Shown here: piece by piece, positions 1-64,000 of the stretch
How the letters are laid out: every line of letters begins with the position of its first letter
How positions within the stretch are numbered: position 1 is the first letter of the stretch
DNA from: a virus
Virus record (IMG/VR): IMGVR_UViG_3300042484_000873
Coordinates: 25,585-89,584 of that record
Length of the DNA: 64,000 nucleotides
Strand: one strand, 5' to 3'
The notes under the pieces: model-generated
What the model was told of the DNA's origin: nothing
Seen by the model: only the letters and a program-made list of their open reading frames with translations
Databases searched by the model: none
Translations under genes and position numbers: made by a program

Positions 1-3000
1 TTAGCAATGATTAACGATAAGTTAGACATTGTTACACTAAGTGGCAATGCATTATATGAGTTAGGTATTTCAAAATATACATTAACACAAGTTATCACAG
101 ACCCGCATCCTGCAAGCAGAACTCAATTTGGCACTGTTATTAAATTCAATGACAATGGTTCATTTGTAGCAAGTGCTCCTGTAGTACCTCGCTATGAAGC
201 GACTACATTTGATTCAACCGATGATGACAATTATAACAATGATACATTGTTTGACAACAATACAACTCAATTTGTAGACACATTAGTAAATGCTGGTGCA
301 GTTTATATGTTTGACTATGCAGAAAACTACAATGAGAACCTATTAAATGTTGGACAATATATCTATGCTCAAAGTGTAAACGCATTGAACAGCAATTACG
401 GGGCTCAACCATACTATGGTACTGCACTAGACTTTAATGACAATACTGTTGTAGTTGGTACACCGGGCTTTAGACCTGGATACGAAAACGGTCAAGTGAT
501 TATATATACAAATCCTTCTGGTCAAGCAGATTGGTCAGTATTCCGTCAGCCTCAAATGGCAGTAGATGTTAATGGAATTACAAATGCACAATTATATAGT
601 GCATCAACTAATAATACACTAATCAATTTAGATTATATTGATCCATTACAAGGTAAGATACTAGGTGTAGTTGCAGAAAACTTAGACATTGTTTCTAATG
701 CAGACCCTGCATCATACAATAGTCCTAACACAACCGTATCTGGCTCCGCTGTTTGGGGCACTAAACATTTAGGCAAATTATGGTTTAACACAAGTACAAC
801 TAAGTTTGTTAATTATCATCAAAATGATGAAGTAGTTTATAATAGCAAATGGTGGGGCCGTGTATTCCCAGGTAGTCAAGTTACAATTTATAGCTGGATT
901 ACTAGTAATGTAGTTCCTGCAGAATATACAGGTCCAGGTACACCGTTAACCTTAACAGACTACTCAGTTGAGTATGTATTAAACTCTACAGGTGCAATTA
1001 CTCCTGTATACTTCTTCTGGGCAAGAAACACTAACATCATCTTTAATCAAATAGGTAAAACACTAAGTGATACTATCTGTGAATCATATATTAGTGCTCC
1101 GCAAGCATCAGGTATTGCATACTTTGCACCTATTCAATCTAATGTAATGGGATTGTATAATACAAGTGAGTATGTTAATAGCAACGATACAGTAATGCAT
1201 ATTGGATTTGAAACTGGAACAAATGAAGATGATTCACATAGCATTTATAGTTTGATTCGTGCAAATTATCCAGATGATTTTTTACCTGGATTACCTGCAC
1301 TAACAAGTCTACCTCCTCTATCATTGTATGATAGAATGCTAGACAGCATGAGTGGTGTCGATGAATCAGGTGCGATTGTTCCTGATCCATACTTACCTAA
1401 ACCGGTACAGAGTGGTGTATTAGTACGTCCTCGTCAAAGCTTCTTCTATTCACGTTTTGGTGCACTAAAGAATTATTTAACACTTGCTAATCAAGAATTA
1501 GCAAAGATTCCATTCACAGAAACACAATCTAGTAAGTTCTTGTATACAACTGGACCTATCAATCCAAGCACAGGACTTCCATTCTATGAAACAACAGACT
1601 ATTGGGATCCTGTAAATTGGTGGGCAACTGGCTATAACGATAATACAAAATCTGCTGTTCTAGTAGAGTCATATTATCAACTAGCAACTATCAATGCACA
1701 GAATGGTTTGATTGTTACTGTTAATAAGAACGGCGCCGGCTTCCAAGAGACATATCGGTATGATAGCGGATTAGATACGTGGGAACGAATTGGATTACAG
1801 GCTGGTACCATTCAATTTAAAACTGACTTATGGGATTATGCATCAGCACGATTAGGCTTTGGTGATAATTTCTTTGATACAACACCTTTCGATACTTACC
1901 CAAGTGAAGAAACTCGTAGTATCACACGATTCTTAAACGAAGAATTACCAAGTGAGATATTTGCATTTAGAAATCAAGGTTTGATTCTATTGTTCAATTA
2001 TATTATAAGTGAGACAATTGAATCACAAAACTATCTGCCATGGTTAAACAAGACTTCATTCATTGATGTTGCACACACTATACGTGAATTGCTTCCACTA
2101 GAAGTATTCCAAAGTGATAACCAAGAATTCTTAGCTGGTTATATTAATGAAGTAAAACCATATCACGTTGTTGTTAAAGACTTCTTGTTTGAGTATACTG
2201 GTATTGATGTATGGCCCGGTGATATCACTGACTTTGACTTACCTGCACAGTACAACACCAGTTTACAACAATACATAACACCCGAATTAGTGTATGCTAA
2301 TCCAAGTGGTGACAATCAATTTGTACCTACTGATGATATTTGGCAAGACCCCGCATACAATAATTGGTTCAATAATTATGGCGTAAGCATCACTGGTGTC
2401 AATGGATATCCTATAACAGTATTGTCATCATATTTGACATTGAACAGTAATTCAATGGCAGTTGATAATATATTTGGTTTCCCAATCAATGGCGTAATTA
2501 AAGTTTATGATCCTACTGATCCGGAAACAGATTTGAGCAAGAAAGCATTTGAATTAATTGCTTACTCAAGTGTTGACAAAGCATATGGAACATTGAATGG
2601 ATTGACACGTGGTGTAAATGAAACACCTATTTCTAATCACTTACCGGGTCAACAAATCTATATTGATTTACCTGCTGTATTAGTATTAGACGGTGGTCGT
2701 GGGTACGCAAATCCCCCTGTAATTACTGCATATATTGATACAACAATTTATCCTGCGCCAAGACGTGAGGCAATATTACAACCGGTAATGAATTTGGATC
2801 AATTATTGCGTGTTGATGTAATTGATCCAGGCGATGGATATGTCGTATTGCCACAGATTTTGATTGAACCTAGCTCAATTATTACTTTTGCAAGCATTGA
2901 TGTGGATCTTGTTACTAATACAATTACTATACAAAATCAATTAGTGCAAACTGGTGATCTAGTTCGCTATTATACAGGAAGTGACACTACTGCAATAAGC

Positions 3001-6000
3001 GGTGTAAAAGAAGGGCAGTATTACTACGTTGGAGTATTAGAAAATGTACCTACGTATGTAGTTGCATTGTATACAACTTATGCTGATGCATTACAAGACC
3101 ATGATAGAGTAGTATTCTTGGGCACCGGCTCCGGGACAAATAATAATCTAGCTATTAGTGCTAGAGCAAGTTGTGTAACCAGCTCAAGACCAATTCGTGA
3201 AAATATCACTACATTACGTTATGATAGAACTACCTATGATTCTCAAGTAACAGAATGGGCTCAGGGTAATTTTTATGGTAGTTTCTATGCAGGAGCCTTC
3301 CAAAATACTGAACAAGTTGCAAGTTCATCATTAACATTGTTTAACGAAACTCCTGCAATTGACACTATATTAGCAAGTGCTCAAGGTGCAACTTTTGAAA
3401 TTCAAAATGTTAGAAATAATGAAGTAATTGAATGGTCATCACGCACTAGAATTGTTACAACTACGACTGGTACTACAAATGTGATAACAATTTCACCTAG
3501 TGTTGGTGGAACGCCTCTATCACTAGATCAACCAATCGGCCCTACTACTGGATTCTATGTTGGCATGCCAATTAAATTTATTGGAGCTGCCTTTGGAAAT
3601 CTAGCAGTAGACACCGTTTATTACGTAAGAGAAATAGTAAGTCTAACTCAGTTCACTATTAGTGCTACTTTAGGCGGAGCAGAAGTTACATTAACAACTG
3701 GTACTACTACTGCAGGTCTAGACGCAATAATTGGAGAAGTAACAAATACAGCAGTAATTACTATTCAATATCCAGGTATATTAAATGCAACCGCAACTGA
3801 AAAGACAACTAACTTTGTAACAATCCCATTAAATCCAAGTGGTATATGTGGAACTACTGGTTTCTATACAGGATTACCAATCTTCTTTACGGGTGATGTA
3901 TTTGGTGGTGTCATTGAAAATGAAAATTACTATGTAACAACTGTAATTAACGACCAAACATTTACAATGTCAACAACTAATACTCCTACTATAGTAACAG
4001 TTGAATCAACTGAAAATGCAGGTGATTATGTAGTATTAAGTGACATTGGTGATTTAGAAGTTAACACTCCCGTAATCATTACTGGAACAACGTTTGGTGG
4101 AATTGTTGCTGGACAATTATATTATATTGCATCCATTGATTACAGCACTAATAAAGTTACATTGTCTATCACAATTAACGGCGGTGCAATTGCACTAACG
4201 GACGCATCAGGATCAGCAACACTAACAAGTCAAGCAGACGTAATTCAATTAACAACTGTTACTGGAACAATGACATGTAACGTTGGTCTACCAATCAGTC
4301 CAGGCCAAATTACTGGGCAAGCATTTACATTTTATAATACATCAGGTGAATTTACTAATGGTGGTGCTGGGTATTCAGGTACACCTAGTAACTTAATTAA
4401 TAAAAGCACAGTTGCAACTGTTGCTACCTCAAATTATTTGTATTTGAACTCCTTGTTAGGTGGCACAACTAATATGTATGTTAATATGCCATTCAGATTA
4501 TCTGCGGCAATTGGCGGATTGTCAGCAGCTACGACATATTATGTTAAAACTATAGGAAGTGTCGTAGTAGATGTTATTAGTTCAAATGCAGGAACAGACG
4601 CATATACCTGTACATCTACCACTGGATTTTATTCAGGTATGCCGATATCATTTACCGGAGGTGTCTTTGGTGGAGTTATTGAATTAGTGACATATTATGT
4701 CAAGACTGTCCCAAGTTCAACTACCTTTACTATAAGTGAAACTCCAGGTGGTGCAACATTTGATTTGTCAGGCAACAATGGACTAATGACGTTGACTGCT
4801 GACAACCCGTACATAACAGTTAGTACATCAATTGGCGGCAGTGTAGTAGCATTGACTGATAATTTTTCAGCGTCATCTACACTAACGCAATACCCAACAG
4901 CAGTTCCTACGTTCTTTGTCAGCTATATTTTAGGTGGCTATTCTGTATTCATTAACACTGCAGGATCAGGATTTGCGTACAATAATGATATTACAATTCT
5001 TGGATCTTCAATCTCAGGCGGAACAAATGGACTAAATGACATTACTATTAATGTAAGTGGTATAAATGAACCTGGATTGAATTATAATCCATCACTACCG
5101 TACGGAGCAATAACATCTACTATTGTTTCTGGTACCCCACCTGGATTAACAGAACAGTATTACTTAAAAGTTATCAGCCCAACCGAATTAGAAGTATACG
5201 CTAATCCTAACTTGACAGTACCAGTTGACGGTGATGCATTGGGAGCAATATACACAGGTGTTAAATCAACAACTGTAACAGATGTTACAGCATCTACCGA
5301 TCAATTGACAGTTACAAGTTCTGCTGACTTTGAATTGAACGATCCTGTAGTGTTTACCGGTGATGTATACAGTGAGTTGACATTGGGTCAAACTTATTAT
5401 ATTAAATCAAAACCATCATCAACTACTGTTACATTGTCAGCCACAATAGCCGGCGGCACATTGAACTTTACTGGAACTACTACCGGTTTATCATTCACTA
5501 TGGCTAAGTCAGGTGATTATGTATTCTTACCAGAACCATTCTACTTCAATCAAAGTATTGTTCGTTATAACAATAGACTATATCAATGTATTGTAAGTAA
5601 CAATGACACTAGTTTCATATTAGGTAAGTGGGAAGTGTTAGACAGTGGCGACAGAAGATTGAATGAGTTGGATCGTATTATTGGATACTATAATCCAACA
5701 GTTAATATGCCAGGCAGAGATTTGACTCAATTAGTTACCGGGATAACTTATCCGGGTTCAGTCTACATGGACAATGCATTTCCTCCTGCTGATGAGTTTA
5801 TATTAGATACTATATTACAGGATCAACCATTCTATCCCACTGACATTGATAATGTTGCAGTCTTATACGATGGGTTAAGGTATATAGGAGTTTCTAATAC
5901 TCCGGAATATTCAGCATCAATAACAAGCACATTAGGAGACGCATGGTCAATTAACAAAATTGCAAATAGTCCCTTAAATACAACTAATATTAGCTTTGCT

Positions 6001-9000
6001 GATGGTTGGTATGTAATAACTACTGTCAACTCAGCTACCCCAATTTTTATAAGTGCCGACGGCGTCAATTGGATTACTTCAGGTGGTACATACACACCTT
6101 ACGACTCTACGCCTTATGACACAACTTCATATGATTTTACATCACTTTTAGTCGAATCTAACTTATTAAATGCTAGTGATTATAACGATAATAAATGGGT
6201 AGCAGTAGGTGAAAATATCGTATTAAGTACAGACAGGTTCTTCTGGGAAGAAGTGTTTGTGTTACCTTATGCAGGGCAATTAAAAGATGTAAAATATATT
6301 GACATACCAATTTATAACAATTGGTTAGCAGTAGGTAATTGGACTGTAAGTGGGGTCGATCGGGCCGTATTGTTACGAAGCAGTGATGGCATAACTTGGA
6401 TAGAGATTAATGCTGGAATTACCACAGGTATTACAAATGCAACATTAAATGCAGTCGCCCCCGGGGATAATTTACTGGTATATGTGGCTGATAATGGTAG
6501 AATATTTACAACTACAAACAATATATCATTTACTGAACAAACGTCAGGAGTTGGTGAAAATCTATTAGACGTACTGTACGTGGATAGCACTTACATTGTA
6601 GTAGGTGAAGCTGGTACTATATTAACAAGTACAGACGCAGTTACATGGAATATAGATACCTCAGGTACTACAGAAAACTTAAATGGAATTACATCCGATG
6701 GTGCAGGAAAGTATTTAGTTGTTGGCAACAATAATATTATATTAACTAGTATAGATTCAGGTATTGATAAAACTTGGGAACTTTCAAGTATTTTTATACA
6801 AGAACCTGCTGTATATAATGTTCAGGGTCCTGCATTTAATGAAGGTTATGGCCCAGAAGAATTGGTTCCAGGCGTAGTCACTGACAACCTAACTATGATT
6901 GTAACAACTCGTCCGGGTACTAACTGGTCAGTTGGACAATACGGCCATGCTGGATTCACAATAGTTTCAACTGAAATTACCCCCTCATATCCACAAGTTA
7001 ATTATTCATTCTTAAATATTGTACAAAATCCTGCATTCTTGGCATTATATGATATAACTCCTGTCAGTGGAACAAGTCGTAGAATTTATGAACATTATGA
7101 TTATACGATTGATTGGGTATTAAAAACAATCACATTGACTACTACACTAGCTCCAAATCATATTTTAGGTATTGAATTGTATGAAGTGGGTAACGGAGAT
7201 CAATTACAGCGTTCAAATTCACAGACGGTGCCTTTTATTAATAATTTAAATACTGGCTTTACTGAAATTCCATTAAACTGTAATTACTCAGCTAATAAAT
7301 TTAACGGTAATGGATTAATAAGACCAGGCACAGAACCTATTGAAACAGAATGTACCCGCACAGAAGCAATTATTGATTCTATTACATGTGATGATGTATC
7401 TAACTTTACACTTAATGAGCCAATTAAATTCCAAGGTGCTGTATTTGGTGGAATTGATTTGGATCAGATTTACTATATTAAAACTATCAGTTATGTAACC
7501 AATAAAATTACTGTTGCATTAGGTCCATTGATAGATGGTATTGCAGGACCCACGTACCAATTAACTGATGGTACAGGTTCTATGCAAACAATTATTCAAC
7601 AAGGAACGGGTATTGTTTGGACTGATCCATTAGTTGCACATAACGGCAATAAGTTGGTGTTAGGTGAAACTAGCACAGTAACTCAGACTAAGAGTTCTAC
7701 TAATTCAATAGTGGTTAATACTGCATTAACTATGGATGTGAACGATCCAATCGTGTTTAGTGATTATATGTTTGGTGGACCAATACCCCACACTACCTAT
7801 TATATTGCTTCAATAGTAGATGACAATGAGTTCACGATAAAAGCAACACCTACCGGAAGCACAGTTGTATTGACCGATGCTACTGGTCTTGTAAGTTGTA
7901 TCACCAATGATTTTGCTATTTCCCGTGCAGATGTAGGCCCTACAGCAAAATTAATGTTTGCTGAAAATTATAATCAAACTGATGATTTTATAACGTTTGC
8001 AGTATTTGGAGAAACAGATCCTATACAGTATTCATATAGTATTCCGATTACCCAGATTTATCAATCAACTGGTGGTGAGACACAATTACTATTGACTAAC
8101 TATATTGGAGGAACCAATCCAGAAAATGCAATAGTAGAAGTTAACGGCTTACGTTTAACACCAACTTCAGATTATACTATTGATTTAACTACACAGCTAT
8201 TATACTTAACCTTCAGTCTAACTAATAATGATATTTTAGCAGTTACTACTTATAATAGTACAGATCGTCAATACTTAAATACAACATTGGGTGGAACATA
8301 TAGCGGTTCAGAAAGTGTGACATTACACATTGGATCATCAACCCACTTGTCAGGATGGAGTGAAGAAGTTATTGCAGGCGGATTTATTATTGGAGTATCA
8401 TATCAAATTACAAATTTAGGGACTACTGATTTTACATTGATTGGTGCCACAAGCAATACAGTAGGTGAAATATTCACTGCTACTGGAGCAGGTACAGGAA
8501 CAGGCACTGCTGGTATAGGTTGGGGCGAGAATGAGTGGTCACCTAGTCCAGACTATTTCACTTTGTCCTCGGGCGATACAACAGGATTAGTTGTAGGAAC
8601 TGGTATCATATTTACATCACCGATCGGCGGTGTTGTTAGCAACACTACTTACTATATTGTAGACATATTAAGCTCAACAACATTCTCTGTGTCAGAAACA
8701 CCGGGCGGCTTACCGTTACTGTTAACATCTGCTACAGGCGCAATGCTTGGCTTTATTAATCCTTCTAGAGTTTCTAATATTACTGCAATTAATAATGTAA
8801 TTACTTCACCAATTGCAGTTGCCAATGTATCAACATCTACTGCACCTAATACATTGACCGCTAATAGCACCTCCGGATTTATTTCAGCAAGCCCTGGTAT
8901 ATATCAACCTATCATATTTAAAAATACAACCGCTACTCCTGGCCCAGGCGGCGTGTTAACGGACGGCACTGTATACTGGGTTGATACGGTTGACATTAAT

Positions 9001-10395
9001 GGCATTGATTTTACTATTTCAGAAACACCAGGGGGTCCTGCATTTGTAGTTGACGGCTCATCGGGCGCAATGATTGCTTATGCAGGAGGTAACCCAACTG
9101 TAACAATCACTACCGGGGTTCCACACAATTTAGAAACAAACGACATAGTACGCATTGATGGTGTTAACGGATCAACTCAATTAAACAATAACGCATATTA
9201 TGTACATGTAATATCTGAAAATCAAATTGGTTTGTACTTATCAGATTATCTACCTGAAAGTTTTCAGGCTAACGAAATAGTCGCCGGAGTAACAAATTGG
9301 ACTGGTGGTGGTTATGTATGGTTAGACAAACAGTTTACAATAATTGATGCAACAGCAACAGAAACATTCCTTGCTGATAATACGATTCAGTTGGATAGTG
9401 TTGCTAATATCGTTATTGATACTCCTGTATATTTCTCAGGAAATACATTTGGTAACATCGTTGAAGGTACTCGTTACTATGTTAAATCTGTTGATAATCT
9501 AAACGTAAAAATTACTATATCTACAACATATCAAGGTGTAGAATTTACATTGATAGATGATACAGGTGAAATGGGTGTTTCAATGTGGGAGCAAACTAAT
9601 GTTGATAGAGTTTGGGTAACAGTCAACGGATATACGGTTCCATCAAGTGCATTATACTTAAATCCTAATAATAATTTAAGTATTTTAACTACGATTGTTC
9701 CTGGAGATATTGTTATTATTACTCATATGATACCTACTTCTACACCAGATGAATTGACATATATTAATAATGTCAATAAATCGCACATACCTACAGTTTA
9801 TCGTGCAACATCATTAAGTACAACTTGGTTAACTCAACCACTATCATATACTGATAGTACAATTTATGTTCAAGATGTAACTAAGATTACGACCAATGTA
9901 GTTCAAAATGAGGTAACTCCTACATCGGTAAATGGTGTTTATACTATCGGGTTAGATGTAGATAAGAGAATTATCAGTCAGGTTGTTGTAGTAAATAATA
10001 CGACTTCTACTACGCTACCAAGCTCTGCTTATAGTGTTCAGATTGTAAATACTGCCCCGATATTAGAAATTACATCAGGGGTGTCAGTAGGTCAAAGCTT
10101 AACAGTTACTATAATTTTAGGTAATTTGATTTATGTTGCAGGAGAGCAAATTAAGTTCACAACTGTAGATTTTGTCAATAATACATTGTCTGGATTACAG
10201 CGCGGCACTAACGGTACTGGAGAAAGATTCTATATTCCAGCATATGAAAAAGTATACGGAATATTGTCTACAAACCAACTGCCAGCAGTTAACTATAATT
10301 TAACATGGAATTCATATAATTATAATCCTATTATAGGTGATCCTCTACAGATTAGCGACACAGTGGCTGCAAATTTCTTAAATGCGGAGTTCTGA
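1..10395 (+). CDS. Giant virion structural protein (baseplate/tail-associated), 5'-partial
   Basis: Frame is open from the window edge (>3460 aa) and Thr/Gly/Val-rich. It has about 11-12 copies of a P-I-x-F-x-G-x-x-FGG...YY-[VI]...FT-[IV]-S-x-T-x-GG module and a BNR/propeller-like stretch (IVVGEAGTILTSTDAVTW). Structural gene context. Confidence 0.75.
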   Translation, partial: LAMINDKLDIVTLSGNALYELGISKYTLTQVITDPHPASRTQFGTVIKFNDNGSFVASAPVVPRYEATTFDSTDDDNYNNDTLFDNNTTQFVDTLVNAGAVYMFDYAENYNENLLNVGQYIYAQSVNALNSNYGAQPYYGTALDFNDNTVVVGTPGFRPGYENGQVIIYTNPSGQADWSVFRQPQMAVDVNGITNAQLYSASTNNTLINLDYIDPLQGKILGVVAENLDIVSNADPASYNSPNTTVSGSAVWGTKHLGKLWFNTSTTKFVNYHQNDEVVYNSKWWGRVFPGSQVTIYSWITSNVVPAEYTGPGTPLTLTDYSVEYVLNSTGAITPVYFFWARNTNIIFNQIGKTLSDTICESYISAPQASGIAYFAPIQSNVMGLYNTSEYVNSNDTVMHIGFETGTNEDDSHSIYSLIRANYPDDFLPGLPALTSLPPLSLYDRMLDSMSGVDESGAIVPDPYLPKPVQSGVLVRPRQSFFYSRFGALKNYLTLANQELAKIPFTETQSSKFLYTTGPINPSTGLPFYETTDYWDPVNWWATGYNDNTKSAVLVESYYQLATINAQNGLIVTVNKNGAGFQETYRYDSGLDTWERIGLQAGTIQFKTDLWDYASARLGFGDNFFDTTPFDTYPSEETRSITRFLNEELPSEIFAFRNQGLILLFNYIISETIESQNYLPWLNKTSFIDVAHTIRELLPLEVFQSDNQEFLAGYINEVKPYHVVVKDFLFEYTGIDVWPGDITDFDLPAQYNTSLQQYITPELVYANPSGDNQFVPTDDIWQDPAYNNWFNNYGVSITGVNGYPITVLSSYLTLNSNSMAVDNIFGFPINGVIKVYDPTDPETDLSKKAFELIAYSSVDKAYGTLNGLTRGVNETPISNHLPGQQIYIDLPAVLVLDGGRGYANPPVITAYIDTTIYPAPRREAILQPVMNLDQLLRVDVIDPGDGYVVLPQILIEPSSIITFASIDVDLVTNTITIQNQLVQTGDLVRYYTGSDTTAISGVKEGQYYYVGVLENVPTYVVALYTTYADALQDHDRVVFLGTGSGTNNNLAISARASCVTSSRPIRENITTLRYDRTTYDSQVTEWAQGNFYGSFYAGAFQNTEQVASSSLTLFNETPAIDTILASAQGATFEIQNVRNNEVIEWSSRTRIVTTTTGTTNVITISPSVGGTPLSLDQPIGPTTGFYVGMPIKFIGAAFGNLAVDTVYYVREIVSLTQFTISATLGGAEVTLTTGTTTAGLDAIIGEVTNTAVITIQYPGILNATATEKTTNFVTIPLNPSGICGTTGFYTGLPIFFTGDVFGGVIENENYYVTTVINDQTFTMSTTNTPTIVTVESTENAGDYVVLSDIGDLEVNTPVIITGTTFGGIVAGQLYYIASIDYSTNKVTLSITINGGAIALTDASGSATLTSQADVIQLTTVTGTMTCNVGLPISPGQITGQAFTFYNTSGEFTNGGAGYSGTPSNLINKSTVATVATSNYLYLNSLLGGTTNMYVNMPFRLSAAIGGLSAATTYYVKTIGSVVVDVISSNAGTDAYTCTSTTGFYSGMPISFTGGVFGGVIELVTYYVKTVPSSTTFTISETPGGATFDLSGNNGLMTLTADNPYITVSTSIGGSVVALTDNFSASSTLTQYPTAVPTFFVSYILGGYSVFINTAGSGFAYNNDITILGSSISGGTNGLNDITINVSGINEPGLNYNPSLPYGAITSTIVSGTPPGLTEQYYLKVISPTELEVYANPNLTVPVDGDALGAIYTGVKSTTVTDVTASTDQLTVTSSADFELNDPVVFTGDVYSELTLGQTYYIKSKPSSTTVTLSATIAGGTLNFTGTTTGLSFTMAKSGDYVFLPEPFYFNQSIVRYNNRLYQCIVSNNDTSFILGKWEVLDSGDRRLNELDRIIGYYNPTVNMPGRDLTQLVTGITYPGSVYMDNAFPPADEFILDTILQDQPFYPTDIDNVAVLYDGLRYIGVSNTPEYSASITSTLGDAWSINKIANSPLNTTNISFADGWYVITTVNSATPIFISADGVNWITSGGTYTPYDSTPYDTTSYDFTSLLVESNLLNASDYNDNKWVAVGENIVLSTDRFFWEEVFVLPYAGQLKDVKYIDIPIYNNWLAVGNWTVSGVDRAVLLRSSDGITWIEINAGITTGITNATLNAVAPGDNLLVYVADNGRIFTTTNNISFTEQTSGVGENLLDVLYVDSTYIVVGEAGTILTSTDAVTWNIDTSGTTENLNGITSDGAGKYLVVGNNNIILTSIDSGIDKTWELSSIFIQEPAVYNVQGPAFNEGYGPEELVPGVVTDNLTMIVTTRPGTNWSVGQYGHAGFTIVSTEITPSYPQVNYSFLNIVQNPAFLALYDITPVSGTSRRIYEHYDYTIDWVLKTITLTTTLAPNHILGIELYEVGNGDQLQRSNSQTVPFINNLNTGFTEIPLNCNYSANKFNGNGLIRPGTEPIETECTRTEAIIDSITCDDVSNFTLNEPIKFQGAVFGGIDLDQIYYIKTISYVTNKITVALGPLIDGIAGPTYQLTDGTGSMQTIIQQGTGIVWTDPLVAHNGNKLVLGETSTVTQTKSSTNSIVVNTALTMDVNDPIVFSDYMFGGPIPHTTYYIASIVDDNEFTIKATPTGSTVVLTDATGLVSCITNDFAISRADVGPTAKLMFAENYNQTDDFITFAVFGETDPIQYSYSIPITQIYQSTGGETQLLLTNYIGGTNPENAIVEVNGLRLTPTSDYTIDLTTQLLYLTFSLTNNDILAVTTYNSTDRQYLNTTLGGTYSGSESVTLHIGSSTHLSGWSEEVIAGGFIIGVSYQITNLGTTDFTLIGATSNTVGEIFTATGAGTGTGTAGIGWGENEWSPSPDYFTLSSGDTTGLVVGTGIIFTSPIGGVVSNTTYYIVDILSSTTFSVSETPGGLPLLLTSATGAMLGFINPSRVSNITAINNVITSPIAVANVSTSTAPNTLTANSTSGFISASPGIYQPIIFKNTTATPGPGGVLTDGTVYWVDTVDINGIDFTISETPGGPAFVVDGSSGAMIAYAGGNPTVTITTGVPHNLETNDIVRIDGVNGSTQLNNNAYYVHVISENQIGLYLSDYLPESFQANEIVAGVTNWTGGGYVWLDKQFTIIDATATETFLADNTIQLDSVANIVIDTPVYFSGNTFGNIVEGTRYYVKSVDNLNVKITISTTYQGVEFTLIDDTGEMGVSMWEQTNVDRVWVTVNGYTVPSSALYLNPNNNLSILTTIVPGDIVIITHMIPTSTPDELTYINNVNKSHIPTVYRATSLSTTWLTQPLSYTDSTIYVQDVTKITTNVVQNEVTPTSVNGVYTIGLDVDKRIISQVVVVNNTTSTTLPSSAYSVQIVNTAPILEITSGVSVGQSLTVTIILGNLIYVAGEQIKFTTVDFVNNTLSGLQRGTNGTGERFYIPAYEKVYGILSTNQLPAVNYNLTWNSYNYNPIIGDPLQISDTVAANFLNAEF

Positions 10396-10402
10396 TAAAT
10401 GA

Positions 10403-10408
10403 TAAATA
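10403..10408 (+). promoter_or_regulatory. T4-like late promoter core TAAATA
   Basis: gaTAAATA lies 5 nt before the ATG at 10414; the same motif recurs before many structural genes. Confidence 0.55.
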
Positions 10409-10413
10409 ATACT

Positions 10414-10566
10414 ATGAATAATCAGGAAAATAATATAAAACCACAATTAACAGAAGAATATGGCCCAACGCCGGAAGAGACTGGTGGTTTCTATTTTTCG
10501 TCTTTTTTGAAAATAACTGATCCAAATACCAAAGAAGTTTTGGTCGAAACACGAGGCGATATCTAA
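10414..10566 (+). CDS. Small 50-aa protein, not in the ORF track
   Basis: MNNQENNIKPQLTEEYGPTPEETGGFYFSSFLKITDPNTKEVLVETRGDI*; fills the gap, its stop overlaps the next ATG (TAATG), and it resembles the N-terminus of the next gene. Confidence 0.7.
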   Translation: MNNQENNIKPQLTEEYGPTPEETGGFYFSSFLKITDPNTKEVLVETRGDI

Positions 10567-11186
10567 TGTCAGGAATACAATTAACATACAAAATTGAGGG
10601 CTTTTTGAAAGTCTACGATCCCAATAATGGGGAAGTTTTCGTAGATAAACATAATGCTATCAACTATGAAAACATGTCAGAAGCTATTGCTGACACATTA
10701 AGCAGTCGTGGTTATGGCGAAATCTTTCAGATGGCGTTTGGGAACGGTGGTGCAAGCGTAGATGAAACAGGTGTTATCACATATCTACCCCCAAACACAA
10801 CTGGTCAGAATGCGGCTCTTTATAACCAAACCTACGCTAAAATCGTTGACGATACCAGCGTTTTCAACTTAGATCCTACACGCAACAAGATGACAGTTTC
10901 ACACACTACTGGTCGTGTCTATACTGATATCTTAGTTCAATGTTTATTAGACTACGGTGAGCCTTCTGGCCAAGATGCGTTTGATAACAGCACACAAACT
11001 GATTCTAGTTATATTTTTGATGAATTAGGATTATTAGCAAATTACGGAACAGACGAGAACGGAAATGTCATTACTAGACTATTGACACATGTAATTTTCC
11101 ACCCTGTCCAAAAGTCTTTAAATAGACAAATACAAATAGATTATACAGTCAGAATCCAAGCTCTGACGAACTTAGTCACAATTTAA
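10566..11186 (+). CDS. Putative virion structural protein (baseplate/tail-collar-like)
   Basis: 206 aa in a structural operon; FDELGL...LLTHVIFHPVQKS...IDYTVRI C-terminus resembles tail-collar/baseplate proteins. Confidence 0.55.
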   Translation: MSGIQLTYKIEGFLKVYDPNNGEVFVDKHNAINYENMSEAIADTLSSRGYGEIFQMAFGNGGASVDETGVITYLPPNTTGQNAALYNQTYAKIVDDTSVFNLDPTRNKMTVSHTTGRVYTDILVQCLLDYGEPSGQDAFDNSTQTDSSYIFDELGLLANYGTDENGNVITRLLTHVIFHPVQKSLNRQIQIDYTVRIQALTNLVTI

Positions 11187-11188
11187 GA

Positions 11189-11194
11189 TAAATA
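11189..11194 (+). promoter_or_regulatory. Late promoter core TAAATA
   Basis: gaTAAATA in the intergenic gap, followed by a GGAG RBS before the tail-fibre gene. Confidence 0.5.
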
Positions 11195-11217
11195 AAGAAT
11201 ACTCGGAGTGATTTGAA

Positions 11218-12432
11218 ATGGCATACACAATTATTAAAAGCGATGGTACAGTACTAACAACCATTGCTGATGGAACTATTAATACTACTAGTACAAGTTT
11301 AGGCTTGCCTGGTAGAAACTTTGCAGGATATGGACAAACTGTAGACACAAACTTTGTGCACCAGCTTGAAAATTATGCGTCAAACACACCACCGGCTAAC
11401 CCACTACGTGGTCAGTTGTGGTATGATATTAACAATAGTTCGTTAAAAGTATGTCCTACTGATAATCAAACAAACGCAAATGCTTGGGTTACACTTGCAA
11501 CTAGTTCAGGTACATCTGTGACAACATTTGGCTCAGTTTCGGTAACTGGTAACTTACAATCAAATAATATCACATCAGTAAATGCTATTGTTGGGGATAC
11601 AATTACCGTTCGTTTAGCTACAGTAACTGCAAATGCTACTATTGCTAATGCCGCAGTTACAACAGGTAACATTGGTACATTAAACACTCAAGTTATCACA
11701 ACTGGTTCAAACAGTACGGGTGGCACAATTACTGGTACTTGGACAGCTAACGGCGGATCAGCTGGCAACACTATGATTATTACTAACGGTAACTTAGTTG
11801 CTGTTACTGGTATAAAGACAGATAATTATTACTATGCTAACGGTAGTCCATTCAATCCAACTGGTACGTATAATAATGGTAATGTTTTTGACTATTTAAC
11901 TGGATCAAATGCAATTGTTCAATTCAGTGGTAACATTGCACCCGGCAGAGTTACGACACAAGTTATCACTGCTGGTGCAAACACAACAGCAGGCAACATT
12001 ACTGGTAATTGGACATTGACTTCAGGTTCACGATTAAATGCAACATACGCTGACTTGGCAGAACGCTTTGAAGCAGATGCTTATTACGATGCCGGAACAG
12101 TTGTTGAAATGGGCGGAGATAAAGAAATTACTGCGGTTCAATATGAATTGTCAGAAGATGTATTTGGTGTTGTTTCGGAGACAGCCGGTTATTTAATGAA
12201 TGCTATGGCAGGAGATGATTCTACGCACCCTCCAATCGCTGTAGGTGGTCGTGTAAAAGTTAAAGTGGACGGTGTAGTTAAAAAAGGTCAACGTCTTGTT
12301 TCTGCTGGTAATGGCATTGCACGTGCAGCCAAATCAGGAGAAGCAACTGCTTTCAACATCATAGGTCGTGCTTTAGAAAATAAAACAACAACTGGCGCGG
12401 GTGTAGTAGAAGCATTCGTTAAAATTAATTAA
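11218..12432 (+). CDS. Tail fibre/spike protein with a C-terminal intramolecular-chaperone (peptidase G2-like) domain
   Basis: N-terminal LENYAS..PP.NPLRGQLWYD anchor, Thr/Asn/Gly-rich body, C-terminal YADLAE...GTVV...GRVKVKV.G.VKKGQRLV. Confidence 0.7.
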   Translation: MAYTIIKSDGTVLTTIADGTINTTSTSLGLPGRNFAGYGQTVDTNFVHQLENYASNTPPANPLRGQLWYDINNSSLKVCPTDNQTNANAWVTLATSSGTSVTTFGSVSVTGNLQSNNITSVNAIVGDTITVRLATVTANATIANAAVTTGNIGTLNTQVITTGSNSTGGTITGTWTANGGSAGNTMIITNGNLVAVTGIKTDNYYYANGSPFNPTGTYNNGNVFDYLTGSNAIVQFSGNIAPGRVTTQVITAGANTTAGNITGNWTLTSGSRLNATYADLAERFEADAYYDAGTVVEMGGDKEITAVQYELSEDVFGVVSETAGYLMNAMAGDDSTHPPIAVGGRVKVKVDGVVKKGQRLVSAGNGIARAAKSGEATAFNIIGRALENKTTTGAGVVEAFVKIN

Positions 12433-12441
12433 GGATAAAAA

Positions 12442-13392
12442 ATGACTTACGCACAATATGGACTAATACAAGCCGCAGATTATAACACTCTAGTGGGCAC
12501 TAATCCGAATACAACATCCGGCACACTAAACACGGTTTGGTCCACTGGCGGCTCATTAACTGGTTACGGTCAAACCGCTGAGGGTACTGTTGCGGCTGGT
12601 GATTTAGTAACCGCCGCTAAGTGGGCTAACTTAATCACCAAAACAGCAAACTCCGCAACACACCAAGGTACCTCAATTACATCAGTAACGGCGCCCGTCA
12701 GTGGCGGAACAGTTACTTATTTGTCTGCTGTTCCTACAAATTTAACGACTATTTACACTAGTAGATTAAATGCTGCCACGCAAGGAGCAACTACTGCTAA
12801 CTCAGTGGCACAGGCCACAACATGGTCGACTCTCTTAACATTTACTCACACTGTTACATTTGCTAACGGTGATGCCGCACGATACTTTTTTAATTCCGGT
12901 GGTCAATTAAAAATTACATGTTCACATGCTAACGTAACTGGCGCAGGAAATCAGTTGTTTAACGGTCTAGCTAGTAACGTAGGTACTATTGTAATGTCAG
13001 CACCTACCTCAGGTACAATCACAGTTGCATCTACATCATACAATGGTATCACTAAAATTGGCGGTGGAGGTAGTGCTCCTACTGTCAGCACCAATTCTGG
13101 TTATTACGCAATGACAACAAGTAACGCTAACGTGTTTACTCAATTAGCAGGCGGCGCAACAGCTTATTTGAATTCATTCATTCGTGTTATTGCTAAGAGT
13201 AATGGCACAGTTGGTTCGAACGGCGACGTCGGTAACGTTGTTACATTATTCACACTTTGGGATGAAGTACCCGACGGTTTAACAGTAGGTTCTGGATCGA
13301 CGGTAACAGTTACTGCGGTAGCTCCGGAAACAACTAATTTGGCTAATACTTGGGGCACCATCACTATTGCCGGATCAGTATCAGGTTCATAA
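12442..13392 (+). CDS. Virion structural protein (tail fibre-associated)
   Basis: 316 aa, extremely Thr/Gly/Ser-rich, ARYFFNSGG motif, AAGGA RBS. Confidence 0.6.
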   Translation: MTYAQYGLIQAADYNTLVGTNPNTTSGTLNTVWSTGGSLTGYGQTAEGTVAAGDLVTAAKWANLITKTANSATHQGTSITSVTAPVSGGTVTYLSAVPTNLTTIYTSRLNAATQGATTANSVAQATTWSTLLTFTHTVTFANGDAARYFFNSGGQLKITCSHANVTGAGNQLFNGLASNVGTIVMSAPTSGTITVASTSYNGITKIGGGGSAPTVSTNSGYYAMTTSNANVFTQLAGGATAYLNSFIRVIAKSNGTVGSNGDVGNVVTLFTLWDEVPDGLTVGSGSTVTVTAVAPETTNLANTWGTITIAGSVSGS

Positions 13393-13418
13393 TTTTTTCT
13401 GAGGTCTTTGTATCCATC

Positions 13419-13424
13419 TAAATA
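13419..13424 (+). promoter_or_regulatory. Late promoter core TAAATA heading the glycosyltransferase/radical SAM operon
   Basis: cTAAATA followed by an AGGAG RBS; downstream genes overlap continuously to 23449. Confidence 0.5.
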
Positions 13425-13439
13425 CTCTTAGGAGATTAC

Positions 13440-13748
13440 ATGGATACAAAGATTTTAATTACTGAAGCCAAAGCCCGCTTCAATCACAATTCCGCAAAAG
13501 CCTATTTAAAAGACAAATATAGTAGCAAGTTAATTGTTGCTGACCAGGGCGGCCTTTGGTGCGCTGACCAAACCACTATTTCTTTTCTAAACACAATGGA
13601 TGATGACAACTATGTCATTATGATTGATACCTTCAATAATCCAGTTCAAGTTAACCGTACACAACTATTAGAAGTATTGAAAACTACATACAATACAGTT
13701 ATGTTGGCATGGTATAAAGAATGGAAAGAGTTAGAAAGTAAGAGATGA
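13440..13748 (+). CDS. Hypothetical protein, possibly a tail-fibre assembly chaperone
   Basis: 102 aa, strong RBS, directly after the fibre genes. Confidence 0.5.
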   Translation: MDTKILITEAKARFNHNSAKAYLKDKYSSKLIVADQGGLWCADQTTISFLNTMDDDNYVIMIDTFNNPVQVNRTQLLEVLKTTYNTVMLAWYKEWKELESKR

Positions 13749-14545
13749 ATAGGGGCGTAATATTATTTGCGTTTAACTCTCCCAAATTCAATTACTATGA
13801 TATGGCTGTAGCTACAGCTAAACGCATCAATCATTTCTTAAACTTACCTGTAACACTTGTTACGGATGAAAATTCTATACCTACTCAGCCTGAGTATACA
13901 TTTGATAAGACAGTCATAGTTACTCCGGACAAAAACAACAAACGTGATTGGGGTATATGGATCAACAAAGGTAGATATCAGGCATTCGAGTTGAGTCCAT
14001 ACGATGACACTATTTTATTAGATACCGATTACTTGGTCAATTCAAATAAGCTATTACATACATTTGATTTGCCTACTGATTTTTGTTGCCATGACAACAC
14101 GCATTTTTTGATGTATCCTGATATTCCGCAAGAACTATTAAGTAACTATGGCTTCAAAACACTATGGGCTACTGTAGTAAGATTCAACAAAACTAAACGT
14201 GCTGAACAAATATTCCATTCAATGGAAATGATTCAAAATAATTTTGAACACTACGCAAATCTACATAGTTTCATTCATTCAACATTCCGTAATGATTATG
14301 CGTTAACACTAGCAACACGCATTGTTAATGGACATACTACGCCTGTCAGTGATTACATACCGTGGAATCTAGTCCATATAGGCAAGAATACTTCAATACA
14401 TAAAAACACGGATGATCCTTTTAATACTGAATATACTGTAATGTTTGATAACTGGAACAAAGGTAAAATTCGTAAAGAATACAACATAATTAAAGACATG
14501 GATTTCCATGTGTTGAACAAAGAAAACTTTTTGGAGTTGATATAA
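13745..14545 (+). CDS. GT-A fold glycosyltransferase-like protein
   Basis: RGVILFA N-terminal strand, SPYDDTILLDTD (DxD motif), RNDYA. Confidence 0.65.
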   Translation: MNRGVILFAFNSPKFNYYDMAVATAKRINHFLNLPVTLVTDENSIPTQPEYTFDKTVIVTPDKNNKRDWGIWINKGRYQAFELSPYDDTILLDTDYLVNSNKLLHTFDLPTDFCCHDNTHFLMYPDIPQELLSNYGFKTLWATVVRFNKTKRAEQIFHSMEMIQNNFEHYANLHSFIHSTFRNDYALTLATRIVNGHTTPVSDYIPWNLVHIGKNTSIHKNTDDPFNTEYTVMFDNWNKGKIRKEYNIIKDMDFHVLNKENFLELI

Positions 14546-15309
14546 TGTCTAAGGGTTTTGTAATTATGGCACAAGACACATCAAGTGTGAAATACACAAC
14601 TTGTGCGGAAGCGTTAAAGAAAAGCATATTGCGAGTCATGCCAAATGCTAACATAACTATTATCACAACTGATATGTTACCATACGGTGATTTAGCCCCA
14701 ACTAACGAGTGGAAATTAATAAACGACTGGCAAGTATATGAAGCAAGCCCGTATGATGAGACTATCAAGTTAGAAGCAGATATGTATATTCCACGCAATA
14801 TTGACCATTGGTGGGATGTATTATCGCAACAGGATGTAGTAGTGTCTAGTTCAATCAGAAATTTTAGACAAGAAATATCAGACAATAGATTCTACCGTAG
14901 ATTTATTGACGATAACAACTTACCTGACGCATACAATGCTATCACTTATTTTAAAAAATCTGATACAGCCAAGCAATTTTTTGATATTGTAAAAGATGTT
15001 TTTGAAAATTGGAATGACTACAAAGCATCATTGAAGTGCAATTCGGAAGAAATTGTAACAACAGATTGGGCATATGCTATTGCTTGCCATATTATGGGTA
15101 TTGAAAACACAATGATGCCTATGTTTAAAGAAATGGCAATGGTTCATATGAAACAATACATTAATGGTTGTCCCACTGAGAACTGGACAGATACGTTTGT
15201 TTATGAATGTTTTTCGGATCATATTAGAGTTCAAACTGTACCACAGCAATACCCGTTCCACTATCATGTAAAAAACTTTAGTGATAAAATATTAGAAAGT
15301 ATGAAATGA
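14545..15309 (+). CDS. GT-A fold glycosyltransferase-like protein (paralog of 13745)
   Basis: KGFVIMA, SPYDETIKLEAD (ExD variant), TDWAYAIA, FHYH. Confidence 0.6.
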   Translation: MSKGFVIMAQDTSSVKYTTCAEALKKSILRVMPNANITIITTDMLPYGDLAPTNEWKLINDWQVYEASPYDETIKLEADMYIPRNIDHWWDVLSQQDVVVSSSIRNFRQEISDNRFYRRFIDDNNLPDAYNAITYFKKSDTAKQFFDIVKDVFENWNDYKASLKCNSEEIVTTDWAYAIACHIMGIENTMMPMFKEMAMVHMKQYINGCPTENWTDTFVYECFSDHIRVQTVPQQYPFHYHVKNFSDKILESMK

Positions 15310-15665
15310 GTACGGACGACAACCAACAAGATTATATTATCATCTGGGAACAAGCTAAACTAGAACCACCTGAATTTAGATTGTACTACGATGATAAAGG
15401 ATCGGTAATATGCTACACAGGTGACAAGTCAATGACCGGAAATTATATTGTCATTGATGCGTTAACATTCGCTGCCGCTAGACCAGATTTAAGAGTTATT
15501 GATGGTAGGATATCTACAGCAAGCCCCAAGTCAGTAGTTTATAAACTAATGCCTGATGCCGCAGAAGGGGTAGAATGTCATCCTGATGATGTAAGCGTGG
15601 TAGTCAATAGTACACATGTAGGTGAAAGGCAGAAATGGAAATTAAACATATATGAACTCGACTGA
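15306..15665 (+). CDS. Hypothetical protein
   Basis: 119 aa, overlaps both neighbours. Confidence 0.65.
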   Translation: MSTDDNQQDYIIIWEQAKLEPPEFRLYYDDKGSVICYTGDKSMTGNYIVIDALTFAAARPDLRVIDGRISTASPKSVVYKLMPDAAEGVECHPDDVSVVVNSTHVGERQKWKLNIYELD

Positions 15666-16605
15666 TATTATTGATGTAGCTGATTTAGACTGCATTTATC
15701 TAAGTTATGACGAGCCACAGAAGGAAGAATTTTGGCTCAAGATCAAGAACATGGTGCCATGGGCTAAACGTGTAGACGGAGTTAAAGGTTCAGACGCCGC
15801 ACACAAAGCCGCAGGTGAAGCCAGCGATACAGAACGTTTCATTCTTATTGATGGCGACAACATGCCAGAAGAAAGTTTCTTTAATATTCAATTAGATTTC
15901 ACGGGTAAAGACGAGTCATTTAAACGAGCACAGTTTCGTTGGAAAGCTATCAATAACATTAACGGGTTGAGATACGGTAATGGCGGCATGAGTTCTTGGA
16001 CTAAAGAATATGTCGCCAACATGAAAACACACGAACATCAAAAAGATGGTGATGTATCACGTATTGCTGATTTCTGTATGGGCGGAGATGATAACTTGTA
16101 TTGGGCTATGTGGGATTGCTATTCAACCACATATCCAAATATGACACCATTTCAAGCATGGCGTGCAGGATTCCGCGAAGGTGTTAAGATGAGTTTAGAT
16201 AGAGGTGCTCGACCCACAGTAGATCAATTCAAAGAAACTGTGGCAAGTCGCAACTTAGATAACTTGACTATCTGGCATAACATAGGTGCAGATGTAGAGA
16301 ATGGTGACTGGGCTATATATGGTGCCCGACTTGGTACATATATGACGTTATTGACTACATGGGATCATGCAAATGTTCAATGGTTTGATAACTACATTCA
16401 AATGTGGGAAGAACAAGAACTCAGAAACCCGGTTGTCGAGGCTGCACAAATTGGTCAACAACTCAACGACAAGTTAGGTTTGCCTATGTGCAGATTAGAT
16501 GAAGCACAGAGTAAGTTCTTCAAGCGTCATTATCTTGCTGATAAATATAATCTCGGACCATTAGTAAAAGAGATGGACGTTATTAGAAAAATAGAAGGAT
16601 GGTAA
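15652..16605 (+). CDS. GT-A (GT2-like) glycosyltransferase
   Basis: DCIYLSYDEP...RVDGVKGSDAAHKAA...FILIDGDN (DxD), YGNGG, AWRAGFRE. Confidence 0.65.
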   Translation: MNSTDIIDVADLDCIYLSYDEPQKEEFWLKIKNMVPWAKRVDGVKGSDAAHKAAGEASDTERFILIDGDNMPEESFFNIQLDFTGKDESFKRAQFRWKAINNINGLRYGNGGMSSWTKEYVANMKTHEHQKDGDVSRIADFCMGGDDNLYWAMWDCYSTTYPNMTPFQAWRAGFREGVKMSLDRGARPTVDQFKETVASRNLDNLTIWHNIGADVENGDWAIYGARLGTYMTLLTTWDHANVQWFDNYIQMWEEQELRNPVVEAAQIGQQLNDKLGLPMCRLDEAQSKFFKRHYLADKYNLGPLVKEMDVIRKIEGW

Positions 16606-17549
16606 TGCAACACGAATATATTAAATTAGCACACAGTAATCCCGCACATGAGGATTGGTTCGTAGTTAACTGGTGCTTAGGTAACACATGTAATTTCGAA
16701 TGTAGTTACTGTCCAGATGATCTTCATTCAGGTAGCATTAAGTGGCCTGAGATAGAACAAATTAAACAATTTATGACTAGAGTAGCTGAACAAGTTGCTC
16801 CTAGAAAAGTATATTATGAATTAACTGGTGGTGAAGTTACACTATACAAGCATTTTACTGAAATTTGCCAACACGCCACCGCACTTGGCGCCAAAGTTGG
16901 ATTGATTAGTAATGGTAGCAGAACACTGCGTTGGTGGGAAGATAATAAACAATATTTTGACCATGTGTGTTTAAGCTTTCATCCTGAGTTTGCTGACCCT
17001 GATCACTTTGTTCAAGTTGTAAAATTATTAAACAATGATGTAAGAACACATGTAAACATTATGATGAGTCCTGAGAAGTTTGACTTCTGTTATGCTATCG
17101 CAAACAAAGTTAAAACATTAGGTAATATCAGTATGGCACTTCAGCCATTGATTCATGACTTCGGTGATACATTGTTTGACTATGATGATTTTCAGAAAAA
17201 GATTTTTGATAAACAACATGAGTTGATTGTTAAACACATCAAGCATACTAAATCATTTGATTACTATCGAGGTGCTATGAAGATGGTTAAAGAAGATGGA
17301 ACTGAAATCGTATCTAGCGCACATAGATTCATTAGTCAAAAGACAAATGATTGGAGTGGTTGGAAATGCTACAGTGGAGCAGAACAAATTGTAGTTGACT
17401 TATCTGGAGATGTGTTTAGAGGATGGTGTAAAGTTGGCGGCAAGATTGGCAATATATTTGAAAATTTTGAAGTAACCAAAACACCTGTTATTTGTAATAA
17501 AACAATGTGCCACTGTAACTTTGATATTATGAGCACGAAAGAACTATGA
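16605..17549 (+). CDS. Radical SAM protein with C-terminal SPASM-like Cys cluster
   Basis: CNFECSYC, TGGEVT, SNGSR; C-terminal C..G...C...CNKTMCHC. Start taken at the ATG overlapping the upstream stop. Confidence 0.88.
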   Translation: MQHEYIKLAHSNPAHEDWFVVNWCLGNTCNFECSYCPDDLHSGSIKWPEIEQIKQFMTRVAEQVAPRKVYYELTGGEVTLYKHFTEICQHATALGAKVGLISNGSRTLRWWEDNKQYFDHVCLSFHPEFADPDHFVQVVKLLNNDVRTHVNIMMSPEKFDFCYAIANKVKTLGNISMALQPLIHDFGDTLFDYDDFQKKIFDKQHELIVKHIKHTKSFDYYRGAMKMVKEDGTEIVSSAHRFISQKTNDWSGWKCYSGAEQIVVDLSGDVFRGWCKVGGKIGNIFENFEVTKTPVICNKTMCHCNFDIMSTKEL

Positions 17550-18907
17550 GTAATCCACTAGACACAATATGCGATTTAAAATGGAACTACCCTATCTTTG
17601 GTATGGATAGAGGTGAATTCAGAAGTTGCTGTAGGACTCCTACTAATTTAGTAACAGAGAACGAGTTACAAGAATTTGGCGTTGATGCTTTCTTGAATTC
17701 ACCTAAACAAAGACAAGAACGCTTGGACTTAATTCAGGGTCGTAGAACTGAATCATGTGTTAGTTGCTGGAAACTAGAAGATTCTGGCATACAGAGTCCT
17801 CGTCATCACCCTAAACAAATGTGGTGGCAGTTAATAAAATCTAAACAAGTCACACCCAGTGAATACTCTGATGAAAAACTATCATTGGAATTAAGTAAGA
17901 TTAATGATATCAATCATCCGGCATTGTATAGTTATAAGCCATACATGTTAGAAATCAGCATGGGTAATACCTGTGATTTGAAATGCATGTACTGTAGTCA
18001 TCACTATTCTACTCAGTGGGCAACGGAACGTATCAAGTACCATGAAATAACACAAGAACAGTATGATAGAGAATTTCCCAAAGCACCACCGAGCTTTGAC
18101 GGTAAATTTTGGGAATGGTTCAATGAGACCGGAAGACATAGTATCACACGACTTGGATTGATTGGTGGCGAACCATTAATCATGCCAGAGTTCTATACTT
18201 TCATGGATAAAGTCATTGCCAGTGTTGAAGAAATCAACGACCAGCGTAAAGAAAAGATTACATTATGGATAGTAAGTAACTTTAACACACCGTCAAATTA
18301 TCTACAAAAGGTAATGCAGTATCTACCCAAGATATCCAAAGTATTCAACTTAGAGATATTGGGCAGTATGGAAAGCGTTGGTGAAAAATCAGAGTACATT
18401 CGCAACGGCGTTAGCTGGGAACGATTCACTAAAAACATTGACACTATCTTAAGTAACAAAGAACTAGAGTTTGATTTTGGCTTCATCATGAGTGTTAACG
18501 CATTGAATATAACCAGTAACAAAGACTTTATTGCTTATACAAAAGCATTGTATGAAAAGCATGGTAGACCAGTGATATTGAAGCAAAACTTAGTTAGTTT
18601 TCCTAGCTGGCAAAGTCCAATGATACTGTCACAAGACTTCATCCCCTACATAGAAGATACTATTCAATATCTAAATGACAATGCTGAATCTATGCCAACG
18701 GTAAAAGACTCACTTGGAACATGGTCAGCATATGCTAAATTCCTACAAACTATTATTGATGGTATCAACAATCAATCAATTGATAGATTAAATGACAGAA
18801 AGAAATTCGCTGAGTGGTTCGATACGTATGATTCACGCAGGGGACTAAAGTTAACTGGCACATTCCCGGAATACACTGATTTCTATAACATGTGTAAGGG
18901 TTTATAA
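17546..18907 (+). CDS. Radical SAM protein with N-terminal Twitch/SPASM domain
   Basis: N-terminal C...SCC...CVSCW; CDLKCMYC; GGEP. Confidence 0.88.
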   Translation: MSNPLDTICDLKWNYPIFGMDRGEFRSCCRTPTNLVTENELQEFGVDAFLNSPKQRQERLDLIQGRRTESCVSCWKLEDSGIQSPRHHPKQMWWQLIKSKQVTPSEYSDEKLSLELSKINDINHPALYSYKPYMLEISMGNTCDLKCMYCSHHYSTQWATERIKYHEITQEQYDREFPKAPPSFDGKFWEWFNETGRHSITRLGLIGGEPLIMPEFYTFMDKVIASVEEINDQRKEKITLWIVSNFNTPSNYLQKVMQYLPKISKVFNLEILGSMESVGEKSEYIRNGVSWERFTKNIDTILSNKELEFDFGFIMSVNALNITSNKDFIAYTKALYEKHGRPVILKQNLVSFPSWQSPMILSQDFIPYIEDTIQYLNDNAESMPTVKDSLGTWSAYAKFLQTIIDGINNQSIDRLNDRKKFAEWFDTYDSRRGLKLTGTFPEYTDFYNMCKGL

Positions 18908-20304
18908 TGGATAAGAAACAATTTATTCCTATCTTTTCCGGCGATGACGGCAAGGGTTCTAAAATTTGGTATACTTCTAAGTTATTAGACGAACAGTATG
19001 GATTTGATCTTGTTGAAATCATCAAGAAAACTTCTCCCACATCAACACATAGAGCAACAGATAGTGAATATACAGAACTTGTGCGAGATCAAGTTCCTGA
19101 TAACTTTTGTTTATATCCATTTACACATTTTCAATTAGATCCAGATGGTAGAGCACGTCCTTGTTGTAAGTATAAGGTAGGTGATCCTACATGGCAGAAA
19201 GATGTTCCTAAACTACCTGATGTAAACATAGGTGATCTCTGGGAGCAAGAAGAATTTCAAAATATACGTAGTCAGTTTTTAAGAAACGAAAGACCATCTG
19301 GGTGTAAAGCATGTTGGGATGAAGAAGCAGCAGGAGTACCTAGTATGAGATTGACTAGAGAAAAGGGCGGCAAAGAGCACCCACATGCAACTTTCTTCCA
19401 TCATATTCCTAGACTTTATCCAAAGAGCCTAGACTTAAAACTAAGCAACTTGTGCAATCTCAAGTGTAGAATATGTACTCCTTTTCTAAGCACACAATGG
19501 ATGAAAGAAATCATCGATTTGGGTGTACATGATATGGGAGATGTTAGAACATTCACTAGCAATGCTAAAGAAAAGTTTTCTGCTGATCCTGCAAACGAAG
19601 AAATATTAAAACAGTGGGCACCTACTATTGACTACTTAGAATTCTATGGTGGTGAACCATTAATGCAACAAGAACATGATAAAATTTTGCGTATCATGAA
19701 TGAGCACGGTAAGCCAGAACACACTGGATTATACTATAACACTAATAGCACTATATGTGACGAAGAATTCTTTAAATTGTGGGCTCCTTTCAAGGAAGTA
19801 ACTATAAATTTCAGCATAGACGATGTTGGTACTAGATTCGAATATCAAAGAAAAAATGCTATTTGGGCTGAGACACTAGATAACATGAACAAATATAAAG
19901 AATTAGCATTAAAATACAACGTCAATATGATAGTGAGACTCTATACTACAGTAGGGATTTTGAATGTATTGTATCTGCCGGAATTTTTTGAGTTTGTTAA
20001 ACAACATGAAATGAAAGTGGTATTGAACCTAGTTCATTACCCTCATCATTATTCTATTGTCAATCTACCGGCTGAAGTTAAAGATATCGTAAAAGAAAAA
20101 TTGCTATCACTTGACACTGGAAAGTACTTAACTGAATGGTCTCCTACAATTGATAACATCATAAATTTCATGTATGGATCAGAGTGTAATACGGAGTTAC
20201 TTAAAACGTTCTTTCATAAAACACATATACATGATGAATATAGAAATGAGTCGTTTAACAATACTTTCCCTGAATTATATGAGATGTTAAAGAAGTATGA
20301 ATAA
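18907..20304 (+). CDS. Radical SAM protein with N-terminal Twitch domain
   Basis: FCLYPF...PCC...CKACW; CNLKCRIC; GGEP; YNTN; SID. Confidence 0.88.
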   Translation: MDKKQFIPIFSGDDGKGSKIWYTSKLLDEQYGFDLVEIIKKTSPTSTHRATDSEYTELVRDQVPDNFCLYPFTHFQLDPDGRARPCCKYKVGDPTWQKDVPKLPDVNIGDLWEQEEFQNIRSQFLRNERPSGCKACWDEEAAGVPSMRLTREKGGKEHPHATFFHHIPRLYPKSLDLKLSNLCNLKCRICTPFLSTQWMKEIIDLGVHDMGDVRTFTSNAKEKFSADPANEEILKQWAPTIDYLEFYGGEPLMQQEHDKILRIMNEHGKPEHTGLYYNTNSTICDEEFFKLWAPFKEVTINFSIDDVGTRFEYQRKNAIWAETLDNMNKYKELALKYNVNMIVRLYTTVGILNVLYLPEFFEFVKQHEMKVVLNLVHYPHHYSIVNLPAEVKDIVKEKLLSLDTGKYLTEWSPTIDNIINFMYGSECNTELLKTFFHKTHIHDEYRNESFNNTFPELYEMLKKYE

Positions 20305-21478
20305 TAATTTACCCAAATCATTTTGTTCATTGCCGTGGGTTAATATATCTACCGATGTGAATGGGTCATTGCGCCCTTGTTGTAAGTTTGCACAACCTGA
20401 TATATCTAATGAGTATCAACTACCTAATATGAAAGAAGGTAGATTAGATGTATTATGGAATGACCAGCGTTTTCAAAATCTTAGACAAGCATTTTTGGAT
20501 GGTAAGAAACCAAAAGAATGTCAAAGTTGCTGGGATGAAGAAGCTGCCGGAATCAAGAGTTTTAGAGTTCAATGGGAAATTGACAAAAAGGTAGACACCA
20601 CTGGTATGATTTTCGAACCTGTTGCTACTAGCGGTCCACGTGCAATGGACTTAAAACTAAACAACGTATGTAATCTCAAATGTAGAATCTGTGGTCCACA
20701 AGCAAGTTCAACTTTCTTGAAAGAACATCAAGAACGATTGAATATAACATTGGAAGGAAGCGAATATTGGATTAGCAATAAGATTCTTGGTACAGCCAAT
20801 GAAGAAGTTATTAACAAATGGGCAGAAGATTTAATTCACCTTGAAGTTACTGGGGGCGAGCCAATGGCAAGTCCGGAGAACATAAAAATTTTAGACTTAC
20901 TAATTAAGTCAGGTAAAGCCAAGAACATATCAGTATTGTTGAACACCAATGGCACCTTGTACAATAAGAAATTTTTAGATAACATACTTCAGTTCAAAGA
21001 AATAACACTGTGTCTATCAATTGATGATTTAGATGCTAGGCTAGAGTACGAACGCTATCCCACAGAATGGAACGTAATACAAGAAAATATAACAAAATTT
21101 ATTGAATTACGAAAGACACATAGTAATCTGTTTCTAACGTTATGTCCTACTGTTAGTTCTTTTAACGTGTACTATCTACCAGATTACTTAGAGTGGGCAA
21201 AGACACTGGATATATACACCTATTATAACATATTACATTACCCTCCTAGTCATAGTGTGAAGAACTTACCGGATAAGTTAAAAGAAATAGTATCTGCCCG
21301 TTTAACACATGAAGATTTTGCTATCGTCAAAAACTTCTTGCATTTATCCAGAGATAATGATACACTTATCAATGAATTTATTAATAAGAATGAAGAATTA
21401 GACCAATACAGACAGCAAGATTTTAAAACCACATTCGGTGAATGGGGGAACTTAGTTATGGAATACAACGATGAATAA
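20297..21478 (+). CDS. Radical SAM protein with N-terminal Twitch domain
   Basis: FCSLPW...PCC...CQSCW; CNLKCRIC; GGEP; NTNGT. Confidence 0.88.
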   Translation: MNNNLPKSFCSLPWVNISTDVNGSLRPCCKFAQPDISNEYQLPNMKEGRLDVLWNDQRFQNLRQAFLDGKKPKECQSCWDEEAAGIKSFRVQWEIDKKVDTTGMIFEPVATSGPRAMDLKLNNVCNLKCRICGPQASSTFLKEHQERLNITLEGSEYWISNKILGTANEEVINKWAEDLIHLEVTGGEPMASPENIKILDLLIKSGKAKNISVLLNTNGTLYNKKFLDNILQFKEITLCLSIDDLDARLEYERYPTEWNVIQENITKFIELRKTHSNLFLTLCPTVSSFNVYYLPDYLEWAKTLDIYTYYNILHYPPSHSVKNLPDKLKEIVSARLTHEDFAIVKNFLHLSRDNDTLINEFINKNEELDQYRQQDFKTTFGEWGNLVMEYNDE

Positions 21479-22619
21479 ATTAACACCAGAGCAAATTGAC
21501 GCATATAATGTTAAACGTAAAGAGTTTGACCAAAGCAGAGAAATAAACACAATAAGTCCGTGTGTTGCCCCGTTAAACAATATGTATTTTACTGTTGAAG
21601 GTAATGTAGCTCCTTGCTGGTTATTAGTTGGACGTGTTGATAAATGGTCAACTACTCGGTCAATCAAAGATATATGGTTTGGTGAGAATTTTACTCAATA
21701 CAGAAATCAATTAAAAGAAGGTATATTCAATAGTGAATGTAGAGTATGTAAGCAGAAAATAGAAGCAGACACTTGGCCATTGGCATTAGCTTATGATGGT
21801 TTTAGTGTGAAAGAATATCCAACTGTATTAGAATTAGAGTTAAGTAATCAGTGTAATTTAGAATGTGTAATGTGTGATGGTAGATTAAGTTCTGGTATTA
21901 GAAAAAACAGAGATAAACTACCACCTATGACAATGGTGTATGATGATAGTTTTGTTGAACAATTGAAAGAATTCATACCTCATTTAGAAGAACTTAGATT
22001 CAACGGTGGTGAGCCCTTCGCACAAAAAATTGTTTATGATATTTGTATGGTTGTAGCACAAATTAATCCATCATTGAGAATCAACATTGCCACTAACGGT
22101 ACTGTATATAACAAGCAGGTTCGTGAAATATTAGACAAGTGTAATATTCACTTGAACATTAGTATTGATAGCTTAGATAAACAAAACTATGAATCAATTA
22201 GAATCAACGGAAACTTTGATGATCTGATGGAAAACTTCCTAACATTTAAAAAGTACTGTAAAGATAACAATCGCGGACTTAGCGTTATGGTTAATCCCAT
22301 GAACAACAACTGGTGGGAAATGCCTGAATTTGTTCGCTTCACAACTGAGAATGAGGTTAACTTATGGTACAACACGATACACCACCCAGAACATCTAAGT
22401 ATTTGGAAATTACCTAGTCAAAATTTAGGAGTTATTCTACAAACATTAGAACCACAAGTTGAAGAACTAAAACCAGTTGACTACTCAAATTATGTAGCAC
22501 ACGGTAACTGGGAAAAACTAAATCATTTTGTCAATAAGCAGATAGCAAATTGGTACAACAAGCAGGCGGCAAGAGAACAAGAAACAAATAAAAAAGTATT
22601 TGAAATTAAAGCAATATGA
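21471..22619 (+). CDS. Radical SAM protein with N-terminal Twitch domain
   Basis: CVAP...PCW...CRVC; CNLECVMC; GGEP; TNGT. Confidence 0.88.
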   Translation: MNKLTPEQIDAYNVKRKEFDQSREINTISPCVAPLNNMYFTVEGNVAPCWLLVGRVDKWSTTRSIKDIWFGENFTQYRNQLKEGIFNSECRVCKQKIEADTWPLALAYDGFSVKEYPTVLELELSNQCNLECVMCDGRLSSGIRKNRDKLPPMTMVYDDSFVEQLKEFIPHLEELRFNGGEPFAQKIVYDICMVVAQINPSLRINIATNGTVYNKQVREILDKCNIHLNISIDSLDKQNYESIRINGNFDDLMENFLTFKKYCKDNNRGLSVMVNPMNNNWWEMPEFVRFTTENEVNLWYNTIHHPEHLSIWKLPSQNLGVILQTLEPQVEELKPVDYSNYVAHGNWEKLNHFVNKQIANWYNKQAAREQETNKKVFEIKAI

Positions 22620-23449
22620 AAAAGTTAATATTTAACGGTTGTAGTTTTATGGCAGGTGATGAACTTGTATGGGAGAAATATCAAAAAGAACAAGGTAGAG
22701 AATTTCAACCTTGGCACTGGAAACAACCAAATTACGATGACTCACTGTTTAGACTTGAGTATAGAAAGTATCGTAAACAATTTAATTTGCCAGCAGTAGT
22801 CAGTCGTAAATTGGGATGTGAATGGGACGATCTATCAGCCGACGGAACAAGTAATACAAATATTGTAATAAACACGATAGCATATTTAAATGATTATTCA
22901 AAAGAGGAAAGACAAAAGTGTCATGTTATTATAGGATGGACTTGTATTAGTAGAATTCTCAAATACTCACCAACACGAAATATTTTTCTTAATTTGACAG
23001 CCCAACATTATTCAGAGCATACCGAAGACTTGGCTAAAACAGAACTCAAAGAACATATAAAAATACAAATATTGGGGGCAGATGATCAGGATTTCATTTT
23101 AGATTATGTGAAAAATGTAATGCTTTTAGAAAATTATCTAATATCTAATAATATTACTTATACATTTTATAGGGCTATTGATGACGGATTGTATAAATTT
23201 AAAAATATAGGTCCATTTGACTATGATTCCACCATTACATTAAACGTAGAAGATTGTACCAATCATAATAATTGGTATCCTTTTTCTGGCGCACCAATAG
23301 CCCCGATTTATGAATATGGGTGGAATATGGTATTTCTTAATAAGCCAAATCTAGTGATATCACAAACAAATGGCCACCCGGGGTTTTCTGCAATAAATGC
23401 CTTTTCTACTAAACTATCAGAGTTTGTTCAAAAACAAAATGTCCTTTAA
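22616..23449 (+). CDS. SGNH/GDSL-like hydrolase or acyltransferase
   Basis: FNGCSF (block I Ser), GTSN (block II), C-terminal GHP. Confidence 0.55.
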   Translation: MKKLIFNGCSFMAGDELVWEKYQKEQGREFQPWHWKQPNYDDSLFRLEYRKYRKQFNLPAVVSRKLGCEWDDLSADGTSNTNIVINTIAYLNDYSKEERQKCHVIIGWTCISRILKYSPTRNIFLNLTAQHYSEHTEDLAKTELKEHIKIQILGADDQDFILDYVKNVMLLENYLISNNITYTFYRAIDDGLYKFKNIGPFDYDSTITLNVEDCTNHNNWYPFSGAPIAPIYEYGWNMVFLNKPNLVISQTNGHPGFSAINAFSTKLSEFVQKQNVL

Positions 23450-26031
23450 GGCTTTTGTATCAAAATCATTGTATCTTCTTTATTTACCACTTTCCATCCC
23501 TGAGAAATTAAGTTATTGATTTCTTTATAAACATCTGGTCCCATATTCTCATCATATAAGTGTGCCATAATACAACCGTCATCTTTAAGATGTTGAATCC
23601 AAAAGTTTAAATTTTTAATAAATTCAGGGTTGTGATGAATATTAATTAACACCAGATCTACTGGTGTAGTCCAATCATTGAATCTAGGGGTAGAACGTTC
23701 ATGTAGAGTTATGTTTGTGCATTTATTAGTAATTCGTTTCCATGCTAATTTACCACTAGTGTCGGCTTCAAAATCTTGAGATAATCCTTCAAGTAAACTT
23801 GGGCCCATTTTTTTATCTACGCCGTTGTCGCTACACATATCAAGCAACTGTTCTCGTATCCAAGGCTTTACCGATTCGAATTCAGTTAATAAAGAACGTT
23901 CATTAAATGCTTCTATACTATGAATGTTAAGATATTTGTTTCCACGTGCTAAAATTGCGGCTCTACCACCTAATCCGGAATTTACTTCTACCACCACACA
24001 ATTAGGGTCTAACTGTTTTGCTGTTCTTAATAACATAAAACGTTCAGCTACCGATATCGATGAAAAACAACTTTCTAATGGTAACACATTAGAATTACCA
24101 AATTCTGATTTAATATAAAATACTCTATTTGCTCTAGTTTTTGTTGATTCCGACCATTTACCAGATTCTTCAAAAGTGTGTGCAAATCCATCTATATCAA
24201 CTATATCTTTGTAATTGTTTTTAAATTTAAAATCACACTTAGTAACATAATTACCATCATCGTCAATTTTAAAATATAGATTGGCTATGTAGGTATGTGA
24301 GTCCGGTGCAATAGTAAATATAAAATCTCTATGGTCTAGTTCAGGATTAAAGTTTAGTGTCATTTCAAATCCACCACGAACTCTCCATAGCATTCTAAAG
24401 AAACCAAAAGCCTCATTCATTACGCTATTAGCAAAATCACCCTTATCAGATTTAATGATAGACATGAAATCAAAATTTTCGTATTCTACATGCTCATTTA
24501 TATATTCACTATCAAATTTTAGTTCATAATGATCGGTTATATCTCCTTCTGAACTGTGAACATTGGTTATAGTTCCACCGTATTCTTTGCATAGATGCAA
24601 CCATATATGTATTAATTTAATTCTGATATGCCTATGTAATTTTGTATTCATTAAATCTAATGAATACCATCCACCTAACCAAGGTGAATTTCTAGGGTTG
24701 ATATTGAATTTTTCTCTGTCATCATACGCCGAACCCATATTGTCGCCTAGACCAGGCCCCGGGCTACTTGCAATAATTCTATTTCTATGATTCCATAACA
24801 TATTAAATGTATGTGTCAATGCTTCAATATCCTCACCGGGGGCACCAATCACCAAACAAGCAGATACTTTCATGCCCACTTTATCAGAATCAATGATGTT
24901 TTGATTAATCTCTGCTACAGTATTTTTCTTATTGATTGCTTTTAATACTTTATCACTACCAGTTTCAATGCCATAGTTAAAGCCTTGACAACCTGCTGCC
25001 TTCATTAACTTATAGAATTCTAAATCCATTCTACCATCAGCACGTGCATAACCCCACCAATTAAGATTTAGTTTTCTATCTACTAGCTCTTGACAAAAAC
25101 TTCTAAACTCTTTTAAATTACCATTCATCAAACTATCAACAAATGATATAAAACTAATACCGTATTTTTTAACTTGATATTCTAATTCATCAACAACTGT
25201 TTGTGCACCTCTGTCACGGAATTTCCAATAATATACTTCTGTGCAGTAACTACATTTGGCTATACAGCCTCTACTAATTTCAGCACAGATAGAATTTTTA
25301 CCCCAATATCTGGTTAAGTCAAAATCACTATAATCAGGATAAGGTAGACTATCAATGTCAATGCGTGTATCACTATATAACCCACCTATTGCCGGTTGTA
25401 AAGGTTTGATACCGTTTTCCCAATTCTCTAAGAAATCTAATATGTTCTGCTCACTCTCACCGATGAAGTAATAATCAACGTTGGCTGGTTTTTTATAATA
25501 TTCTTCATGGCATTCAGGTCCACCCATAACAATAGTGATATCAGGTCTTCTTTTACGGATCTGATTAATCATCCACTTAGTGGGTAACAAGTTAGTATAA
25601 TAAGAACTGAAGCCTATAATATCAGGGTTTTCATCTAATAGTATTTCTAAATATTCTTTTAATATCGGTTCATATGTAGGATGAATACGTTTATAATATT
25701 CATCACCTTGCCACCACCAATAATTTGCACCATTCCATGCATCATCTAAACTTGGATTAGCTTCTTTTATAAGATAATGTGAATCAACATTGAAATCATG
25801 CACAATAGTTGGATAACCAGCTTCACGCATCAGTGCTGATAACCTAGCCAAATTATATGGAGGCATGTATATAGCCCAACTACCTAACACACATAATGTC
25901 ATTTTTGTTTTACGAGTACCTACATTAACTCCCACTGATTTTACATTCGATCTAGCCTTTCGTGCAGGTTTGAATGTAATATCAGTGTTTTTTGGAAATA
26001 AGTTTTGTGCTATCCAGGTGTCTTTATCCAT
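23446..26031 (-). CDS. Cobalamin-dependent (class B) radical SAM methyltransferase fused to a C-terminal class I methyltransferase-like domain
   Basis: PPYNLARL, PDIIGFS, GGP, IGESE (B12-binding domain); SRGCIAKCSYC; GIETGS; C-terminal domain is a paralog of 31916-32578. Confidence 0.88.
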   Translation of the reverse strand: MDKDTWIAQNLFPKNTDITFKPARKARSNVKSVGVNVGTRKTKMTLCVLGSWAIYMPPYNLARLSALMREAGYPTIVHDFNVDSHYLIKEANPSLDDAWNGANYWWWQGDEYYKRIHPTYEPILKEYLEILLDENPDIIGFSSYYTNLLPTKWMINQIRKRRPDITIVMGGPECHEEYYKKPANVDYYFIGESEQNILDFLENWENGIKPLQPAIGGLYSDTRIDIDSLPYPDYSDFDLTRYWGKNSICAEISRGCIAKCSYCTEVYYWKFRDRGAQTVVDELEYQVKKYGISFISFVDSLMNGNLKEFRSFCQELVDRKLNLNWWGYARADGRMDLEFYKLMKAAGCQGFNYGIETGSDKVLKAINKKNTVAEINQNIIDSDKVGMKVSACLVIGAPGEDIEALTHTFNMLWNHRNRIIASSPGPGLGDNMGSAYDDREKFNINPRNSPWLGGWYSLDLMNTKLHRHIRIKLIHIWLHLCKEYGGTITNVHSSEGDITDHYELKFDSEYINEHVEYENFDFMSIIKSDKGDFANSVMNEAFGFFRMLWRVRGGFEMTLNFNPELDHRDFIFTIAPDSHTYIANLYFKIDDDGNYVTKCDFKFKNNYKDIVDIDGFAHTFEESGKWSESTKTRANRVFYIKSEFGNSNVLPLESCFSSISVAERFMLLRTAKQLDPNCVVVEVNSGLGGRAAILARGNKYLNIHSIEAFNERSLLTEFESVKPWIREQLLDMCSDNGVDKKMGPSLLEGLSQDFEADTSGKLAWKRITNKCTNITLHERSTPRFNDWTTPVDLVLINIHHNPEFIKNLNFWIQHLKDDGCIMAHLYDENMGPDVYKEINNLISQGWKVVNKEDTMILIQKP

Positions 26032-26040
26032 AAAATCTCT

Positions 26041-27615
26041 TTATTCTGTAGGGTATACCCAATTAATTGAATTGCCATCAACTCTGAATGATAGCAATGT
26101 ATTGTCATCTCTATATGTATGCTCAATGGCACTCTCGGGAAAAAAACTAACAACTTCAGAAAAAGGTCTTGAAGTAGTTGATGTAGTTAAACCATTTGAA
26201 ACTTTTTTAAGTATGACTGCCATTTCATTATTGTTAATAAGAATATGTACGTCCCTGCAATCAAACCCAGAACTTACTAAATGGTATAATAATGTGCTAA
26301 TTACAAATTTATTAATATGACTATCTACAACTGCTTCCGGGTGACCACCGTCATTATACGGAACAGTTAATGCTAGAGTGCCGCCTTCGTTTAAGTCATT
26401 AAATATTTTATCTAAAAACATAGCTGGATTTCTAATATGTTCTAAAACGTGAGAACACCATATAACATCAAATTTTTCTTTAAAATCTAGTGTCAAGTAA
26501 TCTTCTGTATGATCTATTTTAATAGGATCAAATTCAGGGAGTCTAGGTTTACTCTCACCTGGTTCTATTGTTGTAACCTTCTTATCTAAAAATTTAAACA
26601 CATTGCTTACAAGACCTTCCCCGCAACCAATATCTAATACTGTTTTAAATTTAGTGCTATGTAATAATCCTAATAGGGTAGCATGTGCAAACCATATGGG
26701 AAAATTTTTGGATGTATCATTTTTTTGTATATTGAATTGATATGCACTTCCTGTCCAAGGCAATCTATTTAATCTTCTGCATTCTACTGGTAACTCATCT
26801 ATTGTTTTAAATTTATATTCAATCTCCTCAGAGGGGATAAGTTTTGGCTTTATTGACCAACCCACTAATGCTCGTTTTTCTAAAATATAATTATTGAGAT
26901 AGTTATCACTGGCATGAAGTGCATGTCGGCTAGCCACTAATAAATCGCCTTTTTTCCAATTATATATTTTTTCAATAGATAAACGTTTAATAATATCTCT
27001 TTCGCAGTGTGTCAAATATTTCTCATAAGTATCATCATCAATTTCGTCTAACAATTCAGGTTCATCAAACTTTATCCAATTGTGTCCACCCTTGTGGTTA
27101 TAGGATTCTTGATCAAATATTATAGTGTTAGTGTCATAAGTTTCTAATGGAATTAAAAATGTGTATGCATACTCCCAACCTTCTGGTAAATGAGTTCCTG
27201 TATTATTTAAATCTAATGCGTCGGAATGAACATCATATGGTTGAAAAGAATTTAAAATATGCCAATCACGGCATACTATTTCTCTAGAAAAATATTGTGA
27301 TAATTTATCTGAAAGTATTTTTGCTATTTTACCTTCACTACTAGGCCCCGGGTACCAATAATGTGCTCTAGCTTCAGGGTTAGTCCTACCCTGCTCGTTT
27401 CCTAATTCAACACCCATTTTTTCTATGTGTATTATAGTATCTGAGTTTTGTCTAAAAATCTTTTCAATTTGAAATAGTTCACTGTTATTAAAAAAGTTAG
27501 GAATTACTTGTGTTTGTAAATTATCCTTACGTTGTATTTTTTTTACTTTAGTAACAGGTTGAGTTTTAGTAACAGGTTGTGATATTGTATTACTGTTTTT
27601 TTGTGTTTTTTTCAA
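26041..27615 (-). CDS. 2OG-Fe(II) oxygenase-like domain fused to a class I SAM methyltransferase
   Basis: N-domain HSD...H...R; C-domain VLDIGCGEG, FDVIWCSHVLEH, L..GG.L.LTVP; TTG start with AAGGA RBS. Confidence 0.72.
   Translation of the reverse strand: MKKTQKNSNTISQPVTKTQPVTKVKKIQRKDNLQTQVIPNFFNNSELFQIEKIFRQNSDTIIHIEKMGVELGNEQGRTNPEARAHYWYPGPSSEGKIAKILSDKLSQYFSREIVCRDWHILNSFQPYDVHSDALDLNNTGTHLPEGWEYAYTFLIPLETYDTNTIIFDQESYNHKGGHNWIKFDEPELLDEIDDDTYEKYLTHCERDIIKRLSIEKIYNWKKGDLLVASRHALHASDNYLNNYILEKRALVGWSIKPKLIPSEEIEYKFKTIDELPVECRRLNRLPWTGSAYQFNIQKNDTSKNFPIWFAHATLLGLLHSTKFKTVLDIGCGEGLVSNVFKFLDKKVTTIEPGESKPRLPEFDPIKIDHTEDYLTLDFKEKFDVIWCSHVLEHIRNPAMFLDKIFNDLNEGGTLALTVPYNDGGHPEAVVDSHINKFVISTLLYHLVSSGFDCRDVHILINNNEMAVILKKVSNGLTTSTTSRPFSEVVSFFPESAIEHTYRDDNTLLSFRVDGNSINWVYPTE
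27547..27579. repeat. 18-nt-period direct repeat encoding QPVTKT-QPVTK
   Basis: tttagtaacaggttg at 27547 and 27565. Confidence 0.8.
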
Positions 27616-27629
27616 TTTATATCCTTAAA

Positions 27630-28775
27630 TTAATTTAAAGTGGGTGCAAACATTTTAGGATAACGCTTAATCTCAGGTAATGTTAAAATTTCTTTAGCAC
27701 GATTGTAATTAGGTGAACCTGCAAACCATACTGCTTTTTTATCAAATTCGGACTGAGAATAAGTGCCCCAATTTAACATATTTACTATGTATATGTCTGG
27801 TAGATTTTTTGGATAATTATATGCTAACTTAACTAAATCAACTATTGATTCAAAGTTATCTTCTTGTAATATAACGTTCCATGCCCAAGTCTTTTTATTA
27901 TCATGCTGTAATGTATTTTCATATAGATAATTCATGTTTTGCCACAACAGATCCCAATCACCACCGCATCTGACTTTCTCGTAACTTTCTTTATTTCCAG
28001 CATCAATACTTAATCTAACACCGATTGATCTTTCAAACAATATACTATATTTTTGTTGTATCTTTTCAGTCATCATTGTACCATTGGTACACAATACTGT
28101 TTTGAAATTAGGCCACTTCTCTGGATGCTTAAATACTTCCTCAGTTTCAAATATTTCTCTATAAACTGGACTAAAGAATATCTCACCTACACCATCAAAC
28201 GTAAGTGTAATGTGTTGATCGTGTGGCTCTTTAAATACTGAACTAAATGCAGTTCTTAATATTTTTAAAGCACGTTGATGAGCATCTGCTTCTAATGTTA
28301 TTATTTTATATGTTCTACAGCTAGGGCAAACTAGATTACAAGTGTTATCCACTGAGAATGCTATGTTTTTAGGAAACTTAAGTTTAGGATCAACGAACGT
28401 AGATTTTGGAACTATCCTACCGCCACCACCGGCAATCATAGCCGGGCATGTTTTTGCATTACAATAACGATATGATCCATCTAGTATTGATTCTCTTACT
28501 ACTCTAGCTTTCTCACCATTCCAAATTGAATGCATATCTTCTTCTAAAAGATTTCCAATAGATGCAGGATTCCAACCCGGGCAACACATATATACGCTGC
28601 CGTTAGCTTGTATTTCTACATCGCCAAATGGTAAATCACATACATTTTCATTTTTATCAAAATTGCATGTTTCACCGGAATCATATTCTTCATAATTTAA
28701 TTCTCCTAAAACGGGATCATCAATTATTTTTCTTTTCAGATGCATTGCAAATTCTCTGCGATTGGTAAGTGCCAT
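27630..28775 (-). CDS. Radical SAM protein with N-terminal Twitch/SPASM domain
   Basis: CDLPF...MCCP...YCNAKTCP; CNLVCPSC; the GGEP motif is replaced by GVGEI. Confidence 0.85.
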   Translation of the reverse strand: MALTNRREFAMHLKRKIIDDPVLGELNYEEYDSGETCNFDKNENVCDLPFGDVEIQANGSVYMCCPGWNPASIGNLLEEDMHSIWNGEKARVVRESILDGSYRYCNAKTCPAMIAGGGGRIVPKSTFVDPKLKFPKNIAFSVDNTCNLVCPSCRTYKIITLEADAHQRALKILRTAFSSVFKEPHDQHITLTFDGVGEIFFSPVYREIFETEEVFKHPEKWPNFKTVLCTNGTMMTEKIQQKYSILFERSIGVRLSIDAGNKESYEKVRCGGDWDLLWQNMNYLYENTLQHDNKKTWAWNVILQEDNFESIVDLVKLAYNYPKNLPDIYIVNMLNWGTYSQSEFDKKAVWFAGSPNYNRAKEILTLPEIKRYPKMFAPTLN

Positions 28776-28777
28776 AT

Positions 28778-30001
28778 TTACTTCTTTTTCAATTCATTTT
28801 TTAATTGTGGAACAATACTCACTATACTGTTACCGCGCCCAGTTTCAAGTAGTTCGGTATATTCAACCCAGTGAGTGTGAAGTTCTTCCCCTAGGAAATC
28901 ATTGGATAATAGATTAATCACGTATTGAAATTCATTGTCAATGCTATTCTTGGTATAAAATTCAATTAAATGTTTTCTAGTGTCATCCGATAGTGTCGCT
29001 AATGACAAATAACTTGGACTGACTACACAATTGTTGAATCCTGCTAATCGTTTAACCTTGTTATATTTTTCTGACATTTCTATAGTCCAATCACGGATCT
29101 CTAGTAAGTTGAAAGCATTGTAATTCATTGAAGCAACACTTATCAATATAGTTACATTGGGTATTTCATTTAATTTTGCTAAGTTGGGTTCAATAGTTTC
29201 AAACTTTGCATCACCGTATCTGATATAATTGAATAGTTCACCTATCCCGTCTATGGACATATTAATGTGAACTGTTTTACATTTTTTTAATAATTCTATT
29301 ACAGCATCATCAACGTATGTTCCGTTAGTAGTTACGCTTACATTTACTTTGTTTAATAAACCTTGCGTATCAGCATATTCTAAAATTGTTTGTGTTTCTG
29401 AATTAAGGAAAGGCTCACCTCCCCTAAAACTTAAAGTTCTTAGGTTACTTAAATCTAATTGTTTTACATTCTCTAAAACTAAATCTGGGTTAGGTAAATG
29501 CATCTTGTCTAACGTAGTACCATCAGAATCTGAATATGACCCAACTTCTATTGGACGAGAGGAAAAAACCCGCTTCTGTTTAGTTGGCTCGTATGTGTCA
29601 ATTATTTTGATTAGTTTCTTACGTTCAATATGCCATTTACTACTATACAATGAATGGCAGTGAACACATGCTAAGTTGCAAATATTACTACCATTAAATT
29701 CTAAATAAGTTAACTTTTCATTGTCAATATCGTCTGCTGTAGAATTTTCAAAATAGTTTTGTCTAAGACTATTACCCATTGTTTCTTCATTTTTTTTACA
29801 AAGTAGACAACCAGTGGGCCACTCATTAGCATACATCTGCTTTTTTAATTGTTGCCACTTTTCATTAGTGATGATTTCAGATATAGTATTGTCATTGACA
29901 TTACCTAAGAATCCGTCTTGATAATAACAGCAAGGCCTAATTCCCTTATTAGTATCAACTAATATTGATGTTAATGGTGCGGTGCAGGTTACAGTTGTCA
30001 T
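28778..30001 (-). CDS. Radical SAM protein with N-terminal Twitch domain
   Basis: CTAP...PCC...CLLC; CNLACVHC; GGEP; close paralog of 30002. Confidence 0.88.
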   Translation of the reverse strand: MTTVTCTAPLTSILVDTNKGIRPCCYYQDGFLGNVNDNTISEIITNEKWQQLKKQMYANEWPTGCLLCKKNEETMGNSLRQNYFENSTADDIDNEKLTYLEFNGSNICNLACVHCHSLYSSKWHIERKKLIKIIDTYEPTKQKRVFSSRPIEVGSYSDSDGTTLDKMHLPNPDLVLENVKQLDLSNLRTLSFRGGEPFLNSETQTILEYADTQGLLNKVNVSVTTNGTYVDDAVIELLKKCKTVHINMSIDGIGELFNYIRYGDAKFETIEPNLAKLNEIPNVTILISVASMNYNAFNLLEIRDWTIEMSEKYNKVKRLAGFNNCVVSPSYLSLATLSDDTRKHLIEFYTKNSIDNEFQYVINLLSNDFLGEELHTHWVEYTELLETGRGNSIVSIVPQLKNELKKK

Positions 30002-31243
30002 TTAATAATTTCTGTTAATATATACCAACTCTTTTTCAAGTTGAGGAACAACATCCAAAATATTGTTTTTTCTACTAGTTTGCATCAACGTTGTATAATC
30101 GATCCAAAAATTGTGTATCTCATCACCGGAATATTTATTAGACAACGTGGCAATTACATGATTGAAATCACCTTGCTTAGAGTTGTTTGCTGTATAATAT
30201 ACAACTAACTCTTTTCTAGTTTCATCTGACAATGTTAATAATGAAAGATATGTTGGATGTGTGAGACAATTTGAAAATCCACAACGTTTATTGACTTTAT
30301 CGTATTTGGTTGACATGTCTAATACCCAACTTCTTATTTCAACTAAGTTAAATGCATTATAATTCATCACGGTCACACTAACTTGAATATCAATTGATGG
30401 TATTGTATTTAATTTGACAATAGTTGGTTCTATATCTTCAAACTTGGCATCACCGTAACGTATATAATTAAACAAATCACCCACACCGTCGACTGATATG
30501 TATAGATTGATAAACTTACATTTTTTTAATAGTTCTACTGTTTCGTCATTAATGTATGTTCCATTTGTAGAAACAGTAATTGAGACTTGGGGTAATATAT
30601 TTTGCTCATCTAAGTATTTTAAAATTGCAGTAGTTTCTGAGTTAAGAAACGGCTCACCGCCTTTGAAGTTAATCGTGCGTAGATTGGATAAATCTAATTC
30701 TTTTAAATTTGCAATAACTAAGTCTGGATTTGGTAAATGCATCTTGGTTGACCTACCATTTTCATCATCTGTATACTTGATGACTGCATCAAACCAGGAC
30801 ATATTTTCTCTCTTAGTTTTTTCATATGTGTTGTGTATCTCTATTGCTTTATTAGTTTCAGTTACCCATCTACTACTAAAACCAGCATTACAATGTAAAC
30901 ATGATAAGTTACATATATTACTGCCGTTAAATTCAAGATATGTTAATTTTTCTTCTTCCCAACCAGTAACATCAAACGCACCATCATTAAATAAATGTCG
31001 AACACTCCAACCACCGGATACCTCCTCACGTTCTTTACACGGTAAACATGGCTTTGGCCACTCATTTGCATACATTTGTTCTTTTAATTTTTTCCATTCT
31101 TGGCTGCTAATAATCTGTAATAAACTATTTTCTTTTATATTTCCTATGTATGTGTTATCATACACACAGCATGGTCTAACACCCTTATTGGTGTCTATCA
31201 ATGCCGCAGTTAACGGTGCCTTACATAAAACTTTTTTATTCAT
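30002..31243 (-). CDS. Radical SAM protein with N-terminal Twitch domain
   Basis: CKAP...PCC...CLPC; CNLSCLHC; GGEP. Start moved to MNKKVLC (31243) by paralog alignment and overlap with the upstream stop. Confidence 0.88.
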   Translation of the reverse strand: MNKKVLCKAPLTAALIDTNKGVRPCCVYDNTYIGNIKENSLLQIISSQEWKKLKEQMYANEWPKPCLPCKEREEVSGGWSVRHLFNDGAFDVTGWEEEKLTYLEFNGSNICNLSCLHCNAGFSSRWVTETNKAIEIHNTYEKTKRENMSWFDAVIKYTDDENGRSTKMHLPNPDLVIANLKELDLSNLRTINFKGGEPFLNSETTAILKYLDEQNILPQVSITVSTNGTYINDETVELLKKCKFINLYISVDGVGDLFNYIRYGDAKFEDIEPTIVKLNTIPSIDIQVSVTVMNYNAFNLVEIRSWVLDMSTKYDKVNKRCGFSNCLTHPTYLSLLTLSDETRKELVVYYTANNSKQGDFNHVIATLSNKYSGDEIHNFWIDYTTLMQTSRKNNILDVVPQLEKELVYINRNY

Positions 31244-31907
31244 TATTCGACCCTTCTGGCATGAGTGACCAGCCAATCAATGCTCGTTTTTCAAACATAC
31301 GCTTTTTTGTAAAGTTATCACTACAATGAAATGATCTTCTAGGCATTATTAATAAGGATCCTTTTTTCCACGGGAAAATAGTTTCAATTGAGAAATGATC
31401 TACTAGGTCTTTCCCTTGATGTGTCAAATACTTTTCATGCACTTCATCAGATATTAATCCTTGAGGTGATCTATTTTCACGCTCAATCCAATTAGTTGAA
31501 ACTTTCATTATATCGCTGCCTTCATTGAATACAATTGTATGTGTGTTATAGTCACTTAATGGAATCAAGAATGTCCAACCAAATTTATAACCTTCGGGTA
31601 AACTATGTGTGTATGAGCTACCGTATTCATCAAGTGAATCGGTGTGTATACCATATGGTTTATATGCATTCAATATATGCCAATTATCACATATGTTATC
31701 TTTAACGTATGTTTGCATTTTGTTATTTACAAATGAACAAAGCTTTTCTTGGTAACTTGGTCCTGGATACCAATAAAGAGCATGAGCTATTGTTTCATGC
31801 TCAGTGGGTTCTTTCCATATCATGGTATCATAATTAAGACGCATTGTTTGTTCAATGTCAAAAATCTCATCTTCACTTAAAAAGTTTTCAATAACGGTTG
31901 TTTTCAT
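31236..31907 (-). CDS. 2OG-Fe(II) oxygenase-like protein
   Basis: IENFLS start, HTD...FHCS...KR; paralog of the N-domain of 26041-27615. Confidence 0.65.
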   Translation of the reverse strand: MKTTVIENFLSEDEIFDIEQTMRLNYDTMIWKEPTEHETIAHALYWYPGPSYQEKLCSFVNNKMQTYVKDNICDNWHILNAYKPYGIHTDSLDEYGSSYTHSLPEGYKFGWTFLIPLSDYNTHTIVFNEGSDIMKVSTNWIERENRSPQGLISDEVHEKYLTHQGKDLVDHFSIETIFPWKKGSLLIMPRRSFHCSDNFTKKRMFEKRALIGWSLMPEGSNNE

Positions 31908-31915
31908 AATATTAT

Positions 31916-32578
31916 TTAATTTAAAGGTTTTTGTAAAATAATTAAAGTTTCGGTTAACGACATTTTTGTCCAGCCTTGCTGTATAAGATTGTTAAATTCA
32001 TTTACAACATCAGGAAACAACTCTAAATTATAATCGTGTCCTACTATATATCCGCCTGGCTTAATATGTCCACCCCAAAAATTAATATTTGTAAGTAGAA
32101 AAGGATTGGTATGTAGTGCATCTTCAAAAAACACATCAATGGATTGATTCCAATTTAAAAAATCAACAGGTGATGTTCCTGAATGTACACTAATATTAGA
32201 ATATTTACTAGTCACGTATCTTAATGCCGCCTCGCTAGAAGGGTCACTTATAAAACAATTATTAATATCTGTTGCTAAATCTAATCGATCCTCATTTGGT
32301 ATATCATGTATATTATACCAGTTATTTGTCATTTGACTTATGTAGGATCTTTGTAATTCCCATTGAATAATATTATCAGGGTGATGCATATCTATACAAT
32401 GTACCGCAATAGTGGGATTCACTGACGCCATCAAACAAGCTGACCCTCCAATATGTGACCCCACTTCAACTATAATACTATTATTATCTAATGTAGATAT
32501 TAAATTATATAATACAGTTCTTTCATCGGAAGACATTAACGCTAGGTTACTTTCAATTGGCATCAATGATTCAATCAT
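31916..32578 (-). CDS. Class I SAM-dependent methyltransferase (Methyltransf_24-like)
   Basis: IVEVGSHIGGS, CID, IDVFFEDALH, KPGGYIVGHDY. Confidence 0.8.
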   Translation of the reverse strand: MIESLMPIESNLALMSSDERTVLYNLISTLDNNSIIVEVGSHIGGSACLMASVNPTIAVHCIDMHHPDNIIQWELQRSYISQMTNNWYNIHDIPNEDRLDLATDINNCFISDPSSEAALRYVTSKYSNISVHSGTSPVDFLNWNQSIDVFFEDALHTNPFLLTNINFWGGHIKPGGYIVGHDYNLELFPDVVNEFNNLIQQGWTKMSLTETLIILQKPLN

Positions 32579-33624
32579 TATTTTCTATCTCCAAATAAGA
32601 TGTAATCTTCTTTAGTATAGCCTTCCATTACTTCACTACCTGAACCCATGTCAGGAGTACTAGTTTTGTTATTCAAATCACCGCGAATAGGAACGACAGC
32701 CCAAGTACAATAATCTGCAAAATGAGGTAATGCTTTTAGTTCTTCTTCCAAACTTAATGTCTCATCACGGTTGTGCGGCGCCATCATAAACTTAACTTCT
32801 AAATGACCACAATCACCGTGCTCTGCTTTTTCTTTTGCAATAGCTTCAACTACTTTAACAAACTTCTTACGGTCATAGAACTCATAATGAACACTTAAAT
32901 TCAAGTCACCATAATGAATAACTTCTTTGTAATAGTCAGGTAAACGACTACCATTACTGTGCAGACTAACATGATGCCCACATGCGTTTAAATAACGTAA
33001 CCAATCTAAGAAATCTTTGTTAACAGTTGGCTCACCGCCGCTGATAATAAAATTAACACTCTCACCTTTGGTGAACTTAGTTTCAATCAAATGAGTAGCT
33101 CTCATTAAATCTTCTAAGGGCTTATGGGGGTCAGTATTATTATGAATCCAGGGCCAGCAATAACTACAATCGTAGTTACATCTACGACCTATTTCCCAGT
33201 ATATTTGTTTTTGTGTGCTAGCATGAGTGCGCTCCATACCAACAAATTCTGTCAATTCATCATTTCGTAATTCGTGCTGGGCAGGTAAATCTTGACCTTT
33301 ACGTAGTAATGGCTTATATTCTAATTTACTGGTTTTGGGAATGAACAAATCAGCACCGCAACTACATACATTTTTAGTACAATTAATCCAATCTTCAGGT
33401 ACACTAAAGTCATCCCAAACACTGCCCAACTTACCGCCCACTCTACAGCTAGCGGTCCAAACACCACCGTCCATATCGATGAATAAGCTATCGACTCCGG
33501 CGCCACATTTCCAATCAGTTAAGTAGTTTAATTTTGCTCCAACTAGTTCGTCAGTTGACCAGTCTCTCCATGATCCGTTTATGCCATATGTTCTTATGGG
33601 CTTTCCAGGGGTTATATCCATCAC
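32578..33624 (-). CDS. Radical SAM protein, domain-permuted (SPASM-like domain first)
   Basis: N-terminal WKCGAG...SC...CTKNVCSC, then CNYDCSYC, SGGEPT, SNGSR; true start may be the ATG at 33621. Confidence 0.87.
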   Translation of the reverse strand: MMDITPGKPIRTYGINGSWRDWSTDELVGAKLNYLTDWKCGAGVDSLFIDMDGGVWTASCRVGGKLGSVWDDFSVPEDWINCTKNVCSCGADLFIPKTSKLEYKPLLRKGQDLPAQHELRNDELTEFVGMERTHASTQKQIYWEIGRRCNYDCSYCWPWIHNNTDPHKPLEDLMRATHLIETKFTKGESVNFIISGGEPTVNKDFLDWLRYLNACGHHVSLHSNGSRLPDYYKEVIHYGDLNLSVHYEFYDRKKFVKVVEAIAKEKAEHGDCGHLEVKFMMAPHNRDETLSLEEELKALPHFADYCTWAVVPIRGDLNNKTSTPDMGSGSEVMEGYTKEDYILFGDRK

Positions 33625-33639
33625 AAATCCTTTATATGA

Positions 33640-33704
33640 TATTTATCAGGATCTATTTTCAGGCATAAATTAATAATTTTTACAAAGGATAGGATTACTA
33701 AATA
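33640..33704. promoter_or_regulatory. Divergent pair of late promoter cores
   Basis: TATTTA at 33640-33645 (TAAATA on the minus strand) and TAAATA at 33699-33704, 5 nt before the ATG at 33710. Confidence 0.55.
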
Positions 33705-33709
33705 TAAGC

Positions 33710-35053
33710 ATGATAAACAACGAAGATACCGTATGCCACTTGCGTTGGGGATATCCCAACTTTAGTCTCTCCCGCAATGAAATTCGCACCTGCTGCAAGA
33801 CACCATTTCAAACCATCAATGATGGTATGATGGACAAGTACGGTACAGATATTTTTCTGAACACTGATTATCAGAAAAAAAGAAGAATGGAAATGCTTCA
33901 GGGAGTTAAACATAGTGACTGCAAAAGTTGCTGGAGTTTAGAAGAAGCCGGAGCAAAAAGTTTGCGTGGTAACAACCCATACGGGTTTATAGATTATGCC
34001 AACAGACATCAGATGTTTCAGGAATTTACGCTTCCTACGCTAGTAGAGATAGCTAATCAAGTTACAATAGACAGTAAAATACTAGAAAGCAATAATCCAT
34101 TCATGCTTGAGGTAAGTCTAGGTAATACATGTGATATGAAGTGTATGTACTGTAATCATGTATATAGTAGCCAGTGGGCATCAGAAAGTTTAAAGAACAA
34201 TACCATCAACATAGAAATCTATAAACAAGTACAAACAAATCCCAATGAAAGATTCATTAATTTGTTTTGGAATTGGGTAGATACAAAAGCAAAACATTCA
34301 TTAGACAGAATTGGTATCATCGGCGGTGAACCATTGATTACTCCTGAGTTCTATGATTTCTTAGATAAGCTAATAGAAGTCTATGCTGATAAAGAAGGTT
34401 CTAAAACTAGAATCTGGGTAGTTACTAATTTAAATGCCACAGACAATTACTATAACAAGTTTTTAGAATACATTCCTAAACTATCAGATAAATTCATATT
34501 AGAAGTTCACATCAGTATGGAAGCATTGAGTGACCAAGCTGAATATATTCGCAATGGACTTGAGTGGAGTCGATTTGAAAGTAATGTAAATAAAATATTT
34601 GCTAGTGATGCTGACATTGAATTAGCATTTTTACCAAGTGTCACTGCGTTGGCTATACCAAGATTTCCTAAGTTTCTCAAATGGGTCTATGATTTATCTA
34701 AGACACATGACAAGGCAGTCATGCTTAAACAAAACATAGTGACACATCCCGATGTTCAATCACCGTTTATATTGCCTCCAGAATTTGCTGACTACTTAGA
34801 TCCTGCGATTGATTGGATGCAAAGTATATCAGTAGATATGCCAGATGTTAGTGACAAATTTGGCACATGGCCCGGCTATACTGATTTTTTAATTAAACTA
34901 CGTGATGGTATTAGATTCAACAAGAATGACAACACTATGCTTAAACAAAGATTTGCTACATGGTTTGATGACTTTGATAAAAAAAGAAATTTGAATTTTG
35001 TTAACACGTTCCCTGAACTAGCAAAATTCTACGATGAATGTAAAACACAATAA
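33710..35053 (+). CDS. Radical SAM protein with N-terminal Twitch domain (paralog of 17546)
   Basis: DTVC...TCC...CKSCW; CDMKCMYC; GGEP. Confidence 0.88.
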   Translation: MINNEDTVCHLRWGYPNFSLSRNEIRTCCKTPFQTINDGMMDKYGTDIFLNTDYQKKRRMEMLQGVKHSDCKSCWSLEEAGAKSLRGNNPYGFIDYANRHQMFQEFTLPTLVEIANQVTIDSKILESNNPFMLEVSLGNTCDMKCMYCNHVYSSQWASESLKNNTINIEIYKQVQTNPNERFINLFWNWVDTKAKHSLDRIGIIGGEPLITPEFYDFLDKLIEVYADKEGSKTRIWVVTNLNATDNYYNKFLEYIPKLSDKFILEVHISMEALSDQAEYIRNGLEWSRFESNVNKIFASDADIELAFLPSVTALAIPRFPKFLKWVYDLSKTHDKAVMLKQNIVTHPDVQSPFILPPEFADYLDPAIDWMQSISVDMPDVSDKFGTWPGYTDFLIKLRDGIRFNKNDNTMLKQRFATWFDDFDKKRNLNFVNTFPELAKFYDECKTQ

Positions 35054-35062
35054 GGAGTTAGT

Positions 35063-35164
35063 ATGAAATGGATTAAAAATTTAATAGATAAAATTCGAAT
35101 GGAAATTTACTATCGAAAACGTCTTAAAGAACTTAAAAAACGAGACCCATTCATCTACAAATAA
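35063..35164 (+). CDS. 33-aa basic peptide preceding the carbamoyltransferase, not in the ORF track
   Basis: TAAGGAG RBS; MKWIKNLIDKIRMEIYYRKRLKELKKRDPFIYK*; fills the gap exactly. Confidence 0.75.
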   Translation: MKWIKNLIDKIRMEIYYRKRLKELKKRDPFIYK

Positions 35165-35166
35165 GC

Positions 35167-36666
35167 ATGAACTATATTGGAATATCATGCGGCTTCCATG
35201 ATGCCGCAGTAAGTGTTATAGATGACAACGGTAACATTTTGTTTGCGGGTCACAGTGAACGATACAGTAAAAACAAACATGATTCACACCTATGTCTCCC
35301 TTTAATCACTGATGCCAAATCATACATGGATAGTGATGAATATCAAGTTCACTACTATGAAAGACCTTGGGTTAAGTATTTAAGACAACTGCGTTCCGGA
35401 GAACCACGCTCATTGCGTAACTTATCAGCTAAGAATGTGATAGGGTCATCTATAGTTAAGCATCAGCTAGATAACAAAACTATACACACTCACAATCATC
35501 ATTTAAGTCATGCTGCCGCAGGCTTTCAGACAAGTCCCTACGATGATGCTACTGTAGTTGTTATTGACGCTATTGGCGAGTTTGATACTATAAGCATTTA
35601 CAACGCATGGTATGATAAGAATGGCAAAGCACAGTATAAGAAGTTATGGGGGCAACATTATCCGCATAGTATAGGATTATTCTATAGTGCTATGACACAA
35701 CGTGTAGGACTACGCCCATTAGACGAAGAATATATTCTCATGGGTATGGCAGCTTATGGTAAACCAAACTTAAAAAAAGAATTAAAAGAAATGTCTGACA
35801 CATTAGTAAAATCATACAAAGACATTACTTTCAAACATAACTTGCACATGGGTGTAACTGATACTTTCTTAGAAGGTGCAGATGACATGGATATCGCATG
35901 TAGCGCACAACTAATTGCTGAACAGTTAATTACTAATGTTATCAGTAAAGCAAAAATGTTGGGTGGTAGTAAGAATCTTGTATATAGTGGCGGCGTAGCA
36001 TTAAATTGTTTAGCAAATAGATTATTAGGAAATTTTTATGAAAACATTTGGATTATGCCTAATCCTGGCGATGCTGGTTCTAGTCTTGGAGCGGCCTGTC
36101 TTGGCTATAGTAAACGTGTTAATTGGACTAACGCTTTTCTCGGCTATGACATTAGTGGGCCTTATCCTACTAATCGTATACTTGATAGCCTACTCACTGA
36201 TAAAATTGTGGGAGTCGCTAACGGACGAGCAGAGTTTGGCCCAAGGGCCTTGGGAAATAGAAGCTTACTTGCAGACCCTAGAGGAACAGAAATCAAGGAC
36301 GCAGTAAATGAAATCAAACGAAGACAAAAATTTAGACCTTTTGCGCCAGTCATTTTGGAGGAATATGCTGATACTTATTTTGATATGCCTCGTGGTTTCA
36401 ATAATAGTAGGTATATGCAGTCAATCGCCCGTTGTAGGGTTCCTGACTTATTTCCTGCTATCGTTCACCACGACGGCACTAGTCGTGTCCAGACTGTCCC
36501 AAAAGATGGAAGTGGAATACGAGAACTCCTTGAAAAATGGTACGTCTTGACTGGTTGTCCAATGTTATTGAACACATCATTGAACATCAGGGGCGAGCCA
36601 ATGGTAAATGACCAAAAAGATGCGGATCGTTTTGAATTAATGTATAATGTTAAAGTTATATCATAA
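35167..36666 (+). CDS. O-carbamoyltransferase (NodU/CmcH/TobZ family)
   Basis: HDAAV, ERYS..KHD, HHLSHAA, GGVALN, EFGPRALGNRS, FRPFAP, LNTSLN. Confidence 0.93.
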   Translation: MNYIGISCGFHDAAVSVIDDNGNILFAGHSERYSKNKHDSHLCLPLITDAKSYMDSDEYQVHYYERPWVKYLRQLRSGEPRSLRNLSAKNVIGSSIVKHQLDNKTIHTHNHHLSHAAAGFQTSPYDDATVVVIDAIGEFDTISIYNAWYDKNGKAQYKKLWGQHYPHSIGLFYSAMTQRVGLRPLDEEYILMGMAAYGKPNLKKELKEMSDTLVKSYKDITFKHNLHMGVTDTFLEGADDMDIACSAQLIAEQLITNVISKAKMLGGSKNLVYSGGVALNCLANRLLGNFYENIWIMPNPGDAGSSLGAACLGYSKRVNWTNAFLGYDISGPYPTNRILDSLLTDKIVGVANGRAEFGPRALGNRSLLADPRGTEIKDAVNEIKRRQKFRPFAPVILEEYADTYFDMPRGFNNSRYMQSIARCRVPDLFPAIVHHDGTSRVQTVPKDGSGIRELLEKWYVLTGCPMLLNTSLNIRGEPMVNDQKDADRFELMYNVKVIS

Positions 36667-36676
36667 GTAAGTATCT

Positions 36677-39600
36677 ATGTTAAGAGATGTATTTTATTAC
36701 GGTAAAAAACCGAATGCCCACCCAAGAGAACAACACGCAATTGATTTAGCTGATGCTAGACAACAATCTACCACAGAACATTTTTGGATAATTAACGAAC
36801 TATGTGATTATCGAAATTTTGACTGGGACTTTGATTTTGATTTCTTGCCTGACGAAGATGTGTGGGCACAAGAGCATAACAATGTATGGCCTAGTCAGCA
36901 TCAAAAAGATAGCGGCACCTGGTTATGTAACACGGATAATACACACGCATTAACAATCTACCGCAATGATGTAGAACCGGTGATTCGCCGTAGAGAAAAA
37001 TCAGACGCTTGGATATTAGTTGACTTGATTGATGAAACTAAGTTTGATTTATCATGGCATCCAGACCCAACGGATCCCCCATTCATTTACAAATGGGGTA
37101 GTAAGTTTATACCAGCACAAGTTCAAGCCTGCTTAGAATATCATACTCCTAAGGCTACTCAAGTTAAGTACATGGATCAGAATATTGAACTATTACCTAA
37201 CATTGAATGCTGGAAAGAATATTATTCAATTGATAAAACTACATTTGACATGAGTTGGAGACCAGATCCAACAAGCCCTCCCTACATATATGTATGGGGT
37301 AACAAGTATATTCCCGGTGAATTAGAAGCAACTATTGAGTATCATTGTCCCGGTGCAACAGAACGCAAGTATGTGGATACTCTTGTTGACGTATTACCGC
37401 AGCAAGAACGATGGAATATAGTACAACAACCAAAATACTTTGATTACAGTTGGAGACCTGATCCACGTGAACCGGCATACATCTATGTATGGGGTAATAA
37501 ACACATTGCCGGAGAACTAAAGTCCACGATTGAATATCACTGCCCCGGTGCAACAGAACGCAAATACATGGGTGACATTGAAGTAGAACCTGAAATGGAT
37601 CGATGGAAAGTAATACAGGACATTGACAAAACTAAGTTTGACATGAGTTGGAGACCGGATCCGCGTGAACCGGCATACATCTATGTATGGGGTAACAAAT
37701 ATGACCCTGCTGAAGTTAAGCCTACTTTAGAATATACAGTACCGGGTGCTACTGATAAAAAGTACATGGGTATTGTAGATTTAGAACCAGAGTGGGATAG
37801 ATGGAAAGAACATATACTTGTAGATAGAAACTCATTTGATTTTAGTTGGAGACCAGACCCCAACTTACATGAACTACCTTATATCTATGTATGGGGTAAT
37901 AAATTTCACCCAGCTGAAGAAAAACCCACTGTTGAATATCACGTGCCGGGTGCTACTGAGTACAAGTACATGGGTATTGTTGATTTAGAACCTGAATGGG
38001 ATAGATGGAATATAGTTATTCCTATTGATATGAATAGTTTTGATTTTAGATGGAGACCTGATCCTAATCTATATGAACCACCGATGATATATGTTTTTGG
38101 TAACAAGTGGAATGATAGTGCGACTGAACCAACAATAGAGTATATTGTTCCCGGCGCCACTGTTAAAAAATATATGGACTATCCTCTTGCTATACCTAAG
38201 ATTGATATGTCACTATGGACAGTAAGCAACAACGATGACTTAGAAACATTTGACTTTAGTTGGAGACCTAATCCACATAGTCCACCTCAAATATATCAGT
38301 GGGCTGATAATGGTCCTCGCTATACTGTACCTGATGCGACAGAAGTAGTATTGATGGAACGTATTGAAAATACACAGAAATCAGAAGTTAATCGTTATAA
38401 AATTAAAACAACATTAGAAGAATTGATATTAGAACACCAAGATGAAGTGTTCTGGGCTATTAATCCTGACTTAAGTTATAGTAGATTTGATTTCAACTGG
38501 AGACCAAATGAAGAAAACTTTAGACACATAAATGTATTTGGTAACGAATATAGTAAGAACACACAAACTTACTATGTTAACGCACCATTGTACATGATGG
38601 GTCATAGAGAGTTTAACTATGTTGAGGATCAAAAAGTTGAAGTTGATAGTAACTTGAGCATGTTCTTTGTTGATAAGAGCAATGTAGAAAGCAAATATCG
38701 TTTTGAAGAACTACAAAAGCGTTATCCCAAGATCCAAAAGACAAGATACTTGAACAGTTGGGTTGACACTATCAATCGTTGTATCAATAAATCTGAGACA
38801 GAATTGTGTTGGATATTGAACAGCGAGCTAGATTACACTGGCTTTACATTTGATTATTATCCTAGCCCATGGCAACAGAAAATGGTTCATGTGTTTGGCA
38901 CACAATGGAGTCACTGGGGAACTACATTCATGGTTAACAAAGAATCATTCCCTGAAGATACAAAGTATGTAAAAATTATAGAACACTTGAATAACCTCAA
39001 TTTTGTCAAAACAAAACGAGCATTCGCAAGCAATTGTATATATGATGTGTACTTGATTGACTACGGTAACGACAGCACAGCTAACATTACTTCATTAATT
39101 GAAAACAAAACAAAGAAGAATGTCTACACCATTGAGTATGCTGGAGATTATTTGTCTACATTGAAAAATATGTTGTATGAGTTAGGTATCAAAAAGGATC
39201 ACTATATCTGGGTATGTAGTTCTATTTGTGACTACACTAATTTTGACTTCACTTACATATGTGACCCCTTCTCATTAGAACAATTACATGTATTCCCCAG
39301 TGATAAACAAAAATACGGAGACACATTCTTTGTAAATGTAAATCGATTACGTACATTGGTTGAAGATTTAGATACATTAGAAAATATCGATAAGATTAAC
39401 TTTAATCAACATCAGCAAGTAAAACGTTTACCTGCTCCTAGCTTTATAATTGAAAGTGATACACATGTCTCTGTTACTAATACTGATTTTGATTGGCCTT
39501 ATGCTACGTTTGTTACGGCTGACAACAAAGAAATAAAAGTTGTTGACAATGAACCAATTAGCTTATGGTCAAAAGAATCTAAGAACATATTAATTACTAG

Positions 39601-40381
39601 CACCGGCGGAACACATATTATTGTTCCAAAAGAAGCTAAAGAGTATGTTAAAAATGAATTGTATGATTACCCATACATTGCTAAATCTAACAAACTAGCA
39701 ACATCCCAGCCACTGGATATAGTCTTCCTAAGCAACGGCGAAACCGATGCCGACGAGAATTATGAACATTTACTGAACGTGACTAGGGGATTACCTAATA
39801 GAGTTGTTAGAGTTGATGGTATCAATGGTCGTGTACAAGCCTATCATGCCGCAGCAAAAGCAAGTAACACACCCTGGATGTTTACCGTGTTTGCTAAGTT
39901 GCGTATCAACAGTAAGTTTGATTTCTCATGGCAACCAGACAGACTGCAAGTTCCTAAGCATTACATTTTCTACGCAAGTAACCCAGTCAATGGTTTAGTA
40001 TATGGTCACCAGGCTATGATTGCGTACAATAAACAGATTACATTAGGTAACATAGGTAAAGGTCTTGACTTTACATTGGATAGCGAACACGAAGTTGTTG
40101 AATTGAATAGTGGTGTAGCAAGATACAACACTGATGAATTTAGCACATGGCGTACTAGCTTCCGTGAAGTAATTAAGTTAAGACTAGATGATAGCCCGGT
40201 AAGCAAAGAAAGATTGAAAACGTGGTCGACCGTGGGTGTAGGTGACTTTGCTCAATATAGCATTCAGGGTGCCAAAGATGCTGTAGAATACTATGTCGAA
40301 GTTAACGGTGACATGGATAAACTTAAATTAAGTTATGAATGGTCATGGCTCAAAGATAAATTTTTATCCTCGACTAAATAA
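36677..40381 (+). CDS. Large repeat protein built of GT-A-like modules
   Basis: 1234 aa with tandem FD.SWRPDP...YIYVWGNK...EY..PGAT..KY repeats; C-terminal domain homologous to 15652 (DIVFLS..E...RVDG..G..AYHAAA...WRTSFRE). Confidence 0.7.
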   Translation: MLRDVFYYGKKPNAHPREQHAIDLADARQQSTTEHFWIINELCDYRNFDWDFDFDFLPDEDVWAQEHNNVWPSQHQKDSGTWLCNTDNTHALTIYRNDVEPVIRRREKSDAWILVDLIDETKFDLSWHPDPTDPPFIYKWGSKFIPAQVQACLEYHTPKATQVKYMDQNIELLPNIECWKEYYSIDKTTFDMSWRPDPTSPPYIYVWGNKYIPGELEATIEYHCPGATERKYVDTLVDVLPQQERWNIVQQPKYFDYSWRPDPREPAYIYVWGNKHIAGELKSTIEYHCPGATERKYMGDIEVEPEMDRWKVIQDIDKTKFDMSWRPDPREPAYIYVWGNKYDPAEVKPTLEYTVPGATDKKYMGIVDLEPEWDRWKEHILVDRNSFDFSWRPDPNLHELPYIYVWGNKFHPAEEKPTVEYHVPGATEYKYMGIVDLEPEWDRWNIVIPIDMNSFDFRWRPDPNLYEPPMIYVFGNKWNDSATEPTIEYIVPGATVKKYMDYPLAIPKIDMSLWTVSNNDDLETFDFSWRPNPHSPPQIYQWADNGPRYTVPDATEVVLMERIENTQKSEVNRYKIKTTLEELILEHQDEVFWAINPDLSYSRFDFNWRPNEENFRHINVFGNEYSKNTQTYYVNAPLYMMGHREFNYVEDQKVEVDSNLSMFFVDKSNVESKYRFEELQKRYPKIQKTRYLNSWVDTINRCINKSETELCWILNSELDYTGFTFDYYPSPWQQKMVHVFGTQWSHWGTTFMVNKESFPEDTKYVKIIEHLNNLNFVKTKRAFASNCIYDVYLIDYGNDSTANITSLIENKTKKNVYTIEYAGDYLSTLKNMLYELGIKKDHYIWVCSSICDYTNFDFTYICDPFSLEQLHVFPSDKQKYGDTFFVNVNRLRTLVEDLDTLENIDKINFNQHQQVKRLPAPSFIIESDTHVSVTNTDFDWPYATFVTADNKEIKVVDNEPISLWSKESKNILITSTGGTHIIVPKEAKEYVKNELYDYPYIAKSNKLATSQPLDIVFLSNGETDADENYEHLLNVTRGLPNRVVRVDGINGRVQAYHAAAKASNTPWMFTVFAKLRINSKFDFSWQPDRLQVPKHYIFYASNPVNGLVYGHQAMIAYNKQITLGNIGKGLDFTLDSEHEVVELNSGVARYNTDEFSTWRTSFREVIKLRLDDSPVSKERLKTWSTVGVGDFAQYSIQGAKDAVEYYVEVNGDMDKLKLSYEWSWLKDKFLSSTK
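37000..38340 (+). repeat. Intragenic tandem repeats, ~190-205 nt period, about 7 units
   Basis: Near-identical DNA blocks, e.g. gtgaaccggcatacatctatgtatggggtaa (twice) and aagtacatgggtattgt.gatttagaacc.ga.tgggatagatggaa (twice). Confidence 0.85.
40375..40380 (+). promoter_or_regulatory. Late promoter core TAAATA
   Basis: cTAAATA upstream of the AGGAG RBS of the lipoprotein gene. Confidence 0.4.
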
Positions 40382-40404
40382 TTACATCTACTCAGGAGAA
40401 ACGT

Positions 40405-41121
40405 ATGATAAAAAATATAGCAATTGCACTTACCGTAGCTGTCATGACAGTTGGTTGTGCTACCAACAAAGACTACCAGTTGTATGCCGAGACACAACAA
40501 AAAATTGCACAGGCACAGGCTATGTCTGACACAGCAAGATATGCGGCACTGGCAGAAATCGCCAAAACCGGTGATTCCGGCGCACGTGTTGCTGCCGTTA
40601 TGAGCATCAATTTTGGATCACAGTCTGGAAATAGCCCTAGAGTTCAACAAGTTAATCCTCCAAAAACGTTTGGAGACACAGCACTACAATGGACCAGTGT
40701 ATTATTGCCTAGCTTGACCAATATCTACGGTATCACTGCCAATCGTCAGGTTGCTGTTACACAAAGCAACAACGCGGCTGCTGTCGCAAAAAGCACTAAT
40801 GACACATTTGCCACAATGAACGGCAACATGGCAACCTCTAACACTGCTATTGCTAATTCAGGATTTACAGCCGTTACCAACGTGGCTAACAGTGGACTAA
40901 CTGCTGTAACTAATGTAGCCAACACAGGTATTGGACAAGTAGGTACCACTGCGGCGGCTGGATTAACTGCGGTGACTGCGGTAAATGCTAGTAGCAATAC
41001 TGCTATTACTAATGTAGCCAATGCAGCCAATGCCAGTATCAAAGCAGTAGCAGACATTATTCCGCAGTTACAACCAAATGTAACTACAACGACTACAACG
41101 ACAAATAACACTACACCGTAA
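40405..41121 (+). CDS. Lipoprotein with C-terminal 11-residue repeats
   Basis: Signal peptide with lipobox-like TVG-C; repeats ANSGFTAVTNV/ANSGLTAVTNV/ANTGIGQVGTT/AAAGLTAVTAV... Confidence 0.7.
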   Translation: MIKNIAIALTVAVMTVGCATNKDYQLYAETQQKIAQAQAMSDTARYAALAEIAKTGDSGARVAAVMSINFGSQSGNSPRVQQVNPPKTFGDTALQWTSVLLPSLTNIYGITANRQVAVTQSNNAAAVAKSTNDTFATMNGNMATSNTAIANSGFTAVTNVANSGLTAVTNVANTGIGQVGTTAAAGLTAVTAVNASSNTAITNVANAANASIKAVADIIPQLQPNVTTTTTTTNNTTP

Positions 41122-41135
41122 CATATCCAAAATAG

Positions 41136-41164
41136 TTGCAATCAACCATGTGTTATAGTATAAT
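41136..41164 (+). promoter_or_regulatory. Sigma70 promoter of tmRNA
   Basis: TTGCAA-17 nt-TATAAT. Confidence 0.75.
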
Positions 41165-41170
41165 GTAAGT

Positions 41171-41517
41171 TAAGACTGTATGAAGTAGATAGAAACGGAT
41201 TCAAGACGCGGGGGCAGTGCCCGCCAGGTCCACCAAAAGCATACTGGCATCTGGATGATGGGCCCGACGGGGTCAGTGGTTCAATTCCACTACAGGCAAT
41301 GAGGTTCGAATCCTCACAGTGTGCTTTTGATGGGCCTGACACAGGATCGATTGGGTCAAGAGTATTGAAATGGACAGTCCGGCAATGTAGAAGCCGTTAG
41401 GATTGGGGGAACCCGGTCGAAGACACTAAAAAAGTAACCGCAAACGACTCACAGTTCGCATTAGCTGCCTAAACTCAGCTTAGGGTAAGACATACCTCGT
41501 AACAGAAACTCAAAATT
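41171..41517 (+). ncRNA. ssrA: Circularly permuted (two-piece) tmRNA
   Basis: The acceptor piece comes first (T-arm GCGGG-GGCAGTG-CCCGC, then CAGGTCC-A-CCA ending at 41235). The coding piece starts GGGCCTG at 41332, giving a 7-bp acceptor stem with G3:U70. P2 pairings are 41198-41204/41351-41357 and 41174-41179/41374-41379. The tag frame ANDSQFALAA* is at 41440-41472. Confidence 0.93.
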
Positions 41518-41537
41518 GGCTCTTCGGAGCCTTTTTT
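41518..41537 (+). terminator. Intrinsic terminator after tmRNA
   Basis: GGCTC-TTCG-GAGCC followed by T6. Confidence 0.85.
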
Positions 41538-41592
41538 CATGGATTTCTCACCAAGGATGTGATCCGGATCACAACCTTAGCCGGTATTAACC

Positions 41593-41622
41593 TTGACAGG
41601 GGTAGCAAAAATGCTATATACT
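41593..41622 (+). promoter_or_regulatory. Sigma70 promoter
   Basis: TTGACA-18 nt-TATACT. Confidence 0.55.
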
Positions 41623-41656
41623 TATTGAGTTATTTTTTATATATAAAAGGAAATTT

Positions 41657-42556
41657 ATGACAACAACAATTACAATTAAAGATAAGCCGGTCAATGCGAC
41701 ATATCAAAATGTCACAGGCTTGACAGGTGGTTCAGGTGACGGCGCCGCATTTGATGTGACAAAGACTGACGGAGTTTACTCTGTAGTACTCGACTCATTA
41801 GCGGCAAGTGCAGGAACAGGTTATGTAGCAGGTGACACAATCACACTAGCTGGCACAGCATTGGGCGGCACAAGTACAAACAACTTAATCGTCACAGTTG
41901 CAACAGTTGGTACATTGGGTAAAGTTGCTACATTTGGTGTAGTAGGTACTGGTCGAATTGGTGATGGCACAGTTGACGTTCAAGTTGACGTTACTGGCAC
42001 AACCGGCATCGATACTTACACAGCAGGTGGTGCTAGCACAGAATTTACAGTTACTAAAACTGCTACCGAAGTAAAATTAGCAAGCACATTAGTTTCTAAT
42101 TTAGAAATTAAACTTGCTGACCATGAGCGTGTTGTATTCACAAACAAAGCTATTGCGTATGATGCCGCAGGTCGTGCAGGTGATGTATATGCATTATTAG
42201 CTGCCGCGCTTGGTACTAGTGATGTTACTAACGCATACAAAGGTATTGGTATTCATCTTGCAGATGCAGGTTGGACAAACAAAGAATTGGCAACAGCGTT
42301 ACTTGCTACTGACACTTATAAAACTGATGCAGGCGGTGTTAGCAATGAAACATTCATTAAGCACGTTTACAAAAACGTATTTGGTACTGATGCTACATTG
42401 ACACAAGTTACAGAATATACAACTTGGATGACTAATAGTAATCTAAGTCAATCTGATGTTCTAGTAGCCGCAAGTGAATTAGCCGCGTTTGAAACAACTA
42501 TTGGTTTAGTTGGTTTAGCAACAACTGGTATTGAATACACTCCGTTCGTTGCGTAA
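41657..42556 (+). CDS. Surface/S-layer-like protein with DUF4214-like C-terminal domain
   Basis: ERVVF...AYD..G.AG.VY.L..AA.G, SNETFIKHVYKNVFG, SQSDVLVAASE; the N-terminal Gly/Thr module resembles a segment of the giant virion protein. Confidence 0.62.
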   Translation: MTTTITIKDKPVNATYQNVTGLTGGSGDGAAFDVTKTDGVYSVVLDSLAASAGTGYVAGDTITLAGTALGGTSTNNLIVTVATVGTLGKVATFGVVGTGRIGDGTVDVQVDVTGTTGIDTYTAGGASTEFTVTKTATEVKLASTLVSNLEIKLADHERVVFTNKAIAYDAAGRAGDVYALLAAALGTSDVTNAYKGIGIHLADAGWTNKELATALLATDTYKTDAGGVSNETFIKHVYKNVFGTDATLTQVTEYTTWMTNSNLSQSDVLVAASELAAFETTIGLVGLATTGIEYTPFVA

Positions 42557-42573
42557 TCTATACTACTATAAAG

Positions 42574-42594
42574 AGGCACTTCGGTGCCTTTTTT
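42574..42594 (+). terminator. Intrinsic terminator
   Basis: AGGCAC-TTCG-GTGCCT followed by a T-tract. Confidence 0.85.
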
Positions 42595-42653
42595 GCCATG
42601 AAGCATATGTTATTGCGTAAACAACTAAATTATATGGGTAGTAAAAATCAATC

Positions 42654-42659
42654 TAAATA
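42654..42659 (+). promoter_or_regulatory. Late promoter core TAAATA upstream of the porin
   Basis: cTAAATA followed by a 5' hairpin and an AAGGA RBS. Confidence 0.45.
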
Positions 42660-42704
42660 TTAGTCTAGCCTGAGAAATCAGGCTTTTATTTAAAGGAAAA
42701 TTAT

Positions 42705-43589
42705 ATGAAGAAAATCGCATTAGCGACATTATTAGCCGCAACAACATTGGTTGCAACTGCACAAGTATCAGTATCTGGTAAAATCAGCACATTCGTTGAC
42801 AATACTAAAGTTGGTATTGTAAGCGCAACAAGTCTTGCTACTGATCCAACAAGCAACATCACATTTTCTGCCACAGAAAACATTGGTAATGGTTTGAAGG
42901 CACGTGTAGTATTAGACACTAGCTTGGCAGCTAATGATCCAACTGGTGGTGCTGATACTAAATTGGGCAACCGTCAATCTACGATTGGCTTGGCAAACAG
43001 TTTAGGCAGTGTTGACCTAGGTCGCAACCTACATAGTCACTTCTTAGCAATTACTAACAATGATGCATTTGGTACATTGTATGGTTCTGTTGCAGGTGAC
43101 GTACACAATTTGCGTGGTCTACGTATCAGCAATGGTACATTCTTTGCATTGACACCAATCAAAGGTGTTACAGCAACATATGACCGTACCCAAACTGGTG
43201 CAGGTACAGAAGCAACTAGTTATAGCGCAAGCGCAAAATTACTAGGTGTTAATGCTGTAGTTGCTCAATACACCCAAGGTGTTGAGAAAAGCACGGTATA
43301 TGGCGCAAGCGCAAAGTTGGGAAGCACACAAGTATTTTACACACGTAGTAATGATGAAGGTGCTGTAGCAAGTACGGGTGATTTGTTTGGTGCAAGCAAA
43401 GCATTTGGTCCAGTAACTGCAAAAGCTAGCTATGGTAAAACAAATACTAATGTTAAAGCTTATGCATTAGGTGCTGATTATAATTTTAGCAAGCGTACTC
43501 TTGTTGGAGTTAATTATCGTAATGTTGATGTTGCTGGTACAGCACATGACGTTAAACAAGTTGGAGTTGGTGTAACACACCGGTTCTAA
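42705..43589 (+). CDS. Gram-negative outer membrane porin (betaproteobacterial general porin type)
   Basis: Signal peptide, F.A.E.IG.GLKA, NRQS.IGL...G.V.LGR, YALGADYNFSKRT, C-terminal VGVTHRF. Confidence 0.9.
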   Translation: MKKIALATLLAATTLVATAQVSVSGKISTFVDNTKVGIVSATSLATDPTSNITFSATENIGNGLKARVVLDTSLAANDPTGGADTKLGNRQSTIGLANSLGSVDLGRNLHSHFLAITNNDAFGTLYGSVAGDVHNLRGLRISNGTFFALTPIKGVTATYDRTQTGAGTEATSYSASAKLLGVNAVVAQYTQGVEKSTVYGASAKLGSTQVFYTRSNDEGAVASTGDLFGASKAFGPVTAKASYGKTNTNVKAYALGADYNFSKRTLVGVNYRNVDVAGTAHDVKQVGVGVTHRF

Positions 43590-43607
43590 TCTCAATGAGA
43601 TAAAAAC

Positions 43608-43632
43608 AAAAGGCTCTTCGGAGCCTTTTTTT
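43608..43632 (+). terminator. Intrinsic (possibly bidirectional) terminator
   Basis: AAAA-GGCTC-TTCG-GAGCC-T7; the hairpin is identical to the tmRNA terminator. Confidence 0.85.
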
Positions 43633-43633
43633 A

Positions 43634-43662
43634 TTGACATAAATATCATACTATGTTACAAT
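43634..43662 (+). promoter_or_regulatory. Sigma70 early promoter
   Basis: TTGACA-17-TACAAT with an extended -10 TG; ATG 6 nt downstream. Confidence 0.75.
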
Positions 43663-43668
43663 AACAAT

Positions 43669-43923
43669 ATGAAAATTCAACATGCAATCGATTGGAATCA
43701 AGTTAGTATTGACTTAAGTAGTCAAATGAAAGACATTGGATACAACCCGGACTTAGTTCGAATGCATTTGAATATTGGTAAAATGGTGACCGAGTTGAGT
43801 AAACTTGAGGTAACTATGCGTAGGACCGGCAAATACTCTATGATAGACGACAAAGTTATTGCAATAAACAAAGCAATCGATCACTTTGAAAAGCTACTGT
43901 TGATGGCAAATTTAATGAAATAA
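43669..43923 (+). CDS. Hypothetical early protein
   Basis: 84 aa directly behind a strong promoter. Confidence 0.7.
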   Translation: MKIQHAIDWNQVSIDLSSQMKDIGYNPDLVRMHLNIGKMVTELSKLEVTMRRTGKYSMIDDKVIAINKAIDHFEKLLLMANLMK

Positions 43924-43925
43924 AT

Positions 43926-43954
43926 TTGACAATAAATCACTTTGGGTATATAAT
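43926..43954 (+). promoter_or_regulatory. Sigma70 early promoter
   Basis: TTGACAataaa-17-TATAAT. Confidence 0.8.
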
Positions 43955-43981
43955 AGAGTCTTATTCAGTTGAAAGGCATCT

Positions 43982-44236
43982 ATGAAATTCAGTGCAAACG
44001 CAGTGAGTACTTTATACTTCAAAGTTTCAGTTAAGAAACGGCCCTATAGTAATGAAGAAATTTCACTACTGATTAGTGCAAGTGATTTCACTAAAACAAA
44101 CGAAAAAGGTAAAGTAATGCTAGGTAAAACTCTTTATTTTAGAGAGTTGCCGCTAACGACAGAACAGTCTAGCATTGATGCAAATATCGCAAGTATTTGC
44201 AAAATCAACAACTTTTCAGTAGCCCAAGTGTTGTAA
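43982..44236 (+). CDS. Hypothetical early protein
   Basis: 84 aa, GAAAGG RBS, own promoter. Confidence 0.65.
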   Translation: MKFSANAVSTLYFKVSVKKRPYSNEEISLLISASDFTKTNEKGKVMLGKTLYFRELPLTTEQSSIDANIASICKINNFSVAQVL

Positions 44237-44254
44237 GAATACAACAACACAAAT

Positions 44255-44283
44255 TTGACAATAAATCCAATGTCTGCTACAAT
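44255..44283 (+). promoter_or_regulatory. Sigma70 early promoter
   Basis: TTGACAataaa-17-TACAAT with TG; preceded by the palindrome TGTTGTA-N4-TACAACA (44229-44246). Confidence 0.78.
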
Positions 44284-44340
44284 ACATGTATTGTTACACT
44301 TAACTCAAGGCGTATATAAGCACACATTGGGTCAGTTGAT

Positions 44341-44369
44341 TTGACAATAAATCAATAATAGTGTACAAT
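44341..44369 (+). promoter_or_regulatory. Sigma70 early promoter
   Basis: TTGACAataaa-17-TACAAT. Confidence 0.78.
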
Positions 44370-44403
44370 TCATCATCTTAACTTTTTTTACTAGGAGCAT
44401 CTA

Positions 44404-45507
44404 ATGGCATCGCAAGTTTCTGACAATCTGACAATCACCTCTGTACAAGCACGTAAAGCAATGCTTGCCGCATTCAAAGCAAAACGTCCCGTGTTTCTCT
44501 GGGGCCCTCCCGGCATCGGCAAATCTGAGGTCGTGCAAGAAGTTGCAGACGAACTCAAGGGTCACGTAATTGATTTGCGTATGGCTCAAATGGAACCTAC
44601 TGATATTCGAGGTATCCCTTTCTTCAACAAAGATATCAACAAGATGGATTGGGCGGCACCTGTTGACTTGCCTGACAATGATTTTGCTTCACAATTCCCT
44701 ATCGTTGTATTGTTCCTCGATGAAATGAACTCGGCTCCCCCAGCTGTTCAGGCAGCAGGTTATCAGTTGATTCTGAACCGTCGAGTTGGTAAGTATGTAC
44801 TGCCCGATAACGTTGTTATCGTTGCGGCAGGTAATCGTGATTCTGACAAAGGTGTTACATATCGTATGCCGATGCCCCTAGCTAATCGTTTCTTGCACTT
44901 GGAAATGCGAGCCGACTTTACTGCATGGCAGAACTGGGCTGTGAACAAAGGCATTCACAAGGACGTTGTTGGTTACTTGAGTTTTGCTAAACAAGACCTG
45001 TACGACTTTGATAGTAAATCTGCATCACGTGCATTTGCTACACCACGTAGCTGGTGTTTCGTTAGTGACTTGCTTGATGATGAAGATGGTGTTGATACTG
45101 ATACATTGTTCAACTTGGTAGCAGGTGCAGTTGGTGAGGGCCTTGCAGTTAAGTTTGCGGCTCACCGCAAGATTGCAGGTCGTATGCCCGAACCCTCTGA
45201 TATCTTGTCAGGTAAAGTTAAGGACCTTGCAGTCAAGGAAATCTCGGCAATGTACTCATTGACTATTTCAATGTGCTATGAATTGCGTGATGCACTTGAA
45301 AACAAGAAAGTGGATAGTAAGAAGTTCCATGAAATGGCTGACAACTTCTTTAACTACATCATGGCAAACTTTGAGACTGAGTTGGTTGTGATGGGTGCTA
45401 AGATTGCGCTTAAGACTTACAAGTTGCCGATCGAGCCAAGTCAGTTGAAAAACTTTGACGAGTTTCACAAGAAATACGGCAAGTACATTGTACAAGCAGG
45501 CGAGTGA
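44404..45507 (+). CDS. MoxR-like AAA+ ATPase
   Basis: Walker A GPPGIGKS, Walker B LFLDE, AAGN sensor, LANRF, TPRSW. Confidence 0.9.
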   Translation: MASQVSDNLTITSVQARKAMLAAFKAKRPVFLWGPPGIGKSEVVQEVADELKGHVIDLRMAQMEPTDIRGIPFFNKDINKMDWAAPVDLPDNDFASQFPIVVLFLDEMNSAPPAVQAAGYQLILNRRVGKYVLPDNVVIVAAGNRDSDKGVTYRMPMPLANRFLHLEMRADFTAWQNWAVNKGIHKDVVGYLSFAKQDLYDFDSKSASRAFATPRSWCFVSDLLDDEDGVDTDTLFNLVAGAVGEGLAVKFAAHRKIAGRMPEPSDILSGKVKDLAVKEISAMYSLTISMCYELRDALENKKVDSKKFHEMADNFFNYIMANFETELVVMGAKIALKTYKLPIEPSQLKNFDEFHKKYGKYIVQAGE

Positions 45508-45514
45508 TGATAAT

Positions 45515-45540
45515 GGGTGAGTGTAGCAATATGCTCACCC
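45515..45540 (+). terminator. Stem-loop (terminator or processing hairpin)
   Basis: GGGTGAGTGTA-GCAA-TATGCTCACCC with only a short U-tract; abuts the next -35. Confidence 0.5.
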
Positions 45541-45569
45541 TTGACAATAAAGCAGAAGTGTGCTACAAT
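45541..45569 (+). promoter_or_regulatory. Sigma70 early promoter
   Basis: TTGACAataaa-17-TACAAT with TG. Confidence 0.78.
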
Positions 45570-45594
45570 AACACATAAACACTAAAGGACTAAT

Positions 45595-46875
45595 ATGAGC
45601 GAAGTACTGAATCCCACTAAAAAGCGTAAGCGTAGTAAGAAACTAGAAAATCTTATTGGACCTACAGACCCTAAGGTCGATCACCTAGCACGTGAACGTT
45701 TGGTAACAGCACGTATTGGTCTGTTATTGCGGCATTCGTTTTTCGGTAATCTTGCTACACGGTTGACACTTATCAATGCAGACGAATGGTGTGCTACAGC
45801 GGCAACTGACGGTCAGAAGTTCTATTACAATAGCCGCTTCATTATGATGTTGAAGACTAAGGAAGTTGAATTCTTAGTAGCGCATGAGGTCCTTCACGTT
45901 GTCTATGACCACATGGGTCGTAGAGGTGATCGTGACCCGCAAATCTGGAACATTGCCGATGACTATTGTGTTAATGCCGACTTGAAACGTCACAAGATTG
46001 GTCAATTCATTACTACAGTACCTTGCTTGTACGAATCAAAGTATGATGGTAAATCGGCAGAAGAAGTATATGATGACTTGATGAAAAACGCTAAGAAAAT
46101 CAGTATGGATGACTTGATTGATCAATTGCTTGACGATCACCTTGATAGCGAAGATGGTGAAGGCGACGGTGAAGATGGTACTGGTAATAAAAAAGGTAAG
46201 GGTCGACCACAACTTTCTGATGAAGAAAAAGAACGTATTCGTCAGGAAGTTAAGCAAGCAATTATCAATGCTTCAAGTACAGCCGAAGCTGGTTCATTGC
46301 CCGCAGGTGTTGAACGATTGATTCGTCAAGCTACTGACCCGGTCATGCCCTGGCGTGAACTGATTCAAACTAACTTGACAAGTGCAATTCGTACTGACTA
46401 TAGCTGGATGCGTCCCTCACGTAGAGGCTGGCACATGGATGCTATCATGCCCGGCATGACTCCCGGAGAAGAAATTGATGTTGTCGTTGCGATTGACATG
46501 AGTGGTTCTATCAGCGATAAACAAGCACAACAATTCTTAGGTGAGATTGGTGGCATGATGGATTCGTTTGATGGTTACAAGGTCCATGTGTTTTGCTTTG
46601 ATACTGAGGTGTATAACCCACAAGACTTCAATTCGGAGAACATGGATGGTATTGATACATATGAGCCTATGGGCGGTGGTGGTACTGACTTTGATGCTAT
46701 CTTTGAATACTTGAAGAAAGTAGGCAATGTACCTAAGCGACTGATTTGTTTCACTGATGGTTATCCCTGTGGTAGCTGGGGTGATGCAGATTACTGTGAT
46801 ACGACATGGGTCATTCATGGTGATAAGAATCCTAATCCCCCATTCGGTACTTACGCAATCTATGATGAAAGATAA
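45595..46875 (+). CDS. Metallopeptidase-like + VWA domain protein (DUF2201-like), MoxR partner
   Basis: TAATDG, HEVLH zincin motif, MIDAS DMSGS, GGGGTDF, FTDG. Confidence 0.85.
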   Translation: MSEVLNPTKKRKRSKKLENLIGPTDPKVDHLARERLVTARIGLLLRHSFFGNLATRLTLINADEWCATAATDGQKFYYNSRFIMMLKTKEVEFLVAHEVLHVVYDHMGRRGDRDPQIWNIADDYCVNADLKRHKIGQFITTVPCLYESKYDGKSAEEVYDDLMKNAKKISMDDLIDQLLDDHLDSEDGEGDGEDGTGNKKGKGRPQLSDEEKERIRQEVKQAIINASSTAEAGSLPAGVERLIRQATDPVMPWRELIQTNLTSAIRTDYSWMRPSRRGWHMDAIMPGMTPGEEIDVVVAIDMSGSISDKQAQQFLGEIGGMMDSFDGYKVHVFCFDTEVYNPQDFNSENMDGIDTYEPMGGGGTDFDAIFEYLKKVGNVPKRLICFTDGYPCGSWGDADYCDTTWVIHGDKNPNPPFGTYAIYDER

Positions 46876-46881
46876 TATAGT

Positions 46882-46995
46882 ATGGTTGAAGTACTTGGAT
46901 ATGTGGTTTTAGGTATTATTTCACTTGGTGTGATTGGCGTTTTTGTTAAAATACTTGTATACGCCCTGGATACTGTTAATAAGAATGACGATTAA
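46882..46995 (+). CDS. 37-aa single-pass membrane peptide, not in the ORF track
   Basis: MVEVLGYVVLGIISLGVIGVFVKILVYALDTVNKNDD*; fills the gap. Confidence 0.5.
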   Translation: MVEVLGYVVLGIISLGVIGVFVKILVYALDTVNKNDD

Positions 46996-47230
46996 ATCAC
47001 ATGAAGAAATCGTAATATACGAAAGCCCAGACGGTGGTAAGACGGTCTACTCACGCAAGAGTGGATCGTCTGATAGAACTATGATTAAAGAAAATACTAA
47101 CCAACATTACATTGCTAAATGGTATGAGTGGAAAGAAATTCTTAAACTAGCAGAAACAGAACCTTCATTAGCAGACGCTATTAACAAAGCAGAGATAATA
47201 TATGCCCTCGTTAAGAAAGAACAAAACTAA
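46985..47230 (+). CDS. Hypothetical protein
   Basis: IYESPDGGKTVY motif; start taken at ATG 46985 rather than TTG 46934. Confidence 0.65.
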   Translation: MTIKSHEEIVIYESPDGGKTVYSRKSGSSDRTMIKENTNQHYIAKWYEWKEILKLAETEPSLADAINKAEIIYALVKKEQN

Positions 47231-47576
47231 ACACTATCTCGCTATGTGGGATAATCAGGGCCTTGAATGCTTGTATGATGTTGATTTGCATATGAACAGG
47301 TATAATGAATGGGAAAAACTAAAAGTTGTTGCTATTCTTAAAGAAGAAAAACTTCCAGATAATCCACCTGCGATCCCATTACAAATGATGCTATTACGTG
47401 CTAGAGTCAACAGTCAACGTGTGTATGAGATTTATGAATTCAATAGCACAATGGGATATAAAGAACTCACAGAAGTTTTTAATGATGACCCTCAACCGAT
47501 TGTTGAATGGATTAGAGAAAACGGCAAAAAAGTTTACAGTGACTACGTTAAACAAAATAGAAAGATGATTGTATGA
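47202..47576 (+). CDS. Hypothetical protein
   Basis: 124 aa in a tightly packed operon. Confidence 0.7.
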   Translation: MPSLRKNKTKHYLAMWDNQGLECLYDVDLHMNRYNEWEKLKVVAILKEEKLPDNPPAIPLQMMLLRARVNSQRVYEIYEFNSTMGYKELTEVFNDDPQPIVEWIRENGKKVYSDYVKQNRKMIV

Positions 47577-47983
47577 TGCATATTGGAACTAGTTTAGGTA
47601 GATGTTTGCGTAGCATCCTATTAGGCGAAGTATCCGAGGATGATGTTTTATTGATTATTACTCGCACTATGACTGCTGATTTAGAAGAATTTATATTTAT
47701 AGTAAAACAATACTACGATGAAGGTAATTATACATCACGTAATCCACAGGATTATGACCTTTCAGTCAAACCTTGGGAAGAAGTAGAAGCACTAGCAACA
47801 CGATTGTACACTAGTGGCAAGATTCACCAACCTAGAAACTTTGCGACTTTGGGTAGTCAGTTCATCCACCCTGATCTAAACAATGATCTTTGGGTAGATG
47901 TATCTCCGAAGAATCGTAATAGCACGCCTATGGTTGTTGAAGCATATGAAAAGTATAAGATGTTGGATGCACTAACCAAATGA
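47573..47983 (+). CDS. Hypothetical protein
   Basis: 136 aa, ATGA overlaps, GKIHQPR motif. Confidence 0.7.
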   Translation: MMHIGTSLGRCLRSILLGEVSEDDVLLIITRTMTADLEEFIFIVKQYYDEGNYTSRNPQDYDLSVKPWEEVEALATRLYTSGKIHQPRNFATLGSQFIHPDLNNDLWVDVSPKNRNSTPMVVEAYEKYKMLDALTK

Positions 47984-48228
47984 CAGACTATGAAATTGAT
48001 CCTGTCGTATGGTTTGCTGAACGACAACTAGATTATCCTCCAGTACATTTTGTTACAGTACATACTCCCTTGACCGAAGAATCAAGACAATGGGTACTGA
48101 ATAAATTGCGTGGTCGGTTCGCTGTCACAATAGACACAACTGACTTTTTGTTTAACTTGGAATCATTAGGGTGCATCAGTTTTGAAGATCCTAAAGAAGC
48201 CACACTCTTTGAATTAAAATGGTCTTAA
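47980..48228 (+). CDS. Hypothetical protein
   Basis: 82 aa, C-terminal FEDPKEATLFELKW. Confidence 0.7.
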   Translation: MTDYEIDPVVWFAERQLDYPPVHFVTVHTPLTEESRQWVLNKLRGRFAVTIDTTDFLFNLESLGCISFEDPKEATLFELKWS

Positions 48229-48311
48229 ATAGGGTATACTCACTGCAATAAAAAATATTTGATTGATGAATATCAGTTAAATATCTTTATCATATATGAT
48301 AGGAGATTATT

Positions 48312-48971
48312 ATGTTTACACGACATGTAGGAAAACAAGGCGACCGCAAAGTTGCAGTAGTATTTCGGGAAGTGCCCGGAGAACCTCACATGTGTTTGGT
48401 TACCCATACCGAACTATTGAACCAGCACATACACGATCCATTAATTCAATGCATCGAAAGTGATATTGGGCAAAACAGCGAACACTTAGCAGATGCATTG
48501 AATCGTACTCACACTAAAGACGGTAGAATCATTCTTCAGGTATTACATGCCGAAGGTCAGTTGAAGAAAGTTCAAACAAGTCAAATTTTAATGACACCGT
48601 CACCAAATCAATCTATTCGTTTAGATGAATTGAATACAATTCTTGATGAAATGAAACAAGGTGAGAGTGCAGTTAAGCGTTTACAAGAACTAGACAATAG
48701 CCGCGGTATGCAAGACCCGGCTGACGTGGTTCGTAGAATGCGTGGCAATCAACCCGCACCAAAAGGTATACAAGCTTCAGGTGATGCGTTAGGTGATGCA
48801 ACAATTGCACAAAATCTACGTCAACAGGCAGCTAAGATGGATGCAGAAGCTAAGGGCTTGCTAGCAGAAGCACAACGATTACAAAAAGAAGCCGCACAGT
48901 TAGAAGGCGTTACTGCTGAGACAACTAAACCAAAGAAAACTACAGCAAAGAAAACTAAAGTTAGTGTCTAA
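48312..48971 (+). CDS. Hypothetical protein with coiled-coil C-terminus
   Basis: 219 aa, AGGAG RBS, TAAATA at 48278-48283. Confidence 0.75.
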   Translation: MFTRHVGKQGDRKVAVVFREVPGEPHMCLVTHTELLNQHIHDPLIQCIESDIGQNSEHLADALNRTHTKDGRIILQVLHAEGQLKKVQTSQILMTPSPNQSIRLDELNTILDEMKQGESAVKRLQELDNSRGMQDPADVVRRMRGNQPAPKGIQASGDALGDATIAQNLRQQAAKMDAEAKGLLAEAQRLQKEAAQLEGVTAETTKPKKTTAKKTKVSV

Positions 48972-49267
48972 TGTCACCAGAATTTATCGAAAAATGGGAA
49001 CACATCCTTGAAGATGTTGAAAAAAATAAGATTCCTGTTCAATTTATTAAGAAGTTAATTATTAAACTTCAAGGTAAAAAACAACAGACTATCAATATCG
49101 CAAAATTCTTAGAACAAGGATTGGACCCAGATGAAATAGAAAACGCTGTTAGTCGCAAACTAGATGAACTAGATGATATGATAGTGAGTGTAGAATTTGT
49201 TCTCAACGTTCAAAGTATTGCAGACACCGTACAGCCAGAGACAGATAGACTATTAGGTAAACTCTAA
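48971..49267 (+). CDS. Hypothetical protein
   Basis: 98 aa, TAATG overlap. Confidence 0.7.
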   Translation: MSPEFIEKWEHILEDVEKNKIPVQFIKKLIIKLQGKKQQTINIAKFLEQGLDPDEIENAVSRKLDELDDMIVSVEFVLNVQSIADTVQPETDRLLGKL

Positions 49268-49276
49268 TATAGTCAA

Positions 49277-49300
49277 AAAGCCCTGATTACTCGGGGCTTT
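49277..49300 (+). terminator. Stem-loop, probable terminator
   Basis: AAAGCCCTGA-TTAC-TCGGGGCTTT. Confidence 0.55.
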
Positions 49301-49326
49301 CCTCATTAATATGATACAATATAGCT

Positions 49327-50226
49327 ATGAAACAATACTTAGATTTATTACAAGATATACTAGATAACGGAGAAATTAAAGATGACAGAACTGGTGTTGG
49401 CACACATAGTGTTTTTGGACGTCATATTCGCTTTGATTTGCGTAGGGGCTTTCCCGCAGTCACTACTAAGAAACTTGCTTGGAAATCTTGCGTCGGTGAG
49501 CTATTATGGTTTATTGAAGGCTCTAGTGATGAGCGTAGATTGGCAGAGATTACCCACGGTACAAGTGAAGGAAAGGTTACTATCTGGACCCCGAATGCAG
49601 AGGCATCGTATTGGAAGCCTAAAGCACAATTCGAAGGTGATCTTGGCCGAGTCTATGGTGTACAGTGGCGTCACTGGAACAAGTACTGTACAGAAAAAGA
49701 CATGGGTGCGGCACACAAAGGTGGCACCCGCCTCGCTGTTGACCAAACAGAAGTCGACCAATTGGCAAATCTCATTAAAGGATTAATTGAAGATCCTAAT
49801 GGGCGCAGGCATATTCTTAGTGCTTGGAACGTGAGCGAGTTAGACGAAATGGCATTGCCCCCTTGTCACGTTATGAGTCAATTCTATGTCAACAAAAATC
49901 GTGAACTTTCTTGCCATATGTATCAGCGTAGTGTTGATGTGTTCTTGGGCTTACCTTTTAATATTGCTAGTTATGCATTACTTACACATCTATTGGCACA
50001 TCACTGTGGTCTAAAAGTGGGTGAACTTGTTATTAGTACAGGTGATACACATATCTACAAAGACCACATCGAACAAGTAAAAGAACAATTAACACGTGAA
50101 ACATATCCATTGCCTACACTAATGTTGAATGCTTCAAAGACAAACATCTTTGAGATGACGATGGGTGACATACATTTAGAAAACTATCAAAGTCATGGCC
50201 CTATCAAAGCAACAATGGCAGTCTAA
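49327..50226 (+). CDS. thyA: Thymidylate synthase
   Basis: DRTGVGT, ELLWF, YGVQWR, RRHILSAWN, ALPPCH, YQRSVDVFLGLPFNIASY, HIY. Confidence 0.97.
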   Translation: MKQYLDLLQDILDNGEIKDDRTGVGTHSVFGRHIRFDLRRGFPAVTTKKLAWKSCVGELLWFIEGSSDERRLAEITHGTSEGKVTIWTPNAEASYWKPKAQFEGDLGRVYGVQWRHWNKYCTEKDMGAAHKGGTRLAVDQTEVDQLANLIKGLIEDPNGRRHILSAWNVSELDEMALPPCHVMSQFYVNKNRELSCHMYQRSVDVFLGLPFNIASYALLTHLLAHHCGLKVGELVISTGDTHIYKDHIEQVKEQLTRETYPLPTLMLNASKTNIFEMTMGDIHLENYQSHGPIKATMAV

Positions 50227-50527
50227 AGACGAATTTACTAGACCCAAGTATCAGGTACAACTATCTGATACAGGTGAAGAGATGGTAACTATCACTCACG
50301 TAGTTCAAACTATTAAAATGAGTGATGTAGAAGATCCTGATTTGTTGGTAGCACAACCTATATATGAGTGGCAACAAACAGAAGCGGGTAAGTGGATAAT
50401 GGAAAATTCTAATCCCTCTCCCAGTTGGCATCGTAACCATGATATATACAACTATGGATACACATATCAAATTAGAGCATATCTAACACCTAAACAATTA
50501 ACATTTTGGAAGTTGAAATACGAATGA
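50195..50527 (+). CDS. Hypothetical protein
   Basis: DVEDPDLLVAQPIYEWQQTEAGKWIMEN; start uncertain. Confidence 0.65.
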   Translation: MALSKQQWQSKDEFTRPKYQVQLSDTGEEMVTITHVVQTIKMSDVEDPDLLVAQPIYEWQQTEAGKWIMENSNPSPSWHRNHDIYNYGYTYQIRAYLTPKQLTFWKLKYE

Positions 50528-51486
50528 AAATTTTAGTTACAGGCGGTCTCGGCCTTATCGGACACAACGTAGTAAATAAACTACAACAACAAGGTCACAA
50601 TGTTGTCATTACTGATACTCGCACTACTTATGGTATTATTCCACAAGATGAAATCGATTATTTAATGGCTGAACGGCTAAAAAAGATTCAGCCAGGACAA
50701 ATACATGCTATAGATATTGTTAGTGATAGTATTGATTGGTTGTTTGAAAGATATAAGTTTGATATGGTGATACATATGGCAAGCTTCCCTAGACAAAAAG
50801 TTGTTAATGCTAATCCTAGACTAGGAGCAAAAACAATGATGGAAGGCTTATTGAACTTATGCGAAGCAAGTAAAAAACATAATGTAAAGAAGTTCATTTA
50901 CATTAGTTCAAGTATGGTATACGGAGATTTTATTAATGATGTGACTGAGGACTATGATTGTAAACCTCAAGGTCAATATGGAATTATGAAATTAGCAGGT
51001 GAACATCTTGTTAAAGACTATAGCCGTCGTAATTGTTTTAGTCACACTATTATTCGACCTAGTGCAGTGTACGGAGAACTAGATGTTGAAGACCGTGTGA
51101 TTGCTAAGTTTATGCTGACAGCAATGCGCGGTGGTACATTGAATGTCAATGGTGCTAATGAAACATTAGATTTTACTTATGTAGAAGATGCCGCAGATGG
51201 TATCGTTGGTGCCGCACTATCTGATAATACAGAGAACAAAACATATAACATCACCAAGTCACACAGTAGAACATTACTTGATGCCGCAAACTTAGCAGTT
51301 AAGTGTGCAGGTAAAGGTACAATCAATGTCAGGGACAAAGACGCAGACTTCCCAAGTCGTGGTGCATTAAACATTGATGCGGCACGTAAAGACTTTGGAT
51401 ATGATCCTAAAGTAGATGTAGAAGAAGGCTTTGAAAGATATTATGAGTGGTTGTGTACCAGTATATATTGGAATTCAAAAATATGA
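50524..51486 (+). CDS. NAD-dependent nucleotide-sugar epimerase/dehydratase (extended SDR)
   Basis: MKILVTGGLGLIG, ISSSMVYG, YGIMK, DFTYVED; start at ATG 50524. Confidence 0.92.
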   Translation: MKILVTGGLGLIGHNVVNKLQQQGHNVVITDTRTTYGIIPQDEIDYLMAERLKKIQPGQIHAIDIVSDSIDWLFERYKFDMVIHMASFPRQKVVNANPRLGAKTMMEGLLNLCEASKKHNVKKFIYISSSMVYGDFINDVTEDYDCKPQGQYGIMKLAGEHLVKDYSRRNCFSHTIIRPSAVYGELDVEDRVIAKFMLTAMRGGTLNVNGANETLDFTYVEDAADGIVGAALSDNTENKTYNITKSHSRTLLDAANLAVKCAGKGTINVRDKDADFPSRGALNIDAARKDFGYDPKVDVEEGFERYYEWLCTSIYWNSKI

Positions 51487-52439
51487 AAATCCCAATCAAA
51501 GTAGAAAGAGCCACTGCTACAAAACATAAATTTATTGAGTGGATGATCCATGATGTGTGCAACTATAATTGTAGTTTTTGCTGTAATGAAAATAAGGCAG
51601 GCATCAATCGGTGGACCACAATAGAAAAATACAAGGAATACGCCGACAAGATAATATCACAATGTGATGGTAATCCATTATGGATACAATTCACAGGAGG
51701 CGAACCAACATTATTTCCTGATCTATTGGAACTGATGCAATATGTAAAAAATAAAGGTGCGTATGTAAGTTTATTAACTAATGGATCACGAACATTAAGA
51801 TGGTGGGAAGAATTAAAACAAGGCAAATGTTTAGATAATTTAATGTTGACCTATCATCCTGAGCAAACTAATGACTATATACATGCCGCTAACGTGTTAA
51901 ACTTATTTCATTACGAAGAAACTAGTACATCATGTTTAATAACTCATACTTATTCAGTGTTTGATAAATCTATTATAGCCAGAGATTATATGCGACAACA
52001 CACCGGAGCTTACATTATTTACAAAGCAATGAAGACTGAGGACATGGAAGTGTTTTCTGAATATACAGTAGAGCAATTGAAAGAAGTAATGATTCCTAGT
52101 TTTGCGGGTGACAAAATTGATTCAAAGGTTAAACCTAAAATACCAAGTGACTGTAAATTAAGTGATTTTATGAAAATATCGTACAATAATGGAATTAAAG
52201 AAGTGGTTAGTACTCAACACTTACTGAAAACAAAACAAAACAATTTCAACGGATGGATGTGTAACGTAGGAATGAATACTATACGAATAGCTAATAATAA
52301 ATTTTATAGGGGAATTTGCGAAGAAGGTGGAATACAAGGGTCACTTGACGGTGAAATTAAATTTAGCACTCAGGAGATACGATGTACTAAAAATAGGTGT
52401 TATTGTGACACCGATTTGTTCACTACTAAAACACGATGA
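51483..52439 (+). CDS. Radical SAM protein with C-terminal SPASM-like Cys cluster
   Basis: CNYNCSFC, TGGEPT, TNGSRTLRWW, C-terminal CTKNRCYC; paralog of 16605. Confidence 0.87.
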   Translation: MKIPIKVERATATKHKFIEWMIHDVCNYNCSFCCNENKAGINRWTTIEKYKEYADKIISQCDGNPLWIQFTGGEPTLFPDLLELMQYVKNKGAYVSLLTNGSRTLRWWEELKQGKCLDNLMLTYHPEQTNDYIHAANVLNLFHYEETSTSCLITHTYSVFDKSIIARDYMRQHTGAYIIYKAMKTEDMEVFSEYTVEQLKEVMIPSFAGDKIDSKVKPKIPSDCKLSDFMKISYNNGIKEVVSTQHLLKTKQNNFNGWMCNVGMNTIRIANNKFYRGICEEGGIQGSLDGEIKFSTQEIRCTKNRCYCDTDLFTTKTR

Positions 52440-53497
52440 ATATACTTCATTTTGGTCTAATAAGACAGTATAAGAATATCGGTGAAGAGTTGCTAGATGC
52501 AACTCACCGTGTCCTTAAAGATGGACAACTTGTAGGTGGACATTATACACACTCGTTTGAAGAATGGTTAAGGCATCGCACTAAAACAAAGTATGCTGTC
52601 ACAGTTCATAGTGGTACACAAGCATTAGAGATTATTGCAAGATATAAGAAAAAGAAACACTTAGAGACATTTAAAAATACTCCCAAGATTCTAATCCCCA
52701 ATCTAACTTATCCTGCAACATTAAACTCAGTATTAAGTGCTGGATGGGATGTTGAATTAGTTGACACTGATAAGAATGGTATTATTGACGTAGAGAATAG
52801 TCTTAAAGGCTACACATGCGTTATGGGATATGCTGGCCGCAAGCCGTGGCCTATTGCAGGATATGCTAGCGCAAATGCAGTGATTGTAGACGGAGCACAA
52901 CACTGGTTAGTATGTGACGGTGATGTGGGTAGCGGTATGTCTATCAGCTTTGACCCTACAAAGAATCTACCTAGTTCAGGTAACGGTGGTGCTATTGTTA
53001 CAAATGACGAACAACTATACTTGTTTGCCGCAACACATAGAGATAATAACAAGCCTGCATTCCATGATGTAGGAACTAACAGTAAGATGAGTGAACAAGA
53101 TTGTGCTCAGATATTAGTTAGAGCAAAGTACATAGATGAATGGCAAAAGCGTAGAGGTGAGATAGCAAAGTATTGGTGTGATGCGTTCAGAGACTTACCA
53201 TTGACTTGCTTATCTGATACAAAAGACCCTCACGCACATCAAAAGTTTGTAATATACTTACCTGATCGCAATAGTTTACATACTCATTTACTGACTGATG
53301 GCATTAATAGTAAAATTCATTATAATTATGTACTAGGTGATTTACCAACTACAAAGAATTTATCAAAGCCTGACTTACTTTCTACTAGCGTAATGCTTTC
53401 TAGGGGTGTATTAAGTTTGCCTATTTACCCTGAATTGACTGATATAGAAGTGGACTATATAGTAGATAAGGTTAAAGGATTTTATGTTCCCGATTGA
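52436..53497 (+). CDS. DegT/DnrJ/EryC1/StrS PLP-dependent sugar aminotransferase
   Basis: SGTQAL, DGAQ, SFDPTKNL (PLP Lys), GGAIVTND, LSLPIYPEL. Confidence 0.9.
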   Translation: MNILHFGLIRQYKNIGEELLDATHRVLKDGQLVGGHYTHSFEEWLRHRTKTKYAVTVHSGTQALEIIARYKKKKHLETFKNTPKILIPNLTYPATLNSVLSAGWDVELVDTDKNGIIDVENSLKGYTCVMGYAGRKPWPIAGYASANAVIVDGAQHWLVCDGDVGSGMSISFDPTKNLPSSGNGGAIVTNDEQLYLFAATHRDNNKPAFHDVGTNSKMSEQDCAQILVRAKYIDEWQKRRGEIAKYWCDAFRDLPLTCLSDTKDPHAHQKFVIYLPDRNSLHTHLLTDGINSKIHYNYVLGDLPTTKNLSKPDLLSTSVMLSRGVLSLPIYPELTDIEVDYIVDKVKGFYVPD

Positions 53498-54437
53498 GGT
53501 AAAATTAGTCAACCCGCATACTTATAACTTAGTTGAATGGATGTTAGGTAACGTCTGTAACTATGATTGTAGTTTTTGTCATATTGATTCTAAGTCAGGT
53601 GATAAAAAATATTTAGATATTAATGTATACATCAACACTTGTAGGAAAATTATTGAAGAAAGCGGCGATAAGAAAGTTTGGTTCAAGATAACAGGTGGCG
53701 AACCTACATTATATCCAAATCTTATAGAACTACTATCTTATATAAAAAGTACAGGAAATTATACATATCTAGTGACAAACGGTTCTAGAACGGTACGTTG
53801 GTGGGAAGAACTTAAAGAAGCAAATTGTATTGATCTTATTGCTATTAGTGTTCATCCGGAACAACACGCCGATATATCACATATTATTGAAGTTGTTAAC
53901 ATGTTTGATGATACACCTACATTGACGATTGCTAATATAACATGCCCGGTAAAATATTTTGCCGATGCTGTTAATGCATTTGATGAAATCTACAAAAATT
54001 GTAAAGCAATAGTTAGCTTGATTCAGATAAACGACGGAACCAATATGTCGGCATATTCACCTGAACAGATAGAAATTTTGTTATCCCATAGTGTTAAAAA
54101 AACACCTACATTACACACTAAGCCTGTGAGTAAAATACCAGTAAAATATAGATATAATTCGGGTATGTTAGAATATACATATGATGATGGCTCTACTAAA
54201 AGAGACTATAGTATAAATTTTGTTAAAAGAGGTGAGGATAAATTTTACGGATATACATGTGATGCTGGGAAGAATTTTATACGAATATCACATGATACTA
54301 TCCAACGTGCAGTCTGTGGGGTAGGTGAAAGATGGTCTATATATGATGATAAAATGTTTATGTCAGAATCAGTAAAATGTTCAAAATTAATTTGTAGCTG
54401 TACTTTGGATTTAATACAGACTAAAAAGTATAAATAA
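53484..54437 (+). CDS. Radical SAM protein with C-terminal SPASM-like Cys cluster
   Basis: CNYDCSFC, TGGEPT, TNGSRTVRWW, C-terminal CSKLICSC. Confidence 0.87.
   Translation: MFPIEVKLVNPHTYNLVEWMLGNVCNYDCSFCHIDSKSGDKKYLDINVYINTCRKIIEESGDKKVWFKITGGEPTLYPNLIELLSYIKSTGNYTYLVTNGSRTVRWWEELKEANCIDLIAISVHPEQHADISHIIEVVNMFDDTPTLTIANITCPVKYFADAVNAFDEIYKNCKAIVSLIQINDGTNMSAYSPEQIEILLSHSVKKTPTLHTKPVSKIPVKYRYNSGMLEYTYDDGSTKRDYSINFVKRGEDKFYGYTCDAGKNFIRISHDTIQRAVCGVGERWSIYDDKMFMSESVKCSKLICSCTLDLIQTKKYK
54429..54436 (+). promoter_or_regulatory. T4-type late promoter TATAAATA
   Basis: Exact T4 late consensus, 8 nt before the spanin ATG. Confidence 0.55.
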
Positions 54438-54444
54438 GGGTACT

Positions 54445-54948
54445 ATGTGGATACTATCAATACTACCCGACGCCGCAATACATATAATCTTTGGATTAGG
54501 TATTTTGGGCACAATCGCAGGATTCGTCCTAGGATTCATTCCTTTTGTCAAAACCTATAAACTAGCAATACAAGTCATTAGTTTGCTTGTTCTAGTATTT
54601 GGTGTCTATCTTGAGGGAGGTCTAGCTGACTATAAAGAGTGGGAACTCAGAGTCAAAGAGATGGAAGCTAAAGTAGCCCAAGCCGAGGCTAAGTCTAGTG
54701 AAAAGAATATAGAAATACAAGAAAAGATTGTAGAAAAGACTAAAGTTGTCCGTGAAAAAGGTCGTGATATTATCAAGTATGTTGATAAATGGAATACAAA
54801 AGAAATAATTAAAGAAGTAGAAGGTCCTGAAAGAATTAGGAGAGAAGAAGTTATCAAGTACATTGAAAACTGCCCTGTACCTAAAGAATTCATAGATTTA
54901 CACAATCAGGCCGCTGAGTTGAATAAGGCTGCGGAGGCAAAGAAATGA
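54445..54948 (+). CDS. Inner-membrane spanin (Rz-like)
   Basis: N-terminal TM helices, coiled coil, C-terminal Cys; followed by an overlapping lipoprotein. Confidence 0.7.
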   Translation: MWILSILPDAAIHIIFGLGILGTIAGFVLGFIPFVKTYKLAIQVISLLVLVFGVYLEGGLADYKEWELRVKEMEAKVAQAEAKSSEKNIEIQEKIVEKTKVVREKGRDIIKYVDKWNTKEIIKEVEGPERIRREEVIKYIENCPVPKEFIDLHNQAAELNKAAEAKK

Positions 54949-55211
54949 AATATCTATTAATTTCATTATTTTTTATTGCAGGTTGTTCTACTACAGTTCC
55001 TGTCACTCAAAAGTTTCCTAATGCTACACCTGAACTTATGAAGAAGTGTGAAGACCTCAAGAAGATTGAGGGTAACACCGTGGCGATTACTGAGATGTTG
55101 AAAGTAATCGTTCATAACTATACATTATATTGGGAATGCAGTGCTAAAGTAGATGGGTGGCAAGATTGGTATAATGCACAAAAGAAAATTTATGATGGTA
55201 TTGCAAAATAG
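54945..55211 (+). CDS. Outer-membrane spanin lipoprotein (Rz1-like)
   Basis: Lipobox IAG-C, P..LM..C...NY..Y.EC. Confidence 0.75.
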   Translation: MKYLLISLFFIAGCSTTVPVTQKFPNATPELMKKCEDLKKIEGNTVAITEMLKVIVHNYTLYWECSAKVDGWQDWYNAQKKIYDGIAK

Positions 55212-55296
55212 TAGCATATTATTAGCATTGTGCTATATCATATAGCAACCTAACAGTTGGCTTGATAATAGATAAATACTGTATCTAGGGATTTTT

Positions 55297-56133
55297 ATGA
55301 CACAGCAAATCATTGATACGGGTGCAGTACCAAACGACGGTTCAGGTGATCCGTTACGCCAAGCCTTTGATAAGATTAATAACAATTTTGCAAACTTGTT
55401 TGCGCTAGCTCCCACAGCCAGTGTCGAGTTAGTTGACCCCAACCAATTCTCTGACGGTGACTCAAACACTACTAGTTCAAATTTCTCTGGCAATATTACT
55501 ATTAATGCCAACAATATCTATTTAGGTTCACAGTTATCTACTATACAATCAGATCCTACTGCGTCAATGTTAACATTTACGCAACCAATTGGACCTTATT
55601 ACAACCAAGAATATATTAATGTAGGTGCTACACCTAACGATGGTCAAGGTGACCCACTACGCACTGCATTTGAGAAGATTAATAATAACTTTAGTAACTT
55701 GTTCTATGTTGGAACTGTTACATCTAGCACTTACAGTATTGGACTAACACCTAATCAAGTTATCTTTGAAACTCCTGCTAACATGTTTTCACAAGCAAGT
55801 TTTCAAATTAGATCCAGTGATACAGGAACCCCTGATAGTCAAGATATCACGATTACTGCACAAATATCTAATGACAGTGCGAATGTAAAGTATACAGGTT
55901 ACGGAACTACTTTCTTTGGTAACGCATTGACACGCTATAACATGGATGTGTTTGGTGGTAATGTTCGTCTAATGGTTAATCCTATTGTAGACCAAGTGTT
56001 ACTACACTTTATTTCAGCACAAATAACCTTTGTTGGTGATACCGAAAACGGATTAAATATTGCATTAGATGGATATACTGATTCAGTAATGGATACCGAA
56101 GATGAATTTGAAATAACCACTGAAGCAAGTTAA
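55297..56133 (+). CDS. Baseplate/tail protein with duplicated T4 gp9/gp10-like N-terminal motif
   Basis: I..G..PNDG.GDPLR.AF.KINNNF occurs twice; TAAATA at 55273-55278. Confidence 0.7.
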   Translation: MTQQIIDTGAVPNDGSGDPLRQAFDKINNNFANLFALAPTASVELVDPNQFSDGDSNTTSSNFSGNITINANNIYLGSQLSTIQSDPTASMLTFTQPIGPYYNQEYINVGATPNDGQGDPLRTAFEKINNNFSNLFYVGTVTSSTYSIGLTPNQVIFETPANMFSQASFQIRSSDTGTPDSQDITITAQISNDSANVKYTGYGTTFFGNALTRYNMDVFGGNVRLMVNPIVDQVLLHFISAQITFVGDTENGLNIALDGYTDSVMDTEDEFEITTEAS

Positions 56134-56134
56134 T

Positions 56135-56539
56135 ATGAGAGCTAAAGAATTTATAACCGAGCAAAAGCTACAGGATGTGCATGATGGATTAGACATAGCA
56201 GATAAGTCACTTCCTAATACTTATATTATACCCTCATTACAAAATCAAGATTTTTATGAGTTATATAGATTTGGTGTAGCAATTGCAGCCGTAAGAGGTG
56301 AGAGTGGAATTAAAGACGGAGTCCAAAATGGCAATGAACCAGAGTTTAGAGCGACTAGTAGTTGGGGTGAAAATCAAATTGTTAGTTCGATGGATTCTGG
56401 TGTAGGTGAATTAATTGATAAAGCATTGGCTAAGATAGGTAAGTCTGGTAAAAAATCAGTCAGTAGCCCTAGTAGTGATGAGATGGATGATACACTAACA
56501 CAATCACCTGTAAGAGCCTTTAAAGGATATAAAAGATAA
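56135..56539 (+). CDS. Putative head/internal protein
   Basis: MRAKEFITE leader; paralog of the next gene. Confidence 0.6.
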   Translation: MRAKEFITEQKLQDVHDGLDIADKSLPNTYIIPSLQNQDFYELYRFGVAIAAVRGESGIKDGVQNGNEPEFRATSSWGENQIVSSMDSGVGELIDKALAKIGKSGKKSVSSPSSDEMDDTLTQSPVRAFKGYKR

Positions 56540-56916
56540 TGAGAGCAAGTGAATTTATATCCGAAGCTAAGGTTGGTAAAATATCTAAACAGCAACAACA
56601 ATCTACCCGCGGTTTAAATATTTTTTCAAAGAAAATAGACAGCTATGATAGACAATATGATTTAAATCGTTTAATGATGGCTGTAGCAAGTAGCGATGGA
56701 ATAAACCCAATCAACATGCCTGCTGAAAGTTGGGTAGGTAAACACAACACTGCACATCCTTACACTAAAGAAGAACAAGATATGCTTAAGCTAGCATATA
56801 AAGCTGCCGGTTTAGAATATATAGATGTAAATAATGGCGATATGGATAGTGAAGAACTATCTGATACAAATGCTCAAAGCATAGTTAAACCCTTCAAAGG
56901 TTACAAAAGAAAATAA
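56539..56916 (+). CDS. Putative head/internal protein
   Basis: MRASEFISE leader; shared Y.L.R...A.A core and FKGYKR C-terminus. Confidence 0.6.
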   Translation: MRASEFISEAKVGKISKQQQQSTRGLNIFSKKIDSYDRQYDLNRLMMAVASSDGINPINMPAESWVGKHNTAHPYTKEEQDMLKLAYKAAGLEYIDVNNGDMDSEELSDTNAQSIVKPFKGYKRK

Positions 56917-56968
56917 TTTCATTGTCAGTTTTGAGAATAAGTAATTATATCAAATTACAGGAATCTCA

Positions 56969-57658
56969 ATGATTGACATTAACAACACCCTCGACTTAAT
57001 CAAATTAAAATTCTACAATGAATGGTTGTATACTGCTCATATCTATGATGAGGGCAATAGTCCGATGCATGAAAATCTCACTAAACAGGTTATTATAAAA
57101 TACATAGATCCGCTAAATTTACCCAAAGATGCTAAAATCTTAGATTTGGGTTGTGGCCCTGGCTATTTCTTAGATGGAATGAAAGAGCGTGAATATACAA
57201 ATGTTACCGGAGTTACATTAAGTCCTGGCGACATTCAAATCTGTGAAAGTAAGGGTCATAAAATTGCAAAATATGATTTGAGTTTTATCCCACAAAAAGA
57301 CGGATATTTTGATGAAAGCGTTGACTTCATTTTCTTACGTCACGCATTAGAACATAGCCCATATCCTATCTTTAGTTTAATGGAATACAATCGTCTATTG
57401 AAACAAGGCGGCAAACTTTATATTGAAGTTCCTGCTCCCGATTGCGACCGTAGACACGAATGGAATTTAAATCACTATAGCATTCTAGGACAAAATCAAT
57501 TGGCAGCATTGATAACACGATGTGGTTTTAATATTGATGTGTTCAATAATCTAGAGTTTGATATTCAAGGTAAGAATGAGCAGGGTGAGGACTATGTAGC
57601 AAAAGAGAAGTTCTACTGTATTATGGTCACTAAAGCTAGACCATTAGACATTAAATAA
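56969..57658 (+). CDS. Class I SAM-dependent methyltransferase
   Basis: ILDLGCGPG, DFIFLRHALEHS, LKQGGKLYIEVP. Confidence 0.85.
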   Translation: MIDINNTLDLIKLKFYNEWLYTAHIYDEGNSPMHENLTKQVIIKYIDPLNLPKDAKILDLGCGPGYFLDGMKEREYTNVTGVTLSPGDIQICESKGHKIAKYDLSFIPQKDGYFDESVDFIFLRHALEHSPYPIFSLMEYNRLLKQGGKLYIEVPAPDCDRRHEWNLNHYSILGQNQLAALITRCGFNIDVFNNLEFDIQGKNEQGEDYVAKEKFYCIMVTKARPLDIK

Positions 57659-57683
57659 TAAAAAACGGCTCTGCCGTTTTTTT
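57659..57683 (+). terminator. Intrinsic terminator
   Basis: AAAAACGGC-TCT-GCCGTTTTTTT. Confidence 0.7.
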
Positions 57684-57688
57684 GTGGA

Positions 57689-57696
57689 TATAAATA
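57689..57696 (+). promoter_or_regulatory. T4-type late promoter TATAAATA
   Basis: Exact consensus, 6 nt before the terminase ATG. Confidence 0.6.
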
Positions 57697-57702
57697 CTCA
57701 CT

Positions 57703-59250
57703 ATGAGTAATGCACCTTCACTAGTAAAAAATCCTTATACTAAAACAGTTTTCAAAACTGACAAAGAACTACAGGATTTTATTAAATGCTGTGACCCAGA
57801 CACAGGTTATCTATACTTTATGGATAACTTCTTTATGATACAACACCCTACTAAAGGCAGTATGGTCTATCATCCGTGGGCTTATCAAAAACGATTGATT
57901 GAAACATATCACAACTATCGTTACTCTATTAGCTTGATGCCACGACAGAGTGGTAAATCAACATCAGCCGCAGGATACTTACTCTGGTACGCTATGTTTG
58001 TGCCAGACAGTACTATCTTAGTTGCGGCACATAAGTATACAGGTGCACAGGAGATTATGCAACGTATTCGTTATGCATACGAAAACTGTCCTGATTATAT
58101 TAAAGCAGGGGTTACAACATACAACAAAGGTTCATTAGACTTTGAGAATGGTAGCCGTATTGTTAGTGCTACAACAACTGAAAACACGGGTCGTGGTATG
58201 TCTATCACACTATTATACCTAGACGAGTTTGCGTTCGTTAGACCAAGTATTGCTAAAGAATTCTGGACAGCTATTACTCCTACATTATCAACTGGTGGTA
58301 AAGCAATTATAACAAGCACACCAAACAGCGATGAGGATCAGTTTGCGTTCATATGGAAAGGTGCTAACAAGACTGAAGATGATTTTGGTAACACCACTGA
58401 AGTGGGAGTTAATGGGTTCAGAGCATATAGAGCACATTGGAGTGAACAGCCCGGTAGAGATGACAAATGGGCAGCCGAGATGAAGTCACAACTTGGTGAG
58501 GATCGTTTCAACCGAGAGATTGGTTGTGAGTTCATTATTGCTGATGAGACATTGATTAATCCAAACACACTAATAGCTATGGAAGGCATTGAGCCGGTAA
58601 GTCGCATCGGACAAGTTCGGTGGTACGATAAGCCTACCAAAGGTAATATTTATTGTGTAGGATTAGATCCAAGTCTTGGTACAGGTGGCGATCCAGCCGC
58701 TATTCAAATCTTTGAAGCAAATACTACTAAACAGATCGGCGAATGGAAGCACAATAAAACCGACATTCCAAGTCAAATCAAATTATTGTCTCAGATTAAC
58801 AAATACATAGCAGAATGCACCGGAGAACCTAACAACATCTATTACAGCATTGAATGTAATGGTATCGGTGAAGCCGCAATCGTGTCATTAAACGAATATG
58901 GAGAGTCGGGTATTCCAGGCATCTTTATCAGTGAAACAGGCAAAGGTCGTAGAGGATTCAATACAACTAACAAGAGCAAATTAGCAAGCTGTGCCAAATT
59001 CAAAACGTTAGTTGAAAGTAAGAAAATGACCATAAATAGTCGTAGTCTTATCAGTGAATTAAAAGCTTTTGTAGCACACGGTGGCAGTTATGCGGCTAAA
59101 ATTGGTGATACAGATGACTTGATTATGGCTAGCTTATTAGTAACACGTATGTTACAGCAATTAAGCGATTACCACTTTGATTTAGAGAATCAGATACGTG
59201 ACCACGATGAATTTGTCGCTCCTTTACCGTTCTTTGCGGTGATGAGCTAA
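57703..59250 (+). CDS. terL: Terminase large subunit (T4 gp17-like)
   Basis: YQ adenine motif, PRQSGKS Walker A, LLYLDEFAF Walker B, ITSTPN coupling motif, nuclease GLDPSLG and DDLIMA. Confidence 0.95.
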   Translation: MSNAPSLVKNPYTKTVFKTDKELQDFIKCCDPDTGYLYFMDNFFMIQHPTKGSMVYHPWAYQKRLIETYHNYRYSISLMPRQSGKSTSAAGYLLWYAMFVPDSTILVAAHKYTGAQEIMQRIRYAYENCPDYIKAGVTTYNKGSLDFENGSRIVSATTTENTGRGMSITLLYLDEFAFVRPSIAKEFWTAITPTLSTGGKAIITSTPNSDEDQFAFIWKGANKTEDDFGNTTEVGVNGFRAYRAHWSEQPGRDDKWAAEMKSQLGEDRFNREIGCEFIIADETLINPNTLIAMEGIEPVSRIGQVRWYDKPTKGNIYCVGLDPSLGTGGDPAAIQIFEANTTKQIGEWKHNKTDIPSQIKLLSQINKYIAECTGEPNNIYYSIECNGIGEAAIVSLNEYGESGIPGIFISETGKGRRGFNTTNKSKLASCAKFKTLVESKKMTINSRSLISELKAFVAHGGSYAAKIGDTDDLIMASLLVTRMLQQLSDYHFDLENQIRDHDEFVAPLPFFAVMS

Positions 59251-59261
59251 GACAAAAAAGA

Positions 59262-59267
59262 TAAATA
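59262..59267 (+). promoter_or_regulatory. Late promoter core TAAATA
   Basis: gaTAAATA 5 nt before the ATG at 59273. Confidence 0.55.
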
Positions 59268-59272
59268 CTATT

Positions 59273-61528
59273 ATGCCAAAAAACACAGAATCATTAAACC
59301 GCACCTTATTTGAACTATTGCATAGTAAAGGTCTAGATCCTACTATGTTAAGCACTTCAGGTAAGGAAATTCCAACACCAGAAGAAGCAGAAGTTTTCCA
59401 ATTCAACTTTGTCAAAGACGGAGAAGATTATGGAACAGTCACTATTTCTATTGACGGTTTACACAAGTTAACAATCTATTTTAGTGATGAGGTTGCTAAT
59501 AGTGAAAAAGAAGAATCAGAGTCTGATGACGTATCTTGGTATCAATTATTAAATCAATTGAAGAAGTTTTCACAAAAATATCAATTGAGTTTTGAATTAC
59601 GTAATGTAAGCAACTTAAAGCATGACATGGCAAAGAGAGAATATATGAAGAAAAAAGAATCAATCGCAGAAGGTTACTACCCAATGGGTAAAAAAGCAAG
59701 CTACAGTGATGCTGTACCTAGCGTAAAGATTGTGTTACAACATAGTCGTCAAATTGAAGAAGGCGAACAACGTTATCGTAACGTAGAACGTATCTTCTTA
59801 GAGAATGAACAAGGTGAAAGATTCTTAGCACCAACTACAAGACCCGGCATTGCACGTGTATATGCTAGACATATTGCAGAAGGTGGTAAGCCACATGATG
59901 ATCGTTGGAATCATATTGGTAGCTTGTGTGAAGAATATTCAAAGATGGCAGGATTTGTTCGTGCTACTTGTAATGGTCAATTTACAGAATCAACACAGAA
60001 ATTGATTGCTGAAGGTATTAATCATTATCAAGCATTGCGTGAGAGTCTAGGTAAACTAGCTGGTCACCGTGGTTACAATGCATACTTTGAAAGTTGGACT
60101 CCTCCATTAATGGAAGATGACAGCGACATGAGCAATATCAATGAATTGTTTGTACAAGAAACAGTTGATCCACGCATTGAATCAGTAATGCCTATCTTAT
60201 CTAAACTACAGAAGAAGATTAGTGAAATGTCAGAAGTTAACGAATTGAGTGAATGGGCAGATAAGTTAATTGAAGGTGATGAAGATATTGCAGACAACGA
60301 AGCATCTGACGATATCGACAATGCCGAATCAGAGTTGACTGAAGAAGAAAGTCTAACAAGCAATAACCCACAAGGTGTACCTGAAGATGAGTTAGTGCAG
60401 GAAGGTAAACCGAGCAAAACAGTTTTAGCAATGGCATATCTAAAAGCAGTAGTCATGGCTCCTACTGGAACACCAGAGAATGAAAGAATAAGAAATTGGC
60501 AAGAGGAGCTAGAAGACGAATTTGATATCGAAATGGACACCGCTACTCTTGCTCAAATGCTGCCACAATTTGATAGTATGCTACAGGCAGGCAAACTTGA
60601 CAAATTACAAAATCGAATGGCTAGTCGTGGCGAACTTGAAATAGGCGAGAGTCAACACGGTGTAGAAGAAGGTATCTTGGATACAGTTAAGAAAGTCGGC
60701 GGTAAAGTGTTAGATAAATTAGGTCACGGAAGTGATGAAGATTTACTAAAAGACTTGCAAAAGAAAGCAGGAGTTCGTGGTCCTAACCACGGTAAGCCAA
60801 GTATGGCACATAGTGATGTTGAGAAGCGTACTGACGAAGTTGACATGGGTCAAGCCGACAGTTCATTGAGAAGTGAACCAAAACAAAGTAATGATAAAAT
60901 GGATCACTTCACTGCGTTAGGCAAAGCATCAAAGAAAATGGGACATGACCATTATATGGATGTACCTGATGACAAACTTGAAGCACTTAAAGCAATGGTT
61001 AAGAGATTCAGAGCCGGTGAAGAAGTTGACGAAAGCGCATTACAAGCATACATAGGTGACAAGAAGTACGGTAAAGATGGTATGGATGCACTACGCAAAG
61101 CTGGACAAGAAGATGCTAGCGAAAAAACAATGCAAAACATTCGTGCTGAGTATAGCAGTAAAGAAGAACCTGTAAAAGAAGATGAGTTTGCAGGTGACTA
61201 TGCTACCGGTGAAGCAGGTCAATGGCGCAACAAAGGACCTAAAGCTAACAAGCCAGCAACAATTGGTGACTTAGTTGGTGAGAGCGACGGTGAATCAACT
61301 ACACACAAAGGTGGCAAAGTTGCACACAAAGACGGTGTGACAAAACATCAATCGGGTCCGGGAACATACGGTGGATATGATGCTAGTACCCATCCTGACA
61401 GCCCGGAAGAAAAACATAAACAACGACCTGGAGCAAAAACTGGACACAGTACTGACCAAATTCAGAAATTTAAATTCAGTGAAGGTCAAGATGATTTAGA
61501 TACTATCAGAAGATTAGTGAGAAAATAA
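59273..61528 (+). CDS. Large putative head/core protein with acidic modular C-terminal half
   Basis: 751 aa; globular N-half; the C-half is made of short modules punctuated by hydrophobic-x-E sites. Confidence 0.6.
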   Translation: MPKNTESLNRTLFELLHSKGLDPTMLSTSGKEIPTPEEAEVFQFNFVKDGEDYGTVTISIDGLHKLTIYFSDEVANSEKEESESDDVSWYQLLNQLKKFSQKYQLSFELRNVSNLKHDMAKREYMKKKESIAEGYYPMGKKASYSDAVPSVKIVLQHSRQIEEGEQRYRNVERIFLENEQGERFLAPTTRPGIARVYARHIAEGGKPHDDRWNHIGSLCEEYSKMAGFVRATCNGQFTESTQKLIAEGINHYQALRESLGKLAGHRGYNAYFESWTPPLMEDDSDMSNINELFVQETVDPRIESVMPILSKLQKKISEMSEVNELSEWADKLIEGDEDIADNEASDDIDNAESELTEEESLTSNNPQGVPEDELVQEGKPSKTVLAMAYLKAVVMAPTGTPENERIRNWQEELEDEFDIEMDTATLAQMLPQFDSMLQAGKLDKLQNRMASRGELEIGESQHGVEEGILDTVKKVGGKVLDKLGHGSDEDLLKDLQKKAGVRGPNHGKPSMAHSDVEKRTDEVDMGQADSSLRSEPKQSNDKMDHFTALGKASKKMGHDHYMDVPDDKLEALKAMVKRFRAGEEVDESALQAYIGDKKYGKDGMDALRKAGQEDASEKTMQNIRAEYSSKEEPVKEDEFAGDYATGEAGQWRNKGPKANKPATIGDLVGESDGESTTHKGGKVAHKDGVTKHQSGPGTYGGYDASTHPDSPEEKHKQRPGAKTGHSTDQIQKFKFSEGQDDLDTIRRLVRK

Positions 61529-62337
61529 TGCGTATTGATGAAGTTGTTCGGGTACAGAATCCAATGGGTGGTGACTACAAGTCACAGCTTGATAGAGATC
61601 GTGCCGCAGCCGCAGTAAGGGCGCAACGTCAAGCAAATAGAGAAATTCCTAATCGAGGGCCTGTAGCTGGTGCAAAATCTGGTACTGACCCTCAAAGTGG
61701 TATGTTCACTCCAGGAGCAGTCACTACTAAATCTTATAACAATGCATTGACTAAACAGTTTGCAAGACCTGCAGGCCAGGGTAAGAGTTTAGATATAATG
61801 GGCAACCCATTAAAGCAACCTGCACAACGAAAAATTGAACCTGCAACACAACAACCACAACAACCAACAACGGCTTCTACTACACCAAATTGGGTAGGTC
61901 AGAATACTAATGTACCTGCTGTACAGCGTAAACAACAATCACAACCACCAGTACAACAAACTACACCACAACCGACAACGCAGCCAGCGGCCCAAACAAC
62001 TGCGACTGCTGGAACCAGCGCACCCGCAACTGCTCCTACTCCTACTTCTACTACTTCTGCGACTGTACCACAAACAACGGATCGCCCTAACCCATATATG
62101 ACGCCTCAGGCTAATACAACAAGTGAACCCGTACAACCAACTCAGACCGTACCAAGTGAGCCAGTTAAGATCGGTGGACAAAAATTAAATCCAAATGATC
62201 CTGCTGATGCAAAGATGTTGCAAATGATTCAAAAACAATTGCCGCAAATGCCCACACCACAAGTGGCTGCTGTAAAGCAAGTAGCAGACAAAACACTTGC
62301 TACACGCAGACGAAACAAGCCAAAGAAACGATTCTAA
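61528..62337 (+). CDS. Pro/Gln/Thr-rich low-complexity protein
   Basis: 269 aa, TAATG overlap, MRIDEV leader. Confidence 0.7.
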   Translation: MRIDEVVRVQNPMGGDYKSQLDRDRAAAAVRAQRQANREIPNRGPVAGAKSGTDPQSGMFTPGAVTTKSYNNALTKQFARPAGQGKSLDIMGNPLKQPAQRKIEPATQQPQQPTTASTTPNWVGQNTNVPAVQRKQQSQPPVQQTTPQPTTQPAAQTTATAGTSAPATAPTPTSTTSATVPQTTDRPNPYMTPQANTTSEPVQPTQTVPSEPVKIGGQKLNPNDPADAKMLQMIQKQLPQMPTPQVAAVKQVADKTLATRRRNKPKKRF

Positions 62338-62393
62338 AAGGGTAAATAAACCGCATAAAAATACGCGGTTTCCCATATAAGGCATAAATACTA

Positions 62394-62422
62394 TTGACAT
62401 GAGAGTAAAGTACTGCTATACT
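62394..62422 (+). promoter_or_regulatory. Sigma70 promoter for the SSB gene (with adjacent TAAATA at 62385-62390)
   Basis: TTGACA-17-TATACT with an extended -10 TG. Confidence 0.75.
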
Positions 62423-62500
62423 TACACTTGTGTTAGTCACTAATAGGTAGTGGCGAATATTAAACAGAGACCATCTCAATTTATATAAGGAAAATTAATC

Positions 62501-63496
62501 ATGGCATCATTAGCAGACATTCGTGCTCGTATCGCGGCACAAGAAAACAAAACAAACAACAAGGGTTCTAACACCCAATCTGATAACTCAGTTTACGCAC
62601 ACTGGAACATGGACGAAGGCACTACTGCTAGTATTCGTTTCTTGCCCGATGGTAACTCAAAGAATGATTTCTTCTGGGTTGAAAAACAAATTATCAAACT
62701 TCCATTCAATGGCGTTAAGGGTGATCCTAACGTTAAGCGTATTGAAGTACAAGTACCATGCGTAGAAATGTACGGTGACAACTGCCCTATCTTGGCAGAA
62801 GTCCGTCCTTGGTACAAAGATGAGTCATTGAAAGAAATGGCTAACAAGTATTGGAAGAAGCGTAGTTATCTATTCCAAGGTTTTGTTCGTCAGAACCCAC
62901 TTGGTGATGACAAGACTCCTGCGAATCCTATTCGTAGATTCATCATCAGCCCACAAATCATTCCAATCGTTAAAGCTGGTTTGATGGATCCAGAGATTGA
63001 AGAATTGCCAACAGACTTCTTGCGTGGTCTTGATTTCAATATTAAGAAAACAAGCAAAGGTGGTTATGCAGATTACTCTACAAGTAACTGGGCACGTAAA
63101 GAATCTCCTCTCACTGAAGCAGAACAAGCCGCTATTGAAGCACATGGTTTGTTTAACTTAGCTGACTTCTTGCCTAAGAAGCCCGGCGAAGCAGAATTGC
63201 GTATCATCAAGGAAATGTTTGAAGCATCAGTTGATGGTCAACCGTTCGACAACGAACGTTGGGGCGCATATTATCGTCCTTGGGGACTAGAAGCACCAGC
63301 AGGTGCTACGGCTAAAACAACTGCGACTACTGAAACCAGCGCACCCGTAGCAACACCCGTAGCAGAAACTTCTACAGCACCTTGGGATGATGAAGCATCT
63401 ACAACAGCATCGGCTCCGATTGAAGTTCCAAAAGCAACTTCAACGGATAAGGCACAAGACATCCTAGCGATGATTCGTGCTAGACAAACTAAGTAA
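62501..63496 (+). CDS. Single-stranded DNA-binding protein (T4 gp32-like)
   Basis: IRFLPD, PC...YG..CP, YWKKRSY, G.DF.IKKT.KGGYADY..S.W; Ala/Thr/acidic tail. Confidence 0.85.
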   Translation: MASLADIRARIAAQENKTNNKGSNTQSDNSVYAHWNMDEGTTASIRFLPDGNSKNDFFWVEKQIIKLPFNGVKGDPNVKRIEVQVPCVEMYGDNCPILAEVRPWYKDESLKEMANKYWKKRSYLFQGFVRQNPLGDDKTPANPIRRFIISPQIIPIVKAGLMDPEIEELPTDFLRGLDFNIKKTSKGGYADYSTSNWARKESPLTEAEQAAIEAHGLFNLADFLPKKPGEAELRIIKEMFEASVDGQPFDNERWGAYYRPWGLEAPAGATAKTTATTETSAPVATPVAETSTAPWDDEASTTASAPIEVPKATSTDKAQDILAMIRARQTK

Positions 63497-63540
63497 TACT
63501 TATTGGATAGGGAGCAATGCTCCCTTCCTTAGGAACCACG

Positions 63541-63771
63541 ATGACACTACCAGACGAACGCTACCGCGCCATTAAGCAAGGTAAAAAATTGTTGGAGGAA
63601 CTATGCGACCCAGGTCGTACACCCAGAGTGCCTAGCATCATTAGAGATAGAGCTAGAGGCGCACTAAGACATTTCCCTCAAGATTGGGAAATCGATTCAA
63701 TGGCAGAAAAATGTCCAGACATGCTAGACAAGCAACCATTTAGCGTGTATACTAATGGTATGCACAAATAA
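63541..63771 (+). CDS. Small conserved protein (BPSL0761-like)
   Basis: MTLPDERYRA...P..IR..AR..LRHFP; start at ATG 63541 after AGGAA. Confidence 0.65.
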   Translation: MTLPDERYRAIKQGKKLLEELCDPGRTPRVPSIIRDRARGALRHFPQDWEIDSMAEKCPDMLDKQPFSVYTNGMHK

Positions 63772-63784
63772 CAAGGAGAATAAC

Positions 63785-63979
63785 ATGGCAAAAAAATTAA
63801 ACAAACTATCAAAAGTAAATGAATCATTTACAATCAATCGTTACGATAACGGCTACATGATTGAAGTCGGTGGAAGAGACAAAGAAAATGATTGGAAGAA
63901 CTGCAAAGTTATGTGTGCTACTGAAGCAGAACTCTTTGAAGTAATCAAAGAAGCACTCAGCATGGAAGTGGATAATTAA
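63785..63979 (+). CDS. Hypothetical protein
   Basis: AAGGAG RBS then MAKKLNK...YDNGYMIEVGGR; start at 63785. Confidence 0.7.
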   Translation: MAKKLNKLSKVNESFTINRYDNGYMIEVGGRDKENDWKNCKVMCATEAELFEVIKEALSMEVDN

Positions 63980-63980
63980 A

Positions 63981-64000
63981 ATGGGAAAACCTTTTGACAT
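63981..64000 (+). CDS. 5' end of next gene (MGKPFD...), possibly a RecA/UvsX-like recombinase
   Basis: Only 6 codons visible; position after SSB and a KPFD N-terminus are suggestive only. Confidence 0.3.

Follow-up and report, generated by a model that had tools for sequence, protein, structure and literature searches.

Radical SAM enzymes with SPASM or Twitch domains are best known as peptide modifiers, and to our knowledge the family considered here, which has the Twitch domain at the N-terminus, has no known reaction. Excerpts of a 2020 paper on the fibre islands of the phage "host recognition cluster" describe GT8 as the commonest glycosyltransferase (GT) family in that cluster and note that two near-identical islands differ by radical SAM cassettes (PMC7029224). 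The cultured Ralstonia jumbo phage RsoM2USA encodes a mini-version of the cluster described below, in the order ORF355 (12442-like), ORF354 (13440-like), ORF353 and ORF352 (both GT8-like), ORF350 (15652-like) and ORF349 (a radical SAM protein with the Twitch domain first). This run adjoins genes called tail sheath, baseplate and structural in the available portion of the phage's description (PMC8504454).

The locus studied here lies in 64,000 nt (the window) from a giant lake phage, whose parent record IMGVR_UViG_3300042484_000873 (89,584 b) holds about 17% of the phage genome. The cluster spans positions 13419-40381 (about 27 kb), immediately behind tail-fibre genes (Table 1; genes are named by their first coordinate). 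A first-pass annotation had proposed a late-expressed pathway that builds and decorates glycans on virion proteins or on the host envelope, and this interpretation is partly supported. Our best explanation, to which we give slightly less than an even chance, is a cytoplasmic glycan-building and -editing pathway functionally tied to a Thr/Ser-rich tail-fibre-like protein. If true, the phage would carry an unusual, chemically edited sugar coat, probably on the virus particle.

Table 1. Features of the cluster, its upstream fibre genes and the satellite operon, with the basis of each assignment.
Feature	Position	Strand	Basis or remark
Giant Thr-rich open frame, 3' part	1-10395	+	T 12.9%, S+T+N 28%
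206-aa conserved protein, start of fixed head block	10566-11186	+	no Pfam match
Tail fibre or spike protein, C-terminal intramolecular-chaperone domain	11218-12432	+	Peptidase_G2 IMC 28.5 bits (cut-off 25); S+T+N 31%
Fibre-like Thr/Ser/Gly/Ala-rich protein	12442-13392	+	S+T+N 36%
CTAAATA box, candidate T4-late-type promoter	13418-13424	+	within inverted repeat, 16 nt before 13440 start codon
102-aa conserved protein, first gene of operon	13440-13748	+	no family match; in 78/80 anchor loci
GT8-like protein (retaining GT-A fold), invariant DTD motif	13745-14545	+	model pLDDT 83, Foldseek
Paralogue of 13745, EAD replacing DTD	14545-15309	+	hhalign 98.8%, E 5.8e-17
Small 119-aa protein	15306-15665	+	no family match; in 68/80 anchor loci
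GT-A/GT2-like protein, invariant DGD motif, system anchor	15652-16605	+	model pLDDT 78
Radical SAM, C-terminal Cys-rich domain	16599-17549	+	PF04055 40.4 bits
Four tandem overlapping N-terminal-Twitch radical SAM genes	17546-18907, 18907-20304, 20297-21478, 21471-22619	+	NF033640, Pfam, tree
DUF6071 protein with SGNH-like motifs	22616-23449	+	DUF6071 32.8 bits (cut-off 27)
Cobalamin-type radical SAM with C-terminal class I methyltransferase-like domain, 861 aa	23446-26031	-	PF02310 and PF04055, both above cut-off
Two-domain protein, N-terminal HxD...H and C-terminal class I methyltransferase	26041-27615	-	methyltransferase by Pfam, HxD...H by motif
Three insert N-terminal-Twitch radical SAM genes	27630-28775, 28778-30001, 30002-31276	-	Pfam, NF033640, tree
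HxD...H protein	31236-31907	-	paralogue of 26041 N-terminus
Methyltransf_24 class I methyltransferase	31916-32578	-	42.7 bits (cut-off 26.3)
Radical SAM, N-terminal Cys-rich domain, first gene of minus-strand unit	32578-33624	-	Pfam, pairwise comparison
N-terminal-Twitch radical SAM of 17546 clade	33710-35053	+	NF033640 250 bits
Micro-ORF, 33 codons, DPFIY tail	35063-35164	+	2 nt before carbamoyltransferase start
NodU/TobZ/NovN-type O-carbamoyltransferase	35167-36666	+	Carbam_trans_N E 2e-39, Carbam_trans_C E 1e-47
Protein of 1234 aa, FDxSWxPDP...YIYxWGN repeats (about 8, each some 66 aa) followed by 15652-like domain	36677-40381	+	repeats and hhalign
Satellite operon: SDR 4,6-dehydratase/epimerase-like, radical SAM, DegT/PseC-like aminotransferase, radical SAM	50506-54437	+	Pfam/NCBIfam profiles

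Fibre linkage and promoter motifs

We compared 80 viral loci anchored on a homologue of 15652. All of them have, in the same order ahead of the anchor, a 12442-like gene and the two GT8-like paralogues, and 76 have at least one Twitch-first radical SAM gene behind it. Within 10 kb behind the anchor, the 49 loci with full flanks carry between 1 and 7 radical SAM genes in varying combinations, the pattern of fixed GT anchors and variable radical SAM cargo that had been predicted across related phages. The link to fibres is also supported, the 12442-like fibre protein standing before the GT block in 80/80 loci and in RsoM2USA. A homologue of 10566 lies upstream in 73/80 anchor loci with 80 nt of upstream sequence available. 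The proteins 12442 and 13440 are homologous to ORF355 (hhalign 98.5%, E 3.7e-15) and ORF354 (hhalign 98.1%), respectively, and 12442 is the prime candidate acceptor for a glycan. The giant Thr-rich frame continues without a stop for 6,289 codons beyond the upstream edge of the window and probably encodes a virion or fibre protein. It weakly matches RsoM2USA ORF361 (28% over 106 aa, E 7e-8), which is reported in virions in the part of the description at hand (PMC8504454).

A TAAATA box occurs at each of 13419 (+), 33645 (-) and 33699 (+), as claimed for the starts of three transcription units. The minus-strand ATAAATA stops 19 nt short of the 32578 start, and CTAAATA at 33698-33704 lies just 6 nt from the 33710 ATG. 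Among relatives, TAAATA is found at -21/-22 before the 13440-like gene in 24/80 homologous loci and 25-29 nt upstream of 11218 homologues in 31/35, while it precedes internal genes in 0/80 (13745-like gene), 1/80 and 1/82 cases. More distant relatives have a hairpin and a TATAAT-type box replacing TAAATA; therefore, "late" does not hold family-wide. Among the genes of the studied phage are a T4-type terminase and a baseplate gene resembling gp9/10, and the single indication that its cluster may be expressed late is the T4-late-like motif. The candidate promoter before 13440 would drive the fixed head block of 12442, 13440, 15306, the GT8-like pair and 15652.

Alternatively, the pathway might remodel the host envelope by altering O-antigen or other surface glycans, for instance to block superinfection or to keep progeny from adsorbing to debris. 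The authors of the fibre-island paper favour this reading and prefer host O-chain modification, as far as the excerpts go (PMC7029224), and a porin gene at 42705 in the window indicates that the phage touches the envelope. However, all 22 cluster proteins look soluble, none having a 19-residue window with a mean Kyte-Doolittle hydropathy of at least 1.6, which fits a cytoplasmic pathway, and profile searches of the cluster and window found neither a flippase, polymerase or lipid-carrier transferase nor any protein of the Wzx, Wzy, WaaL or polyprenyl-phosphate transferase type. Together with the strict tie to the fibre-like gene in 80/80 loci and the position of the block within the structural module of RsoM2USA, this makes envelope remodelling fairly unlikely.

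Glycosyltransferase-like proteins and probable sugar supply

The GT-like regions of 13745, 14545, 15652 and 36677 have no Pfam, NCBIfam or PDB sequence-profile match; thus, the GT label rests on predicted folds. The 13745 model matches GT8 structures, with glycogenin on top (E 2.8e-7, Foldseek probability 1.0) among 335 matches at E<=1e-3, and its D93 and D95 are invariant. Residues 6-163 of the 15652 model resemble GT-A transferases with Z scores of 10.1-8.2 (B4GALNT1 10.1, ThuS 9.5, STIV A197 9.4, PBCV-1 A64R 8.4). These fold scores are moderate (TM 0.44-0.47; Z of about 10 versus 7-8 typical of unrelated models). The 15652 family is without a Pfam model and comprises at least 8000 metagenome clusters, none of them named. 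Four GT-A-like genes had been annotated: three GT-A-fold proteins (13745, 14545, 15652) stand, but the fourth, residues 1012-1203 of 36677, is homologous to 15652 (hhalign 98.3%) yet degenerate, without the DGD motif or any DxD. Homologues of 36677 lie behind the carbamoyltransferase gene in L035, L050, L051, L132 and L135.

The satellite operon probably supplies NDP-amino or -deoxy sugars. Its SDR and DegT genes lie 10 kb from the cluster in the studied phage and directly adjoin it in L035, L050 and L051. The GT-A folds, the carbamoyltransferase relatives and these SDR/DegT genes near or beside the cluster support the sugar-centred pathway that had been suggested. In our preferred glycan pathway, the GT8-like pair, of which 13745 looks active and 14545 is a variant, and the other transferase would draw on host NDP-sugars as well as on sugars from the satellite operon, and, before assembly, they would attach a glycan to one or more Thr/Ser-rich fibre proteins in the cytoplasm.

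The same enzymes could in principle decorate modified DNA bases against restriction. Some pathways of base hypermodification include radical SAM steps. Phage GTs are known to put diverse glycans on DNA, according to a passage citing a 2024 Cell Reports paper (PMC12619734). Against this, the record's one member of the thymidylate synthase family scores above the equivalog cut-offs for thymidylate synthase and retains the PFNIAS Asn; the 42 window proteins scanned, from a record that covers about 17% of the genome, revealed no hydroxymethylase, base kinase or DNA-binding domain; and the block is fibre-linked and has a late-type box. We consider DNA hypermodification very improbable.

Radical SAM enzymes and the remaining cargo

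Pfam PF04055 matches 11 genes in the cluster and 2 further genes starting at 51447 and 53484, in agreement with the earlier counts of 11 and 13. Searched in all six frames, the complete 89,584-b record gave 13 matches, all within the window, of which 11 exceed the curated cut-off (17546 and 27630 fall below). Domain matches also bear out the annotated composition of eight N-terminal-Twitch, two Cys-rich (SPASM-like) and one cobalamin-type enzyme. The N-terminal Twitch family model NCBIfam NF033640 (cut-off 170 bits) is passed by 6/8, namely 17546 (247 bits), 18907 (336), 20297 (307), 28778 (235), 30002 (231) and 33710, and not by 21471 (155) and 27630 (56). Since these two also have an N-terminal SPASM Pfam match, the Cys-rich domain comes first in 8/8. 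Of the insert genes, 28778 and 30002 are 55% identical, and at the same site L008 carries genes resembling 27630 and 30002. 16599 is paralogous to 51447 and 53484 and shares a core with 32578 (29% identity, E 4e-17). Its Cys-rich C-terminus (residues 240-314) aligns with the 32578 N-terminus (residues 23-97; E 9e-15), and by this alignment 32578 is a permuted version of 16599.

Three class I methyltransferase domains had been noted and are indeed present, at the C-termini of 23446 and 26041 and in 31916; the one in 23446 (residues 649-861) shares 31% identity with 31916 (E 2e-34). 26041, absent from L003-L007, opens a lineage-specific insert. Two 2OG-Fe(II) oxygenase domains had also been called. 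31236 is paralogous to residues 33-258 of 26041 (42% identity, E 1e-59), and both show an HxD...H...R pattern, but the oxygenase label is motif-based, with no profile or PDB match for either; Atlas matches of 31236 are viral clusters of hypothetical proteins, in one of which 14% of members carry DUF6445. Similarly, 22616, which had been called an SGNH protein, resembles SGNH proteins by end motifs only, and the profile assigns DUF6071, a family recurring beside Twitch-first radical SAM arrays and also seen in group B and L035.

The swappable cargo might edit the sugars after transfer. The eight Twitch-first enzymes, of at least four old subfamilies, could abstract hydrogen radically and thereby cause oxidation, epimerisation, deoxygenation or C-C/C-X bond formation; the B12-type enzyme could C-methylate, alongside the class I methyltransferases; the two HxD...H proteins could hydroxylate; and the DUF6071 protein might be an esterase or acyltransferase-like. 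Cargo differences among close relatives would then produce different particle surface chemistries.

The nearest solved cores of the Twitch-first enzymes are 8vpo (an uncharacterised protein), SkfB and viperin, and among NCBIfam secondary matches the radical SAM proteins hit peptide maturases best, in line with the mostly peptide-modifying enzymes of this class. Proteusin-type maturation involves epimerisation, C-methylation and cross-links. In a like manner, the radical SAM, B12 and methyltransferase enzymes might modify the Thr/Ser/Asn-rich fibres directly, at the backbone or the side chains, with the GTs adding a simple sugar only. The adjacent fibre proteins are 31-36% Ser+Thr+Asn, Thr is plentiful in the giant protein, and 23446 matches RiPP C-methyltransferases (100 bits, below cut-off). 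On the other hand, no RRE-like domain was found in the radical SAM proteins, whose N-terminus is occupied by the Twitch domain, the NDP-sugar genes and carbamoyltransferase are co-conserved with the arrays, and bacterial homologues adjoin GT2 genes, not precursor-like genes. Direct protein modification thus seems quite improbable. In favour of the glycan pathway, Glycos_transf_2 is the commonest Pfam family near Twitch-first genes in 26 large bacterial contigs, a modest enrichment (9/130 neighbours), most neighbours being unrelated housekeeping genes. In the Bdellovibrionales (Bdellovibrionota) locus L061, a pair of Twitch-first radical SAM genes, the first overlapping with a GT2 gene, is followed by a third radical SAM gene and an MFS transporter gene.

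The micro-ORF is kept in L003, L004, L007, L035, L036, L037, L050 and L051 and weakly in RsoM2USA, with 12 invariant positions, including the C-terminal DPFIY, across 9 loci. This conserved 33-aa peptide has no place in the glycan model. Maturation of such a peptide would compare with that in mycofactocin or PQQ. The product could be a free or peptide-derived metabolite, either a diffusible or intracellular small molecule such as an aminoglycoside- or nucleoside-like sugar compound, or the matured peptide with later glycosylation; the peptide-acting habit of SPASM/Twitch enzymes, the transporter ending the L061 run and a palette resembling antibiotic tailoring (NovN, TobZ, AprD4, BtrN domain) point this way. 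Yet the peptide co-occurs with the carbamoyltransferase, not with radical SAM arrays, and is absent in 17/17 group B and 7/7 bacterial-type carbamoyltransferase loci; neither a RiPP recognition element nor a protease or core scaffold enzyme turned up in profile searches of the window proteins; and the strict fibre-gene linkage is hard to account for. We regard a metabolite as unlikely.

Comparison with antibiotic tailoring enzymes

The first-pass annotation had likened the enzymes of the cluster to aminoglycoside tailoring. No cyclitol or other aminoglycoside core enzyme occurs among the 42 window proteins scanned, and BtrN matches just the auxiliary-cluster domain (E 1.5e-8). The best PDB match of 23446 is AprD4 (E 1.8e-7), and its best NCBIfam match is PhpK-family (119 bits, well under that family's cut-off). 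The O-carbamoyltransferase assignment of 35167 holds, with NovN (E 1e-49), GdmN and TobZ (E 1e-36) as nearest solved relatives. These act on sugars or polyketide hydroxyls, and 35167, their relative by sequence, would serve as the O-carbamoyltransferase of the glycan pathway. The analogy therefore stands as a family-level likeness to TobZ, AprD4 and the BtrN domain.

Radical SAM enzymes, glycosyltransferase-like proteins and other putative tailoring genes

The first-pass annotation had counted 11 radical SAM genes in the cluster and two outside it, among the 11 eight with an N-terminal Twitch domain, two with SPASM-like clusters and one cobalamin-dependent, and this inventory is upheld. Pfam detects the radical SAM core in 11 genes from 16599 to 35053 (genes are named by their window start coordinates) and in a further two, 51447 and 53484, and a six-frame scan of the whole record returns 13 radical SAM matches, every one inside the window. 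In eight of the 11 a Cys-rich domain precedes the CxxxCxxC motif (Twitch-first proteins), and six of these eight paralogs reach the curated cut-off (170 bits) of the NCBIfam family NF033640 (N_Twi_rSAM). C10, C78, C125, C129, and C132 never vary across an alignment of 13 Twitch-first sequences, and C28, C29, and C75 hardly do. A Pfam SPASM match lies N-terminal to the Radical_SAM match in six genes, and the Twitch-first N-terminal part aligns with the auxiliary domain of BtrN (E 1.5e-8). In a FastTree phylogeny of 144 sequences, with local support values only and several long branches, the eight paralogs of the window spread over at least four deep clades with genome-contig members in each, and 28778 and 30002 (55% identical) are the sole close pair. 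On this distribution we reject the idea that a single radical SAM gene was recently amplified within the genome. A full-text literature search on NF033640, in which the family's descriptive name was judged by title, found no paper.

The two genes with SPASM-like clusters, 16599 and 32578, have a common core and a common Cys-rich domain (E 9e-15), which is C-terminal in 16599 (residues 240–314) and N-terminal in 32578 (residues 23–97). As read from the protein sequences, this paralog pair is a natural domain permutation. The cobalamin-dependent protein 23446 carries a B12-binding domain (PF02310, 49.6 bits; cut-off 32.1) followed by the radical SAM core (PF04055, 56.3 bits; cut-off 29.5) and reaches no NCBIfam equivalog cut-off; the solved structure nearest to its B12 core is AprD4 (E 1.8e-7). 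Its C-terminus is class I methyltransferase-like and 31% identical to 31916, and with 26041 and 31916, both recognized by Pfam, it accounts for the three methyltransferase domains proposed earlier. The proposed O-carbamoyltransferase 35167 is likewise confirmed, with Carbam_trans_N (136.5 bits) and Carbam_trans_C (162.4 bits) both over cut-off. Its nearest solved relatives are NovN (E 1e-49), GdmN and TobZ (E 1e-36), and it stays below the NodU equivalog cut-off (137 bits vs. 1000).

Other tailoring labels are less firm. Clear paralogy links the protein 31236 to the N-terminus of 26041, and both show an HxD...H...R pattern; their label as 2OG oxygenases found no confirmation in Pfam, PHROG, PDB, or Atlas fold searches. 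The Atlas lead for 31236 is DUF6445 at 14%. Of 10 unannotated proteins searched against PHROGs, two gave a result: 14545 an unnamed family and 31236 a weak endonuclease V label (E 0.0034), which was set aside. The putative SGNH protein 22616 is a DUF6071 member (32.8 bits; cut-off 27), its SGNH label coming from end motifs seen by eye (GCS..., ...GHP). In the satellite operon, the SDR has dTDP-glucose 4,6-dehydratase as best match (115 bits, under cut-off). The window also holds a DegT/PseC-like aminotransferase, and SDR and DegT genes are physically joined to the cluster in three related loci (L035, L050, L051).

Four GT-A-like genes had been proposed, 13745, 14545, 15652, and 36677. None of them matched a sequence profile in Pfam, NCBIfam, or PDB. 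For 13745 and 14545 there was no match to a GT8 sequence profile in Pfam, NCBIfam, PHROG functions, or PDB profiles, and PDB sequence-profile searches with the three GT-like families gave nothing meaningful. We therefore turn to structural models of 13745 and 15652, folded from alignments of related loci. Foldseek relates the 13745 model (pLDDT 83) to glycogenin and other retaining GT8/GT6 enzymes (E 2.8e-7, probability 1.0, TM 0.44–0.47; 335 matches at E ≤ 1e-3), and its DTD motif is invariant (D93, D95). In the paralog 14545 (hhalign 98.8%) EAD replaces DTD and the second Asp alone is invariant. Residues 6–163 of the 15652 model (pLDDT 78) match GT-A transferases at Z 10.1–8.2, including B4GALNT1 (Z 10.1), ThuS (Z 9.5), STIV A197 (Z 9.4), and PBCV-1 A64R (Z 8.4). 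The top Foldseek matches are all GT2/GT-A, and the DGD motif is invariant (D67, G68, D69). Nucleotidyltransferases, which belong to the same fold class, come close behind (Z 8.3–8.8), and unrelated models commonly reach Z 7–8; hence the scores support the fold of 15652 but not an exact activity. The models thus support a GT-A fold with DxD motif for 13745 and 15652, which are predicted glycosyltransferases. Of the four proposed genes these two stand by fold and 14545 stands as a paralog, but 36677 has only a homologous domain (residues 1012–1203) from which the DxD motif is missing.

The repeats of 36677 have a period of 198–204 nt, with 75–81% DNA identity across 2.8 copies; they match no family, and an Atlas search yields no usable match. 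Homologs of 36677 sit behind the carbamoyltransferase in several lineages. Fused proteins occur in three related loci (see table), which hints that 15652-like, radical SAM and 36677-like partners work together.

Features of the window and of related loci (positions in window coordinates unless a locus is named; last column, NF033640 score)
Feature	Position	Description	Bits
Thr-rich frame	1–10395 (record G000:C1:17113–35979)	giant frame, open for 6,289 codons across the left window edge	
Inverted repeat	13406–13452	13-nt inverted repeat around CTAAATA box and ribosome-binding site; includes 13440 start codon	
16599	16599–17549	radical SAM, C-terminal Cys-rich domain	
17546	start 17546	Twitch-first radical SAM	247
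18907	start 18907	Twitch-first radical SAM	336
20297	start 20297	Twitch-first radical SAM	307
21471	start 21471	Twitch-first radical SAM, below cut-off	155
Insert	26041–31916	oxygenase-like/methyltransferase fusion, three radical SAMs, oxygenase-like protein, methyltransferase	
27630	start 27630	Twitch-first radical SAM, below cut-off	56
28778	start 28778	Twitch-first radical SAM	235
30002	start 30002	Twitch-first radical SAM	231
32578	32578–33624	radical SAM, N-terminal Cys-rich domain	
33710	start 33710	Twitch-first radical SAM	250
Micro-ORF	35063–35164 (+)	33 codons; stop 2 nt before carbamoyltransferase start	
36677	36677–40381	1234 aa; about eight repeats of 66 aa before a 15652-like domain that lost its DxD	
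Porin	42705–43589	Gram-negative Porin_4, E 1e-21	
MoxR/VWA pair	44404–46875	MoxR-type AAA ATPase beside DUF2201 metallopeptidase/VWA protein	
Satellite operon	50506–54437	SDR, radical SAM 51447, DegT aminotransferase, radical SAM 53484	
Fusion	L006:5087–7903	938 aa; 15652-like or other domain fused to 16599-like radical SAM	
Fusion	L029:7575–9983	802 aa; 15652-like or other domain fused to 16599-like radical SAM	
Fusion	L078:2864–4450	528 aa; fusion of 15652-like and 36677-like parts	
Reductase-like gene	L050:14386–15108	ferredoxin-NADP reductase-like (FAD_binding_6 + NAD_binding_1), between micro-ORF and carbamoyltransferase	

Head block and radical SAM cargo in viral and bacterial relatives

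Searched with one Twitch-first protein, viral contigs gave 24 loci, seven close and 17 distant. The close loci (65–84% identity) are syntenic with the window, and two of them (L003, L004) show the entire gene order from 10566 to 35167. In five (L003–L007) the B12 gene directly adjoins the 32578 homolog, so that the stretch between these genes in the window is a lineage-specific insert. Another (L008) has two of the insert's radical SAMs in this position, and different inserts are seen in other relatives. The 17 distant loci (group B, L009–L025; about 27% identity) share a six-enzyme radical SAM module of four Twitch-first proteins, one B12-type protein (720 aa), and one 16599-like protein. DUF6267, a protein weakly resembling a cytidylyltransferase, and two or three genes of the DUF6071 family lie on its flanks, and no 15652-type head block is present in the stretch of these loci that was examined.

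A second scan used the 15652 family as anchor and matched at least 592 viral contigs. Together with the at least 8000 metagenome protein clusters of this family, this number indicates that the system is common. In all 80 loci kept for counts, a 12442-like fiber gene and both GT8-like paralogs lie upstream of the anchor in unchanged order; the small 13440-like gene is found in 78 and the small 15306-like gene in 68. Downstream, 76 of the 80 have at least one Twitch-first radical SAM gene. The cargo itself varies: among the 49 fully flanked loci, radical SAM genes within 10 kb downstream number one (5 loci), two (2), four (12), five (22), six (7) or seven (1), and the order of their subfamilies differs. 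Fixed anchors with variable radical SAM cargo across related phages, the pattern that by the first-pass annotation's own account would speak for its proposal, are thus what we find for the head block. The carbamoyltransferase is within reach in only 7 of the 80 because it usually lies beyond the 10-kb flank.

The Ralstonia jumbo phage RsoM2USA (MG752970) is the sole carrier of a 15652 homolog among 50,697 phage records. Its gene order is that of the window: a 12442-like fiber gene with 11218-like N-terminus (ORF355; hhalign 98.5%), a small 13440-like gene (ORF354; hhalign 98.1%), two GT8-like genes (ORF353, ORF352), a 15652-like gene (ORF350; 39% identity), and a Twitch-first radical SAM gene (ORF349), here followed by a 15652/36677-like gene (ORF348). 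As in the window, this run stands beside structural genes. The paper on the phage names the adjoining ORF356, 359, and 361–364 structural, tail sheath, and baseplate, and in its virion analysis ORF356 and ORF361 are assigned to bands of purified virions (PMC8504454). A second locus (ORF199–202) has a Twitch-first radical SAM gene near a 45%-identical carbamoyltransferase with a weakly similar micro-ORF. In the 72 kb of RsoM2USA examined there are two radical SAM genes, compared with 13 in the window. ORF348–355 and ORF199–202 are all annotated as hypothetical, and the main text of the paper has no mention of ORF349, 353, 355, 199, or 202 (PMC8504454). RsoM2USA is in culture and has the core block, which brings the question of whether virion, envelope, DNA, or metabolite is the target within reach of experiment.

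A genome scan with the Twitch-first family returned 219 relatives, and 80 were retained. Bdellovibrionota MAGs, megabase contigs included, account for most, and Bacteroidota for some. The bacterial genes often form arrays of two to eight paralogs, accompanied by 16599-like and 32578-like genes and by a carbamoyltransferase at 30–32% identity. In Bdellovibrionota the family is strongly expanded, with several separate loci per chromosome and up to five genes in a row (contigs of up to 3 Mb; L046, L049, L052, L053, L080, L090, L094, L098, and others). Six loci binned to unrelated taxa (L035, L036, L037, L041, L050, L051) carry the phage-type head block and are probably phage DNA in MAG bins. Neighboring genes were tallied for 26 of the 80 genome-contig loci, those on contigs of about 120 kb or more, leaving out other such loci. 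Among the 130 proteins taken (from the first 141 ORFs of 110–700 aa at locus positions 5900–15300 without BLAST match to window proteins), Glycos_transf_2 is the commonest Pfam family (9/130), followed by related GT2-like families and ABC transporters. In one locus (L061) the first of two Twitch-first genes overlaps with a GT2 gene; next come a 32578-like gene and then one for an MFS transporter. Descent from an intact bacterial pathway already known was considered and rejected, as the nearest bacterial-labeled sets (L029, L033, L045; 31–54% identity) are themselves uncharacterized.

Source phage, candidate promoters and the proposed target of the pathway

CheckV estimates the 89,584-b record at about 17% completeness; hence the window is a fragment of a very large phage. 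Pfam recognizes in it a T4-type large terminase and a baseplate gene resembling gp9/10, along with thymidylate synthase, a porin, and a MoxR/VWA pair. The window DNA is present in 24 lake or freshwater DNA sequencing runs, with no RNA run listed among those that contain it, and megablast with 20 kb of the window against the 50,697 phage records gave no match and no cultured relative. The giant upstream frame (12.9% Thr) may encode a protein far exceeding the 3,464 aa that fall within the window. Ser, Thr, and Asn together make up 31% of 11218 and 36% of 12442.

The cluster units have CTAAATA or ATAAATA boxes. A T4 late promoter has two hallmarks, a TATAAATA-like box near -10 and a requirement for gp55/gp33/gp45. 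The window contains nine CTAAATA, fewer than the mean of 18 after shuffling. Of the 84 TAAATA in the entire record, 18 fall in the 60 nt ahead of a start on their own strand, and such zones cover about 2% of positions in a rough 67-gene call. TAAATA precedes the 13440-like gene in 36 of the 80 loci, 24 times at -21/-22, and is almost absent before internal genes (0/80, 1/80, 1/82). Just 6 nt separate the box at 33699 from the ATG. The boxes are real and locally conserved; their designation as late is drawn by analogy to T4. The halves of the inverted repeat around the first box (...ATCCAT/ATGGAT...) recur in close relatives (L107, L115, L131). More distant ones (L139, L147, L155, L163, L179) have, in the stretch of about 50 nt before the 13440-like gene, a GC-rich hairpin and a TATAAT-type box in place of CTAAATA. 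The TATAAT-type box of distant relatives lies 6–8 nt from the ATG, which suggests another promoter class or leaderless transcripts.

The micro-ORF in front of 35167 is putatively translationally coupled to the carbamoyltransferase. It is kept in eight related loci and weakly recognizable in RsoM2USA, and 12 positions, including the C-terminal DPFIY, are invariant across nine loci. It lies directly upstream of the carbamoyltransferase in five loci (L003, L004, L007, L035, L037) and one gene off in two (L050, L051); none was found beside seven bacterial-type carbamoyltransferases or in group B loci. The possibility that the 33-aa peptide is a detached piece of longer bacterial carbamoyltransferases was dismissed, as only chance-level short matches appeared (E 0.6 or worse). 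A predicted complex of peptide and carbamoyltransferase, run without controls, scored 0.00, a result that gives no verdict and speaks neither for nor against an interaction. The ferredoxin-NADP reductase-like protein encoded in this region of L050 may be an electron source for radical SAM enzymes. The conserved peptide does not fit a glycan-pathway model. It keeps alive a peptide-derived product. Synthesis of a free or peptide-derived metabolite by the cluster is unlikely.

The proposal of a pathway that builds and heavily decorates glycans is partly supported, namely for sugar tailoring tied to the fiber protein, by the GT folds and by the 12442-like gene in every one of the 80 loci. We tentatively take this as the best reading. 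It draws on GT folds with DxD motifs, the SDR/DegT pair, the relatives of the carbamoyltransferase, the likeness to BtrN and AprD4, the coupling with GT2 genes in bacteria, and the Ser/Thr/Asn-rich neighbors. Direct modification of protein is improbable. DNA as target is very unlikely; against it stands that the one ThyA-family gene of the record, which covers about 17% of the genome, is a genuine thymidylate synthase. None of 22 cluster proteins has a hydrophobic 19-mer with mean Kyte-Doolittle value of at least 1.6 (a crude test), and no flippase, polymerase or lipid-carrier transferase was found. Thus, judged by its genes, the pathway looks cytoplasmic.

If sugar tailoring on the fiber is correct, the cluster would be the densest known radical SAM chemistry devoted to a glycan, 13 enzymes in 64 kb, carried by a phage. 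NF033640, a catalogued family without known reaction, would gain a substrate class. The system would also provide a testable link between hypervariable fiber islands and the chemistry of the particle surface. A more speculative and rather doubtful extension is that Twitch-first proteins form a new class of radical glycan editors, cassettes of which large aquatic and soil phages shuffle behind a fixed fiber-plus-glycosyltransferase block. The result would be a strain-specific, heavily edited sugar coat of the fiber, a combinatorial "chemical serotype" that tunes host range or evades recognition by host or grazer.

Comparison with known systems

The cluster had been likened to the amino-sugar tailoring of aminoglycoside pathways. 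Single enzymes bear this out at the level of families, as the Twitch domain is nearest to BtrN, the B12 core to AprD4, and the carbamoyltransferase to NovN/TobZ. However, identities are low, the Twitch-like domain is C-terminal in BtrN and N-terminal in the window, the context is a phage structural module, and core enzymes of such pathways are missing: none of the 42 window proteins scanned with Pfam is a cyclitol- or aminocyclitol-forming enzyme.

Serine-rich-repeat adhesins are glycosylated by soluble GT8 enzymes such as GlyE. GlyE (PDB 5gvw) is the rank-8 fold match of 13745 (E 2.1e-6), and in both systems a Ser/Thr-rich fibrous surface protein is found beside cytoplasmic GT8-type enzymes, putative ones in the window. 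They differ in the initiating enzyme, as no GtfA/B type was found at the window.

A further parallel comes from PBCV-1 (A64R, PDB 2p72) and mycobacteriophages, where soluble GT-A enzymes of the virus act in the cytoplasm to glycosylate structural proteins. These systems work with one to a few GTs and have none of the radical SAM, B12, carbamoyl, or methyl tailoring predicted for the window. Glycosylation of mycobacteriophage capsids and tails is cited (Freeman et al., 2023) in a 2025 paper on large aquatic phages, whose passages on glycosyltransferases describe four core groups and no radical SAM (PMC12619734).

The closest published description concerns pelagimyophages and cyanomyophages, whose "host recognition cluster" is a GT8-rich, hypervariable fiber island in which radical SAM cassettes make the difference between the islands of two similar phages (Zaragoza-Solas et al., 2020; PMC7029224). 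A search of the literature on phage radical SAM/GT/carbamoyltransferase clusters and virion glycosylation found nothing on the system beyond this paper. Both the published cluster and that of the window are hypervariable islands in the structural region of T4-like aquatic myophages, and the window likewise combines tail fibers, GTs, and radical SAM cassettes in a variable island there. Where the paper treats the island, its label is descriptive, the island lies between VrlC and gp14, and enzyme families, a fixed head block, and a carbamoyltransferase/peptide module do not appear (PMC7029224). Its authors read the island as modification of the host O-chain by GTs (PMC7029224); for the window, modification of the host envelope seems unlikely. 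Next to sugar tailoring tied to the fiber, the reading we prefer, virus-encoded glycosylation and the fiber-island host recognition cluster are known kinds of system, and it is the load of uncharacterized radical SAM enzymes that is unprecedented.

Follow-up and report, generated by a model that had tools for sequence, protein, structure and literature searches.

The locus described here raises the question of what an RNA resembling a tRNA is doing in the intervening segment (spacer) of a permuted tmRNA gene, a segment that papers on such genes, as far as the accessible part of the source goes (PMC9004378), treat as discarded. The gene lies in a 64,000-nucleotide stretch of the virus record of a lake phage (IMG/VR IMGVR_UViG_3300042484_000873, 89.6 kb in total), and the whole of this stretch is referred to below as the window. 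An earlier note, made from the sequence of the window alone, had described the spacer as a tRNA mimic with two canonical T-arms and had proposed that it might recruit RNase P, RNase Z or modifying enzymes, or be released as a stable third RNA acting as a decoy for tRNA-targeting defences. We have examined the fold of the spacer, its relatives in other phages and the variability of the position in which it is lodged.

A permuted tmRNA gene with a folded spacer

The host gene is a regular member of the permuted two-piece tmRNA genes found in Alpha- and Betaproteobacteria, Cyanobacteria and aquatic myophages (RF04321, RF01849 and RF01850). It was matched by RF04321 with 102.3 bits at 41174–41472 (cut-off 47) and by RF01849 with 74.5 bits, and the RF04321 alignment places the spacer between the encoded CCA and the coding piece, where it separates the two acceptor-stem halves as an insert. 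The absence of the spacer from the mature RNA is taken from the gene model of this family. The tmRNA's own T-loop (41213–41219) is non-canonical, as had been claimed, and a loop of the same type is present in the alpha_tmRNA consensus. None of 50,697 phage records was matched in a blastn search with the full 461 nt of the tmRNA region.

Every structural element that had been described for the spacer was found at its claimed position (Table 1): the 13 bp closing stem, in which T41242·G41321 is the single wobble, the D-like arm with GG in its loop, the small hairpin with a GACG loop and the two perfect 5 bp T-arms, each with a 7 nt loop of the form TTCRAWT. ViennaRNA gave this structure both as the minimum free energy (MFE) fold and as the centroid, at −42.5 kcal/mol compared with −26.0 ± 3.2 kcal/mol for 200 dinucleotide shuffles (z −5.14), none of which was as stable, and the same five helices form the MFE folds of three homologues folded separately (L405, L266 and the element of Synechococcus phage S-CREM1). 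Taken as a whole, the RNA has the layout of a class II tRNA. Two traits of a canonical tRNA are kept, namely a T-arm stacked on the stem in the acceptor's place (T-arm B adjoins the closing stem without a gap, 41316/41317) and the GG of the D-like loop. It should be noted that there is no 7 nt anticodon loop, a 4 nt GACG loop being found instead, and no CCA of its own, both ends being paired in the 13 bp helix; the earlier note was right on these points as well. In the predicted precursor a 1 × 1 mismatch separates the closing stem from the acceptor stem of the tmRNA, on which it is stacked; this bears out the suggestion that two tRNA-like domains are presented head to head.

Table 1. Features of the tmRNA gene and its spacer, in window coordinates.
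Feature	Position	Strand	Remarks
Sigma-70-like promoter of tmRNA gene	41136..41164	+	TTGCAA, 17 nt, TATAAT; 10/12 consensus matches, pattern match only
tmRNA acceptor piece	41174..41235	+	ends in encoded CCA (41233–41235); from RF04321 alignment and precursor fold
T-arm of acceptor piece	41208..41224	+	non-canonical loop
Intervening segment (spacer)	41236..41331	+	96 nt; insert in RF04321 and RF01849 alignments
Closing stem, 5′ strand	41234..41246	+	13 bp; includes C and A of the tmRNA CCA
D-like hairpin	41248..41260	+	4 bp stem, 5 nt loop TGGAT with GG; pairs covary in family
Tetraloop hairpin	41261..41274	+	5 bp including one G·T, GACG loop; in place of anticodon arm
T-arm A	41275..41291	+	perfect 5 bp stem, loop TTCAATT; in place of long variable arm
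Linker	41292..41299	+	unpaired; holds GGCAA, conserved across family alignment
T-arm B	41300..41316	+	perfect 5 bp stem, loop TTCGAAT; stacked on closing stem
Closing stem, 3′ strand	41317..41329	+	pairs with 41234–41246
tmRNA coding piece	41332..41516	+	tag frame 41440–41472 reads ANDSQFALAA*
Intrinsic-terminator-like hairpin and T run	41518..41537	+	

Conventional searches did not place this RNA in a known family. ARAGORN called no tRNA gene in the 64 kb window, and RF00005 (cut-off 29 bits) matched nothing in the whole 89.6 kb record, which is thus without tRNA. When the spacer alone was compared with Rfam, its best match in the tRNA clan was tRNA-Sec at 16.3 bits (cut-off 47), and mascRNA-menRNA reached 11.2 bits (cut-off 42.5). 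A processing signal of the mascRNA or t-element type was rejected on the basis of this sub-cut-off score and because relatives with identical flanks have no tRNA-like spacer.

Relationship of the spacer to RNA genes in phage tRNA arrays

The best reading of the comparisons that follow is that the spacer represents one copy of an RNA gene that forms a family in phages; this family corresponds to no published one and is named 2T here. Its members have an acceptor-like stem, a D-like hairpin and, in place of the anticodon arm, a 5 bp stub with a GACG tetraloop; a T-arm then occupies the place of the long variable arm and is followed by a GGCAA linker and a second T-arm stacked on the acceptor-like stem. 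A covariance model (R1) was built from 13 stand-alone elements of tRNA arrays, with no window-type sequence among them. In the 64 kb window R1 gave a single match, at 41241–41322 (48.8 bits, E 1.2e-9, a rough value as the calibration was short), and the spacer was again the sole match in the whole 89.6 kb record. The alignment is full length (model positions 1–89 of 89), with all five helices and the linker present. The margin is modest, since genuine tRNAs reached 37.7 bits at best among all loci searched, and L405, a clear homologue, scored only 38.7 bits.

The stand-alone copies lie in tRNA arrays with tRNA-like spacing and no tmRNA nearby, as at L175, where the element (11842–11929) is situated between tRNA-Ser and tRNA-Ile. 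Three cultured cyanophages carry members (S-CREM1, B3 and B23): that of Synechococcus phage S-CREM1 (OP535465.1, 44482–44570, 111.1 bits with R1) fills an unannotated gap between tRNA-Phe and tRNA-Ile, and that of Synechococcus phage B3 (76.7 bits) is likewise unannotated. The acceptor-like stem of the stand-alone genes is 7–9 bp long, compared with the 13 bp terminal helix of the spacer, and the inner seven pairs of the closing stem are its counterpart. Among cellular genomes, a scan for the double-T-loop pattern listed at least 120 loci; by eye those listed were mostly a tRNA plus a duplicated 3′ fragment, or coding repeats, and R1 scored none of the first 100 of them above 36.8 bits.

Conservation of the fold, for which the earlier note had recommended a test of spacer covariation, was assessed in two alignments. 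The first (window, L161, L405, L266 and L280) was made with MAFFT and not fitted to the structure; here 96.1% of cells are paired and 12 of the 26 pairs are changed on both sides, against 0–4 in slid controls. The second (A4) comprises 29 sequences fitted to the model, including the 13 sequences used to build R1 (several of them near-identical) and one real tRNA. In A4, 97.5% of cells are paired (66.1% in shuffles), both sides change in 22 of 26 pairs, and the covariation score is 0.813 compared with 0.197 for shuffles, none of 500 reaching it, and 0.085–0.137 for slid controls, with the caveat that relatedness of the sequences inflates the shuffle control. Compensatory changes occur in every helix, so that the structure is both conserved and covarying among homologues. 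For example, all five pairs of the tetraloop hairpin vary among the close homologues, four of them on both sides; the pair 41264:41271 is C:G in the window and T:A in L411, and the third pair of T-arm B is A:T in the window and C:G in L405. The likeness of the spacer to a tRNA is real, and its structure is conserved.

Spacer-lodged copies and the variability of the slot

Four copies of 2T lodged in tmRNA spacers were found (the window and the viral contigs L161, L411 and L266). R1 reached 24.7 bits at best in 100 of 119 related tmRNA loci, with no further spacer-lodged copy among them, and no second T-arm was seen in the spacers of L102–L120, which were inspected without R1. L161 has the same tmRNA core and spacer as the window, with one difference that keeps its base pair, and unrelated flanks; as the flanks differ between the two, there is no conserved partner protein beside the spacer. 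L411 carries a beta-type tmRNA with a canonical T-loop (RF01850, 159.9 bits). Its spacer is identical to that of the window at 92 of 96 positions, all four differences falling in helices with pairing kept, whereas the mature parts are only 42–63% identical (39/62 in the acceptor piece and 37/89 at the start of the coding piece). Judged by these identities, the 2T cassette has moved between alpha-like and beta-type tmRNA genes that are unrelated to each other. The finding of the same cassette in L411 also disposes of the idea that the spacer compensates for the odd T-loop of its tmRNA. In L266 the tetraloop hairpin is changed on both sides at four of its five pairs and on one side at the fifth, and still pairs with the GACG loop kept.

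Three of the four spacer-lodged copies are 96–99% identical, an agreement that may owe more to recent transfer than to selection in this setting. No match in viral contigs was obtained for an exact 21-mer that runs across T-arm B and the closing stem, the relatives differing there by one base. In one lake-water DNA run a 142 nt contig extends across the spacer, with the L161-type base at 41316. Contigs from three metatranscriptome runs cover mature tmRNA parts, mostly of relatives, and none covers 41244–41307, so that they are uninformative on expression, processing and stability.

The spacers of related tmRNA genes are otherwise highly diverse. Seventy-one loci agree fully with the window in the 3′ strand of the acceptor stem, the CCA and the initial 25 nt of the coding piece, and between these flanks lie 47 distinct spacers of 38–381 nt; elsewhere in this set spacers can be as short as 22–25 nt, and most are without any T-arm. 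The strict motif GGTTCRAWTCC is present in 5 of 66 distinct spacers, far above the roughly 0.008 expected by chance in 7,940 nt. Seventeen of the 66 types contain a Shine–Dalgarno site and an ORF of at least 18 codons; when five of these ORFs were searched, Pfam matched one, as a DUF2061 protein (72.6 bits), and PHROGs assigned none to a family. The intervening segment in these phages is therefore a slot in which unrelated RNA and protein genes are exchanged and, given the transfer of one cassette between alpha-like and beta-type tmRNAs, it acts as a slot for mobile genes of both kinds, RNA and protein. Because identical flanks carry 47 different spacers, the 2T fold is, by this comparison, dispensable for tmRNA maturation, and a role of the spacer as a required signal for RNase P or RNase Z is not supported.

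Discussion

We consider it fairly probable that the spacer is an autonomous tRNA-like RNA gene, lodged as cargo in an exchangeable slot that is excised from the tmRNA. In most phages 2T is a stand-alone gene within a tRNA array; here it is a cassette, which would be transcribed together with the tmRNA from the promoter-like site at 41136–41164. Its release would come from RNase P cleavage at the 5′ end of the coding piece (41331/41332), together with trimming of the acceptor piece back to its CCA (41235). The 13 bp terminal helix and the compact fold might then allow the excised RNA to persist. The existence of stand-alone gene copies in tRNA arrays makes release as a stable third RNA, one of the options put forward earlier, more likely, and, as it is conserved and occurs in other phages, cultured cyanophages included, as a gene of its own among the tRNA genes, the spacer is probably a working small RNA and not a throw-away product. 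Its tRNA surfaces (the T-arms, possibly two T-loop/GG ‘elbows’) could be offered to a protein that reads the shape of a tRNA and is blind to the anticodon, with sponge, decoy or cofactor as candidate roles. Even granted that the spacer is cargo, a shape-mimic or decoy mechanism is a tentative extension that we would sooner doubt than assert; as the RNA is without an anticodon loop it cannot mimic the target of anticodon nucleases. It should also be noted that, with 13 bp and both ends paired as against 7–9 bp in the stand-alone genes, the spacer copy may mature differently and have another fate, and its excision may simply be followed by degradation.

The last point leads to an alternative, namely that the cassette is a functionless passenger, selfish or neutral, derived from a captured tRNA-like gene or a tRNA fragment and degraded after excision; its persistence would be due to a slot that accepts any content and to recombination promoted by the conserved tmRNA flanks. 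The hypervariable slot with its unrelated cargo fits this, as do the rarity of spacer-lodged copies and the near-identity of three of them, which are compatible with recent spread, and T-arm A with its four preceding bases is identical to the variable-loop and T-arm stretch of many real phage tRNA genes. On the other hand, base pairs are preserved at each of the four positions where L411 departs from the window and at the one where L161 does, the L266 hairpin has kept its pairing and its GACG loop despite changes at all five pairs, and many phages, cultured ones included, have retained 2T as a gene of its own, so that we regard a mere passenger as unlikely. It seems to us more improbable still that the spacer is a processing module that recruits RNase P, RNase Z or both for precise separation of the tmRNA pieces. 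T-arm B and the inner 7 bp of the closing stem do form a 12 bp minihelix, the minimal substrate of both enzymes, and the predicted precursor has the closing stem coaxial with the tmRNA acceptor stem. The RNase P cut would be predicted at 41239/41240, at a distance of 12 bp from T-loop B and with a 4 nt trailer left behind the CCA, and that of RNase Z behind 41324, 7 nt from the coding piece. These two sites lie, however, inside the continuous 13 bp helix, a situation that disfavours both enzymes; the diversity of spacers between identical flanks, down to 22–25 nt and with the strict T-loop motif in so few types, is hard to reconcile with such a module, and the same RNA occurs as a stand-alone gene with no tmRNA nearby.

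Least credible of all is an odd decoding or chargeable tRNA, in which T-arm A would serve as the anticodon arm (the loop TTCAATT being read as anticodon CAA here and CGA in relatives) or in which the RNA would be charged without regard to the anticodon and donate its amino acid outside translation; LeuRS and SerRS ignore the anticodon. The class II layout and the 7–9 bp acceptor-like stems of the stand-alone copies are compatible with this, and ARAGORN forced four of eight elements into tRNAs (Leu(cag) in L204 and Ser(cga) in L233, L267 and L191). The Rfam tRNA model, in contrast, stayed below its cut-off on all eight full elements scanned, the ends of the window's copy are locked in the 13 bp helix with no CCA of their own, and the bases downstream (3′) of the stand-alone copies show no conservation and no encoded CCA. 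Furthermore, the two loop-closing G-C pairs of arm A are invariant in 28 of 28 sequences, as in T-stems, the would-be anticodon flips between CAA and CGA among close homologues, and position 37 would be a pyrimidine, which is unusual in tRNAs.

Returning to the reading of the spacer as an RNA gene carried as cargo, a more ambitious and in our view unlikely version is that aquatic phages encode dedicated two-elbow tRNA mimics that occupy or bridge a machine reading tRNA shape, and that the tmRNA spacer is a general slot, strongly transcribed and released by RNase P, through which unrelated phages trade RNA and small protein genes. In each mimic the D-like loop would then dock one T-loop through its GG, and the GGCAA linker would do the same for the other T-loop; the machine might be a defence nuclease directed at tRNA, an enzyme that modifies or repairs tRNAs, or the tRNA-elbow site of the ribosome.

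What is new here is the presence of RNA cargo in a tmRNA spacer and its link to genes of tRNA arrays: the spacers of two-piece tmRNAs have been treated as disposable, and one now holds a conserved RNA gene. 2T is at the same time a family of non-decoding tRNA look-alikes that has gone unannotated in the tRNA arrays of phages, where current tRNA annotation skips its genes or miscalls them as tRNA-Leu or tRNA-Ser. It offers a defined and widespread case for the old question of the ‘tRNA-like stable RNAs of unknown function’ in phage tRNA clusters, and the members in cultured cyanophages (S-CREM1, B3 and B23) make expression, modification, partners and role accessible at the bench.

Comparison with known systems

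The tRNA cluster of phage T4 contains the stable RNAs species 1 and 2, which are of a comparable kind. In phage T5, RNA1, RNA2 and RNA3 are annotated as ‘tRNA-like stable RNA with unknown functions’ or ‘putative tRNA-like RNA’ (GenBank AY543070.1) and are, like 2T, non-decoding tRNA-like RNAs among phage tRNA genes. The MFE fold of T5 RNA2 has an acceptor-like stem, a D-like hairpin and two 5 bp hairpins with 7 nt TTCGAWT loops, one of which stacks on the acceptor-like stem, although this fold is weak (z −1.23). The T5 RNAs differ in being longer (125–144 nt) and in having neither the GACG stub nor the GGCAA linker, and none is known in a tmRNA spacer. R1 matched none of RNA1–RNA3 in the T5 region, its best hits there being real tRNAs at up to 27.1 bits, so that membership of 2T was rejected; they remain the closest known kind.

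The comparison with YrlA that the earlier note had recommended did not reveal a relative. In YrlA, as described in the accessible part of Chen et al. (2014, PMC4201824), T-arm and D-arm features belong to a module that is closed off by a long terminal helix, a tRNA mimic and not a tRNA, and the same part of the source reports that M. smegmatis YrlA is cut by RNase P. The spacer is like YrlA, to the extent that this account covers it, in having a long terminal helix around a T-/D-arm module. It differs in that its long stem sits in the acceptor's place and its order is D, stub, T, T, whereas the order given there for YrlA is T, acceptor-like hairpin, D, with a long stem that binds Ro60. No Y-RNA family was among the Rfam matches of the spacer up to E = 10, and TROVE/Ro60 (PF05731) had no match in the 89.6 kb record, itself a fragment of the phage genome; membership of the YrlA or Y RNA families was rejected on these grounds.

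A parallel in location is a permuted tmRNA with an intact tRNA-Ala gene in its intervening sequence, presented in the accessible section of the source (PMC11915505) as high-scoring, canonical and unique. It resembles the window, on that account, in having a tRNA-type RNA in the excised segment of a two-piece tmRNA gene. The RNA of the window differs from the tRNA-Ala so described in having no anticodon loop, failing tRNA finders, carrying two T-arms and belonging to a family of its own. The statement that no equivalent had been described thus holds in the literature searched, which yielded nothing relevant on tRNA-like RNAs with two T-arms, on tRNA-like genes of phages that lack an anticodon, or on cargo carried in the intervening segments of tmRNAs; it has to be qualified by the T5 annotation (AY543070.1) and, as far as the section of PMC11915505 just cited extends, by the tRNA-Ala gene in a tmRNA spacer. 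Set against the known permuted tmRNAs, the spacer of the window holds a conserved RNA gene, and protein genes occupy this position in relatives.

Structure of the tmRNA gene and its spacer

The window spacer (41236-41331) is conserved and structured, a relative of tRNA that does not decode, and occurs as an independent gene elsewhere and as a tmRNA-spacer cassette in four contigs. We refer to its family as 2T (acceptor-like stem, D-like hairpin, tetraloop stub in the place of the anticodon arm, T-arm A, GGCAA linker and T-arm B). The source record is an 89.6-kb IMG/VR virus with an estimated completeness of 17% (CheckV), and the tag frame of its tmRNA gene translates to ANDSQFALAA*. CCA closes the acceptor piece at 41235 and G41332 is the first base of the coding piece, leaving 96 nt between them. 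The minus-strand ORF overlapping the gene is most likely spurious. ARAGORN missed this gene and found the tmRNA gene of contig L266, which has a similar spacer; annotation by ARAGORN only would overlook the window gene.

Direct reading of the sequence and folding agreed exactly on all the elements that the earlier note had described: a closing stem of 13 bp (one wobble), hairpins of 4 bp (GG loop) and 5 bp (GACG tetraloop), and a pair of perfect T-arms, of which the second abuts the closing stem. The minimum free energy was −42.5 kcal/mol (z-score −5.14, with 0 of 200 shuffles folding as well), and tRNA finders did not accept the spacer as a tRNA. In the predicted fold of the precursor the closing stem and the tmRNA acceptor stem run on from one another, with a 1x1 mismatch between them.

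Features of the window and of related contigs (L-numbers are contig handles; unprefixed positions are those of the window)
Feature	Location	Strand	Evidence or remark
Circularly permuted tmRNA gene	41174-41472		RF04321, 102.3 bits
Same tmRNA gene, second model	41132-41516		RF01849, 74.5 bits
Sigma-70-like promoter match	41136-41164		pattern match
Terminator-like hairpin	41518-41531		
Mechanical ORF, 66 codons	41142-41342	minus	overlaps tmRNA gene
Spacer ORF	L020:3295-3501	-	DUF2061, 72.6 bits
Spacer ORF	L022:2889-3245	+	no Pfam or PHROGs family
Spacer ORF	L052:1857-2222	-	no Pfam or PHROGs family
Spacer ORF	L042:4627-4938	+	no Pfam or PHROGs family
Spacer ORF	L054:967-1170	-	no Pfam or PHROGs family
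2T gene, S-CREM1	OP535465.1:44482-44570 (L407:2501-2589)		R1, 111.1 bits
2T gene, B3	MN695334.1, about 47604-47688 (L408:1983-2067)		R1, 76.7 bits; unannotated tRNA-array gap
wcaG RNA motif	L175:7677-7774	-	104.5 bits; in 2T-bearing contig
Group I intron	L280:11152-11348	+	56.6 bits; in 2T-bearing contig

The same cassette in other tmRNA genes

Contig L161 carries the tmRNA core and spacer of the window with a single difference (41316 A to G, pairing kept); neither its flanks nor its tag region are related to those of the window. L411 holds a tmRNA of the beta type (RF01850, 159.9 bits) whose T-loop is canonical and in which 92 of the 96 spacer positions are identical to the window as against 39 of 62 in the acceptor piece and 37 of 89 at the start of the coding piece. 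Its four spacer differences are the pair 41264:41271, T:A in place of C:G, and the single changes of A to G at 41316 and G to A at 41321; each falls within a helix and leaves pairing intact. L266 represents a third tmRNA lineage with the same spacer layout; in its tetraloop hairpin both bases of four of the five pairs, and one base of the fifth, have been replaced under an unchanged GACG loop, and T-arm A likewise has both bases of its first pair altered. The 96-99% identity of three of the four copies lodged in spacers may be a result of recent transfer. L405, a contig with tRNA genes, has the window layout directly after a CCA, with a closing stem of 18 bp, a rewritten stub (loop GATA) and, in T-arm B, both bases of pair 3 altered. 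In a plain MAFFT alignment of the window, L161, L405, L266 and L280, pairing was preserved (96.1% of cells paired) and two-sided changes fell in 12 of 26 pairs, compared with 0-4 when partners were slid.

Stand-alone 2T genes and the wider family

Scanning for pairs of T-loop motifs separated by 8-25 nt gave at least 117 viral loci, many with the layout of the window. A covariance model of five helices (R1) was made from 13 aligned tRNA-array elements, with no window-type sequence among them; in the window its sole match was 41241-41322 (48.8 bits, E 1.2e-9). Among the matches listed, 25 of the 117 loci reached at least 45 bits, a figure that includes the 13 training sequences and several near-copies of them; the independent matches listed are L280 (58.9), L266 (55.2), L183 (51.9), L267 (50.4), L279 (47.6) and L188 (45.7 bits). 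The margin over real tRNAs is modest, the top genuine tRNA among the matches listed scoring 37.7 bits (L183:141-212, tRNA-Gln by ARAGORN) and L405 only 38.7 bits. In a 29-sequence alignment, which is fitted to R1 and redundant, 97.5% of cells were paired (66.1% in shuffles), both sides changed in 22 of 26 pairs and the covariation score was 0.813, against 0.197 in shuffles (reached by 0 of 500) and 0.085-0.137 in slid controls. With R1 nothing above 36.8 bits was found in 100 double-motif loci of cellular genomes. By eye, the double motifs of bacterial and archaeal loci (L282-L401) mostly mark a tRNA gene whose 3' end is duplicated behind it, which looks like an integration-site repeat; others are coding repeats.

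The 2T elements are placed within arrays as tRNA genes are; that of L175, for example (11842-11929), lies between a tRNA-Ser ending at 11836 and a tRNA-Ile starting at 11932. None of eight full elements scanned was called a tRNA by Rfam, and ARAGORN forced four of the eight into tRNA calls, either Leu(cag) or Ser(cga). A blastn search with one member matched three cultured Synechococcus phages; the S-CREM1 match fills an unannotated gap with tRNA-Phe on one side and tRNA-Ile on the other. Several 'tRNA-Pseudo' features lie near the 2T gene in the B3 record. Directly upstream of the element in L204, at 382-468, ARAGORN places a 'tRNA-???' whose anticodon has two bases (gc) and which may be another aberrant tRNA-like gene.

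An exchangeable spacer slot

An exact 21-mer of the tmRNA's own T-arm retrieved at least 119 viral contigs (L002-L120), in 106 of which both tmRNA halves could be placed, giving 107 loci with the window. Between near-identical tmRNA halves these loci carry at least 66 different spacers, 22-381 nt long when counting starts at the second base after CCA, so the spacer is hypervariable. At least 71 loci, the window included, share the window's 10-nt acceptor strand, its CCA and the initial 25 nt of its coding piece, and among these there are at least 47 distinct spacers (38-381 nt). Since identical flanks enclose many distinct spacers, a tRNA-like spacer is dispensable for the maturation of this tmRNA, and its suggested role as a needed processing element is not supported. 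Among the matches listed, 61 of 66 spacer types keep 6 bp or more of closing helix without a break and 17 of 66 have a Shine-Dalgarno site with an ORF of at least 18 codons. In those 17 the Shine-Dalgarno site doubles as the 5' strand of the closing stem, and many spacer ORFs stop at a TGA within the conserved final bases ahead of the coding piece. One of five ORFs tested (L020) encodes a DUF2061 membrane protein; the other four gave no Pfam or PHROGs family.

A second RNA cassette combines a long closing stem, close in sequence to that of the window, with one T-arm beside that stem and a hairpin under a UNCG loop (TTCG or TACG). It occurs in tmRNA spacers (L124, L127, L149, L150, L151, L157 and L087) and directly after the tRNA CCA in tRNA arrays (L123, L133/L141, L134 and L156), and is not detected by R1. 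Just downstream of the 2T element in L405 (1400-1500, minus strand) lies a tandem hairpin with a similar closing-stem sequence and an unrelated interior, which suggests serial cassettes with common stem ends.

Proposed mode of action and comparison with known systems

The acceptor piece of a permuted tmRNA is trimmed back to CCA. RNase P makes the cut at which the coding piece begins, according to PMC11915505. The spacer RNA would be transcribed within pre-tmRNA and set free by these maturing cuts, and its terminal helix would then let it survive. In the precursor, the long quasi-continuous helix (8 + 13 bp) could also serve as an RNase III site. The RNA lacks everything that decoding requires. 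Both T-loops remain, as does the loop with GG, and the linker has another conserved GG; two T-loop/GG 'elbows' are therefore conceivable, and mimicry of tRNA shape is the likeliest, if putative, mode of action.

Searches of article texts returned no paper that describes 2T RNAs or an RNA carried as cargo by a tmRNA spacer, in keeping with the earlier note, which knew of no equivalent. An intact tRNA-Ala within one permuted tmRNA spacer is described as unique in PMC11915505. The closest kind is the phage T5 'tRNA-like stable RNA with unknown functions' of the annotation: T5 RNA2 is likewise predicted to fold with two T-loop hairpins but gives no R1 match. YrlA is also a tRNA mimic with a long stem, but it differs in module order and partner.
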